Origin: Jimgerdemannia flammicorona
Lineage: Eukaryota
Assembly: GCA_003990765.1 (NCBI GenBank)
Contig: RBNJ01000086.1
Coordinates: forward strand, 1-42,707
Reading direction: 5' to 3'
Length of the DNA: 42,707 nt
Shown: positions 1 through 42,707 of the stretch, in pieces
How positions within the stretch are numbered: the first letter of the stretch is position 1
Layout: each line of letters opens with the position of its first letter
Made by a program: the position numbers and the translations under genes
Notes under the pieces: generated by a model
Seen by the model: only the letters and a program-made list of their open reading frames with translations
What the model was told of the DNA's origin: nothing
The model's database searches: none

Positions 1-679
1 AAACGTTCAAGACCACGGACCGCCCTTATTTCAAGTTTTGCCGCCACGAAAAGGATTCAAAGACCGACCGCCGCCATTCGAGACCCGAGACCCAGCCAAG
101 GATTCAAGACACGACCGCCGCGCATTCAGACTGCCATTCGGACCTCCGCGCATTCGGACCGCCATTCGGACCTCCACGCATTCGACCGCCATTCGAGATT
201 CAAGACCCAGAAAACCAAGGAAACTCAAGGATACCAGTACAAGACCCGCCAGTTAGCAAGAACAACCGCCAGGAACCTAATAAGTTAAGACGGACGAGCG
301 AGCCGTCGACCGTTTTCCTGACCTACTGCGCCACGGACCGCTTTAATTGACCACTTAAAGTCAAGACTGTCGCCCACCGAGTTTGCCGCCAAGTTAGCTG
401 CCACCAGGAGACTGAGCCGTGCATTGAACCAGACTAAGGAACCCAAGGATACTTAGCTTAGGAAAGCCAGCCCCGTCGTTATTCAAGTTAACAAGTCAAG
501 ACGGACGAGCGAGCCGTCAACCTCCGTTTTCCTGCTATTATCGCACGAATCGAACGACCTGTCACGTGACCATCAACCCGCGAATGTCACCAACACCTTC
601 AGTTATACATCGCGCGCTTCACCAAGTAGCATACATTGAGCCGTGAAGTCGAAGTTCATTATACATAACCAACACCACA
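1..679 (+). mobile_element. 3' part of an LTR related to the 27736-40315 Gypsy LTRs (3' LTR or solo LTR, truncated by the window edge)
   Basis: Shares the GCCATTCGA/GACCGCC modular repeats, the 'aagtcaagacggacgagcgagccgtcaacctccgttttcc' block, 'gcgcgcttcaccaagt..cattgagcc' and the terminal CACCACA with the reverse complement of 27736-28360. No PBS follows position 679. Confidence 0.8.
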
Positions 680-3084
680 ATATCTTTTGAAAATAAAATT
701 TAATATTTATATTATTAGAATGAGACTTATGGTAGTCTCTGACTAGTCTAATGATTATGAGATACTTTTCAAGCTCTAAAAAGTCTTCCTTATTATGTTT
801 TATTTTTATATTTTATATATTATATATATATATTACTATTTTATATATATTTATATATTACTTATATATTCTCAATTATAAATAGTATTAAGGATATTGT
901 TTTTTCACATAAAAGTCCCTTATTATATAGGTTATTTTAGTCATTCTAGTTTCTTGCATTTCTTTGCATGCATTCCTGCCAATTACTTAGGTTACATCTA
1001 GTGTTGAAATATGCACGAGCAATTTGTGGCTTATATGTAAACGTCATCATTAAACGTCATCAATTAGTAATGCATAGGAACGTGTAACTGTATATCAAAA
1101 AAACATTCCAGCAATCCAGTAATTCGACTACACCACAAATTACCAATGCGTTGACACGCCAGATACAATCAACGTCTTGTGGTTTCATAGTAAGAGAGTG
1201 ACATAAGAGATTTAACGCGCGTGTAATTACCTGCCCTTGATTAATAATTTCATTTGACGTTTAAGGATTCCTTGTGAGCCTTGCAGGTGGCCTGCAATAT
1301 AGAAACGTACGACGGTGAGAAACGCCATGCAAACCTGTCAAGCACCCGTGTTCCCAGGAACGCTATGAGAGAATTATCGAGTACATCTGCCCAAGGCTTG
1401 AAGTCTCGATTAGTTTGCAGTATATACGTCATGCAATTCATGCAATGCGGAATGTTCGGTGGGTTTCGGGTGACGTTGCCTGGTTCGCCAAAAATTCTAA
1501 CTGGCAAACTCCTGGGTTAATCCCAGGTGGTTCGCACAGGTATAAATAGGCTCAGTGATTTGGTACTTTTTCCGCACACAATGAAATGCATAGGCTTCCA
1601 GATTTATACTGGACTGCATGTAGCCCTTTGCATAAGAAGGCTTCCAGGCTTAAAAACCTGAAAGGCAAAATGGGTTCGAAAAAGGAGACCCCGGGCCAAT
1701 GGCGCTCGTTTGTGGCATACGTTCCCAACCTTCTTTAAAATTAGAATTAAACGAAAAAACCCGAAAAACTTATTTTTCAATAGCGGAAGGAAGTTGTATT
1801 TCATCTATTCCTTTGGCCTGCTTGGACCCCAAAATGGATATACGAGCAGTCGCAGTCTAAGCCTCAACAACTTGTCTTCATTGCGCGTTCCAAGTTTTAC
1901 TCCCAAGCCCTCTTCAACGAGAACCAACTCAGGCACTAGTCTACCATCGTCAGTGTATCGCCGAACCCTGGAGATTACCGAAAGCGTTGCGTTCGACGCG
2001 GGAATCCCAACACCACGAGGTTGTCGAAGGGTTGAGGGAGGAATTGGTGGGTCGTAGTGTGTGTGTTTCGGACAGTGGACTTCTATGCCCATAATTGCGG
2101 ATGTATACAGTCCTTCATTCTCTCTCTCATTACTCTACAAGACATCCCGACGGCCCGATTCAGCTGCGCTGGCTTCAGCATCACCGGCTCCAGCATCGAA
2201 CACCTCCCTGCGACGTCGAGGGTAAGAAGGCCGTGCACCTCATTGGCAGTCTCGTCGATAAGAGAGGGTTGGGGTATGGTACGAGGCGGAGGCGGAGGAA
2301 CAGGTACCGTTTTAGATTCGCTTTTGTTTGGCGCGTAGCTTTGTGGGTTTCCAGTCGTTAAATGAATTTCCAATCCTCTTCAGATGGTCGTTTCAGACGT
2401 CAACACTCTTCGCCAATATCTCATGTGGAATGCCAGTCAGAGGAGCCGGGCCACGACGCTTGACAGGTTGCCCTGCGACGCTTCACTTAAGGAATTTACT
2501 AGCAAAAGCATCGCGATAGGATCCGACTATTTTTTCAGACACTCGACCACTCGATGGGTAAAGTGGGCGCGCTCGCGATTTCTTGTGTGCCCTATTTATG
2601 TACTATGGTGGCGGATTTTTATGTGCTGTATGCGTGATTTCTTAAACTTACAGGCCATCTTATCTCATTCCACAGTATTCTTCGGACGCCGTCATGGTCT
2701 TCGAACGTAGTGATGGGTGTTTCTACTCTTATGCGGAGGTGCCGCGCCATCCAGCCTGAGCGGGGCCACGACGCCTCCGCCGAGGCCGTCGCCGTCGAAG
2801 AGCTTAAGGAGCGCCGCGACTAGGCTTAATATACTGGCTGTCGGGAACGGGTCCGGATCGTGGAGGCGGCGAGGAGGGTGGTGGTGGGTATTTATTTACT
2901 TTTTCCATCTTTGTAGTTGGAGGGGGGGGGGGCATACCTCTACATAATTGGCCTCCAGATTTCGGGAATGGTCAATTAATATATGGATGAGCACGGACCT
3001 AACGTCCACGTGGGGTGCGTGGAAATATTTTTTGCCGCAGTGTTGACACGTATATACGTATATACGTAACTTCATTATACAACA

Positions 3085-4584
3085 ATGGTGCAAACTCATG
3101 AGAGCTACTATTTCAGAGGTATTCACCGGATCACTCTAGTTTTATGACATCCCGAGATTCGTTTTCACCCTTTCTTGCCAAAACATCTAGTCGTCATTGT
3201 GGGAGGTGGGCTCGCCGGAATCGTGACTGCTTTGGCAATAGTAGACAAGGTGCGTGGTTCACAGTGCTCCATTTTCAATACGTACTCTTCAGAATCTTCC
3301 GCTTAATCATTCTGTGTATTATGTAGGATGAGAGATCATCTGTTCTGGTGGTAGACAATTCCGACAACACGAAGTTTAAGGTTGCGTTGCATAAAAATTG
3401 TGATCTAAACTACGCATATTTCTGTTTCTCACACTCCAACCTAACTGATCGTCATCATAACATGGATGTTTCTAGATTGGGGAATCCCTCCCACCCGAAG
3501 CACGACTTGCGCTTACTGCCGTGGGAAAGCCAGACCTCGCCTTCACCTTCAAGGATCTGGTGGCGCGAACATATCAGCTGTTCGGCGAACGCCTCCTGCT
3601 GGGGATCTCCGCACTTGCACGAACGAGACTCCATCATGAACCCGTACGGCGAGGGCTGGCACCTAGATCGCGCCAGGTTTGACCAGTTTATGCGCGACTG
3701 GTGGGGCAAGTCAACCATGTCTGGTGTGAGGGAGTTGTGGGAGAAAACTACATTTCAATCGGCGGAGAAGGATGCAGATGGGAGATGGATTGTGACCGTA
3801 CGGAGGACAGAATCGGATGGAGACCATGAAGTGGTGACGGTTGGATGCGATTGGCTGATTGACGCGTCAGGAAGGAGGGCTTGCATGGCCCGCAAGGTGA
3901 GAGACCCACGTTTGCATCCTCTGCTCGTTTAAATTTGGTTATGAATTACGAAATCCGAACCATTCGTATTCTAACAAACTAATAGGAAGGTCAAGACCCC
4001 GCAAAACACGATCAATTGTTGGCCTTTTACGCCGTCTTCGAATCGTCTCCCAACCATCCTAACAATCCCGATCGCGACAACCGCACCATTGTCGAGTCCT
4101 GCAGAGATGGTTGGTGGTACACTTCGCTTCTCCCTGGCAACCGCCGCGTGGTGGCTTCCACACGGACGCCAACGATCCGATCGCCAAGTTCGCGCGCCGG
4201 CACGATGAATTTCTATCGCTACTGCACAAGTACGCCCTCCAAATCCGAACGATCGTCGAGCAGCATGGGTATGTCATCGCCGACCGCCAAGGGTTCCCGC
4301 GGTGCACGGCTGCACACGGGGCCAGGCTGCCGAAATTCTTCGACGAGAGGAGGCAGTAGGCCGCGGTTGGGGACAGTGCCATGGCGTTCGACCCGCTTTC
4401 GTCACAGGGGATGATCACAGCGCTGCAAAGCGGGGCGGTGCTGGGACGCACGCTCTCTGCAGGGATGGAGGAGTATGGGAATTTTATGGAGAATGTATGG
4501 GAAAGGTATATCGAGGGTGCTCACTATTATTATGGCAAGGAGCGTCGATGGCCAGAGAGTGCCTTTTGGATGGCGCGACACTAG
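3085..4584 (+). pseudogene. FAD-dependent oxidoreductase of the LodB/GoxB (tryptophan-halogenase-like) family, 5 exons, disrupted
   Basis: Exons ~3085-3118, 3191-3249, 3327-3380, 3476-3896 and 3986-4584 with GT-AG introns. They give MVQTHESYYFRVVIVGGGLAG (GxGxxG), IGESLPPE, WGS..DSIMNPYGEGWHLDRARFD, DASGR, TIVESCRDGWWY, GDSAMAFDPLSSQG and a C-terminal YYGKERRWPESAFW. There are frameshifts near 3566 and 4155 and an in-frame TAG at 4357-4359, probably from TGG. Confidence 0.85.
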
Positions 4585-5957
4585 GTGTAACAGCTGAAGA
4601 AATGTTTGAGGTGTGGAAACGCGGAATATCTGGAATGTAATATTGCCATTGAAAATAAACTCCGCGCCTAAATTGTCATCATTCTTATTCAAGTGGTGTG
4701 GTTCGTATCATACAATGGAACAATTTGTCCCTTTGGTAAGAGGTTAAAAAGCACTGACAAAATAGAAAGAAAAATTCTACAATCAGGCTCACATACCGAT
4801 AGCAACACAAACCCGGCCGGCCATATTGTATTTCAGGAATCTTTTTCCATATTGGTGTTTTGATTCACTGGTTTGCGAGAGGAGAAAATTTTACGCGGGT
4901 TTTTTCTTCCATCCCAATGGGATGGACTGTGTTTGTCGAATACCGAAATCCATCGGTATTATTTGAGTCCCATGCTCCCACATTGCCAACGCTTAATAAT
5001 CACAGATTTTGTAATATGATCTCTTTTCAATATTTCCTTTGCACTAATTCCCAGAAAAATAAGGATCTGCAATGTAATGGGATCTTACATTTGAGATTTT
5101 AACAGTTACAAACTTATATTTCAACCTTATGCGTAATTATTACATCACAATTTATCTTGGGACCTGAAAATTATGGGTCGGCCAAGGCTGATTAAACTTT
5201 CATACATACTCTATTTCAACAACCAAAGTCCAAATTGACAGGTATGCGCTCGAACTCTATGATTATACACGACGAAAAAATCGTTCGCGAGCCATATTAT
5301 TGACTATATCTAACACTCCTTTCTGGCTTAATACTAATAGGCCGCATACTACCAGGACCTATCCGGCAAGGTCGTATAACTGTCGTTTATATTCGGAGAA
5401 CGTGTCGACAAGCGTACTAACTAATATATGTGTTATTAACGTACCCTTGGACCGTCTGTTCTATATTCTTCTCGGACACGAATTCACTCCAGTGTCCACG
5501 TCCGAGCGACAAAATCTGCCCAGGTCGTTAATTTCAAGCATCTATGGTGGGCATGAAATAATCTATTACCACGATTCATGTTTATATATAGAAATAAAAA
5601 ATGAAGTGGCGGACAGAACCGAACAACCCTGGAGCTTGGGATCCTTGTTGGGTTGTGGGCTTGTATATGTTCCCCTCTCACGGGGCACTTGGGACTGTTG
5701 CCAATCGTGTGTGGCACTTCTGGAATAGTAATACGGCACTCATTTTTAATTTGACCAAGGCAGCCTAATTAATTGCATGATGGCCCCGAATCCTTCCAAA
5801 GATGGGAAGGAAGCGATGTCAACACAACTACATATAGATGACGAAAGAAATATAATTTAAGAATCGCGTAATATTGACAGGAAATGACTCATTGTGAGAA
5901 TATAAACTCTCGAATGTTCATTTCCATGCGAGTGTTCGCAACCCTCTTTCCGACTCA

Positions 5958-6737
5958 ATGACATCTCCCGAAAATACCTTCAACCTCGACTTCTTCGCAT
6001 CCCAGCTACCAGATATCGAAAAGGAGCCCGAGCTCATTCATTTCACTGTCTGTGGCGAGGCCTTCACCCTCAACCCAAAGTACCTCCCCGATGTTCCCCA
6101 CTTGCAAACCCTCGTTTCAACACGCCTCCCTGTCAACACGGACAGCTCGGGTGTCCTTACCCTTGACTCCGGCCCAGATGGTTCCATCAAACCAGCGGAC
6201 GTCCGCCTCATCCTCCGTTACGCCGAGAGTCACGAACCACGCCACCTTTTTGCCAAGCTGCCTTCTGGCTCGGGAACGGACGCTTTGCGTCTCGTTCGCC
6301 TCTGGGACTATCTCTGCGCGCCGAGCCCAGACCTTTCCCTCGCCAGTCTCCACGAACGCCTCACTGCTGTGAAGAATTTCCTGCCTTTAGATGACGTGCG
6401 CGATGAAGCGCGCAATGCTGCCGTGGATCTGGTGCTGGGGTTGGTGCGCAAGGAGTACGATGTCGAGGAAGTAAGCATCCGCAACAACCTATTTAACAAG
6501 GTGCGCTTCGTGGTTTCACACCCAGCAACATTCAAACGCAGGATGCGCCGCCACGTCTACAACGCCTTCACCAGCTCGGTCAGATGGTCGAGGAAGCAAA
6601 TTGCACAGTTGGATACCTGGTTAAAGAACACATCATGGAGCGACGGCAGTGATTCTTGCTCGGACTCAACGTCTGAGGACGAAGTTAAATCATACTACGA
6701 TTCTGACGACGATTTCTGGGGTGATTGTTGTTCTTAG
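5958..6737 (+). CDS. Intronless hypothetical protein, 259 aa, with BTB/POZ-like N-terminus and acidic C-terminal tail
   Basis: Clean ATG-TAG ORF with C-ending codon bias and TATAAA at ~5901. The N-terminal IHFTVCGEAFTL..YLPDVPHLQTLV..LTLD..VRLILRYAE resembles the BTB pattern. The tail is Ser/Asp-rich. Confidence 0.8.
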   Translation: MTSPENTFNLDFFASQLPDIEKEPELIHFTVCGEAFTLNPKYLPDVPHLQTLVSTRLPVNTDSSGVLTLDSGPDGSIKPADVRLILRYAESHEPRHLFAKLPSGSGTDALRLVRLWDYLCAPSPDLSLASLHERLTAVKNFLPLDDVRDEARNAAVDLVLGLVRKEYDVEEVSIRNNLFNKVRFVVSHPATFKRRMRRHVYNAFTSSVRWSRKQIAQLDTWLKNTSWSDGSDSCSDSTSEDEVKSYYDSDDDFWGDCCS

Positions 6738-7984
6738 ATTTTAAATTGTAGATATCTACAGTGAAGTTGGCGTTCACGATGATGGAATTTTAAACAAAAA
6801 GACTTCGGTTCCAAAGCTAGTTAATTTTACTCGCAGTTCATTTTTCATGATAGCCACGATGTATATACGCAAATGAAAAACATTCTTTACAGGCATAGTC
6901 GAGAGCAAAATCAAACCACCAGAAATTACCGAATGAACAAACATCGAGCTGGCCAATTATAGACTACAAATCGCAAAGAACTACCCACACCAAGGTTGTC
7001 GATGACGACGTCCTGTCAAGCCAACTAAAGACGTGCGAGCAGAGGAGGTTTGCGTGCCACTGTTGGCACCATACAGCTCGAGGGCCGTATCCATGGAACC
7101 ACATATTACACACAAAAATGATAAAGCTTCTTTTCTACAAACCAAATTCTCCGATGGCCAGCCAGTTGACGCGGACACTTTTCGGGCGCGTGTGACACTT
7201 ACGAGTTTCGAAAAATTGCTTGGAATCATAGTCAACTCTTCAAAAGGAGCACGATACCCATCCCTACGCGTCCTACGCGTTCTATGCGTACGGCCCACAC
7301 CGCCCACTCATTTGGATGATAATGTGTGTTGGGGGAAAGCAAAATATGTATTGGTCGAGGCCTGAGAATGAACCTATTTGCATGGGACACCTTGATTGCA
7401 CGCGTTCTTAATCTGAAGAACCGAAATCCAAAATCCGTCATTATTATTTTTGCTATTTATACAAGCTCTTGTTACAAGTACTGTGACACACGCAAGAGCG
7501 CCACGTAATCGTAGAGAAGGGCCTCGAGGACCGTTCGGATTGCGTGCGGTTTCTAAGGGCCTTCGCACAATCTTAAATTCGACGCGTCAACCAATCACGT
7601 GCCTTAAAGTTCGCATGTATGGAGTTTGAAACCGAGGTTCATCCGCCGCGCTGCGTGGGCTACCTTTTGTCACGTCTACCCAAACATAACGATTATTTTT
7701 CCATCTTAATTCCGGAGGTGCGTTTTGGGAATAGTTGAGGTTTCGTTATTTTTCGCTGAATGAAATCAATCGATATTTCGTAGGGGATCGGCATAGTAAA
7801 GTCATCCTTTATTATTATTATTATTTTCAACATCCTGCTGAGATATGCCAGGTCGACACGTCGTTCCAAAAATCACTTGCCAAGTCGATTTATCTTCCGA
7901 TTGAACGAATAAATATTATTTATTTGCAAACAAATAGGTTTGATCTACGACACTATTTCCTACACGCACATCCGTTGTCCACAT

Positions 7985-10133
<2,149 letters not shown>

Positions 10134-10233
10134 TTTGGAACTCGTAAAGATGTGCCGGTTTGGATATTGGTTCGAAGACAAAACGCAAGGGCATATATAC
10201 ACGTCGACGTTCTTTCAGCACGTTGTGAAGCTC

Positions 10234-10262
10234 CTTTTTTTTTTTTTTTTTTTTTTTTTTTT
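10234..10262. repeat. Poly(T) tract upstream of the carboxylesterase
   Basis: About 29 consecutive T, ~100 nt upstream of the ATG at 10133. Confidence 0.85.
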
Positions 10263-12003
10263 GTGAATCATAATTAGGCTTCGAAACGCATTATAATATA
10301 TTGGACCAGACGAGATTTCCGGCTCCGATTGAGCGACGTTACGTTGTTTCAACTTTAATTGCTACTTATGTTACCGCTAGGGGCGTCACAATGCCTCATG
10401 TGCTCAACTATGCCTATAGAGATGTGTTTAATTGTTCGTTTGTGAATCGTCATGACCCAGGCAACTTGAGGAGCAAAGCCTCCAACTCCGGGGAACGCGG
10501 AACATAATTATTTATAGTAAAGTTTGTGCATCCGATCTTCAGCCTTGATATAGAAAAGATTGCTGTTCCGTTTCTTTCAGTCAGCGATCTCTATCGAGTG
10601 GTTGCCGGGTCAAGTCGGTCCACTCACCCGAGTAAGATACCCTGGGTCGGGTTTCTTGTGTAGCCCGACCTGACCGCGACAGACCCGTGTCAAAAACAAG
10701 TCATAGAATTTTTACCACCACTCCCCAAAACGCAGCCCCCAGAATTATTCTCTCTATACCGATGCTCGTGATGGCATATATATGAGGTTAAAGCGATATT
10801 CTCTCGCACTATGACCGCCGAGTTCAGATATTCAGCGTCGGAGGAGATGGGGCTATGAAAATACAGGTGTCATCGCTAGTCTGCGCTTCATAATCATTCT
10901 ATGCTTACTCATCGTTCTGGACTTAGTCGTCGTTCTGTGTTTTAGTCGACCGTCCATTGTCCATCCTCCAACTCGTTAGCTTTAGTAGTAAATATGTTGT
11001 TATTTTATAATAATGAGAATTAAGATAGATTTATAGGCAAGCTGAATTTGGAGACACACATGCATTGAGAATATTAGAATCTACACCCCTACGAAACTAG
11101 GAACATCTGCATCGGGGCCATTGTGCATCCTGACTGACACTCTATATTGTCATCTGGGAATGACAAAATTTTTTCATGATGTGACCCGAGCTTTTGTTGA
11201 AAATCCGAGGGACTTAGTCAATTAGGCTTGGCTTACATAATAAATATTATACTACAGTTATATATATCCTTCTCAAATATTCATTGCACCAATGACAATG
11301 AATGATGGATGACCCTTTTTCAATATCTACATCAGAGCTAAGGTTAATATTAAAATTATTTTCAATAATATCTTTAACTGTTTTTTTTTTTTTAAAAAAA
11401 AAAATCAGTTTAGTATTTTTTCAACCAATTTTCCAAACTTTAGAAGTAACTTTTTGAAATCTTTATTTAATATGAATTTTAACTAAATGAAAATCTTTTA
11501 ATATTTGTAATATAATTTTTAGTTAATCTTGTTTAATCAATATAAGCTTTGAAGAAAATCTATATCTTTAACTCAAATTTACCTATATATATATCTCAGA
11601 GAGATAGAAATATTCTATTATTTAAAGATAGAGATCAATCTAATCTGATGACTTATAGAGTATATATAGTTCTTAATGAGTATAGAATAATATATAGTAT
11701 AATCTTTTTACAAACTTATAAATAATAGTCTAAATAGTATAATACATAGTAGATAAACTATTGTAACAGTGACCCCAGAATGATGACATCAGTACAGAAG
11801 ACAGCCTTTTCTTGCAAGCCATCAGATCAGAACACAAGAAGATCATACAGCATACAAGATGAGCAATGATGACTAACTGTGAGTCATTGTGACCACAGTA
11901 CAAGCATCCTGAAGAATATAAAAAAAGGATCAAGGAACTGTAGTAGCAGCAATCAACAAGAATCACCAATTCCAAATTAGTTCAAAGACTTACCACAAAT
12001 GAA

Positions 12004-13272
12004 ATGCCTACTGCCTGCCAAACCTCAAGATCAAGGAACCACCAAGGTATCTCAGTCGAAGAAAGAATGTTCCAAGATATCAGAAGAGCCATGAGGACCC
12101 ACTCAAGAAGAACTCCTAGTATCAACCTGGGTACTACAGACCTCTATCACTTTATCCTCTACCACTATGAAATGGAAACAAGAATCACCATTGCTACCGA
12201 ATGCCTCTAAATGTGGCAGGAGTACAAAATAGGAAACCTCCTTGGCTGGGAGTTCCCACAGGCCAGCACTTAAGAGCTACACGATACCACTCCCATGGAC
12301 ATACATGAGATAAGAATGGCCAAGAAGATCCATCAGATCTTCAGGCATATATCATAGTCAATTCTAGTGCTCTCAAACAAGTCAAATCAATTTGAATTAA
12401 ATCAAATTGAGGGTTAAATGAGTCGAATCAAATTGGGGATTTTTCAATTCAAATCAATTTGAATTGAATCAAAAGTCAAATCAAATTGAGGGTCTAATTC
12501 AAACCCTAATTTTCAAAATGCAATAACTCAGCATAAACTCATCCAAATCTAACATACTTTAGCTTGTTAGAATTACATTAATACGGTGAATCTAACAAGC
12601 TAAAATATGTTAAATTTGGATGAGTTTTCATTGAGTTATTACATTTTGAAAATTAAGGTTCAAATCTAACTTCGAATCGAATTGGACCTTTGATTCGATT
12701 TGAATTGAATCAAATTGGACCCTTGATTCAATCAAATCGAATTGAGTTTGGGCCAAATTCGATTTGATTCAATTCATTGGGAGTACTAGTCAATCCCCAA
12801 CTTGGAGTATGTCAGAGTCTCAGATTTCAGAGACCTATCATCCTACCATATCAATGCACTAGAAGCCAGGGTGGCCACAGAAGCTCAGTCCACTATCACT
12901 CTCAACAGTAATGAAGTAGAAGACTTCTGACATCCTATCCTTTAGGACAACCTAGACCAATTCCTACAAGGATTGATCTCAGTATTTCAAGGCCCAAGTA
13001 TCTAGGTTAAATCTCTCCAAGATCCCACATTTGTCCCCTACTTTGTGGAAGAGAATCTCATAGACTGGAGAGCTCCAGATCTTGTTCCCAATTTCCCTAC
13101 CACCGAATGTGATGACATCATTGGCGATGACATCATCCCATATGACATCAAAGTACATGAAACACATGAAGTACACAAAACATGCAACCTACATGATGAA
13201 TTCACAGATCTCATCTCTTTTAGTGATGATGATGATGATGAAGCCTCCATAATCCTGAACTTTCTGCTCTAA
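12004..13272 (+). pseudogene. LTR-embedded accessory ORF, family 2, copy A (~278 codons after removing the MITE)
   Basis: Runs from MPTACQTSRSRNHQG to EASIILNFLL*. Matches 24743-23946. Has transition-derived stops and is split by the MITE at 12365-12788. Confidence 0.8.
12365..12788. mobile_element. Non-autonomous hAT-type MITE, copy 1
   Basis: Terminal inverted repeats TAGTGCTCTCAA..TTGGGAGTACTA. 8-bp TSD GTCAATTC/GTCAATCC. Dense GAATC/GATTC subterminal repeats and an internal hairpin at ~12500-12660. The site is empty in LTR copy B. Confidence 0.88.
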
Positions 13273-13312
13273 GTTCTTTGTTATACTGAATAATGCCAGC
13301 ACCAGTATTCTC

Positions 13313-16300
13313 TTTTTTTTTTTTTTTTTTTTTTATAGTCACTTGGACTTGTCCTTTATTACACTCATCTATCCTATATAAATACAATGAACCCACCCCC
13401 TATCCAATCTCCCTAGGGGGGCCCCTCCTCCCTACCTTTTCTCGATGAAATACTACTCTATTGAATACAATCCCCACTCTCCCACCACTTTGTTCGCATA
13501 TCCTTACTACCAAACTGTACTGCTGCCCTCCTAAAAGACCCCAACCTATCCACCATCCAGTCAACAGATCCCCCAACAGCTCCTCCCACCTTACAACCTT
13601 CTCCTGCAGGCTCATCTGCCACCCCTCCTTAAACACAAAAAGCCAATATCCTACCAGACCCACTCAAACTGCTAACACCCACCCGACAGTGAGCCAACTA
13701 TCACCCACCCCCCCCACCAGCCGAGATCTCAAGTCCTCTCAGCAATCCCCTTCACCTGCTGGCCTGCACTCCACACCCAGTCTATTCTCTATTTCAACCC
13801 TAAAGTCCCCCAAAACCTCACACTCTCCCAGCCAATGTTCCGACATCTGCACCAAACCCCCAGCTTGCTCTACATTGTAATACTCCTTACAGTTGAAATA
13901 GCCACCATCCACCAGATGCCTGGTGTGGAAATTCAGCATGACATTCCTCCGCAGCAATCACTACCACACTACCCAGAACTTGTGGGGAAGCCACCATCGC
14001 ACCTCAGCACTCCAAGACCATATCCCTGCCCAGTTCCACTCCTTGCCAATCCTGACTGCCTGCCAACCACTTGGCCAAAGATCCTGGCCAAGACCCTGCT
14101 GATACTCCACTCCATCCCCAATATCAAAAGTGACAAATGGAGCACCCCCCAGAAGCAGTCTATCCCATCACCACATACAAGGACCCCACAACACCTCCCC
14201 CTCATTGCCTTGCCAGCACAGACCAATTCTGTATGCTCCATTGACCACTCTCCACCAAAAGCCCTTAAATCGCAGCCACCGAATTTCATTGAGCCCTACC
14301 AAAGAGAGTAGATCTCCTGAGGACCCTTGGGGGGAGGTTCTCATCTTCCACACCTTCTACATCAGAAGTATCCAACTCTCTCCCTATAGTTCAGCTGCTC
14401 TCTTCAACCACCAGGCTCACAAGCAGTACAACCTCTTAGGAAAATCCATAAGGCCAAGACCTCTCCTGTCCACTGGTGTTGCAAGAGTATCCCAACTGAT
14501 CTGAGACCTCCTTCCTGCCCAAATCCAATCCCTAGCCACCTTTGTCAGCCTCTTCACCACCCATGCTGGGAAGTCTAGGTGGTATGCCACATACCATAGC
14601 TTGGGGAACCAGTATGTATTCAGAATTGACATCCGCCCTACTAGAGAGATATGGCAGCCTCTCCAACCTCGAAGAGCCTCCCCCCAAATAGCCACTCTAC
14701 TCACCCACCACACTTATGGCAAGACAGAACCATATACAGAGAGGAAGATACCCAGATACCATACTACCTTACCAGTAGGGACAATTGTTCCAATGATGTC
14801 CCCACTCACCAGTCCATTCCCTAGCACCATAGTCTCACACTTATGCCAGTTGAGCTTTGCCCCAGAGTGAACCTCATACCATTCCACCATCTCTTTAAGT
14901 GCCTTGACATCTGCTACAAACCCAAGGCCAACCACTATATCATTCACAAAGGCCCCCACCTTCCACACTATGCCATAGATAGAGCCCCACCACCTTCTGG
15001 CGAATCCTATCCATTAACAGTTCCAATGAGAGAGTATAAAGAATAGGGGATAAGGGGTCCCCCTGAGGAACCCCTCTTCTCAAGGTAAATGCCTGACCAT
15101 GGTGACCATTATACATCAGTGCTGCCTGACTGCCCTCAAGCAGATTCACTATAGAAGCCTGAAATCCAGGAGGAACACCAATACAATCCAACACCTTGCC
15201 CAGCCAAACCCACTGGACCTGGTCATAGGCCTTCTCCTGGTCCAAAAAGACCAACCTTCCATCCAGGCCACAAGCCTGGCCCCTTCAATAATACTATGCA
15301 CCCAAGCAGTCCTATCTCTTATAAGCCTGCCTCTAACAAAGTCCTGCTGCTTCTCCCCTAGCACCTGTTGGGCAACCTTCTACAGCCTTGCAACAACCAC
15401 CTTAGTTACCATCTTCCTGTCCATGTTCAAAAGCATGATCAGTTGCCAGTTCTTCCAGTCTTCTCTCCTCCCCTTGTCTTTGTACAATAAAGCCACCAGC
15501 CCGAGGTCCTGCTCTCCAACCCACTCACCGCTCTGAAGGATATGATCACAGAGAGCAGTCATCTCCCCCAGAATGCTGGAGACCTTGACCATCCTCTTCC
15601 AGAAGTCCCATGGTAGTCCATCCTCCCCTGGTGCTGTTCCAGTTTTAGTTACCACAAGGATACTCTGGACCTCCTCACTTCGCACTGGTAAGGCCAAGTC
15701 ATCCAGTTTAGCCACTTGTAGCTGCCTCCATTCCCCTAATGCATCTTCAATAGCTGCCTCATCAGCACCCCCTTTATCCTCACTCCACAAACCCTGCCAT
15801 CTCTCTTTCAAAACCTCTAGGATTTGTTGCATGCCATGTACCATGTCTCCATCAGCATCGAGGACCCCATCCCACTGATGTCTCACCCTCCTAGCACTGA
15901 GCAGATGGGATAAATATCTAGTAGGCCACTCACCCTCCTCAAGTCCCTGCCACTATAGCCTAGCAGCTATACCTCACATATGTACCTCCTCCTCTTCTCT
16001 CATCACCTGTTGCAGTTCCAATATCTCCAACTTAATCTGTGCTAACCTCCAATCCTCCACTCCATCAGAAGTAAGCAAATCTGCCCAATTCATTTGCAAT
16101 CTCCTCAGCCTGCTGGAGGCATACCTCATACACTTCCTTCTCTATCTCCCAGCTTCTCTCCCAGTCTCTCCCCAATAGACCCTTACAGCCTCTTTCAATC
16201 TCATCCACCAGATGCCCACTGACAAGCCCTCACACCTCCAGTGAGAAACTTTCACCTGAATGTCCTCTACCCATGAATCCCACAACCCCTTCTCAGCCAG

Positions 16301-17419
16301 CAGAGAGGAGTTGAGGTGCCAATGTCTGGGTCCATCTCCACTCTCCCAAACTGCCCCTGTCCCAACAGTCTCCAGTGATCAGACCATGGGCACCATTCCA
16401 CCTCCAATACCTTCCAGACATCAGACCCCCAGCATTCTGCCATCAGAATCCAGTTAATCCTTGTACCCAAGCCATTCACCCAATGTGTGTAGACCCTGGA
16501 GTTGCCCCATCATATTCTACCCATATCCCCTAAGGAGCTCAGCCTCTCCACCTCCTCCCATACATCCAGGCCTCCACTTTTCCCTCCTACACTCCTCCCA
16601 TCATCAGTGTGGTCCAGATGCTGATCCCAAACCATATTAAAGTCCCCCCCAATCACATCGACCCCTTCTGCCAAGAGAACACCCTCCTCCAGCAGCTCCT
16701 CAATCCATACAATCCTCTCACCCCTAACTGCAGGGCAGTAGCAAGAGCCAACCCTCACCAACTCCCACCCTGGCCACTGCCAATCTCCTCAGACCAAGTG
16801 GTCACCCCAGCTCCTGATTCCCTCTAAGTCACCTCTACCCTTCCTCACCAGAATCACCACTTTTCCAAACCAAGCAGTAGCCCCACTCCATTCCTTAGTC
16901 CACTTCACCCAATCATCCTCATCCTCATACCGAACATCCTGTAGTAAAAAGAGATCAGTCTCCAATCCCTTGAGCCAAGTAAAAATGTTCTTATGCTGTC
17001 CAGAACCCCTCAACCCATTCACATTCAAAGAGAAAATGTTAGTTGTACTGTTCATAAGGAATAATGTTAAAAAGTGATCCCATCCTCTATAAGTCCACAT
17101 TCTGCTCCTCCTGCACCAAGTCCAATTCACATTCAGCAGCTAGTTTTCTTTCCCCAGCTTCCTGTGCCTCCAATCCTCCCAGAAGTTCTACCATTGCCTC
17201 ATCTTCCCTCTCCTCAAATTCCTCTTGATACTCCAAACAGGCTTCCCTCCAGAGCTGCAAACCATGTCACTCAGCCCAGCAGTATGTTGCCTGCTCACCT
17301 GCAGCCACCACCAGCTCTGCCTTTCTCACCTCATTGACCTCATATCCCTCCTCCTTTAAGAGGATCACAAGAATCTCCCCCCTCAGCGCCTCCACCACTC
17401 TCTCACCATGCAGAATCCA
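13313..17419 (-). mobile_element. L1/Tx1-like LINE, 5'-truncated, with degenerate ORF2 (APE endonuclease + RT)
   Basis: 22-nt poly(A) tail (T run 13313-13334). 13-bp TSD CACCAGTATTCTC/CACTGGTATTCTC. ORF2 starts at 17055 with IFSLNVNGL..LFLLQD, followed by GGDFNMV, APGEDGLP, LDQEKAYD, RGVPQGDPLSP and AFVNDIVV. Many transition-derived stops. Confidence 0.93.
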
Positions 17420-17667
17420 CACTGGTATTCTCATGTAACACTGAATAATACCAGCACTGGCATTCTGAGGTGATGTGAAATTGTTCCAGCACTGGTAATC
17501 TGATGTGATACTGAATTATACCAGCATCCTTAACCTGTACAATCATCAGTACTGACTCTGGAACTTAGTAGTTTTAGTTATTGGAATTTATATTTAGCTT
17601 TATATCTTAGCAACTATTGAATTATATTTTATATAAATATCCCTCTTATTTCCTCTAAAATAAAGTC

Positions 17668-18090
17668 AGTTCCTCTCAGTACAATATACACACTTTCTTG
17701 TAAGCAATCTAAGAGATAATAAGACAGTTTAAAGATAAGAAGTTTGAGGACTATAAGACCTTAGGAAGACACTCCAATAAGAACTTGCTTATAACAAACT
17801 TGAGTTAGTCTAAGAGATACACCTTGAAGAGAATCTGATATATTTGAAGGACTCAATGCCCACTATATGACAATGTGTATAATATAGTTCCTCTCAGTGC
17901 AATACATACACTTCCTTGCAAGAAATCTAAGAGATAACAAGACAGTTTAAAGATAAGAAGTTTGAGGACTATAAGACCTTGGGAAGGTACTCCAATAAGA
18001 ACTTACTTATAACAAACTTGAGTTAGTCTAAGAGATATACCTTGAAGAGAATCTGGTATATTTGAAGAACTCAGTGACCACTATGTAATA
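17668..18090 (+). repeat. Tandem duplication of the terminal 205 bp of solo LTR A
   Basis: 17668-17872 and 17886-18090 both run from AGTTCCTCTCAGT to the LTR end, separated by 13 nt. Confidence 0.88.
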
Positions 18091-18099
18091 CTATATATA

Positions 18100-20093
18100 T
18101 ATTAATAATTTGTATTATAACAAGTGAACACTATAGTATAGCTAGATAATATATAAAAGAATATATAACATATAGTTACTCACATATACTATAATTTATT
18201 TAAATAATTAGATATTCTAAATTAGATATTAATTTCATCTTAACTAAAATACTCATTCTAACTAAAACACTTGTTCTAACTAGAATACTTATCTTAAGTA
18301 AAATATCTGTCTTATAGAGAATAAGTATGTTCTACTATATACATATTCTATAATTATCCAGATAGCAAGTAGATAGTAACCATACTTATATAAAATATTC
18401 TAGAGATTTAAGTAAATAAATTATAGTCCAAAAAGTTCAAAAGCAAAAGACAAGTCTGCCTAATATACTTTAAGAGATATACCTGTTAAGAGCTATTTAA
18501 TTCTAAAGAAAAAGAATTATAATACTTAGAAGAAATATCTACTTTAAAGCTATTATTCAGAAGATTGTAAGCTTTGTTTAATTCTACTCTAATCTACTTT
18601 CTGATATAAAGAGAAGTCTGCTAATTTAGTCTACTTACTAGATTAAGCTAAAAGAACTTAAATTGTCTGATTTTGGTCTATTTATCAGACAAAGTCAGAA
18701 GAATTAAAAAATCTGCTATATTATATCAAACCTATATATTCTAATTAGAAAATTGCTAAATATTATCTACATTATATAAATAAGAGTATTTGTATCTATT
18801 TTGAAAGAAAAACTATTAAATATTTTATAACTTTTTGACCAAATAATTGTGGGCTCAAGCTAATCTATATAGCTGTCTCAATCTTATAATTTATCTTTAT
18901 TATATCAGTATATTATATTTTGGAGCTCAACTGGGAGGATTTCTGAACTTTTTAGCTCATAAGAATCTAATAGTCAAACTAGATACATATGTATTATAGA
19001 AGAAATAACTAAATTTCACACTATCTCTAAGATAATAGTATCTGAAGAAAGACTATTACTATCTCACCACATAAGTGATAGAATAATATCAGTAGATAAG
19101 AAGATATATAGTATCTTTGACTAATTAAATAACCATACTTATCCAAGCTCTCTACCTTAGTATCAAAACAAACAAACCTATAAAAGACCTCTACTTTATA
19201 CTATTTAAAGACAAAACAGACTAAGTAAAATATTTATAAAATAAGTTAATACCAATTACTATACTAATAGATGAAATAATAATCAGAACTCAGACAATAC
19301 TCTCAATAATAATGAATACTATAAGATTGAAGATCTCTATATAACTATAGGCTCACAAGTAGAGAAAGTTATCACACATTTTATAGATATAGCTGCTCAA
19401 TAGTGGTGCAACTTTTTAGTATATCCTCTCACTTAGAAAATCTACATCAAAATTGATATATATAAAGAAAATAACAATCACCCTAACTATGAAGTCCACC
19501 TAGCTATCATGGGCCTAAAAGAGCTGATCATTTAATAGTTTTGCAGCTCTGTCTATATTGTCAAAGCCAGAACAAAGCTCAAAAACCTCTGATTCTATAA
19601 TAATAGAAAAAAAGACTTGGAAGTATTTGCAATAAGATTAAAAACTCTTCTAAATATTATAGAAGTAGAATATAGCCAATGAGAACAAACTATAAATATA
19701 ACCAGAGTAGTATACTTTGTTACTATCTCTAGATAATTATCAGAAAAGATCTAGGAGTAAGAATAACTCTACAATTGTCTATATGTATAAGTAATAATAC
19801 TTAAGACAAGCTATTATCAGAGCACATATTATCTTAGTAGCTCAAAGACTAAGAAATAATAGAAATAACAATAAAGGAGACAAGTAACATCAATTTAAAA
19901 AGAGATATGAATTTTAGAATAACTCCTCAAAATTATAAGAAGGATTTAAGAAATTGTCTAATAAGAAAATAGAGAAACTTATAAAGAAAAGAGTATATTT
20001 CTCTGCAAAAAGAGGAGATATATATCTTGCAAATATTCTGACAAGTAGACCAATATGAACAAAGGACCATTCTTCTTATATACTATTACTCTA
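18100..20093 (+). mobile_element. Highly decayed Gypsy remnant (LTR end, tRNA-Pro PBS, gag), probably continuing after 27394
   Basis: TATTATA-TTT-TGGAGCTCAACTGGGA at 18911-18936 mirrors CACCACA-TTT-TGGGGGCTCAACTGGGA of the intact Gypsy. Gag-like residue follows, with a decayed zinc-knuckle trace at ~19990-20045. The left boundary is uncertain. Confidence 0.55.
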
Positions 20094-20265
20094 TATTAGA
20101 AAGAGGGGTATTTTTATTGAGTTTATATAGGATATATATTTTATATATTGCTGATAGATAATGTAAAACTGATGAAATTATCAATTATGTGTTGATATAT
20201 TGAGTTGCCATCCCAACACTCTCACTCAATAAGATATGTATACAAAAAAGAATATAAAATATACT

Positions 20266-20266
<1 letters not shown>

Positions 20267-20332
<66 letters not shown>
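20267..20332 (+). repeat. 66-nt poly(A) run inside the Copia 3' untranslated region
   Basis: Uninterrupted A run. Confidence 0.9.
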
Positions 20333-20335
<3 letters not shown>

Positions 20336-20970
20336 ATATCTAAGAAATTTTTGTAGGTCAAAAAGTATTCTGAAATACTTGAAATATTTGCAGAAATATA
20401 ATGTAATATTATCTATATAATCTACTCATAGATGAGGGATATAACTAATATATATATAATACAAAACTTTTAATAGCCTGAAAAGTATTCTGTAATTAAT
20501 TAGAAAGACCTATTTCTTTAGTAGAGTACTGCTTGAACTTCAACCTTAGAAGGGCTTTAGTAAGTAAATTGGCAATTATATACTCTATAGAGATGTATTC
20601 TAAGTATATAGTACTATTTTCTATATATTTACAAATGAAATAGTACTATATATCAATATATATATTTCATTCTACTGTAATATATTGGGTTCTTGGCAAG
20701 TGCTATCATCGATTAATTATTCTGCTTAATTAGTATAGAGTTCTATTCCTAAGTAAAGCCAAGCTTCTTTAGTAGTTCACAGAGCCAAATGGCTTCCTTT
20801 GTTGTCAATGACAATATCTAATATTCAGCTTGCATAGATGATATTGTCATAAAACTCAGCTTATATGTTTGCTATAAAATGATAAATTTTTTACTGCTTT
20901 TGCCAATATGAAAGAGATATCTGGTCATAGATCAGTAGTCATCTAAGTCTCCAGCTCAATCAGTATTATA

Positions 20971-21209
20971 TAGTACTTCCAAATGAGTCAAATCAATTTG
21001 AATCAAATCAAATTGAGAGTTAAATGAGTTGAATCAAATTGGGGATTTTTCAATTTGAATCAATTCGAATCGAATCAAAAGTCAAATTGAATTTTGAATT
21101 GAATTGGACCTTTGATTCAATTTAAATTAAATTGAATTGGACCCTTGATTCGATCAAATCATTTGAGTTTGGGTCAAATTTGATTCAATTCGATTCATTG
21201 GGAGCACTA
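20971..21209. mobile_element. hAT-type MITE, copy 2 (internally deleted relative of copy 1)
   Basis: TAGTACTTCCAA..TTGGGAGCACTA termini. 8-bp TSD GTATTATA/GTATCATA. Same arms as 12365-12788 but without the central hairpin. Confidence 0.88.
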
Positions 21210-23440
21210 GTATCATATGTATCAGATAGCTGAATACTATTGCTCTTTCTATTACTCTTGCTTAATTCAATATTACCATCTAACATAAGTATATAGTATG
21301 CTGATTTCTCTAAGTATCAGAAAATTTTCTTAATAGTACTTTAATGTGAATTATCATAGTAGGAGGAGTACTGTGCCATCTTATTCATAGTATATAATAT
21401 ATTAGGTCTCATTTCTAGCATAAGATACATGAGAGAGCTAACTGCTTACCAATAGGAAATGTTGTTGGTACTATTCTTATTATCATCATCCTCAGATATA
21501 GTGTTTGGCTTCTTTAACTTTATAGAAGTATTCATAAGAGTGCTGATAGGCTTGCAATTACTTATATTAAAGTATTTGAGAATGGTTTTGATATAAGTTT
21601 CTTGTGAGAGGTATATAGTATATACATTCTTATCATATAATAGATATCTCCAAAAGGAAGAATGTGTCACCTGTATCAGTTATCTTGAATTCTTAGTATA
21701 GAGTTTCCTTTACTCCATTAAGCCTGTTATTACTGACTATAATAATGATATCATTAACCTATATGCTAATAAATACTATGCTATTGTCATAATATTAGAT
21801 ATATATATATATATAATTGTCTGCTTTACAATACTTAAACCTATTGTCAAGGAGATATTTATCAATCCTTTTATTCCATAGATATACCACTTGCTTAATA
21901 TCATATAATTCTTTATATAGTCTATATACAAGCTTACCATTCTGGCTGTCATATAGTTCATATCCTTATAGTTGACAAATATATAGTTTGGTATCTACAT
22001 CCTGTTTAGGAAGGCTGTTTTAATGTCTATTTGGTGGATTTCTAGATCATATAGTATGTCAATCACAAGGAGTATTCTAAGTGAAGTAAGCTTAAATACT
22101 GGCAAAAAGGTTTCATCATAATCTATACTATAATCTTATAAGTAACTCTTAGTAATGAAATGAGCTTTATACCACTCTACATTTCCTTTGACATTATGTT
22201 TTATTCTATATATCCATCTTGATCCAATCACTTGATGATTTGGTAGAAGAAGTACTAGATCTCATATACTATTCTCAATATATGAATCATATTCCTCATC
22301 CATAGCTTGTTTTCATTTCTTATTATCAGAATTGGTTTTGGCTTCATTATATGTACTTGGCTCACTAGAAGATATTACAATATATACATATTTGTATACT
22401 TTGATATAGCTCATATAGTTCTTTTGTTATTGCTATCTAGAGCTTGCTAGTATATCCCAATAGTTTTCTAAATTAGAATGAGTTTCTCAGCAAATATTAG
22501 AGTACTTTTGCTTTTATTTACCCTTTGTAGAGATTTTTATTGTTGGAGAATTTGCCATCATCATCTTTGATCTCTATTATCCTTGGCTCAGATATTTCTG
22601 GCTCAGATATATATAGTAGTTGATAATAATTTTGATTGACCACTGGAGAGGTAGATGACAGTTGTGCTGATTACTGCATTTATATTGGCTGAGATATAGA
22701 TGTAGAGGTTCTGATTAGTACTTCTATACAGATTTTTAAGTCTTTTTCTCTGAACTATATATTATGAGAGATAACTATATATCTTTTACATAGATCTCAT
22801 AGTCAGTATACTTTGCCAGAATATCCAAGAAATATGTGCTTGCTCATCTTAGGTTTGAATTTATCCTGGAAAACATTGCTTTTATCAAGGATATATATAT
22901 ATTGAATCCAAATATATATATATAATATATCTGGCTTAGATCTACTCCATAATTCTTTAAGGGTAAGATAATCATCTCTGAATTACTTATTATTGCCAGA
23001 ATTCTTACTTAGTGATTGAGATATATACTGGTTGTGAATGTATACCATAGTATTTATAACTTTAGCCCAATAAGTATATGACAATCTGGTGGTATTAATT
23101 ATCATATATACTATTTCAATAGCTGTATAGTTAAATTGCTCAACTATACTATTCTGCTAAGGTATATAGAGAGCCATCATTGATAGGTTATACTATGTTT
23201 TGTCAGAAACTTCTTGAATATATAGTTGATATATTTATGTCTATTATCTAATTATATAGTACATATTCTACATTCTATCTTATTCTTAGTGATCACTTTA
23301 AATTTTTTGAATCTATCCAAGGCTTTATTCTTTACTGATAGAAGGTATATATATACTTTATATATATAATTATTGATGAATGTAAGAAAATATCTCTTGC
23401 CAGAATACAATGGTATATATATCAACTTATATATATCTAT

Positions 23441-24965
23441 TGTCACATAGTGATCACTAAGTTCTTCAAATACACCAGATTCTCTTCAAGGTATATCTCT
23501 TAGACTAACTCAAGTTTATTATAAGCAAGTTCTTATTGGAGTACCTTCCCAAGGTCTTATAGTCCTCAAACTTCTTATCTTTAAACTGTCTTATTATCTC
23601 TTAGATTGCTTGTAAGGAAGTATATGTATTGTACTGAGAGAAACTGACTTTATTTCAGAGGAAATAAGAGGGGTATTTATACAAAATATAATTCAATGAT
23701 TGCTAAGATACATATAAAGCTAAATATAAATTCCAATAACTAAAATAAAATGCCAGGACAGGAAAAACTATTAAGTTCCAGGGTTGGCACTGATGGTTGT
23801 ATAGGTTCAGGATGCTGATATAATTTAGTATTACATCAGAATACTGGTACTGGTATTATTCAGTGTTATATCAAATGCTAGTACTGGAACAATTTTGTAT
23901 CACCTCAGAATGCTAGTGCTGGCATTATTCAGTGTAACAAGGAACTTAGAGCAGAAAGTTCAGGACCATGGGGACTTTATCCTTGTTATCATTGAAGGAG
24001 ATAAGATCTATGAATATTTCATCAAGATCACATAGGTCACACAGGATGATATCATCACCAATGATATCATCACATTTGGCAGCAGTGGGAACAAGGAGAT
24101 CTGGAGCTCTCCAGTCTATGAGGTTCTCTTTCACAAAATAGGAGACAAATGTGGGGTCTTGGGGAGGTCTAACCTGGATACTTGGGCCTTGAAATACTGA
24201 GATCAACCCTTACAGGAATTGGTCTGGATTGTCCTGGAGGATAGGATGCCAGAAGTCTTCTACTTCATCACTATTGAGAGTGATAGTGGACTGGGCTTCT
24301 GTAGCCACCCTGGCTTCTAGTACATTGATATGGTGGGATGACAGATCTCTGAAATCTGAGACTCTAATATACTCCAAGTTGGGGATTGACCATAGTGCAT
24401 GTCTGAAGATCTGACAGATCTTCTTAGCTGTCCTTGCCTCATATATATCCATGAGAGTGGCATCTTGTAGCTCTTGAGGGCTGGCCTGTGGGAACTCCTG
24501 GCAGAGAAGATTTCTTATTTCATACTCCTGCCATATTTGGAGATATTTGGTAGCAATGGTGATTCTTGTTTCCATTTTATAGCAGTAGAGGATATAATGA
24601 TAAGAGTTACCAGTACCCAGGTTAACATTAAGAGTTCTTCTTGAGTGGGTCCTCATAGCTCTTCTGATGTCTTGAAACATTCTTTCTTTGACTGAGGTGC
24701 CTTGGTAATTCCTTGACCTTGAGATTTGGCAGACAGCAGGCATTTCATTTATAGTAAGTCTTTGAGCTATTTTGGGATTGGTGGGTCTTATTGGTTGCTG
24801 CTACTGTAGTTCCTTAATCCTTCTTTTATATTCCTCAAGATACTTATACTGTGGTCATCATTACTCATCTCATATACTGTATGATCTTCTTGTGCTCCGA
24901 TTTGGTGGCTTACAAGGAAAGGCTGTCTTCTGTGCTGATGTCATCATTCTGGAGTCACTATTACA
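23441..24965 (-). mobile_element. Solo LTR, family 2, copy B (1525 bp), inserted in the Copia integrase
   Basis: TG..CA termini with short inverted ends (TGTCACATAGTGA / TCACTATTACA). 4-bp TSD CTAT at 23437-23440 and 24966-24969. The Copia integrase reading (RILNLIYI|DIYK) resumes across it. Confidence 0.88.
23946..24743 (-). pseudogene. LTR-embedded accessory ORF, family 2, copy B (265 codons, one internal TAA)
   Basis: ORFs 24743-24210 and 24206-23946 are in the same frame. The TAA at 24212-24210 is CAA in copy A. The C-terminus is acidic. Confidence 0.82.
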
Positions 24966-25221
24966 CTATATATATAAGGTTGAGAATCCTGGATATATGT
25001 TTTAATCATTCTTTGAATGGTCACTGGGATACCTTATTTACTATGCAATCCTCACAGAAACTGTCATATAGATATACTGCTGGTAATTCTCTGACAGATC
25101 TACTCCTTATCATCCATTTAAGGCTTATCTTGCTAATATATTCTAAGTATTGATACTACATAGTAGATATATCAGGCATAGTTATTATATATGCAGAGGC
25201 TTTCATACTACTTGGCATGCT

Positions 25222-25556
25222 TAGTACTCCCAAAATAAATATTTGAATCAATTCAAAGTAGATATATATGGTATTCAGATTGAATTGATTTGATTCAATT
25301 CAAATATTATTTTGATTTCCAAATTAGAACACAAATGTTTTCCTCAATACCTCTATGAGTCTTCATCCGATTTTGATGAAACTAGTATCATTGGAAAGCT
25401 CTCTATAATGGCTTTCCAATAACACCAAGGTCACTAAAATCAGATAAAGACTCATAGAGTTATTGCAGAAAATGTTTGTGTTCTAATTTGGAAATCAAAA
25501 CAATATTCAAATCAAATTGAATCAATTTGATTTGAATATTTATTTTGGAAGCACTA
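25222..25556. mobile_element. hAT-type MITE, related second family
   Basis: TIR TAGTACTCCCAAAATAAATATT / AATATTTATTTTGGAAGCACTA. 8-bp TSD GGCATGCT/GGTGTACT, differing only by transitions. Internal imperfect palindrome at ~25360-25450. Confidence 0.82.
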
Positions 25557-28520
25557 GGTGTACTATTTATCATATAAAGATTGCCACATTTCAAGGCTAT
25601 CATTAACCTCTTGTTATCATGTGAATTATATACTGCTGTGCTCTTTGAATATATATGTATCTCTTTATTACTATGGGTCATCATTTTGCCTATAGAGAAG
25701 AGGTTCTTTTCTATCTCTAGAGTATATAGTACATCTGTAAGAGTAGTGGCAGGCTTGATGACATTTTTATAGAGATATATACTGATATTTCTCTTTTCTT
25801 GAGTATAGATGATATTGTTATCTCCCAACTTGATGAGTATAGAGTGTTCAAATAGTTGATATATAGAGAACTATTTCCTATATAGTGTCATATATTGTAT
25901 AGCTCCAGAATATATTAACTAGACATTGTTGTCATCAGCTATATTGATATATTTGGTGGATATATAGTTGGCAGTTTTTCCATCTATACTGCTGGTGGCA
26001 CTGACATTATCACTACTTTTCATCAGTCCAAAAGTATTTCACTGATTAGTACTTATTGATAATAAGTTAGTGGATTTGAAACTAGATTCTGTACTAGCAG
26101 AACTAACAGAACTGGTGTTGTCAGAATTGGCAGTAAATTTGATGGGACTTTTAGGTCCAAAATTACTATCCTTGCCAGGCTTCATAGATGTAGAAGAACT
26201 GATGGCTTGTGCAAAAAATAGATAACCACTTTTATTAGTTTTAGTAGTATTTGTATTGCTACATTTTCTTCAATAGTTTCTACCACTCTTACATTGCCAA
26301 TGCTGGTTTCTTCCATACTTATTTTTACTTTCTCAGTAATAGTATTGATATTTTCTATATCTATACTTGCTACAGTATTCACAGTAGCTGTCATACTTAG
26401 TTAATTAGCTGTTATATTATTGAGTTTGGGTTTGAGTTCATTGGCTTTATTGACTATACCTTTTACCTTATTTGGTACTATACCTATAGAATATATAGAA
26501 TGCCCTTTTGTTATTATTGTCTTCAGCACAATTTCTTTAGTATATTTCCTCATTTATAAGGCTTATTATTACATAGGCATAGTTTATAAGAGTACCACTC
26601 TCATATATAGCTATGATAACAACATTATATGCATCCAGAAGACTCCTTGTGAGTACTATAATCTTATCTTTATTGTCAATACAATCTATAGATATGTTGA
26701 GAAAATTCACTTAATTTACCATATTATTAATATTATTGATATATTTATAGATACTCTTCTTAAGCTTTATTTAAAAATTGAACAGCTGAGATTTTAGGTG
26801 AAATCTATTCAATATAGATACTTATATATGATGATTACATAGGGCTTCTCATACTTTGTTAACTGTATCTATATGCATTATGAGCTTTGTTTGTAAGTTT
26901 GATAATATAAATGTAATCTCATATAATACTTAGTGATCATTTGTAGGATCATAGTCTTCAATCTACACTTGTGGCTTTATATACTCTACTAAGCTATATT
27001 TGTCAAGAAGATTCATTATATGGAATATCCAGATGGTATAATCTTTCTCATTGAAGATCAGAATAGATCTCTTGGTTATATTTATACTTATAATAGAGAC
27101 TGCTCTCATTGCCAGAATACTCATAGTTGATATATTCATATCACTTGTATTGCTAGATTGACTGTCTGCTATTTCTAGTATATATTATATAGTATATATT
27201 TATAAAGTATATATATATATATATATATATTTGCTATATCTGCTTAGTACTAGTGGAACTCATAACCTTTGTTAAAAAGAGGGGCATTTTTATTAAGTTT
27301 ACATAGGACACATATTTCATATATTACTGATAGATAATATAAGACCAATGATATCACTAATCATATATTGATATATTGGGTTACCATCCCAATACTATAA
27401 TAGGAGATAATCTCAAAAAAATCTCTGAAAAAATCAAGATCAAGAAATTCCACATTACTACAAAAATTCCAGATAAAGTACATGAATCTAATGCTACTAT
27501 TACTTTCAGGATTAGATCATATATATATATCAAATCTGTATTTATAATAAGTCCAAAATTTTTTCTCAAAGTACTAATTTATCTCACCAATATTACAGCT
27601 GATCAAAGTATATAATATGTATTTAATATACTATATCTAAAGAATACTAGAGGTGTGTTTATAATTATATAATACATATTAAATAAAAATAACACACTGT
27701 TCACAAGTCTGAAATCTGGAATAAGTAGTATATATTGTGGTGTGCAGTTTATATCCCTAGTTCTCTTCAAGAATGGCTCAATGTACCACTTGGTGAAGCG
27801 CGCAAAGGATGTGAGTGCATTCGCGACGGTTACAGGTCGATAGTCACGTGATCGGGTTATTCGAAACATGCGATATTTGATATTAGCGGTCATTCGATTG
27901 TTCAATGGCTCAATATTTAGTGGAAAAGGGCATTCCTGGTGGCGATTAACTTGGCAGTGAACTTGAATTTATACAGCAATGACAGGCTTGGCTTTAAGCG
28001 GTTCGTGGCATAGTAGGTTGGGAAAACAGAGGTTGATGACTCGCTCGTCTGTCTTGACTTGTTAACTTGAAAGGTTCTGAGCAGTCATTTATGTAGGCTG
28101 GCAGATCGGTCTTTGGCGGTCTAGTATCCTTTGGCTGGGTATCCTTGGGTTTCCGGGTCTTGAATCTCAAATGGCGGTTGAATGCATGGTCTGAATGGCA
28201 GTCTGAATGTGCGGCAGTCATGGTCTTGAATTCCTTAGCTGGGTCTTGGGTCTCGAATAGTGGTCAAATGGCAGTCCGAATGCATGGCAGTTGTGGTCTT
28301 GAATCCTTGACTGGGTCTCGGGTCTCGAATGGCAGTCGAATGGCAGCAGTCAGGTAATGTTTTCTTTCCGTGGCAAGAGAAAATTCTTTAACTTAAACTT
28401 CTGAGCAATCCATTGCTCTAGGTTGTTATCTTGTTCTCAGAATTTATCTGGTCTCTTGGAGGCAGTGGTTTCTTTGTAAACTAGAACTGACTGAGGTTTA
28501 TTCACTCTAAGAATATGGGT

Positions 28521-28528
28521 TATTTATA
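28521..28528 (-). promoter_or_regulatory. Candidate main LTR TATA box (TATAAATA); equivalent at 38751-38758
   Basis: Minus-strand GTATAAATAACCC lies downstream of the LTR ORF. The family-2 LTR has a matching TATAAATA at the analogous position (17632). Confidence 0.55.
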
Positions 28529-28887
28529 CAAGTTTGCTAGCTATGGATATGGCTAAGGTATACTACATTGTGGTGAACATTCGCTATACTATTGGCTTAT
28601 ACGATGCAAGGTGCAGGCTATTGTTTACTACAGATTAAGTTGTAGGGGATAGCAATGCTGGATTCGGATGAGCAGACATGAATGCTGATTATTGCCAGAA
28701 ATGGTTGTGGAGGGTGGCAATGCTGAAAATGGGTGTTGCTGACTTGCTGACAAATGTGGGATCACTGAATTGAGATAGGGCGAGTACCAGTGCCGGATTC
28801 AGTTGTTGGGGGTGGTATCACTGGAAATGGATGTTACTGACTTGCTGACAAACAATGGCTAACTGGACTGAGGAAGCAGACATTGGA

Positions 28888-29871
28888 TCACTGAATGGTA
28901 AAGTACCCTTCATCAGTGAACCAATCATCTTGCTGGGTTGTGACCTCTTCATTCTGTTCTTCAAAGAGTGGGAGCACCGGCCAGGAGGTGAGGGGGTAGA
29001 AAAGTGGCCAGTCATCTTCAACAACATTCTCTAACCCTTGAACAGCTTGAATGTGGACAGAGGACTGGTAGACTCTCTGTTGCTCCTCTTCTTCTTCTGA
29101 AGACTCGTCAGTTTCAGTGTCAGAGGGGGTTTCTTCAGGGGTAGGGTCTTGGGGTTCTTGGACTTCCTCTTCAAAGACAGAGACCTCTTGGGCTTCTTCT
29201 TGATTCAGTTCCCAAATGATGAGATGTGAATTGTGGCTGGCAGGGTGGTGGGTAGTTGGGGTAGCTCTAACGGGTGCTTCTATGGTAATGGGCGGTCCTT
29301 CAAATATCTCCATAAGACTCATTAGGTGACCTTGATGGTTGTCTCGGAGTGGGGTGGTGTGGAAACCTGGCTAAGTAAGTTCAGTTTGTTGGCTTCCTAC
29401 AGCAACGCTGTTGCTGCCAATAGAGTTGGCTACTTCAGATTCTATCCAGTCAGCATCTTTGGTTGAAAGGCAGGAGAGGCTGCCAGCCATTACTCCTTGC
29501 AAGTATGCTATGGCCCAGGGAATATGGCGGAAGATTTGGTGGACATGGAGGGCTCTCTTGATTAGCTGGCTGGTGGTTAACAATTCGGTAATGAGGTCTT
29601 CCCGGTCATCTTCTTGAGTCTCATTGCGAAGGTGGTGTCTGATTTCGTAGTCATGCCAGAGGGTCATTCGTTTGGTAGTATCTTTGAGCTGTTGGGTCAT
29701 TATATACCGGTAGTTGATGAAGTGTCCAAGATCCTCAGTATAGAAGTTCAAGTGTTCGGAAGTATCTGGGTGCCAGATGGCCTTCTTGATAGCTTCAAAG
29801 ATCAGGGTCTTTGGGTCAGGCAAAGGGGTAGAGTGGCGGGAGGTCTGGTTGGATCAGCGAATGGGAGGCAT
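28888..29871 (-). pseudogene. LTR-embedded accessory ORF, family 1, 3' LTR copy (327 aa when repaired)
   Basis: ATG at 29871 (MPPIR*SNQ..PDPK). Single frame to the stop at 28888. Internal stops near 29855 and at 29371-29373 are CGA and CAG in the other LTR. Confidence 0.85.
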
Positions 29872-30085
29872 TGTATGGTAGATACTTGGTTCTTTGGTGC
29901 CGATCCCTGAGGCAGAGTATGGTTCCTTAAATAACGGTCTTCATTTTGGCTTGGATCATCTTGTCTTCTTTTGGCAAAATCACTTGACGGATTGGGCTGG
30001 TCACTAGTTATCACGCCATAATGTCATCTGATCTTGTGGTCGCAGAATACTCCAAATTTGGACAGGGTCGATTGTAGACGTCACA

Positions 30086-30096
30086 TCTGCCCCTTG
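30086..30096 (-). other. Polypurine tract
   Basis: Minus-strand AAGGGGCAGA immediately before the TGTGA start of the 3' LTR. Confidence 0.75.
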
Positions 30097-30409
30097 CAAA
30101 ATTAGAGCCATCCTCAGCAGTGAGGGTTACACAGAGTTGGGTGGTCTTAACTCCAGGGACGAGCAGAATGTCAGCACATTTGTAAGGACTGCCCATCCTT
30201 GTCTAGAGCAAGGGCTTCCATAGTCGCAGCTGGGGGTTTGAACCTATCAGAATAGTATTTCTTGTAATCTGAGGCAATTTCTTAGTAACAATATCTGTCA
30301 TGTGGATGGGCTTGAGTCTGGTTCCAACATTGTTAGCTTTCTTGAGTTCCGAGTGAAATGTCTGTCATATCTCCAATGGAGATGACACAGACAGAGTGAA
30401 CAGGATTGT

Positions 30410-33130
30410 TCAAATGCATTTTACTTCTCTTGAGTAGTAGAGTCTTATGCGGTTGTGGTGTATCTTGGTCTTGAGTATAACTCCATCCAAGGTCTTAAGT
30501 TGATAAGTATGGTTTGAGAATACTTGGTGTATGAGATAGGGGTCTTCCCATTTTGGTTTAAGCTTGGCACTCCAATTTCCTTCTATGATGGTACGGTACA
30601 CCAGAACCTTTTGTTCAATGAGCAGGGGTTCAAGGTCGGCTTTGCGGTTGTAGTATCTCTTTTGTCGTTCTTGTGTCTTGACAATAAATCCTCGTGCCTG
30701 CTGGCATACATTGTGTAACCGGGTGATCTCTTCTGTGACTCACTTTGACAGATCTAGCTGGACTGATTCAGTAGGATCTTGTGCTTCTTGGCCATATACC
30801 AAATAGAAGGGGGTCTGTTGGGTAGCAGTTGCCTTAGAGGTACGGATGCTAAACAGAATTGCTGGTAGATAGATATCCCAGTTTAGTTGATCTCTGGTTC
30901 TACTGAGACCTCACTTGATGGTCTGGTTCATTCATTCAGTGAGTCCATTTGCCTGTGGGTGGTAGGCTGTTGTTGGTCGTAGCTTGATCTTGAAGTTGCT
31001 CGCAAAGGTCTTCATGGCTTGGTTGATGAATTCTCGGTCTTGATCTATAATGATTTCCTTGGGCACACCATGGCGGCTGAAAATTTCATCATACAGGATC
31101 CCAATAATTGTCTGGGCATTGGCAGTCTCAATGGCAAAAGCTTCCGGCCATTTTGTCAGGTGGTCTTTGATAGTGAGGATGTAGTGTCTTCCTCAGCTGG
31201 TTACTGGTAGGGGTCCAATAATGTCTATTCCCAGTCTTTGAAAGGCTCCAGCTGGTGCTGCAATTGGTATTAATGGTGCTCTGTCGGTAGGCTTTTGTCG
31301 GTATCTTTGGCAGGTATCACATTGTTGAATGTGTGTTGAAATTTGTTTTCTCATCTTGGGTCACCAGTATTGCTTCTTGATTCTTGCGATTGTGGTGCCA
31401 ATTCCTCAGTGTGCATTTTGGTCATGATTTGTTGTCAGGATCTTCAATATTTCTTCTTCTCTTGGAACTCGGGTATACTGCTCTCTATCTACTCTCTAAA
31501 GTTTGCCATCGCCTTCTTGGAATTTCTTGAAATTCCTTTGGATAAATAACTTGTGGGCTGGTTGGATTCCTTTCTTGAAGCTTCTATGGTGCAGACTCCA
31601 GGTGAGGGCGAGGCACAATTCTTGGTTCATTTGGGTGAGCGGGAAGCAGCCTTCTCTTGTGGGGGCTCCTTCCCTTCTTGTTGGTTTTGCAGGATTCTTG
31701 ACAGGATATCAACATTGGAATTCTTAGTACCTTTCTTGTAGACAATAGTGAACTGATATTCTTGCAGAGACATGATCCATCTAGCGAAGATTCCTGAGGG
31801 CTCCGGCTTATTGAATAACTATTGTAGAGCTTGATGGTCAGTAATGAGAGCGAATCTCTTTCCCAAGAGATAGTGTCAGAAGTGGTCCACAGCCCAAACT
31901 ACTGCTAGGCATTCCAACTTAGTGGCTCCATAGTTTGCTTGTGTTTCATTTGTGGTCTTGCTAGCATATTTGATAACATGCTCCCTCTTCTGGTCATCTT
32001 GCTGAGACAGAATTGATCCAAGTCCTAAGGCTGAGGCATCAGTTGCCAGGATGAATGGTTTGCCAAAGTCTGGTCACACCAGGACAGGGGCTTCAGTAAG
32101 GGCCTTCTTGAGTAGGTTGAATGACTTTTGTTGTTCTTCTTTTCAGTAGAATGGTTGGTCCTTCTTGGAGATATCTCGAAGAGGTGCTGCCTTATCTGAA
32201 AACCTTGGGATGAATTGTCAATAGTAGGATTCCAGCATAAGGAAAGATAGGGTCTCCTTTGCTGAGGTTGGGGTTGGGTAGTTCTTGACTTTCTCCACCT
32301 TGCAGGGGTTGGTATGTGTTCCTTGAGCTGAGACAACATATCTCAGATATTTGACTTAATGTTTTCTGAAGAAGCACTTCTTGGCATTGAGTCTGAGTCC
32401 TGAATTTCGGATGGTATTGAATACTTCACGGAGGTCTTGCAAATGCTGCTTGAATGTCTCAGAGTAGATGATTACATCATCTATGTACACTAGTACATTT
32501 CTTCCAATGAGGTCCCAGTAGACATAGTTCATCATTCATTGGAATGAGGTGGGTGCATTGCAGAGTCCAAAGGGTATTCATAGGTATTCATACTGTCCTC
32601 ATCTGGTGATGAAGGCTATCTTGCAGATATCTTCTTTGGCAATGGGTATTACTTGGAATCCTTGGAACTGGTCAGTAGTGGTCATGTATTTGGCTTTTCC
32701 AAGGACATTGATAAGGTCATCAATTCTTAGCAGTGGGTAGGCATCTTCTGTGGTGACTTTGTTGAGTTTTCTGAAATCCACGACTAATCTCCATTCTCCT
32801 TTCTTTGGTACTATGATTGCTAGTGAAGCCCAGGGGCTTGATGATGGTCTGATGACTCTATTTCATAGCATTTCATCTATGTATTGTTGTTCGAATTCAA
32901 TCAGATGATGTGGTGTTCAGTAGGGTCATTGTCGGATTGGTCTTGCATCTCCAGTATGTATAGAGTGTTCTCCGTATTGATATGGTGGGAAGTTATCATA
33001 TGTGGTGGTAAATATATCTTTATACTCCTCTATCAACTCTTGTATCTGTTATTGCTGGTCCTTGGTTAGAGTTGTCTCAATGTTGACGGCTTTGATTACT
33101 GAATTTGCTGAGTCTTCCTCTCTGGTACCA
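30410..33130 (-). pseudogene. pol: Gypsy pol: reverse transcriptase, RNase H, integrase
   Basis: SSPWAS, VDFRKLNKVT..DAYPL.RIDD, PFGLCNAP, VYIDDVII (~32480), ATDAS, ECLAVVWAV, ITDHQAL, an HHCC region (~31420-31310), IDIIGPLP, YHPQANGLTE and a C-terminal PKWEDPY. Multiple stops. Confidence 0.93.
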
Positions 33131-33530
33131 TCAGTCTCACTGGAGAGGACTTGCCATTTCTCAAGAATTCAAAGACTTCTTCCTCATAGGTATCTATCAG
33201 TGGTTCGAAATATCCCATTGTTGTTCCCTTGGGGATAGTTATTACTTCAAAGCCCAAGTTTCTGATAGAGATGTGGATTGGTGACATCTGGTCATGAATT
33301 TGTTCTTCAGCCAGGAGGATGTAGTATTCCTTTTGAAGCTCCAGTGATGGTGCAAATATTAAGTTGTTTGCTTCTACTGGTAGGTGCACATCTAGGCCTT
33401 TTTGCTAGTAGGGCTGCAGGAGGATGTCTTCTCTTGCTCAGATTGGGCGATAGATATGGGGTCTCATTTGTCGGAATTGAGCAACTATTGCTAAATGAAC
33501 CTCAATAGGTGGTGTCCATAGATTTCTATT

Positions 33531-33941
33531 GGTGCTTCCAAAGCCTCCTTGTCCTCTGTTGGTATCTTCTAGTTGGTCTACCTCTTAGATAGTCAGCTGT
33601 GATGTCTTGATAAACAGGATTTGGCAGATGGCTTCCATAGAACTGAAGAATTGGCTGGTTCTACTAGAATTGCAGATAATGGCCTTCAAGGGACCTCAGT
33701 AGTCCTGATCAATGACTCCTCCTTCTACTGTGACTCCTTTGGTTGCCAATGAGGATCTTGAGGCCAATTGTCTATAATGCCCAGGTGGTATAGTGAATGC
33801 GATCTGTAGGTCGAAAGTCCTGGTACTTCTGGGTCGGATTCTTGCTTGGTAGGGGAGGCAGAGGTCATAACCAACTGATCCTTCTGTTTGTGCAAGAGGT
33901 GGCTGTGCCCAGGGTGAAAGCAGCTTGATCTGGATAATTGG
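33531..33941 (-). pseudogene. dut: dUTPase domain within the Gypsy polyprotein
   Basis: All five motifs in one frame: GSVGYDL, ASRSSLA, GGVIDQDY*G, AICQIL and RGQGGFGST. The stops are TGA and TAA, consistent with CGA and CAA. Confidence 0.93.
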
Positions 33942-35093
33942 TTAAGCTTTGAGAAATGGTGCTTCAGCTGTTGCCATTGTAGGTGAGAAGTCCATGCGCT
34001 CCGGTTTGAAGAAAGGCCAGTGAGCTCCTGTCTTTGAGTTTCTTGTGTAATTGAATCCAGTCTTTCCTAGAGGGTCCAGAGCTTCTATAAGAATGAAGGC
34101 AAGATTGATATCTTCTTTTCCTTGATGAGGGCAGCAGTACCAGCAAATGATGGCAAGAACTTCCAATGGTAGGTCCCAGATAGAGGTCTTGCTCTTGAAC
34201 TTACAATCTCCTTCATGGTTGATTTCTTTGCACTTCTGATAGGCCCAGCGAATTCGAGGTTCTTGCAGGGTGGGATCCTTTCTCTTGACTTGGCTCTTGT
34301 AGACATCTTCGCTGAGGTGAACATCTCGATGTTCATACCAGTAGCAGGTAAAGGTTTTTCCACAATCACAATGTCCCTTCTTGACAAAGTCTTCATTTTG
34401 CTGTCTGACCTCCTTACTGGTAGGGAATCTCTTCCGATACTTATCATAGGTGGGCTGTGTGATCTAGAGGGCCCGAGTGATAGTGTAAGAGCTGTTGCTT
34501 TCTCCTTTGATGGTAAGAGACTCGAATGTTTGGCAGGCAAGGATCTTCTGTCCTTCCTTATAGGTCTTCTTAAAGGTCTTCGGGGTTGGAGGTTGTATTT
34601 GGCTGTGGGATGGTGCTTTCTTCAATTCGTCCTTATCATCAATTTCTGGCATTGGAACCTTCTTGAGATCCAGGATTCGGCAATTGCTGCAATTATCTCT
34701 TGGTGAGTGAAAGCTGATGAAATGTTCACATATGCCTTGATGAAAGGCTCATATGATCTGATTTTCTACCAGTGGTGGTGGTGGTTGAGCAGAAGGTCCT
34801 GTAAACTCAAGTGCTGCCCTTGTATTAATGGCTCTATCAATGCTTTCTTCTATATCTTCAACACTAATAACTCCAATGAAAGAGTCTTCTTGTTTGCTTT
34901 CTTGGTCCCTTGGGGCATCGAAATCACTTCCTAGTTCTTGTAGGAAATTGGCCTCGCTTTCATCCTCAGTAGTAGTGGGGGTGTCGCCATGTCCTTGCCA
35001 TTCTGTTTCTGAGGCTTGATTCATCTTTTTGGATAATCCTTTTGAGTCAATGGGCACCTTGTGCTTCTGTCTATGAATGGAGAAGACCAGGAG

Positions 35094-35400
35094 TTATTTC
35101 TTGATATCTATATTGGCTCCAACTTGGCTTAACCAGTCAGTTCCCAGAATCAGGTCATAGGAGGTTGCGGGGGTCATGACAGCTTTGGGTACATTGAGGC
35201 AGGCCTTTCCAACTTGAATGGGGATGTCTCTGACAAGTCCAAGGGGTGTGGAAGCTGATCCGTCAGCCATGATAACTCTTGCTTTGGTTCCTTCATCTAT
35301 TCCCCATCCAATTTGCTCCAATATCCTTTGGGTGATGATGCATACTGCTGCTCCAGTATCGATGAGAATTCTGGTATTTTTACCATGCACTTTTCCATTG
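35094..35400 (-). pseudogene. Gypsy aspartic protease
   Basis: ILIDTGAAVCII..MADGS..PLG..YDLILGTDWL. Confidence 0.9.
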
Positions 35401-35636
35401 GCAAGTCTTGTAGATTGATGTTCATATTGCTGACTCTCATGGGCTGTGTGGATAGTACTAGGTTCTTGAGTGTGTAGTCCTTGGACTGGAAGTCTCTTAG
35501 TATCTTCTTTGGCTTCTTTCAGGAATTTTCGCCTGACCTCTGGTGCATTCTTGAGGACTTGCTCAACTGTAAGACCAGCATTCTATAGGCGGATATGTTC
35601 CCAAAGTGAGGCTGCTGCATGGGGCTTGCTGCTTCT

Positions 35637-37895
35637 TCAGTATCTTGGTCCCTTGGGGTATAGTCTCTCATTCCTGATAGGCATTTCATCAGCTGAAGAT
35701 TCTATGCTCATATGCTCATCTTCTTCAAGGTCTGGCAGAGTAGAGCTGGGGGTTATCCTAGATGGTCCAGCTTCTGGTTCAGGAGTATCTCTTCTAACTT
35801 GCTTCTCCTGTTCTTGTAGAGTGTCTGAAGAAGAATGACCATGTTGTGGATGCTTGCCTGTGGATATTATTACTGGCAGTTGAGGTGGGGGGTTCCTTCG
35901 TGGTCTTCCTTGTCCTCTGGTCTCTGCAGGGGCAGCTTCCCATGTCACCTTGGATGGAAAAGCCTCGAAGTATGAGTAGATGTCATCTTCTTGACCATGG
36001 AGCCAGGCTGCTTCTTCTTCCATTTCCTGAGTCTCTTCATCTACCTGAAAGAGGTTGACATTTCTGTCATTGGACTGGGTGGATTGGTTCCTTGGACAAT
36101 TCCTCTGGATGTGGCCTTGATTTCTGCAGTTGAAGCAGGTGGGACTATAGGAACCAGTCGCTGATGAGACTATAGTTGCAGCTGGTAGTGCAGGAGCAGG
36201 ACCTCTGTTGTCTTGTTGCTAGTAGTCTGGTCTGTTATCATGATGGTAGTCTTGTTGTCTTCTTCCTTGGTTCTTCAGCTGGGCAACTGCGATGGCCAGG
36301 TCCTTCATTTGCTTGGTGAGTATTGTCATGGAGTCTTCTTGACCTCTTGATGGTGGCTGCTGCTGTGGTTGCCTGAATGGAGTCAGATTTGTGGGTGCTG
36401 GTCTGTTCTCATAGTTGGCAATCTGGGCTCTGAGGAAGGCATTCTCTTGCTCCATAGTTATTCCTTGGGTCCTTGGGGTTTCAGCTCAGATTGACTCATG
36501 ATAGCCTTGTACTTATTGTACTGGTCTATAATCTGCTTCCCAACATCCTTGTGCTCCAGCAACTTGCTGTTCAATGTTTCAATATCTCATCCTGATAACT
36601 TGCCTTTGGAGTTCTGGGTATAAGCCATTGAGGAAGGTAGTTGAAGCTAGAGCCAGTTGGACTGCTGGTTGAAGGTTCGCCTTGATCATTTGAGCTTGAA
36701 TCTGATGGTAGAAACTCTTGGGAGTTTCATTGGCAGCTTGGCTCATGTAGGTCAAAGCCTCCTGTGCTTCTTGTTGGTGCTCAAATCCATTGAACTGAGC
36801 ACGGAGCCAGGCTTTGTGAATCATGTACCTTGCTACATGGTTTCTATCAGATTGAAGGCTGTCATTCAGTTCCTCTGCATGGATTCCTCCTCCGGCTTGC
36901 TTGACTTGATTATACCTCTGTAGGGCTGGTCCTCTCAGGAGTGACTCTACAATTCTGAGTTTTCTTGCAGCATCCCATTGTTTGGCGGCTGCTTGAACTT
37001 CAATTTCTCTAAAGAATTCCTTGATATCTTCATTGTCTGCACCATGGAACTTCTGAAGGTAGCTCATGTCTGGCTTATCTTCACTATCTGAGTATTGTTC
37101 AGGGGTAGGGGATTGGCAGATCCTCAGGGTGATGGGGAAGGTAGTGGTGCTAGTACTTGATGATCTAGTGGTACTGGCAGAGGGTAGTGTCTTGGTGAGG
37201 ATGAGGGTAATCTGGCTCTTCTAATTAATGCTGGAGTTGAAGTCCTGGGTAGTGGTGGAGATCTTCTGATAGACTGGTGATAGTGGCAAGGTGTGAGTGA
37301 TCAGGGTACTGAAGTTCGAGCAACTGATGGTGGGAGTGGACTGATACATATAACTGATAGTGAGTTCATCTGCCCCTTGCTGTTGTGAAGTAGTGAGGTC
37401 TTGTTTGCCTTGTTGTGAGTCAGTGTTGCTGTCTGGATAATAGTATAGGTTGAATTCGTCCCTTTGATGGTCTGATCCCCAATCATCATCTTGCTCTGGT
37501 TGATATGGATGATAGTCCTCTTCTCCTTCTGATGTTTCAAAGTATACCCAGTCTAGTGGAGTGACTCGAGTAATAACAGTAGTTATGTAGTTACTTCTGT
37601 CTGAGTTCTTCCTATGGATAAGGGTCTGATACTCTTTGGGGATATCCTCTTCTTCTTCTTGGCCTAAGTCTTGGATCTGAAGGGGCAGTTCTGGTTGTCC
37701 TCTGAGTCGTCTCCTTTCTCTTGAAGTCAAACCATAATCTGGGTCACTTCTTTCTTCTGATTCGGTTTTCTGGCTACTGGTGTTGAGTAGGGTCCTAGCT
37801 ACTGTTCTGACAAGAGTGTGGGCTTTCTTTTCTGCTGAGGAGGGCTGTTGCTGCCCCTGGTTTGGTTGCTGACTTAGTCCTGCTAAGTTCTCCAC
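35637..37895 (-). pseudogene. gag: Gypsy gag (capsid-like region + CCHC knuckle) with a long in-frame acidic N-terminal extension
   Basis: LQKFHGADNEDIKEFF..LRGPALQRY..QAANETPKSFY..FLNGL and CFNCRNQGHIQRNC at 36137-36096. Same frame as the protease. Confidence 0.85.
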
Positions 37896-37945
37896 TGTAG
37901 ATAGCTGGGTTCTTGAGCCAAATGGTCAAGTCTTTTAAAAAACTT

Positions 37946-37962
37946 TCCCAGTTGAGCCCCCA
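37946..37962 (-). other. Primer-binding site, tRNA-Pro type
   Basis: TGGGGGCTCAACTGGGA lies 3 nt after the LTR end. It resembles the canonical tRNA-Pro PBS TGGGGGCTCGTCCGGGAT with CpG decay. Confidence 0.8.
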
Positions 37963-37965
37963 AAA

Positions 37966-40315
37966 TGTGGTGTGCGGTTTGTATCCCTAGTTCTCTTCAA
38001 GCATGGCTCAATGTGCCACTTGGTGAAGCACATGAAGGATGTGAGTGCATTCATGATGGTTACGGGTTGATAGTCACATGATCGGGTCATTCGAAACATG
38101 CAATATTTGATATTAGTGGTTGTTCGATTGTTCAATGGCTCAATATCCAGTGGAAAAGGGTGTTCCTGGCAGCAATTAACTTGGCGGCGAACTTGAATTT
38201 ATACGGCAATGATGGGCTTGGCTTTAAGTGGTTCGTGGTGCAGTAGGTCGGGAAAACAGAGGTTGACAGCTCGCTCATCTGTCTTGACTTGTTAACTTGA
38301 AAGGTTCTGGGCGGTCATTCATGTAGGCTGGCAGGTCGGTCTTTGGCAGTCTAGTATCCTTTGGCTGAGTATCCTAGGGTTTCCGGGTCTTGAATCTCGA
38401 ATGGCAGTCGAATGTGCGGTCTGAATGGTGGTCTGAATGCATGGTGGTCGTGGTCTTGAATTCCTTGGCTGGGTCTCGAGTCTCGAATGGCAGTCGAATG
38501 GCGGTCCGAATGCACGGCGGTTGTGGTCTTGAATCCTTGGCTGGGTCTCGGGTCTCGAATGGTGGTTGAATGGCGGCGGTTGGGTAATGTTTTCTTTCCG
38601 TGGTAAGAGAAAATTCTTTAACTCAAACTTCTGAGCAATCCATTGCTCTAGGTTGTTATCTTGTTCTCAGAATTTTTCTGGTCTCTTGGAGGCAGTGGTT
38701 TCTTTGTAAACTAGAACTGACTGAGGTTTATTCACTCTAAGAATATGGGTTATTTATACAAGTTTGCTAGCTATGGATGCGGCTAAGGTATACTACATTG
38801 TGGCAAACATTTGCTATGCTATTGGCTTGCATGATGCAAGGTGCAGGCTATTGTTTACTATGGATTGGGTTGTAGGGGATAGCAACACTGGATTTGGATG
38901 AGCAGACATAAATGCTGATTATTGCCAGAAATGGTTGTGGAGGGTGGCAATGCTGAAAACAGGTGTTGCTGACTTGCTGACAAATGTGGGATCACTGAAT
39001 TGAGATAGGGCGAGTGCCAGTGCTGGATTCGGTTGTTGGAGGTGGTATCACTGGAAACAGATGTTACTGACTTGCTGACAAACGATGGCTAACCGGACTG
39101 AGGAAGTGGACATTGGATCACTGAATGGTAAAGTACCCTTTGTCAATGAACCAATCATCTTGCTGGGTTGTGATCTCTTTATTCCATTCTTCAAAGGGTG
39201 GGAGCGCCAGCCAGGAGGTGAGGGGGTAGAAAAGTGGCCAGTCATCTTCAACAACATTCTCCAACCCTTGAACAGCTTGAATGCGGACAGAGGACTGGTA
39301 GACTCTCTGTTGCTCCTCTTCTTCTTCTGAAGACTCATCAGTTTCAGTGTCAGAGGGAGTTTCTTCAGAGGCAGGGTCTTGGGGTTCTTGGACTTCCTCT
39401 TCAAAGACAGGGACCTCTTGGGCTTCTTCTTGATTCGGTTCCCAAATGATGAGATATGAATTGTGGCTGGCAGGGTGGTGGGTGGTTGGGGTAGCTCCAA
39501 CGGGTGCTTCTATGGTAATAGGCGGTCCTTCAAATATCTCCATAAGACTCATTAGGTGACCTTGATGATTGTCTCGGAGTGGGGTAGTGTGGAAACCTGG
39601 CTGAGTAGGTTCGGTTTGTTGGCTTCCTATGGTGACACTGTTGCTGCCAATAGAGTTGGCTACTTCAGATTCTATCCAGTCAGCATCTTCGGTTGAAAGG
39701 CAGGAGAGGCTACCAGCTGTTACTCCTTGCAAGTATGCTATGGCCCAGGGAATATGGCAGAAGATTTGGTGGACACAGAGGGCTCTCTTGATTAGCCAGC
39801 TGGTGGTTAACAATTTGGTAATGAGGTCTTCCCGGTCGTCTTCTTGAGTCTCATTGCGAAGGTGGTGTCTGATTTTGTAGTCATGCCAGAGGGTCATTTA
39901 TTCGGTAGTGTCTTTAAGCTGTTGGGTCATTATATACCAGTAGTTGATGAAGTGTCCAAGGTCCTCGGTGTAGAAGTTCAAGTGTTCAGAAGTATCTGGG
40001 TGCTAGATGACCTTCTTGATAGCTTCAAAGATCAGGGTCTTTGGGCCAGGCAAAGGAGTAGAGTGGCAGGAGGTCTGGTTGGATCGGCGAATGGGAGACA
40101 TTGTGTGGTGGATACTTGGTTCTTTGGTGCTGATCCCTGAGGCAGAGTATGGTTCCTTAAATAATGGTCTTCATTTTAGCTCAGATCATCTTATCTTCTT
40201 TTGGCGAAATCACTTGACGGATTGGGCTGGTCACCAGTTATCATGCTATAATGTCGTCTGATCTTGTGGTCGCAGAATACTCCGAATTTGGATAGGGTTG
40301 ATTGTAGATGTCACA
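37966..40315 (-). repeat. 5' LTR of the Gypsy element (2350 bp)
   Basis: Direct repeat of 27736-30085, adjacent to the PBS. Confidence 0.95.
39118..40101 (-). pseudogene. LTR-embedded accessory ORF, family 1, 5' LTR copy
   Basis: ATG at 40101. Stops near 40004 and at 39898-39900 are sense codons in the 3' LTR. The remaining 259 codons are open. Confidence 0.85.
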
Positions 40316-41372
40316 GTATATATTTCAAGTAAGTGAATTCACAAAGATCAGATATCTAAGAAATCTCTATACAATAGATCACTTTTGTAGTCATTTCTAT
40401 ATCAAACACTCTATAATTTCTCATATCTTTATTAACCTTCTCTGGAGTCAGCAATTCTGCCATATGTTACCTTTAAATTTTCAAATTTACTTGTTTATTT
40501 TTCATTTATAGGTATTTCTATCTATACCACAGAGCATAAAAAATTAATATATCTCTACATTTTGATATTTTGTCATCAATATTCAACTATATATAAATTT
40601 TTTTAGGAAATACTTTCAGGGCTCTCTTAATATTGTGAAAATAACAAAAGCAGATTTAAACAATCAGAGTTTCTGATTATTCAGATAATCTATAAATATT
40701 GGATTATTTTCAAATATGATAGGTTGCTTTGCAATATGATAGATCTGACTTTTTCAGACTAAGGCCCTTTATTTATCAAAGACAAAATATTTTTATATGA
40801 ACAAATGTACTTTGCAGTTAAAATTGACTGCTCAAACTCAAATACTAGTAAAGGAGGCCAGATATATATAGCTCTCAGAAACAGTTAGGTCATCATTTTG
40901 TTTTTATATGTAGCTAACTAAAATAAAGGCATATTGAGCAAACTCATCTGGTCTATATATTTACTATAATTATATTACACTCTATTACTAGAAAGGTAAA
41001 AAAGTAGAGAAAGGAGAACTCAATGAGTTTTCAATATAAAGCAATTTTGAGAAGCCATACTATTCTGAAGATTAATCATTATATATCATATGAATAATTT
41101 CGGATCTCATTGTAATGATAGAAGCACTTTAATTCTATGAGAAGCTAAAAAATCCTAGAGTACAACAGGAGAGATTAATAGAAGATATCCAAGTCATCAA
41201 CAATATTAAGGATAGTATACTAACTCTGTTATATCAAAGAGCATACCAATAAATATAGTTTTTTTATAAAGATTGACTATATGACAGATCTCAAGGATAA
41301 TAGAGAATGGTGAATACTAGAGTAGGTTGGAATGTGTGCTGTTTGTATGGACATAGTGGGTTATATATTATG

Positions 41373-42241
41373 ATAGTTGATCTAAATCAGGAATATAAAT
41401 CAGGAGAATAGATATTTAATTATAATATCTGAATCTGATTTCCAAATATAGTATAGCTTATAAATAGCAGTCACATTTCACAAATATTAAAGTTTTCACA
41501 AATGTCAAGATTTTACAGATATTAAAGTTTTGACAATCATCAAAGATTTAATAGATATCAAGGATTTTTATAAAAAGTGACTTATAGAAAACATAGTTAT
41601 AACTTAGCCACCTTATAGCTAGCAATTTATATAAATATCTCCAGTATTTAGAGTGAATAAAACCTTAGATTTAAATAGTTCAAAGTAAAGAGAAAGTAAG
41701 AAGAACTAGTAAGTCTGTAGATAGATATACTTCAAACTCACTCATTCTTATATCCTGAGGACTCTATAGAGTCAAAGAAGATTAAGTTTTCAAGATACAG
41801 AAATCTGATGTACTTACCCAGTTATATATCTACTATATTACAACTTAGTACCTATTGACTGGTAATTTAAGACAAATTACCTATTTAGGAGAAAGTTATA
41901 ATAGTTGATCTAAATCAGAAATATGAATCAGAAGAATAGACATTTGATTACAGTACCTAAATTTGATTTCCAAATATAGTATAGCCTTACAAATAGCAGT
42001 CACTTTTACAAGTATTAATTCTTGATATCTGTTAAATCTTTAATGATCATCAAAACTTTAATATCTATGAAATCTTAATATTTGTAAAAACTTTAATATT
42101 TGTAAAATATAACTGCTATTTGTAAGACTATACTATATTTGGGAATCAGATTCAGGTACCATGATCAAATATCTATTCTTCTAATTCATATTCCTAATTT
42201 GGATCAACCATTATAACTTCTTTCTAAATAGGTGATTTGTC
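41373..42241. mobile_element. Foldback/MITE-like element with long inverted arms
   Basis: 41373-41566 and 41902-42018 are direct copies, and 42019-42212 is their inverted copy. The flanks 41871-41900 and 42212-42241 are also mutually inverted. Confidence 0.65.
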
Positions 42242-42599
42242 TCTAAAATATCCTATTCACTCAAACTCCTAAGCTTTTACCAGTTGTATCTCCTTATACT
42301 ATGTAATTTGTATCATTAAATTCTTCTAGTAGTATCTTTTAATATATCTAAAGCCTATATAGTGACTAATTAGAAAAAGAAGAAAAAAGTTAGATAGATT
42401 AGTAAAGAAGAATAATACAAAAGAATTATTAAAGGATATATACTACATGGAATCTGCCCTCATAGAATCAAGATATATTATATGAAATATATTGATTATT
42501 ACTACTAGTATATCAGCAGAATTAAGAAAATCTACTATAAAAGAAGACAGAAGGCCCTCAAGAAACAGATAAGATAAGAAAAGGAGCAGAAAGAGAATG

Positions 42600-42707
42600 A
42601 TGAACCAGTCCCTAGGGGAATTGGGTAGGGGTGGGGCACTGTGTATTATATAGAAGCTAAACAGATGTATGGGTTTAATAAAGGATGAAGTCTAAGTAAC
42701 TATAAAA
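42600..42707 (+). mobile_element. 3' end of a LINE related to 13313-17419
   Basis: CCCTAGGGGAATTGGGTAGGGGGTGGG..AATAAAGGATGAAGTCTAAGTAACTATAAAA matches the reverse complement of 13335-13420. Poly(A) starts at the window edge. The 5' boundary is unresolved. Confidence 0.75.

Follow-up and report, generated by a model that had tools for sequence, protein, structure and literature searches.

Mouse mammary tumor virus (MMTV) carries a superantigen ORF, sag, in the U3 region of its LTR; the two LTRs each contain it, as do solo LTRs, and reverse transcription itself does not require it. The nef gene of HIV/SIV and bel/tas of the foamy viruses are 3' accessory genes that lie downstream of pol and overlap U3, and several retroviral 3' accessory genes have acidic activation or adaptor regions and act in trans. 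In the part of the literature that was searched, an ORF inside the LTR is essentially that of MMTV sag only. In plant LTR retrotransposons, aORFs of unknown function are conserved in most copies of a family and usually lie 3' of pol, in either orientation, in the stretch that separates it from the 3' LTR; the review contains no wording that puts them “in”, “within” or “inside the LTR” (PMC7264820). According to passages on bdelloid rotifers, ORF3 types are common to unrelated retroelements, some lineages of which also have a dUTPase; located between pol and LTR, these ORF3s show enzymatic or env-like domains that can be recognised (PMC5408684). Ty3/gypsy elements bearing a dUTPase are described from fungi (PosPlaTy3-5 of Postia, elements of Phanerochaete, Tmt1 of Tuber); the passages that deal with them mention no gene inside the LTR, and a figure legend lists an “add. 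ORF” of unknown function at a position that it does not give (PMC2864245).

In the window (the whole stretch of 42,707 nt that was analysed) we found four copies of a protein gene that had not been described before. It appears to be an accessory of mobile elements rather than a host gene.

Two LTR families with one reading frame

The family-1 element is a Ty3/gypsy-type LTR retrotransposon, as seen from its paired TG..CA LTRs, the flanking repeat, the gene order and PBS- and PPT-like sites. Self-blastn identifies its LTRs as direct repeats of 2350 nt (27736-30085 vs 37966-40315) with 92% identity, whose TG..CA termini read TGTG...CACA. The element is bracketed on both sides by the 8-nt repeat GTATATAT and lies in AT-rich DNA; target duplications usually measure 4-6 nt, and that of family 1 is longer. 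On the minus strand the Pfam matches follow the order zf-CCHC, aspartic protease, dUTPase, RVT_1 and rve. No passing Pfam match was obtained for RNase H in this element, nor for a chromodomain among 141 frames of at least 75 aa; pol is heavily degraded and contains many stops.

27736-40315, minus strand: family-1 LTR retrotransposon, 12,580 nt, Ty3/gypsy gene order
37966-40315, minus strand: family-1 5' LTR, 2350 nt (repeat pair and TG..CA ends)
about 37946-37962, minus strand: PBS-like TGG..., 3 nt past the inner end of the 5' LTR (sequence reading)
35640-36218, minus strand: zf-CCHC (Pfam)
35097-35582, minus strand: aspartic protease (Pfam)
33699-33941, minus strand: dUTPase (Pfam)
32602-32862, minus strand: RVT_1 (Pfam)
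30935-31192, minus strand: rve (Pfam)
30086-30097, minus strand: PPT-like purine-rich tract adjoining the 3' LTR (sequence reading)
27736-30085, minus strand: family-1 3' LTR, 2350 nt (repeat pair and TG..CA ends)
38408-38576, minus strand: tandem repeat with a 72-nt unit (2.3 copies) in the 3' portion of the 5' LTR
28193-28346: counterpart of this tandem repeat in the 3' LTR
1-679, plus strand: a third family-1-like LTR, clipped by the window edge so that its 3' part remains (LTR nt about 1750-2350), terminating in ...ACACCACA
11762-18090, plus strand: family-2 unit, copy 1 (self-blastn, end and flank reading)
23441-24965, minus strand: family-2 unit, copy 2, 1525 nt, TG..CA ends, 4-nt flanking repeats
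39118-40101, minus strand: ORF of the family-1 5' LTR, LTR nt 215-1198, 327 codons
28888-29871, minus strand: ORF of the family-1 3' LTR
12004-13272, plus strand: ORF of family-2 copy 1
23946-24743, minus strand: ORF of family-2 copy 2, LTR nt 223-1020, 265 codons
38715-38761, minus strand: putative core promoter/poly(A) block TTGTATAAATA..AATAAA..TCAGTCAGTT of the family-1 5' LTR, LTR nt about 1555-1601
28485-28531: promoter/poly(A) block of the family-1 3' LTR, identical in sequence to that of the 5' LTR
23643-23684, minus strand: block TTGTATAAATA..AATAAA..TCAGTT of family-2 copy 2, LTR nt about 1282-1323

Family 2 consists of two mutually inverted, solo-LTR-like units of about 1525 nt, which are bounded by TG..CA (TGTAA...GTGACA) and flanked by 4-nt repeats; in AT-rich DNA, chance may account for so short a match. 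Because the window contains no full family-2 element, we only infer that these units are LTRs. Copy 1, with CTAT on both sides, is split twice, at about 12345-12790 by a 432-nt insert and at 13312-17433 by a LINE. Its LTR-like parts (11762-13311 and 17467-17872) are followed by a 13-nt spacer, after which the last ~205 nt are repeated at 17886-18090. Copy 2 is nested in a degraded, AT-rich copia element, whose Pol_BBD domain is placed at 25463-25870 by Pfam.

A homologous ORF is present in sense orientation in all four repeats, that is, in the two family-1 LTRs and the two family-2 units. The four copies that an earlier note on this DNA had reported were thus recovered, at 12004-13272 (+), 24743-23946 (-), 40101-39118 (-) and 29871-28888 (-). 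All are pseudogenes with one to six stops, and none is intact over its full length. The copy in the family-1 5' LTR has stops at codons 33 (TAG) and 68 (TAA), past the second of which a 259-aa ORF remains (39897-39118); the copy in the 3' LTR has stops at codons 6 (TGA) and 167 (TAG). In family 2, copy 1 has six in-frame stops and the 432-nt insert, and copy 2 a single stop at codon 178 (TAA). Matching blocks quoted in the earlier note are present in the translations, but one of its strings, LQDNPDQFLQGLISVFQGPSI, occurs literally in neither family-2 copy: it blends both: in copy 2 the second Q is replaced by a stop, and copy 1 has a stop and an earlier L.

The two families place the frame alike. 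It starts 215 nt (family 1) and 223 nt (family 2) from the 5' end of the LTR and lies wholly inside it, spanning nt 215-1198 of 2350 and nt 223-1020 of 1525, respectively. In both, a TTGTATAAATA..AATAAA..TCAGT block follows 260-360 nt past the ORF; the blocks of the two families are collinear, with an alignment (42 nt, 66.7%, E=0.51) that is not significant alone. Because the ORF lies upstream of the shared TATAAATA..AATAAA block, it probably sits in U3, judging from sequence; alternatively, the block could serve as a 3'-end signal. Given nearly the same ORF offset, the same orientation and the same block, the two families appear to be branches of a single clade in which the gene was inherited, as opposed to independent holders of it.

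Protein conservation and decay of the copies

A local Smith-Waterman alignment (BLOSUM62) of the family-1 3'-LTR copy with family-2 copy 2 scored 182, compared to 34.6±5.3 for shuffled sequences (z=28; shuffle maximum 79; none of 2000 as high), and the 259-aa family-1 ORF scored 134 (z=20, again 0/2000). The protein homology proposed in the earlier note is thus borne out, at 29% amino-acid identity. Its remark on little visible nucleotide similarity holds as well: self-blastn with word size 11 found no match between the families in the window, and with word size 7 the best one (99 nt, 58.6% identity, E=0.02), the sole one near significance, falls within the ORF at collinear positions (LTR nt 373-471 vs 368-466). 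The LTRs of the two families show no convincing similarity over their initial ~220 nt.

Over 175 aligned codons of family 1 and family 2, nucleotide identity at codon positions 1, 2 and 3 is 45.1, 57.1 and 33.1%. Simulated neutral drift to 45.1% identity, run with no indels, gave scores of 66±25, with 0/200 reaching 182; with a transition bias the scores were 94±32 and 4/200 reached 182, which is not overwhelming. Small indels between the family-2 copies are multiples of three in six of six cases inside the ORF and in one of five outside (p=0.015, Fisher test by hand). The codon-position pattern, the drift simulation and the in-frame indels point to past purifying selection on the LTR-borne protein.

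The copies in the window record a different regime. Between the two family-1 LTRs there are 189 differing sites, 186 of them transitions, and no indels, and choosing C/G at every differing site yields a 327-codon frame with no stops; the window copies were disabled almost solely by C>T/G>A transitions. Among the ORF changes in this pair, 22 of 61 are synonymous (31% expected, p=0.41) and four are stops. The ORF is less diverged than the rest of the LTR (61/984 vs 128/1366 sites), which may be due to the CpG-rich repeats downstream. CpG observed/expected is 0.02-0.29 in the ORF copies and surrounding transposons, compared to 1.09 in the host-gene region. Selection acted only while the elements were active, and the copies in the window drifted neutrally once inserted; of the purifying selection claimed in the earlier note, the protein-level constraint stands, but it does not extend to these inserted copies.

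A search of 1,835,955,588 proteins returned 11 representatives at E<=0.001, all of them no longer than 342 aa and without other domains. The database relatives (n=15) were compared as protein sequences, and those of 271-342 aa in public sets are labelled hypothetical proteins only. Uninterrupted relatives elsewhere have 325, 271 and 342 aa and a Met-Pro start in common. An alignment across at least three subfamilies is collinear over about 270 columns, and the start is conserved. The tails of the full-length relatives have net charges of -26, -14 and -18, in agreement with the acidic tails described in the earlier note. In an AlphaFold model built from an 18-row alignment, residues 11-170 are all helical (pLDDT 75-95), while residues 229-328 are below 50. 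A protein of about 270-340 aa is thus predicted, which begins with Met-Pro, forms a helical core over ~150 residues and ends in an acidic, disordered tail.

Pfam gave no convincing family match for any member, PDB sequences no match, and a fold search no match at E<=0.001 in PDB or BFVD. Language-model recognition scores are low; the nearest clusters are hypothetical proteins of Basidiomycota (0.86), which is a lead only. The earlier note had tentatively likened the pattern A-x-K-I-x-x-I/L-F...I..L...LS to that of expanded uncharacterised proteins of arbuscular mycorrhizal fungi. This likeness was not borne out, with no Pfam family and just 11 representatives in 1.84 billion proteins, counted irrespective of taxon. 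Homology to a large annotated family of Glomeromycotina was likewise not found in Pfam or among the 1,835,955,588 proteins, with hits again counted irrespective of taxon.

Origin of the shared gene

We consider it rather probable that an ancestral accessory gene was embedded in the LTR, likely in U3, of one probably fungal Ty3/gypsy clade and was inherited by both families. Elements of this clade would carry a third sense-strand gene lying wholly in the LTR, most likely in U3, and in the element RNA it would come after pol and the polypurine tract, as retroviral 3' accessory genes do. Both families would have received it from one ancestral element, after which the non-coding parts of the LTR would have diverged past recognition, while the protein was kept by purifying selection as the lineages transposed, and inserted copies would have decayed neutrally under a C>T/G>A hypermutation process. 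In this scheme, the descent of both LTR architectures from one ancestor is inferred, as is the way in which the gene is expressed.

It is unlikely that unrelated LTR families gained the gene separately, from a host, or one from the other through recombination or template switching. Such independent capture or horizontal exchange would fit the remaining LTR DNA, which is without detectable similarity, and the differences in LTR length (2350 vs 1525 nt) and flanking repeat (8 vs 4 nt), and the shared extra ORFs of bdelloid rotifer retroelements offer a precedent (PMC5408684). However, the ORF offsets are nearly equal (215 vs 223 nt), the orientation and the downstream TATA/AATAAA block are the same, and the few database representatives, short and devoid of other domains, include no host-gene-like homologue. 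Moreover, 29% amino-acid identity implies a split old enough for total loss of non-coding LTR similarity.

Very unlikely is a separate small element or cassette nested into ancestral LTRs, or a family 2 made of non-LTR, non-autonomous, gene-carrying repeats. Family 2 is known in the window only as isolated inverted units, never around an internal region, and its copy 1 hosts other nested sequences (the LINE and the 432-nt insert). Yet in neither LTR is the ORF framed by repeat boundaries, terminal repeats or target duplications, and, like family 1, the family-2 units end in TG..CA as LTRs do, have flanking repeats (here of 4 nt) and contain a TATA/AATAAA block.

Domestication, in which an LTR-derived host gene family would be maintained by host-level selection, is highly improbable. 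Public protein sets do contain uninterrupted relatives (271-342 aa), annotated as hypothetical proteins only, which would suit it, but the four window copies are all pseudogenes inside LTR boundaries, decay neutrally and are as CpG-depleted as the surrounding transposons (0.02-0.29 vs 1.09 in the host-gene region). That the frames are leftovers of no functional gene, similar in protein through shared DNA ancestry alone, is barely credible: every window copy is broken, a first AlphaFold model was poor (pLDDT 37) and recognition scores are low, but the codon-position identities (45/57/33%) with the drift simulation, small indels exclusively in frame, a conserved start with collinear alignment over about 270 columns in at least three subfamilies, and a helical core that was modelled with confidence after more diverse sequences had been included all argue against it.

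For a gene inherited within the LTR, we would guess that the protein has a regulatory or adaptor role and works in trans on behalf of the element, perhaps by activating the LTR promoter through its acidic tail; that it is a transcriptional activator is a guess, and a doubtful one. Could every LTR of the clade, solo LTRs included, even be a complete gene cassette that combines a promoter of its own, a protein gene under selection and 3'-end signals? We regard this as quite unlikely. If it were so, the remainder of the element might not be needed to make the protein, which would represent a new retroelement factor of orphan fold, perhaps directed against the C>T hypermutation/methylation defence of the host, and a fungal counterpart of retroviral accessory proteins.

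Significance and comparison with known systems

Extra genes in LTR retrotransposons are few and mostly without known function, and a conserved gene inside the LTR is described, in the part of the literature searched, only for a mammalian retrovirus. If selection maintains an LTR gene in a fungal gypsy clade, this would give a handle on what elements need beyond gag and pol, solo LTRs would be able to scatter protein-coding sequence through a genome, and annotators would be warned that such hypothetical proteins are transposon genes. LTR families without alignable DNA can still be related via a protein.

Like sag of MMTV, the ORF described here is a complete sense-strand protein gene wholly within the LTR, although its U3 placement is deduced and not mapped. 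The two differ in that no sequence or fold relation was found (Pfam; PDB/BFVD fold search), and in their settings, a mammalian host in one case and a fungus-like genome with a Ty3/gypsy carrier without env in the other. By analogy, nef of HIV/SIV and bel/tas of foamy viruses may be compared to it as genes downstream of pol and in or into U3, but no homology to them was found. The plant aORFs share with it the character of a conserved extra ORF but not the position, as our ORF begins 215 nt inside the LTR and pol stops about 325 nt before the LTR. The fungal dUTPase-bearing gypsy elements resemble family 1 in the dUTPase between protease and reverse transcriptase. As with the bdelloid ORF3s, the same extra ORF occurs in seemingly unrelated retroelement families; here, however, it encodes an orphan protein, and the shared LTR architecture favours inheritance over exchange.

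The LTR-borne ORF and its protein

The ORF, a probable accessory gene that lies in sense orientation inside the LTRs and is present in four decayed copies, encodes homologous proteins in family 1 (a Ty3/gypsy-type element at 27736-40315, minus strand) and in family 2 (two inverted solo-LTR-like units), as claimed in the earlier note. The two proteins are 27-29% identical over ~175-270 codons, and the shuffle test of their alignment was significant: the local score of 182 compares with 34.6 ± 5.3 for shuffled sequences, and none of 2000 shuffles exceeded 79. The accompanying claim of little nucleotide similarity between the LTR families also held, as none is detected by blastn at word size 11, and the best match at word size 7 covers 99 nt within the ORF at 58.6% identity (E = 0.02). 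A further match at this word size, 42 nt long and non-significant (E = 0.51), lies over the TTGTATAAATA..AATAAA..TCAGT block 3' of the ORF. An alignment of the two families over the initial ~230 nt of their LTRs revealed no convincing conservation.

The gene start is placed upstream of the start of the 259-aa ORF because three full-length relatives from public protein sets, P0001 (325 aa), P0005 (271 aa) and P0008 (342 aa), extend there. In family 1 it corresponds to the ATG at 40101 and 29871, in family 2 to that at 24743 and 12004. Counted from the LTR start, the sense-strand ORF spans nt 215-1198 of the 2350-nt LTR (family 1) and nt 223-1020 of the 1525-nt LTR (family 2).

Among 1.84 billion representatives, searched exhaustively with a profile, 11 proteins had E ≤ 0.001 (five of them E ≤ 1e-30), none longer than 342 aa, and a word-indexed search with the profile of the 18-row alignment, the broader family alignment, returned two proteins, both already known. 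Pfam assigned the ORF to no family when 141 frames of the window were scanned. A Pfam search with each of the 18 family members (E ≤ 5) gave six unrelated families with one member each (best E 0.029), PDB sequences yielded a single match to the profile at E = 1.8, and the top ESM Atlas look-alikes of the database relatives P0008 and P0004 scored 0.88 and 0.86, below the meaningful level. The likeness to proteins of arbuscular mycorrhizal fungi, which the earlier note had offered, found no support in the Pfam and exhaustive profile searches. The genomes of these fungi have a much higher AT content than the genes in the window. The possibility that the ORF is a duplicate of gag was dropped after a profile comparison with the gag of the element showed no relation; the ORF profile likewise showed none to a 234-aa frame upstream of gag.

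A first AlphaFold model based on an 11-row alignment (pLDDT 37) was discarded, and a second one based on the 18-row alignment reached a pLDDT of 65. In the latter, residues 11-170 form a core that is helical throughout and predicted with confidence (pLDDT 75-95), while the C-terminal part is disordered. Foldseek searches with this model gave 0 matches with E ≤ 0.001 in PDB and BFVD, libraries without predicted cellular proteins, from which a fungal fold relative could escape. The tail is strongly acidic, with a net charge of -14 to -26, as had been read by eye. A helical domain with an acidic disordered tail would suit a transcriptional activator or adaptor, a guess to which we give a low probability. 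The C-terminal tails of P0004-P0006, P0008, P0009 and the window copy at 23949-24209 (minus strand) contain D-L-I-(S/N/T)-F, then acidic residues and, at the end, (I/V)LNF(L/T); this short motif might serve in binding as a linear motif. It recurs in families 2 and 3, with the tails being otherwise poorly conserved. The recurrence in the tails of the short motifs DLIxF and acidic-aromatic-x-x-aliphatic proves nothing.

The carrier elements and their surroundings

Self-comparison of the window revealed a direct repeat (27736-30085 vs. 37966-40315) of 2350 nt that is 92% identical with 0 gap columns. Both copies of this LTR start with TGTG and end with CACA, and the pair is flanked by the 8-nt GTATATAT. 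A Pfam scan of 141 frames of at least 75 aa in the window identified gag (zinc knuckle), aspartic protease, dUTPase, RT and the integrase core, which follow each other in gypsy order on the minus strand of the interior. A primer-binding-like site starting with TGG adjoins the 5' LTR, and a purine tract adjoins the 3' LTR. On these grounds family 1 is a genuine Ty3/gypsy-type element, 12,580 nt long, with a pol broken up by stops.

Features of family 1 and of a related LTR
33699-33941, minus: dUTPase domain of pol, between protease and RT (Pfam, E = 1e-14)
37224-37925, minus: 234-aa open frame without Pfam match, between primer-binding site and gag core
1-679, plus: third family-1-like LTR (3' part, fifth repeat unit), cut by the window edge

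According to PMC2864245 and PMC5408684, a dUTPase between protease and RT is known from basidiomycete elements and from Tuber Tmt1, and the protease-dUTPase-RT layout is on record for few fungal gypsy elements. For the 234-aa frame, a long extension of gag at its N-terminus or a further element-specific region would be possible. The LTR fragment at 1-679 has a patchy identity of 67-92% to family 1. Because CpG is still abundant in it, unlike in the other copies, it may belong to a younger or unmutated subfamily.

Within the window there is no full family-2 element, and the two units look like solo or truncated LTRs. Copy 2 is nested within a degraded AT-rich copia element, while copy 1 has been disrupted by a LINE insertion, a 432-nt insert and a tandem duplication of its terminal ~205-218 nt.

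Features of family 2
11762-18090, plus: copy 1, in opposite orientation to copy 2
23441-24965, minus: copy 2, 1525 nt, TG..CA ends, 4-nt flanking repeats
13312-17433, minus: LINE-type element inside copy 1 (RVT_1 14943-15284; endonuclease 16792-17139)
12345-12790: 432-nt insert in the ORF of copy 1, sharing 117 nt (90%) and 131 nt (85%) with 20971-21211
17668-18084: tandem duplication at the 3' end of the copy-1 LTR, 218-nt unit, 1.9 copies

The LINE has a poly-A tail at its left end (poly-T on the plus strand) and is bordered by a ~33-nt repeat, which may be a target duplication or may belong to the 35-nt tandem repeat of the LTR itself (17420-17526). The 432-nt insert may be a small unclassified repeat. 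The duplication unit begins exactly after AATAAAGTC and extends 13 nt beyond the LTR terminus; a deleted element (5' LTR and end of the 3' LTR) or a reverse-transcription accident may be its origin. CTAT (plus strand) is found at all four family-2 flanks (11758-11761, 18091-18094, 23437-23440 and 24966-24969). Flanking repeats of one inserted unit are expected to match each other; the identity between the two pairs is due either to chance in AT-rich DNA or to target preference or rearrangement.

Host-like genes and other sequence
7988-10214, minus: carboxylesterase gene, intron-split, at least four exons
3327-3929, plus: weak tryptophan-halogenase-like frame, below the Pfam cut-off
5958-6737, plus: intact host-like 259-aa ORF without family match, acidic Ser/Asp-rich end
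18103-27735: AT-rich tract (26-36% GC) with copia-type remains (minus)
25463-25870, minus: copia Pol_BBD in this tract
23255-23485, minus: integrase-like frame of the copia remains, read by eye, no Pfam match
20096-20220 and 27272-27396: possible LTR remnant pair of the copia remains, 82% identical
20267-20332: poly-A run, 66 nt
41368-42216: small direct and inverted repeats (~120-200 nt, 86-87% identical) in the AT-rich right flank

The host genes have a GC content of 47% and normal CpG. Along with the intron-split carboxylesterase gene, the CpG depletion of the transposons and the dUTPase position in family 1, this suggests a fungal host. Tandem repeats of 18/35 nt accompany the small repeats at 41368-42216.

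Past selection and decay after insertion

The earlier note had proposed purifying selection on the LTR-borne gene. For the past, four lines of evidence point to such selection on the protein: the codon-position pattern, a drift simulation, in-frame indels and uninterrupted relatives. In the codon alignment of family 1 with family 2, nucleotide identity at codon positions 1, 2 and 3 is 45.1%, 57.1% and 33.1%, respectively. When the family-1 ORF was drifted neutrally, without indels, to 45.1% identity, the protein score fell to 66 ± 25 and 0 of 200 runs reached 182; under a four-fold transition bias the score was 94 ± 32, and 4 of 200 runs reached this value. All six small indels between the ORFs of the two family-2 copies are multiples of three (3, 6, 33, 3, 3, 3), compared to one of five in non-coding sequence (20, 18, 16, 22, 4; Fisher p = 0.015, calculated by hand). 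Finally, relatives from at least three subfamilies have uninterrupted frames and a common Met-Pro start.

For the present the proposal does not stand, as the changes since insertion fit the neutral expectation. There are 189 differences between the two family-1 LTRs (186 transitions), with the changes concentrated at CpG (70/110 sites) and CpA (94/381), and the family-2 copies (11762-13311 vs. 23907-24965) differ by 136 transitions among 148 differences. If C or G is assumed to be ancestral wherever the two family-1 LTRs differ, their 327-codon frame is free of stops. The ORF of this family has since acquired 22 synonymous and 39 non-synonymous changes, the latter including 4 stops, and the synonymous fraction fits the 31% expected from mutation context (p = 0.41, context-weighted test). 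This test replaced the Nei-Gojobori estimate for the two family-1 LTRs (dN/dS 0.46), which, with nearly every mutation being a transition, is no evidence of selection. The four ORF copies contain 2 and 2 stops in family 1, 1 in family-2 copy 2 and 6 in family-2 copy 1.

One result is contrary: within the family-1 LTR pair, divergence is lower in the ORF (6.2%) than in the rest of the LTR (9.4%). The excess outside the ORF is located in CpG-rich tandem-repeat bins of the LTR, and we read the gap as a probable difference in mutable sites. Taken together, the evidence for past constraint and the neutral changes since insertion argue that the ORF was kept during element replication and is now decaying along with the rest of the elements. 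The CpG observed/expected ratio is 0.02-0.29 in the transposons vs. 1.09 in the gene-bearing left 10 kb. The transition excess and the CpG depletion are the signature of RIP-like or methylation-driven deamination, so that LTR divergence is unusable as a clock here.

Position within the LTR and known extra ORFs

Both families have TATAAATA followed ~20-25 nt on by AATAAA and then by TCAGT, with the block lying 360 nt past the ORF in family 1 and 263 nt past it in family 2. In retroviral LTRs with a very short R, the TATA box precedes a poly(A) signal that lies just 5' of the cap site. If the block is read in this way, the ORF would lie in U3, leaving an R-U5 of ~205 nt in family 2 and ~750 nt in family 1. 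The start of the duplication in family-2 copy 1 exactly after AATAAAGTC would fit an RNA end at this position. Equally, the block may be a fungal 3'-end signal; the initial 215 nt would then contain the promoter, and every LTR would be a self-contained transcription unit.

The extra ORFs of plant LTR retrotransposons are described in PMC7264820 as residing between pol and the 3' LTR, whereas the ORF described here lies wholly inside the LTR. ORF3 types common to unrelated families are reported for bdelloid retroelements in PMC5408684. The fungal "LTR ORF" of PMC12037069 is not a parallel, as the phrase there denotes pol frames. In the full-text literature searched, a gene wholly inside an LTR is essentially represented by MMTV sag alone, which shares this position with our ORF. 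Extra ORFs in LTR retrotransposons are already known; what appears to be new here is an LTR-embedded accessory gene of a fungal-type gypsy clade that encodes an orphan protein.

Follow-up and report, generated by a model that had tools for sequence, protein, structure and literature searches.

Long terminal repeats (LTRs) of retrotransposons are usually viewed as control regions that do not code for protein, and a solo LTR is taken for a dead promoter. A gene borne within an LTR is an unusual layout that is best known from mouse mammary tumour virus (MMTV), a betaretrovirus whose sag gene, the 'LTR ORF', resides in U3 and encodes a membrane glycoprotein (superantigen). Mtv-6 is an LTR-only provirus that expresses sag, and a sag model is included in Pfam. 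Foamy viruses carry the accessory genes tas and bet at the 3′ end, where they reach into U3, and have an internal promoter as well as an activator with an acidic C-terminal part. Endogenous MMTV proviruses are reported to express the ORF of their 3′ LTR (PMC2118998). Among fungi, dUTPase-bearing Ty3/gypsy elements are reported from Postia, Phanerochaete and Tuber (PMC2864245), and a figure legend of the same paper marks an 'add. ORF' of unknown function in such elements. The available portions of the literature searched, including PMC10787394, PMC12037069, PMC5408684 and PMC2864245, hold no description of a gene inside fungal LTRs.

The DNA examined here is a stretch of 42,707 nucleotides from the fungus Jimgerdemannia flammicorona (contig RBNJ01000086.1), hereafter called the window. 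It is eukaryotic and contains a carboxylesterase gene split by introns (7985-10214, minus strand), and its AT-rich spacers (25-30% GC) are filled with mobile elements. An earlier note, made from the sequence alone, had described two families of LTRs in the window that share the layout TG-TATA1-ORF-TATA2-CA, and had proposed that solo LTRs with this layout are self-contained gene cassettes. Every coordinate of the layout was confirmed in both families. The interpretation we favor, with a probability of roughly two in three, is that the segment at 23441-24965 represents the solo LTR of a Ty3/gypsy element whose lineage is related to that of the element at 27736-40315, that it carries a U3 accessory gene, and that it is now a hypermutated relic.

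The reference point for this interpretation is the family-1 element, which spans 12,580 bp (27736-40315, minus strand) and encodes a gag zinc knuckle, protease, dUTPase, reverse transcriptase (RT) and integrase, all in broken frames. A self-comparison of the window reveals two direct repeats of 2350 bp that are 92% identical and differ by zero indels. These are the 5′ LTR (37966-40315, minus strand) and the 3′ LTR (27736-30085, minus strand). A Pfam scan matched 6 of 72 frames, five of them inside this element, which place the zinc knuckle (zf-CCHC) near 36100, the aspartic protease near 35300, the dUTPase near 33800, the RT near 32700 and the integrase near 31000. The sixth match falls outside the element, in a copia-type fragment (25460-25870). 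A TGG stretch resembling a primer-binding site (PBS) lies 3′ of the 5′ LTR (37948-37965), a polypurine tract (PPT) is located just before the 3′ LTR (30086-30097), and the flanks of the element read ATAT and GTAT. Because of its paired LTRs, its gag-PR-RT-IN order, its PBS and its PPT, family 1 is proven to be a Ty3/gypsy LTR retrotransposon.

Each family-1 LTR carries an open reading frame at LTR positions 215-1197, with its ATG at window position 40101 in the 5′ LTR and 29871 in the 3′ LTR. The gene of the 5′ LTR (40101-39118, 327 codons) is interrupted by stops at codons 33 and 68, and that of the 3′ LTR (29871-28888) by stops at codons 6 and 167. In the 3′ LTR, a TATTTAA motif (29927-29933) begins at LTR position 153 (window 29933), and TATAAATA is found downstream of the gene at position 1558 (window 28528), within a TATA2 block at 28517-28530 that is followed by AATAAA at 28497-28502. 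The corresponding TATA2 block and AATAAA of the 5′ LTR are located at 38747-38760 and 38727-38732, and all of these signals are on the minus strand.

Family 2 is represented by two copies, of which copy B (23441-24965, minus strand, 1525 bp) has the TG...CA ends of an LTR (start TGTAAT, end GTGACA) and an imperfect terminal inverted repeat of ~13 nt. It is bounded by a target-site duplication, CTAT, on the left (23437-23440) and on the right (24966-24969). Neither a PBS nor a PPT is present beside it, and both flanks are (TA)n. In form, copy B is a clean solo LTR that has retained its gene. This gene occupies LTR positions 223-1020 (23946-24743, minus strand, 265 codons) and contains a premature TAA at codon 178 (24210-24212), where copy A carries CAA. 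As a result, the ORF from ATG to stop is 177 amino acids long, and 265 residues are obtained when the single TAA is read through. TATA1 (TATAAAA, 24824-24830, minus strand) is a weak candidate box 87 nt 5′ of the ATG at 24743. It has a counterpart in copy A at 11917, in line with the ~85 nt and the conservation given previously. Between the ORF and TATA2 are two tandem units of ~52 nt with a spacing of 69 nt (23815-23935, minus strand) in an enhancer-like placement, and tandem units of 82 nt are found at the matching place in the family-1 LTR. The TATA2 block TGTATAAATACCCC (23670-23683, minus strand; LTR position 1285) matches family 1 at 14 of 15 positions and is the putative LTR core promoter. 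A putative poly(A) signal, AATAAA (23649-23654, minus strand), follows 27 nt past the start of TATA2.

Copy A has a far more complex structure. The LTR itself (11762-17872, plus strand) is split by nested insertions, and the whole composite (11762-18090, plus strand) is enclosed by CTAT at 11758-11761 and 18091-18094. Where it can be compared with copy B, it is 79-93% identical, and its boxes are TATAAAA at 11917 and TATAAATA at 17632. The 3′ terminus has mutated from CA to TA. Its gene pieces, 12004-12362 and 12789-13272, are separated by a MITE-like insertion (12363-12788) with inverted ends CTAGTRCTC, which has a related copy at 20971-21211. A nested LINE (13312-17422, minus strand) contributes an endonuclease and an RT (RVT_1, E 1.8e-12; Exo_endo_phos, E 0.0026, a weak match), and is accompanied by a poly(A) tail visible as poly(T) at 13312-13336 and a duplication of ~11 bp. 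After a gap of 13 nt beyond the first 3′ end, the final ~205 nt of the family-2 LTR are repeated (17886-18090, plus strand; 92% identical to 17668-17872), and this piece directly adjoins the CTAT at 18091-18094. Therefore, the view that both family-2 copies have their own 4-bp duplication and lack internal retroelement sequence is right about the duplications and about the clean interior of copy B, but not about copy A, which contains a LINE, a MITE and an extra LTR piece.

The simplest reading of copy A is that it was once a two-LTR element that subsequently lost its interior and most of its second LTR, and the alternative is that the extra piece arose by tandem duplication. The presence of two LTR 3′ ends within one pair of duplications hints at a former paired family-2 element. 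A full-length family-2 element was not found in the window. When a family-2 profile built from a 6-sequence alignment was compared with genome contigs and viral contigs, it identified 0 relatives among 65 and 210 pattern matches, respectively. One metagenome-contig locus (L001) that matched the same alignment was set aside as a chance match (30% identity over 81 amino acids); this contig also lacks an LTR-like self-repeat, and its neighboring frames do not resemble those of retroelements. A search of sequencing runs for words of the sequence matched one soil-metagenome DNA run, which contains 0.07 of them, and no RNA run.

The non-coding DNA of the two LTR families aligns with scores of only z 1.1-1.6 relative to shuffles, including z 1.1 for the 5′ regions. 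Because this similarity is not significant, the assignment of family 2 as an LTR is a provisional one that draws on layout and on the shared gene. A different type of element, such as a non-autonomous DNA transposon that holds a captured gene in common with the family-1 LTRs, could in principle look similar. Ginger elements, for example, are DNA transposons with TGT...ACA ends and 4-bp duplications, and the ~13-nt imperfect terminal inverted repeat and 4-bp duplication of copy B, the lack of any observed paired copy with gag-pol, and the insignificant non-coding similarity to family 1 are all consistent with such an origin. We nevertheless consider it highly improbable, given that the order of parts in family 2 is the same as that in the proven LTR (5′ end, gene, tandem repeats, TATAAA-AATAAA, and a 3′ end of 200-800 nt). 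Moreover, the 4-bp duplications fall in (TA)n in both families (CTAT for the two family-2 copies, ATAT/GTAT for family 1), such that the target and the NTAT duplication correspond, and a single pair of duplications in copy A encloses two directly oriented LTR 3′ ends.

The two families are also connected by the protein that their LTRs encode. Although blastn detects no DNA similarity between the LTR families, the family-2 and family-1 proteins match by BLASTP with E 2e-18 (28% identity over 181 amino acids). In a codon alignment across families, nucleotide identity is 0.45, 0.57 and 0.33 at codon positions 1, 2 and 3. The cross-family Smith-Waterman score is 182, compared to 35 ± 5 for 300 shuffles and 39-41 for the other two frames. 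The codon-position identities and the excess in alignment score are therefore a signature of long-term protein constraint. A tblastn search of the window finds exactly four gene copies, two in the family-1 LTRs and two in family 2.

Relatives of this protein are also found beyond the window. A word-indexed protein search yielded 7 matches among 2006 candidates, and an exhaustive profile search of 1.84 billion representatives yielded 9 at E<=1e-3, six of them at E<=1e-10. One of the profile matches, P0018 (E 4.8e-4), was dropped as a spurious hit to a low-complexity repeat protein. The longest match comprises 342 amino acids, and fused forms are therefore absent from these matches. Intact ORFs of 324, 325 and 331 amino acids resemble family 1, those of 271 and 247 amino acids resemble family 2, and those of 259 and 342 amino acids represent two further subfamilies, for four subfamilies in all. 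These relatives come from JGI or ENA metagenome sets, mostly on contigs of ~1 kb, and are gene-caller predictions. Larger contigs, of 19.4 kb and 4.8 kb, bear P0021 and P0013. The copy B gene product is 66% identical to one of them, the intact 271-residue P0008. Because intact relatives of 247-342 amino acids occur in metagenome protein sets, the LTR ORFs are a real gene that was once under selection and that belongs to an orphan family whose proteins end in an acidic tail. Selection appears to have preserved this gene even as the DNA of the two LTR families drifted apart past recognition.

The family-1 sense strand contains 22% T, a composition that lengthens random frames, and long ORFs in these LTRs might conceivably reflect nothing else. 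The proposal that the LTR ORFs arose by chance because the strand is poor in T is hardly credible, however, given the protein homology across families with its codon-position signature and the intact homologues in four subfamilies.

Searches for a known function or fold of the encoded protein were uninformative. The LTR ORFs match no Pfam family at E<=0.01, and a sequence profile search of the PDB gave 0 matches at E<=1. Against the ESM Atlas, the top feature score of 0.83 was one that shuffled proteins also attain, and the TM-score peaked at 0.33. An AF2 model is mostly helical and poor (mean pLDDT 51.6), and a Foldseek search of the PDB with this poor model gave no match at E<=0.001 (best E 1.2). 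Among 11 sequences, net charge ranges from 0 to +9 in the N-terminal part and from -6 to -11 in the ~120-residue core, with an overall D+E content of 13-27%. Where the tail is complete (ten sequences), its net charge is -9 to -31, and in the truncated P0012 the tail of 23 residues has a charge of -2. Recurring acidic-hydrophobic motifs, such as DLISFED and VLNFL, are present in the tail. Overall, the protein comprises ~265-330 residues, with an N-terminus whose net charge is basic in most relatives, a core predicted to be helical, and a tail that is strongly acidic and may be activator-like or adaptor-like.

The arrangement TATAAA-N15-35-AATAAA occurs exactly once per LTR, in each case 3′ of the ORF (positions 1558 and 1285), with an observed spacing of TATAAA-N26/27-AATAAA in both LTRs. 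Dinucleotide shuffles of whole LTRs put the chance of this core at P 0.0045 and 0.0135. The best local DNA match between the families after the ORF is the TATA2 block (14/15), although shuffles reach its bare score (z 1.4-1.6). In each family, the stretch separating the ORF from TATA2 contains tandem repeats. TATA2 is best regarded as a robust signal and as the probable LTR core promoter. Because the TATA2-AATAAA core is robust and tandem repeats lie upstream of it in both families, we place the U3/R border just past TATA2, which would locate the gene in U3. This location is the most likely one, although the assignment is made from the positions of the TATA and AATAAA motifs only.

A distinct interpretation of the same core is that TATA2 serves as the upstream UA-rich part of a yeast-type two-part poly(A) signal. 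If so, TATA1 would be the sole promoter and the gene would reside in a very long R region present at both ends of the RNA. Fungal poly(A) signals combine a UA-rich, TGTATA-like element with AAUAAA, and a TGTATA-like element 26-27 nt before AATAAA fits this description, as does the fact that the arrangement is conserved and non-random. We nonetheless regard this possibility as very unlikely. It demands an R region of more than 1 kb and read-through of the signal in the 5′ LTR, and the tandem repeats just upstream of TATA2 resemble U3 enhancers. Furthermore, the extra LTR piece in copy A begins 36 nt past TATA2 and 4 nt past AATAAA, about where a start site, and with it R-U5, would begin, although this is a single case.

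TATA1 is a weak signal. A loose TATA motif 30-120 nt 5′ of the ATG is present in 5.5% of shuffles for family 1 and in 14% for copy B (P 0.055 and 0.14), and TATA1 of one family cannot be aligned with that of the other. Family 1 has loose TATA motifs at LTR positions 153, 380, 1558 and 2113, whereas those of copy B are at 136, 213, 385, 519 and 1285. Calling 'two' boxes is thus a selection among several TATA-like motifs. The idea that recombination leaves behind both a promoter and a gene is upheld for the gene, which copy B has kept and which is real, and is not supported for the promoter, with TATA1 within chance and not alignable.

Sequence decay affects every copy of the gene. Stop codons interrupt all 4 of the copies that the window contains, and copy A alone has 5 in-frame stops among 261 aligned codons plus two insertions. 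A comparison of copies A and B over 213 codons gives 32 differences at first, 21 at second and 36 at third codon positions, of which 83 are transitions and 6 are transversions. This even spread over codon positions and the ~90% share of transitions are signs of neutral decay, and copy B is therefore a relic and not a working cassette. At residues that are invariant in the metagenome relatives, copy B departs at 13 of 129, compared to 4-7% in leave-one-out controls, and nearly all 13 departures are explained by transitions of the C-to-T/G-to-A type.

The family-1 LTR pair exhibits the same tendency. There are 189 differing sites, of which 186 are transitions, and if C-to-T change is assumed, 64% of the available CpG sites have changed, along with 25% of CpA, 7% of CpC and 1% of CpT. 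This pattern is RIP-like or methylation-driven. An NG86 dN/dS of 0.415 for the LTR pair was rejected as a sign of selection, because such an excess of transitions lowers the neutral expectation and because both copies have stops. Divergence is 6.2% in the ORF part versus 7.9% and 9.6% in the flanks, which could hint at late constraint, but CpG content explains the difference equally well. Nothing suggests that selection kept the solo copies after they formed.

These findings bear directly on the proposal that an intact solo LTR is an autonomous unit, in which TATA1 drives an mRNA, the ORF is translated, the LTR supplies its own AATAAA, and recombination scatters trans-acting genes. The needed signals are present in the right order in both families, both ATGs have an A at -3, solo copy B keeps 264 of 265 sense codons, and there is a precedent in the 3′ LTR ORF expressed by endogenous MMTV proviruses, as reported in PMC2118998. 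Against these points must be set a TATA1 that is within chance expectation (0.055, 0.14) and not alignable between families, an out-of-frame ATG located 5 nt 5′ of the gene ATG in family 2, and the fact that both solo-type copies are dead and decaying neutrally. We consider autonomy of intact copies to be possible but unlikely. For the copies at hand, the suggestion of a working self-contained cassette fails outright, as evident by the TAA at codon 178 of copy B and by the 5 stops and two insertions of copy A.

Returning to the solo LTR relic with a U3 accessory gene, the favored interpretation reads as follows. Both LTR families carry one gene for an orphan protein in a likely U3, upstream of a common TATAAA-AATAAA core, and this gene behaves as a retroelement accessory gene that is placed like sag in the MMTV LTR. 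All copies in the window have been killed by C-to-T and G-to-A hypermutation, with copy B persisting as a relic. In intact copies, the poly(A) signal would come from the LTR, and the gene would be read either from the 3′ part of the element RNA or from a weak upstream start. Because the acidic tail resembles an activator, our guess is that the product may be a trans-acting regulator of the element.

A more elaborate scheme can be built on this guess, wherein the LTR is a two-promoter circuit. A weak start at TATA1 would produce an LTR-encoded regulator that acts in trans on its own family, with either the RNA or the DNA (tandem repeats plus TATA2 core) as its target. Intact solo LTRs would remain a source of this trans-acting regulator, and might thereby reactivate related elements genome-wide or keep them in check. 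We consider this scheme to be quite unlikely, but if true it would constitute a fungal retrotransposon counterpart of the regulatory genes of retroviruses.

Even the simpler accessory-gene interpretation has consequences for how LTRs are perceived. If several families of fungal gypsy elements have a selected gene in their LTRs, LTRs can no longer be regarded as simply non-coding, nor solo LTRs as dead promoters. If the interpretation is true, these elements have an accessory gene as complex retroviruses do, with two copies per insertion, and a solo LTR could go on carrying the gene when the rest of the element is gone. Such genes would be missed wherever annotation masks LTRs, and a gene caller would report them as orphan 'hypothetical proteins', which is how they appear in the metagenome sets.

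Among known systems, MMTV sag is close in arrangement. In both cases, a complete protein gene is located inside the LTR and upstream of the LTR promoter (if TATA2 has the promoter role proposed here), such that the gene is present twice per element and is kept by LTR-only remnants. In both cases as well, it is an accessory gene rather than a replication gene. The fungal gene differs in that it matches no Pfam family at E<=0.01 and so is not a member of the sag family, in that its host is a fungal Ty3/gypsy retrotransposon and not a retrovirus, and in that its product is acidic, with no similarity to the sag membrane glycoprotein. Thus, by analogy, the LTR-borne gene appears to work like the MMTV LTR ORF without being a relative of sag. 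When compared by layout, foamy-virus tas/bet resemble it as accessory genes at the 3′ end that reach into U3, with a second promoter (here a putative one) and an acidic C-terminal part as in an activator, whereas the gene described here is wholly inside the LTR. Finally, the dUTPase-bearing fungal gypsy elements resemble family 1 in their gag, protease, dUTPase, RT and integrase, with the dUTPase between protease and RT, but the portions of their description available in PMC2864245 place no gene inside the LTR, which is the feature that these elements of J. flammicorona share with MMTV.

The two LTRs of the family-1 element, a Ty3/gypsy retrotransposon, differ at 189 sites and by 0 indels (27736-30085 versus 37966-40315). 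Transitions account for 186 of the 189 differences, and affect 64% of the available CpG sites and 25% of the CpA sites, with CpT only rarely altered (1%). These differences are the signature of RIP-like or cytosine-methylation mutation in this early-diverging fungal host. Because mutations of this type have accumulated, the age of the element is overstated by the divergence of its LTRs. A third LTR fragment on the forward strand, truncated by the start of the window (1-680), shares 67-84% identity with the family-1 LTR over the latter's 3′ region; its terminal sequence is ...CACCACA, with ATAT directly after it. This fragment is less mutated than family 1, as is evident from the many CpGs it retains.

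All LTR insertions in the window carry a 4-bp NTAT duplication and lie in (TA)n-rich DNA. Such flanks border the solo LTR of family 2, termed copy B (23430-23440 and 24966-24980), the interrupted family-2 LTR, termed copy A (11750-11761 and 18091-18105), the family-1 element (27725-27735 and 40316-40325) and the third fragment (681-684). The duplicated sequence is CTAT in two cases and ATAT/GTAT in one, with ATAT also present directly after the third fragment. Together, the (TA)n sites and NTAT duplications suggest that the integrase prefers TA-repeat targets.

Within copy A, the interval 17668-18094 contains the last ~205 nucleotides of the family-2 LTR twice. The extra LTR end begins 36 nucleotides past TATA2, the TATA block that follows the LTR-borne gene, and 4 nucleotides past the AATAAA, as an R-U5 unit would, and it is enclosed by copy A's own pair of CTAT duplications. 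It is either the remnant of a second LTR left after internal deletion or the product of a tandem duplication.

Copy A also hosts a nested LINE on the reverse strand (13312-17422), with a reverse transcriptase match (E 1.8e-12), a weak endonuclease match, a poly(A) tail of 25 nucleotides and a target duplication of ~11 bp, whose strong GC skew accounts for the composition step at 12-18 kb. The copy-A gene is interrupted at 12363-12788 by a MITE-like element that bears inverted ends and encloses a palindrome; a partial relative of this element lies 8.6 kb away (20971-21211). A reverse-strand fragment encoding a copia-type Pol beta-barrel domain (25460-25870; E 3.9e-8) closely adjoins copy B but is not joined to it, since the CTAT duplication, and no PPT, lies between them. 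An uninterrupted run of ~75 A nucleotides in an AT-rich spacer (20258-20332) may represent a retroposed sequence's tail. Among ordinary host genes, a reverse-strand type B carboxylesterase gene split into at least four exon-like frames (7985-10214) appears to be the only one that can be clearly recognized in the window; a weak FAD-halogenase-like frame is located at 3327-3932.

In both family-2 copies (24743-24748 and 12000-12005), an out-of-frame ATG 5 nucleotides upstream of the gene ATG opens a short overlapping frame, and might act as a brake on translation. Among the metagenomic relatives of the LTR-borne protein, P0005 and P0019 have a WxxL preceded by acidic residues at the extreme C-terminus, and FEDI/FEDL motifs occur in the acidic tails of P0008 and P0025. 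The tail motifs of these four proteins may resemble those of autophagy receptors or activators.

Follow-up and report, generated by a model that had tools for sequence, protein, structure and literature searches.

Element A and the reading frame in its LTRs

The window, i.e., the whole analysed stretch of 42,707 nucleotides of Jimgerdemannia flammicorona DNA, contains a full but decayed LTR retrotransposon, here termed element A, with the following parts:

27736..40315, minus strand: element A, Ty3/Gypsy, full but decayed, 12,580 bp (LTR pair, Pfam domains, matching 8-bp flanks GTATATAT)
37966..40315, minus strand: 5' LTR of element A, 2350 bp, TG..CA (direct-repeat pair)
27736..30085, minus strand: 3' LTR of element A, 2350 bp, TG..CA (direct-repeat pair; purine-rich tract just upstream in element sense)
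30086..37965, minus strand: internal region, 7880 bp, with gag (zf-CCHC), PR, dUTPase, RT, RNase H and INT (Pfam)
39118..40101, minus strand: ORF in the 5' LTR, LTR positions 215–1198, 327 codons and a terminal stop, with internal stop codons at 33 and 68
28888..29871, minus strand: ORF in the 3' LTR, LTR positions 215–1198, 327 codons and a terminal stop, with internal stop codons at 6 and 167

The two LTRs (27736–30085 and 37966–40315) point in the same direction, have the termini TGTG...CACA and are 91.96% identical over 2350 bp, with 189 mismatches and no gaps. A purine-rich tract (AAGGGGCAGA) adjoins the 3' LTR, and a candidate primer site with TGG at its start lies 2 nt past the 5' LTR. 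On the minus strand, Pfam domains follow one another in the order zf-CCHC (gag), aspartic protease, dUTPase, RVT_1, RNase H and integrase, with the dUTPase located between PR and RT. The internal coding region occupies three frames interrupted by many stops, and gag begins near 37067. The flanks share 8 identical bp (GTATATAT) in TA-rich DNA; read as a 4-bp target-site duplication, they match at three of four positions. With its paired TG...CA direct LTRs and the domain order gag(CCHC)-PR-RT-RNase H-INT, element A belongs to Ty3/Gypsy.

Nearly all differences between the LTR copies (186/189) are transitions, of which 126 lie in CpG, 38 in CpA, 20 in CpC and 2 in CpT contexts. RIP as the source of these mutations is not borne out: the transitions are centred on CpG, unlike the CpA context of classic RIP.

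Since the internal Gypsy domains lie on the minus strand, the frames at 29871–28888 and 40101–39118 are in the sense orientation of element A. The initial annotation had described the same 327-codon sense frame in both LTRs, with two internal stops per copy at different codons, and both points were confirmed: the stops occupy codons 6 and 167 in the 3' LTR and codons 33 and 68 in the 5' LTR, and each stop codon corresponds to a sense codon in the partner copy. At its C-terminal end, the 3' LTR copy reads ...DDWFTDEGYFTIQ. With C/G as the presumed earlier state of the 186 transitions, an open frame of 350 codons from stop to stop results, and the next longest frame in the LTR comprises 153 codons. 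None of 2000 mononucleotide shuffles reached 327 codons (maximum 265, median 125). The open two-copy restoration and the absence of shuffles of this length uphold the claim that the inserting element had an open 327-aa ORF. Between the 5' and 3' LTR copies, the frame differs at 24, 15 and 22 sites in codon positions 1, 2 and 3, corresponding to 22 synonymous and 39 non-synonymous changes; these represent neutral post-insertion decay, as expected, and are uninformative on earlier selection.

A protein family in two LTR types

Searches of public protein sets recovered 17 homologues (P0001–P0017), several of them full length, which form about three subfamilies that are ~30% identical and which are known as protein sequences from short contigs of jgi/ena records. 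P0001 comprises 325 aa without stops and is identical to the restored window frame at 264/320 positions, with in-frame indels of 3, 1 and 1 residues. A profile built from subfamily (i) only and run against 1.84 billion representatives retrieved P0003 (E 5e-24), P0005 (6.7e-22) and P0006 (2e-14), and a second search yielded 13 proteins at E <= 0.001. Full-length members start with MPP or MPA, the motif blocks are common to the subfamilies, and the tails, otherwise unalignable, share the C-terminal motif DD[WF]x5[YN]F[TL][IL]. Intact members measure 271–342 aa. All 17 relatives are short, display the same architecture, bear names no more specific than "hypothetical protein" and are in no case fused to other domains; likewise, fused or longer forms were absent among 7999 candidates, which is weak evidence. 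No cellular homologue was found among the family relatives retrieved. Many homologues are fragments between stops, and most copies have therefore decayed. Differences between P0001 and the window frame affect 8/74 deeply conserved columns vs 34/165 (Fisher p = 0.069), which amounts to no more than a trend towards avoidance of the deeply conserved columns.

The search for further copies by tblastn, proposed at the outset, identified two within the window (24743–23949 and 12004–13269). Both belong to a different subfamily, (ii), and lie in 1.5-kb TG..CA units with 4-bp flank matches, which are solo LTRs of a second type, B:

23441..24965, minus strand: solo LTR of type B, 1525 bp, TG..CA, ATAG at both flanks
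23946..24743, minus strand: homologous ORF in the right LTR-B, 265 codons, one internal stop, beginning at LTR-B position 223; 66% identical to P0009 over its whole length
11762..18090, plus strand: second LTR-B copy in opposite orientation, split by a 426-bp palindromic insert (12363–12788) and a 4.1-kb non-LTR retrotransposon (13312–17433)
12004..13272, plus strand: homologous ORF in the left LTR-B, in two pieces (12004–12363 and 12790–13272), six internal stops
1..706, plus strand: LTR of type C, related, 3' terminal ~600 bp; cut by the window edge, with the would-be ORF part beyond the window

The ORF begins at position 215 in LTR-A and at position 223 in LTR-B, where it extends to position 1020, and the LTR-A and LTR-B proteins are only 24–29% identical. 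That both LTR types keep the gene at the same position despite this low protein identity argues for long retention under constraint. As LTR-B is seen solely in the form of solo LTRs, its link to a Gypsy element is putative, and a survey with 57 query segments detected no Gypsy internal remnants in the window outside element A. The two LTR-B copies show 79–81% throughout when compared inside and outside the ORF, which is uninformative. Across the four ORF copies of the window, the numbers of internal stops are 2, 2, 1 and 6.

In the encoded protein, a helical N-domain of ~190 aa is followed by a tail that is strongly acidic and disordered and carries a conserved C-terminal motif. Conserved motifs of the N-domain are DLGHF, WH[DE]YEI, HQxFRHxPW, LxDNxDQ and FEGPPI. 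An AlphaFold2 model based on 16 sequences (pLDDT 51.8) places helices at residues 20–151, with block pLDDT values of up to 91, and leaves the tail below pLDDT 50; it is usable for the N-domain only, and a model based on four sequences (pLDDT 38) was unusable. The tails contain 22–30 D+E vs 4–9 K+R residues, resulting in a net charge of -16 to -26, and 11–27 W/F/Y/L residues. The helical-looking N-terminal half and the strongly acidic tail noted earlier are thus both recovered. The N-domain has a pI of 5.6–6.6 and is not basic, and direct DNA binding by this domain is therefore not favoured. The maximum Kyte-Doolittle 19-residue mean of 1.07 corresponds to a protein without a hydrophobic segment.

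The protein matches no described family: the profile, AlphaFold and Foldseek checks gave no Pfam, PDB or fold match that would lend support to a function. For both window copies from element A, Pfam returned no family at E <= 0.01; a match to ATG5_HBR (E 0.028, in 3/16 family members), the best of a 16-member scan, was treated as noise. A PDB sequence profile search gave no matches at E <= 10. Foldseek with the 16-sequence model gave no PDB matches at E <= 0.001, and since the TM values of the best 10 did not exceed 0.16, no fold was assigned. The ESM Atlas contained no score >= 0.9 and no TM >= 0.5 (scores <= 0.87, TM <= 0.39). An origin of the ORF as a gag duplicate was rejected (hhalign probability 0.35%).

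Two ways in which the initial annotation might have failed can be set against these results. The ORF is not a separate recent insertion, given its full-length homologues elsewhere and a 24–29% identical homologue at the same position of a second LTR type, and it matches no already described domain in Pfam or the PDB. Together, the findings support a bona fide, conserved protein-coding gene that resides in the LTR, and neither a chance frame nor a recent insertion.

Signals in the LTR and alternative readings

The following sequence signals surround the ORF in the LTRs of element A:

40156..40226, minus strand: candidate ORF promoter in the 5' LTR, CCAAT at LTR position 91 and TTATTTAAG at 152–160 (motif matches)
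29926–29996, minus strand: candidate ORF promoter in the 3' LTR, same motifs (motif matches)
38408..38576, minus strand: 72-bp tandem repeat downstream of the ORF, 5' LTR, 2.3 copies
28193–28346, minus strand: 72-bp tandem repeat downstream of the ORF, 3' LTR, 2.1 copies
38198..38203, minus strand: TATA[AT]A at LTR position 2113 of the 5' LTR, 237 bp short of the LTR 3' end; putative promoter for genomic RNA
27968–27973, minus strand: TATA[AT]A, counterpart in the 3' LTR; putative promoter for genomic RNA

The ATG at LTR-A position 215 stands in the context CACAATG, and in LTR-B a TATA-like TATAAAAG at position 136 precedes the ATG at 223, which places TATA-type boxes 62–87 bp upstream of the ATG in both LTR types. 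A second TATA is located 237 and 240 bp from the 3' end of LTR-A and LTR-B, respectively, preceded by tandem repeats, and both LTR-A copies contain AATAAA at position 1584, past the ORF stop. The promoter and poly(A) calls amount to motif matches and no more, in DNA whose composition has shifted towards AT. Taken at face value, they suggest that the gene would lie in U3, 5' of the promoter for the element itself (the TATA ~240 bp from the LTR 3' end, behind the tandem repeats), that the initial ~200 bp of the LTR would supply it with a separate TATA/CCAAT promoter, and that a poly(A) signal would follow its stop. With such a promoter and poly(A) signal, every LTR would be a self-contained transcription unit. 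We give a U3 gene with its own putative promoter about an even chance.

The same signals can be arranged differently. If the TATA-like box at LTR position ~153 were the sole promoter of the element, the ORF would be real but located in R/U5, as a leader ORF and first cistron, either in the genomic RNA or in a short transcript that terminates prematurely inside the 5' LTR. CCAAT at 91, TTATTTAAG at 152–160 and the good start context CACAATG at 215 in LTR-A are compatible with this arrangement, as are TATAAAAG at 136 and the ATG at 223 in LTR-B and the AATAAA past the stop at 1584 in both LTR-A copies. It is nevertheless unlikely, as it needs an R/U5 of 1.3–2.1 kb and ~1 kb of extra leader before gag, whose translation would be badly hampered, whereas the 72-bp repeats and the TATA ~240 bp from the 3' end in both LTR types match the common arrangement with a short R-U5. 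Alternatively, the ORF might be expressed by splicing, from a subgenomic RNA whose acceptor lies in the 3' LTR immediately 5' of the ATG, like MMTV sag or HIV nef, and a pyrimidine-rich CTCTGCCTCAG/G at LTR-A ~169–180, 36 nt before the ATG, could serve as such an acceptor. This would require an intron of ~8 kb, and fungal introns usually measure tens to hundreds of bases. LTR-B lacks an equally good acceptor, and solo LTRs could not express the gene in this manner, yet the right-hand solo LTR-B copy has one stop only; expression by splicing thus appears quite improbable.

The remaining alternatives concern the gene itself. The lack of similarity to gag (hhalign probability 0.35%) or to Pfam retroelement domains would suit a captured host gene or mobile-element piece that hitch-hikes without a role for the element. 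Capture is very unlikely considering that no cellular homologue was found, that the 17 relatives are all short, of one architecture and unfused, and that the same LTR position is kept in two LTR types whose proteins are only 24–29% identical. It could also be argued that there is no functional gene, the long frame being a by-product of LTR composition and its relatives open stretches in repeats taken up by gene callers: all four window copies are broken (2, 2, 1 and 6 stops), several database relatives are fragments, and the copy-to-copy changes look neutral. Against this stand the 0/2000 shuffles reaching 327 codons and the matches between subfamilies that are ~30% identical (E 5e-24 to 2e-14), with block-wise motifs and intact members of 271–342 aa. 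At ~30% identity, non-coding DNA would have lost the frame, and a by-product has scarcely any probability left.

In sum, it is very likely that the 327-codon frame is a real selected gene, and likely that its residence in the LTR is an ancestral feature. Nearby, members of the small protein family also occur in a second LTR type that looks unrelated to the first, which argues for a real accessory gene. An accessory gene of an LTR-retrotransposon lineage, housed in the LTR, is the overall account that is on balance probable, the weight lying on the gene being real and LTR-resident. By virtue of its position within the LTR, such a gene is copied to both ends at each insertion and left behind in solo LTRs.

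Possible role and known parallels

The protein might act as a two-part adaptor, in which a folded helical N-domain is combined with a disordered acidic tail studded with W/F/Y/L residues. As a trans-acting regulator, it would use its N-domain to dock on a component of the host or of the element and its acidic tail to bring in transcription or chromatin machinery, thereby boosting or de-repressing LTR transcription. Transactivation or anti-silencing is a tentative guess from the acidic, aromatic-studded disordered tail. More speculative, and doubtful in its entirety, is a scenario in which a Gypsy-type lineage would keep a trans-acting regulator in its LTR as a promoter-ORF-terminator cassette, with two copies per insertion and solo LTRs that are still working genes, and in which a genome-wide pool of the factor would activate members or shield them from methylation-based silencing. 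If true, this would be a counter-defence by retrotransposons for which no parallel has been described except in complex retroviruses.

Partial parallels exist in retroviruses. MMTV sag, located in the U3 of a betaretroviral LTR, encodes a superantigen that is a type II membrane glycoprotein. Like sag, the gene described here has ~320 codons and lies wholly inside the LTR, in element sense and at both provirus ends; unlike Sag, its protein has no hydrophobic segment or Pfam match, and the carrier is a Gypsy element without env in an apparently fungus-like genome. The best analogy for how the protein may work is foamy-virus Tas/Bel1, a protein of ~300 aa with a folded N-terminal and an acidic C-terminal part, whose gene lies at the 3' end or at the edge of U3 and has its own promoter. 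Size, folded N-terminal part and acidic C-terminal part are similar, and here an own promoter is putative. Neither in sequence nor in fold does the protein resemble Tas/Bel1; its N-domain is not basic, the gene lies entirely in the LTR, and DNA binding and transactivation are hypothetical.

Among fungal Gypsy elements, dUTPase-bearing examples include PosPlaTy3-5 of Postia and elements of Phanerochaete and Tuber (Tmt1) and, like element A, PosPlaTy3-5 carries its dUTPase between PR and RT (Novikova et al., 2010, PMC2864245). The available text on these elements, set beside element A by description and not by sequence, does not mention an LTR-internal ORF (Novikova et al., 2010). The aORFs of LTR retrotransposons such as Grande, RIRE2, Retand and Boty are located, in the available part of their description, in the internal region, either 5' of gag or in the interval from pol to the 3' LTR, and are often antisense (Vicient and Casacuberta, 2020, PMC7264820). 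The ORF presented here resembles them as a conserved extra ORF of unknown function which lacks a cellular homologue and is kept across copies and related families, in this case four window copies, two LTR types and 17 relatives. It differs in lying in sense at LTR positions 215–1198 (A) and 223–1020 (B) and hence also in solo LTRs; given the internal placement of the aORFs in that part of their description, the LTR position is unusual (Vicient and Casacuberta, 2020). In a literature search confined to work outside subscription journals, no LTR retrotransposon, fungal or other, was described as carrying an ORF within its LTR.

Little is understood about the accessory genes of LTR retrotransposons, which have so far been described from the internal region. 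A gene housed in the LTR changes element annotation, since LTRs and solo LTRs are masked as non-coding and solo LTRs may still express protein. It also bears on the evolution of accessory functions before complex retroviruses. Should the protein counter methylation-based silencing or transactivate the LTR, it would provide a handle on element expansion in repeat-rich fungal genomes. The family is small, and its motifs are recognisable.

An open reading frame in the LTRs of a Gypsy element

Self-comparison of the window reveals one long direct repeat, 27736-30085 versus 37966-40315 (2350 bp, 91.96% identity, 189 mismatches, 0 gaps), both copies of which start with TGTG and end with CACA. They are the LTRs, of a type termed LTR-A, of element A, a complete yet decayed 12.6-kb Ty3/Gypsy element on the minus strand (27736-40315). 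In element sense (minus strand), a candidate primer-binding site starting with TGG lies 2 nt past the 5' LTR, a purine-rich tract (AAGGGGCAGA) adjoins the 3' LTR, and the outer flanks (27728-27735 and 40316-40323) are the same over 8 bp, GTATATAT. The 7880-bp internal part, on the minus strand, contains in order the Pfam domains zf-CCHC, aspartic protease, dUTPase, RVT_1, RNase H, and integrase zinc-binding and core, which are distributed across three frames with many stops between. The dUTPase domain (~33500-33900, minus strand; E 1.2e-26) is flanked by protease and reverse transcriptase, an arrangement described for some Gypsy elements of fungi (PMC2864245).

The initial annotation had placed a 327-aa gene of unknown function in the U3 of this LTR. 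The observation of such a frame, at LTR positions 215-1198 and sense to element A, is confirmed in both LTRs:

29871-28888, minus strand: copy in the 3' LTR (27736-30085), internal stops at codons 6 and 167
40101-39118, minus strand: copy in the 5' LTR (37966-40315), internal stops at codons 33 and 68

As had been described, the two stops per copy occupy different codons, and where one copy has a stop the other has a sense codon. Transitions account for 186 of the 189 LTR-A differences. When C or G is assumed as the earlier state at each transition site, the restored frame spans 350 codons between stops, and the longest other frame in the LTR has 153; 327 codons were reached in 0 of 2000 LTR shuffles (maximum 265, median 125).

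By context, the transitions fall at CpG (126), CpA (38), CpC (20) and CpT (2), on a restored background of 236, 331, 328 and 289 such dinucleotides, respectively. CpG observed/expected is 0.19 in the internal region of element A, 0.02-0.05 in three AT-rich blocks (18100-23400, 25000-27700 and 40320-42707; GC 0.23-0.30), and 1.08 in the genic 2-10 kb stretch, a difference between blocks and genic sequence which indicates repeat-targeted CpG loss. Because the transitions center on CpG and CpG content differs so strongly across the window, the decay resembles that expected from methylated CpG being deaminated in repeats alone, rather than classic CpA-type RIP; a methylation-based system of this kind is described in a truffle genome paper (PMC12581995), and the host is likely to be a fungus. 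The two ORF copies differ at 24, 15 and 22 sites on codon positions 1, 2 and 3 (22 synonymous and 39 non-synonymous changes), which matches the expectation for neutral decay after insertion; the comparison of the two copies is therefore uninformative on selection.

A protein family shared by two LTR types

The 5' LTR copy, with X in place of its stops, retrieved two proteins in a word-indexed search: P0001 (325 aa, E 6.4e-155), which is free of stops, and P0002 (200 aa). P0001 is identical to the restored window frame at 264 of 320 residues; it departs from the frame by three in-frame indels (3, 1 and 1 residues) and over its final 10 or so residues. A profile of close relatives matched 7 proteins at E <= 0.001 among 1.84 billion representatives, the distant ones including P0003 (342 aa, 5e-24), P0005 (214 aa, 6.7e-22) and P0006 (247 aa, 2e-14), and of the 5803 candidates from a second word search, with a wider alignment, 13 proteins passed the same threshold. 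All relatives lie on contigs of 567-4848 bp (jgi or ena records), are named "hypothetical protein" at most, and carry no precomputed Pfam domain; a search of 7999 candidates turned up no longer protein with a family match, though this evidence is weak. The family comprises about three subfamilies, about 30% identical:

Subfamily (i): the window (LTR-A) type
Subfamily (ii): P0006, P0009, P0011, P0012, P0016 and P0017, ending ...DEDEAPxxLNFLL
Subfamily (iii): P0003 and P0005

Full-length members start with MPP or MPA and share the blocks DLGHF, WH[DE]YEI, HQxFRHxPW, LxDNxDQ and F[EQ]GPxI, while a common C-terminal motif, DD[WF]x5[YN]F[TL][IL], closes acidic tails that are otherwise unalignable. 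We take the ORF to be a selected protein-coding gene, mainly because non-coding DNA would lose frames of 271-342 codons at such divergence. Differences between P0001 and the restored frame affect 8 of 74 deeply conserved versus 34 of 165 variable columns, a trend only (p = 0.069). Homologues with open frames in such divergent subfamilies bear out the claim of a real gene.

Searched by tblastn with family members as queries, the window yielded two more copies, which belong to subfamily (ii) and lie within an inverted pair of 1.5-kb units (a third related LTR is listed last):

24965-23441: right LTR-B unit, 1525 bp, TGTAAT start, GTGACA end, ATAG on each side
24743-23949, minus strand: its ORF, 66% identical to P0009 over the full length
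11762-18090: left LTR-B unit, same ends, flanks TTAT and CTAT, two insertions inside
12004-12363 and 12790-13269, plus strand: its ORF
12363-12788: palindromic insert in left LTR-B, 426 bp
13312-17433, minus strand: non-LTR retrotransposon in left LTR-B, 4.1 kb, Exo_endo_phos and RVT_1, poly(A) at 13312-13334
1-706, plus strand: LTR-C, a third related LTR, present here by its 3' end because the window edge cuts it; its ORF-bearing part would fall outside the window

Because no Gypsy internal remnant was found in the window outside element A (57 query segments, no hit), we interpret the 1.5-kb units as solo LTRs belonging to a second LTR type, LTR-B. The ORF spans positions 223-1020 in LTR-B versus 215-1198 in LTR-A, and has one stop in 265 codons in the right copy and six stops in the left. 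Since it is present in both LTR types and the A and B proteins are only 24-29% identical, the gene appears to have been at its LTR site before LTR-A and LTR-B split. Its similar placement in LTR-A and the divergent LTR-B rules out a recent, separate insertion into one LTR. The ORF is thus a real, LTR-borne accessory gene of a retroelement.

Placement in the LTR and character of the protein

Candidate signals around the ORF (motif inference; LTR-B positions from the right copy unless stated)
CCAAT 5' of ORF: LTR-A 91; LTR-B none upstream of TATA, matches at 172 and 185 falling past the TATA box
TATA-type box 5' of ORF: LTR-A 152-160, TTATTTAAG; LTR-B 136, TATAAAAG
ORF start: LTR-A ATG 215, in CACAATG; LTR-B ATG 223
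Poly(A)-type signals 3' of stop: LTR-A AATAAA 1584, both copies; LTR-B AATAAA or ATTAAA at 1312 and 1446
Tandem repeats: LTR-A 72 bp, ~1740-1900; LTR-B 218-bp duplication, left copy
Second TATA[AT]A: LTR-A 2113, 237 bp from 3' end; LTR-B 1285, 240 bp from 3' end

The 9-mer TTAAGGAAC is likewise common to LTR-A and LTR-B, close to position 150. In the simplest reading, the distal TATA box would give rise to the genomic RNA, hence a short R-U5, and the ORF would lie in U3 with its own promoter and terminator, which makes the U3 placement plausible. Two alternatives remain: the proximal promoter could be the sole one, so that the ORF would fall in R/U5, or the ORF could be expressed via a spliced subgenomic RNA, for which a candidate CTCTGCCTCAG/G sequence is present 36 nt 5' of the ATG.

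The protein matches no Pfam family and no PDB sequence at E <= 10, and it does not resemble the gag of element A (hhalign probability 0.35%). AlphaFold2 with 16 sequences (mean pLDDT 51.8, pTM 0.43) predicts helices at residues 20-33, 48-84, 90-114, 118-123, 129-133 and 137-151 (block pLDDT 55-91), followed by pLDDT < 50 for residues 161-325. Foldseek found no PDB match at E <= 0.001 (TM <= 0.16 in the best ten), and an Atlas search gave no usable lead. The N-domain is near neutral (pI 5.6-6.6), and the tail has a net charge of -16 to -26, with 22-30 D+E versus 4-9 K+R and 11-27 W/F/Y/L residues. Acidic activation or adaptor tails typically have this composition, so the transactivator or anti-silencing factor suggested initially may serve as a best guess, no more.

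An ORF inside U3 is known from MMTV sag, and complex retroviruses have genes overlapping U3. The window protein differs from Sag in the features tested, having no membrane segment (maximum 19-residue hydropathy mean 1.07) and no Pfam family. Additional ORFs of LTR retrotransposons, of unknown origin and function, are internal according to a review (PMC7264820), whereas the window ORF lies within the LTR itself. Searches of main texts outside subscription journals turned up no account of a retrotransposon whose LTR houses an ORF. The protein represents a new family and the LTR a new location for a retroelement accessory gene, through which solo LTRs become potential genes.

Other features of the window

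A target duplication of 4-6 bp is usual for Gypsy elements; the 8-bp flank identity of element A exceeds this, and the solo LTR-B copies have 4-bp matches. Within 30086-37965, gag-PR-dUTPase, RT-RNase H and integrase occupy three different frames, yet no indel has arisen in 2 x 2350 bp of LTR since insertion. These changes of frame may be older than the insertion or part of the element's expression. The insert at 12363-12788, which splits the LTR-B ORF, has long internal inverted repeats (12454-12717 self-pairs in reverse) and GTCAAT on each side, and looks like a MITE. The non-LTR retrotransposon at 13312-17433 has about 33 bp of duplicated target, and the GC skew of its stretch is very strong, at -0.35 to -0.51 for the plus strand. 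LTR-C shares units resembling the 72-bp repeat with LTR-A, as well as a 51-bp block which is 92% identical to LTR-A 2015-2065 and is duplicated within LTR-C.

No coding remnants were recognized in the three AT-rich blocks. The right flank, AT-rich as well, holds both inverted and direct repeats at 41368-42250: 41866-42250 self-pairs in reverse and 41368-41566 matches 42216-42017. Across the first 11 kb, Pfam recognizes a single host gene, a carboxylesterase-family gene at ~8000-10000 on the minus strand (COesterase, E 8e-47), which has introns, being split over frames.
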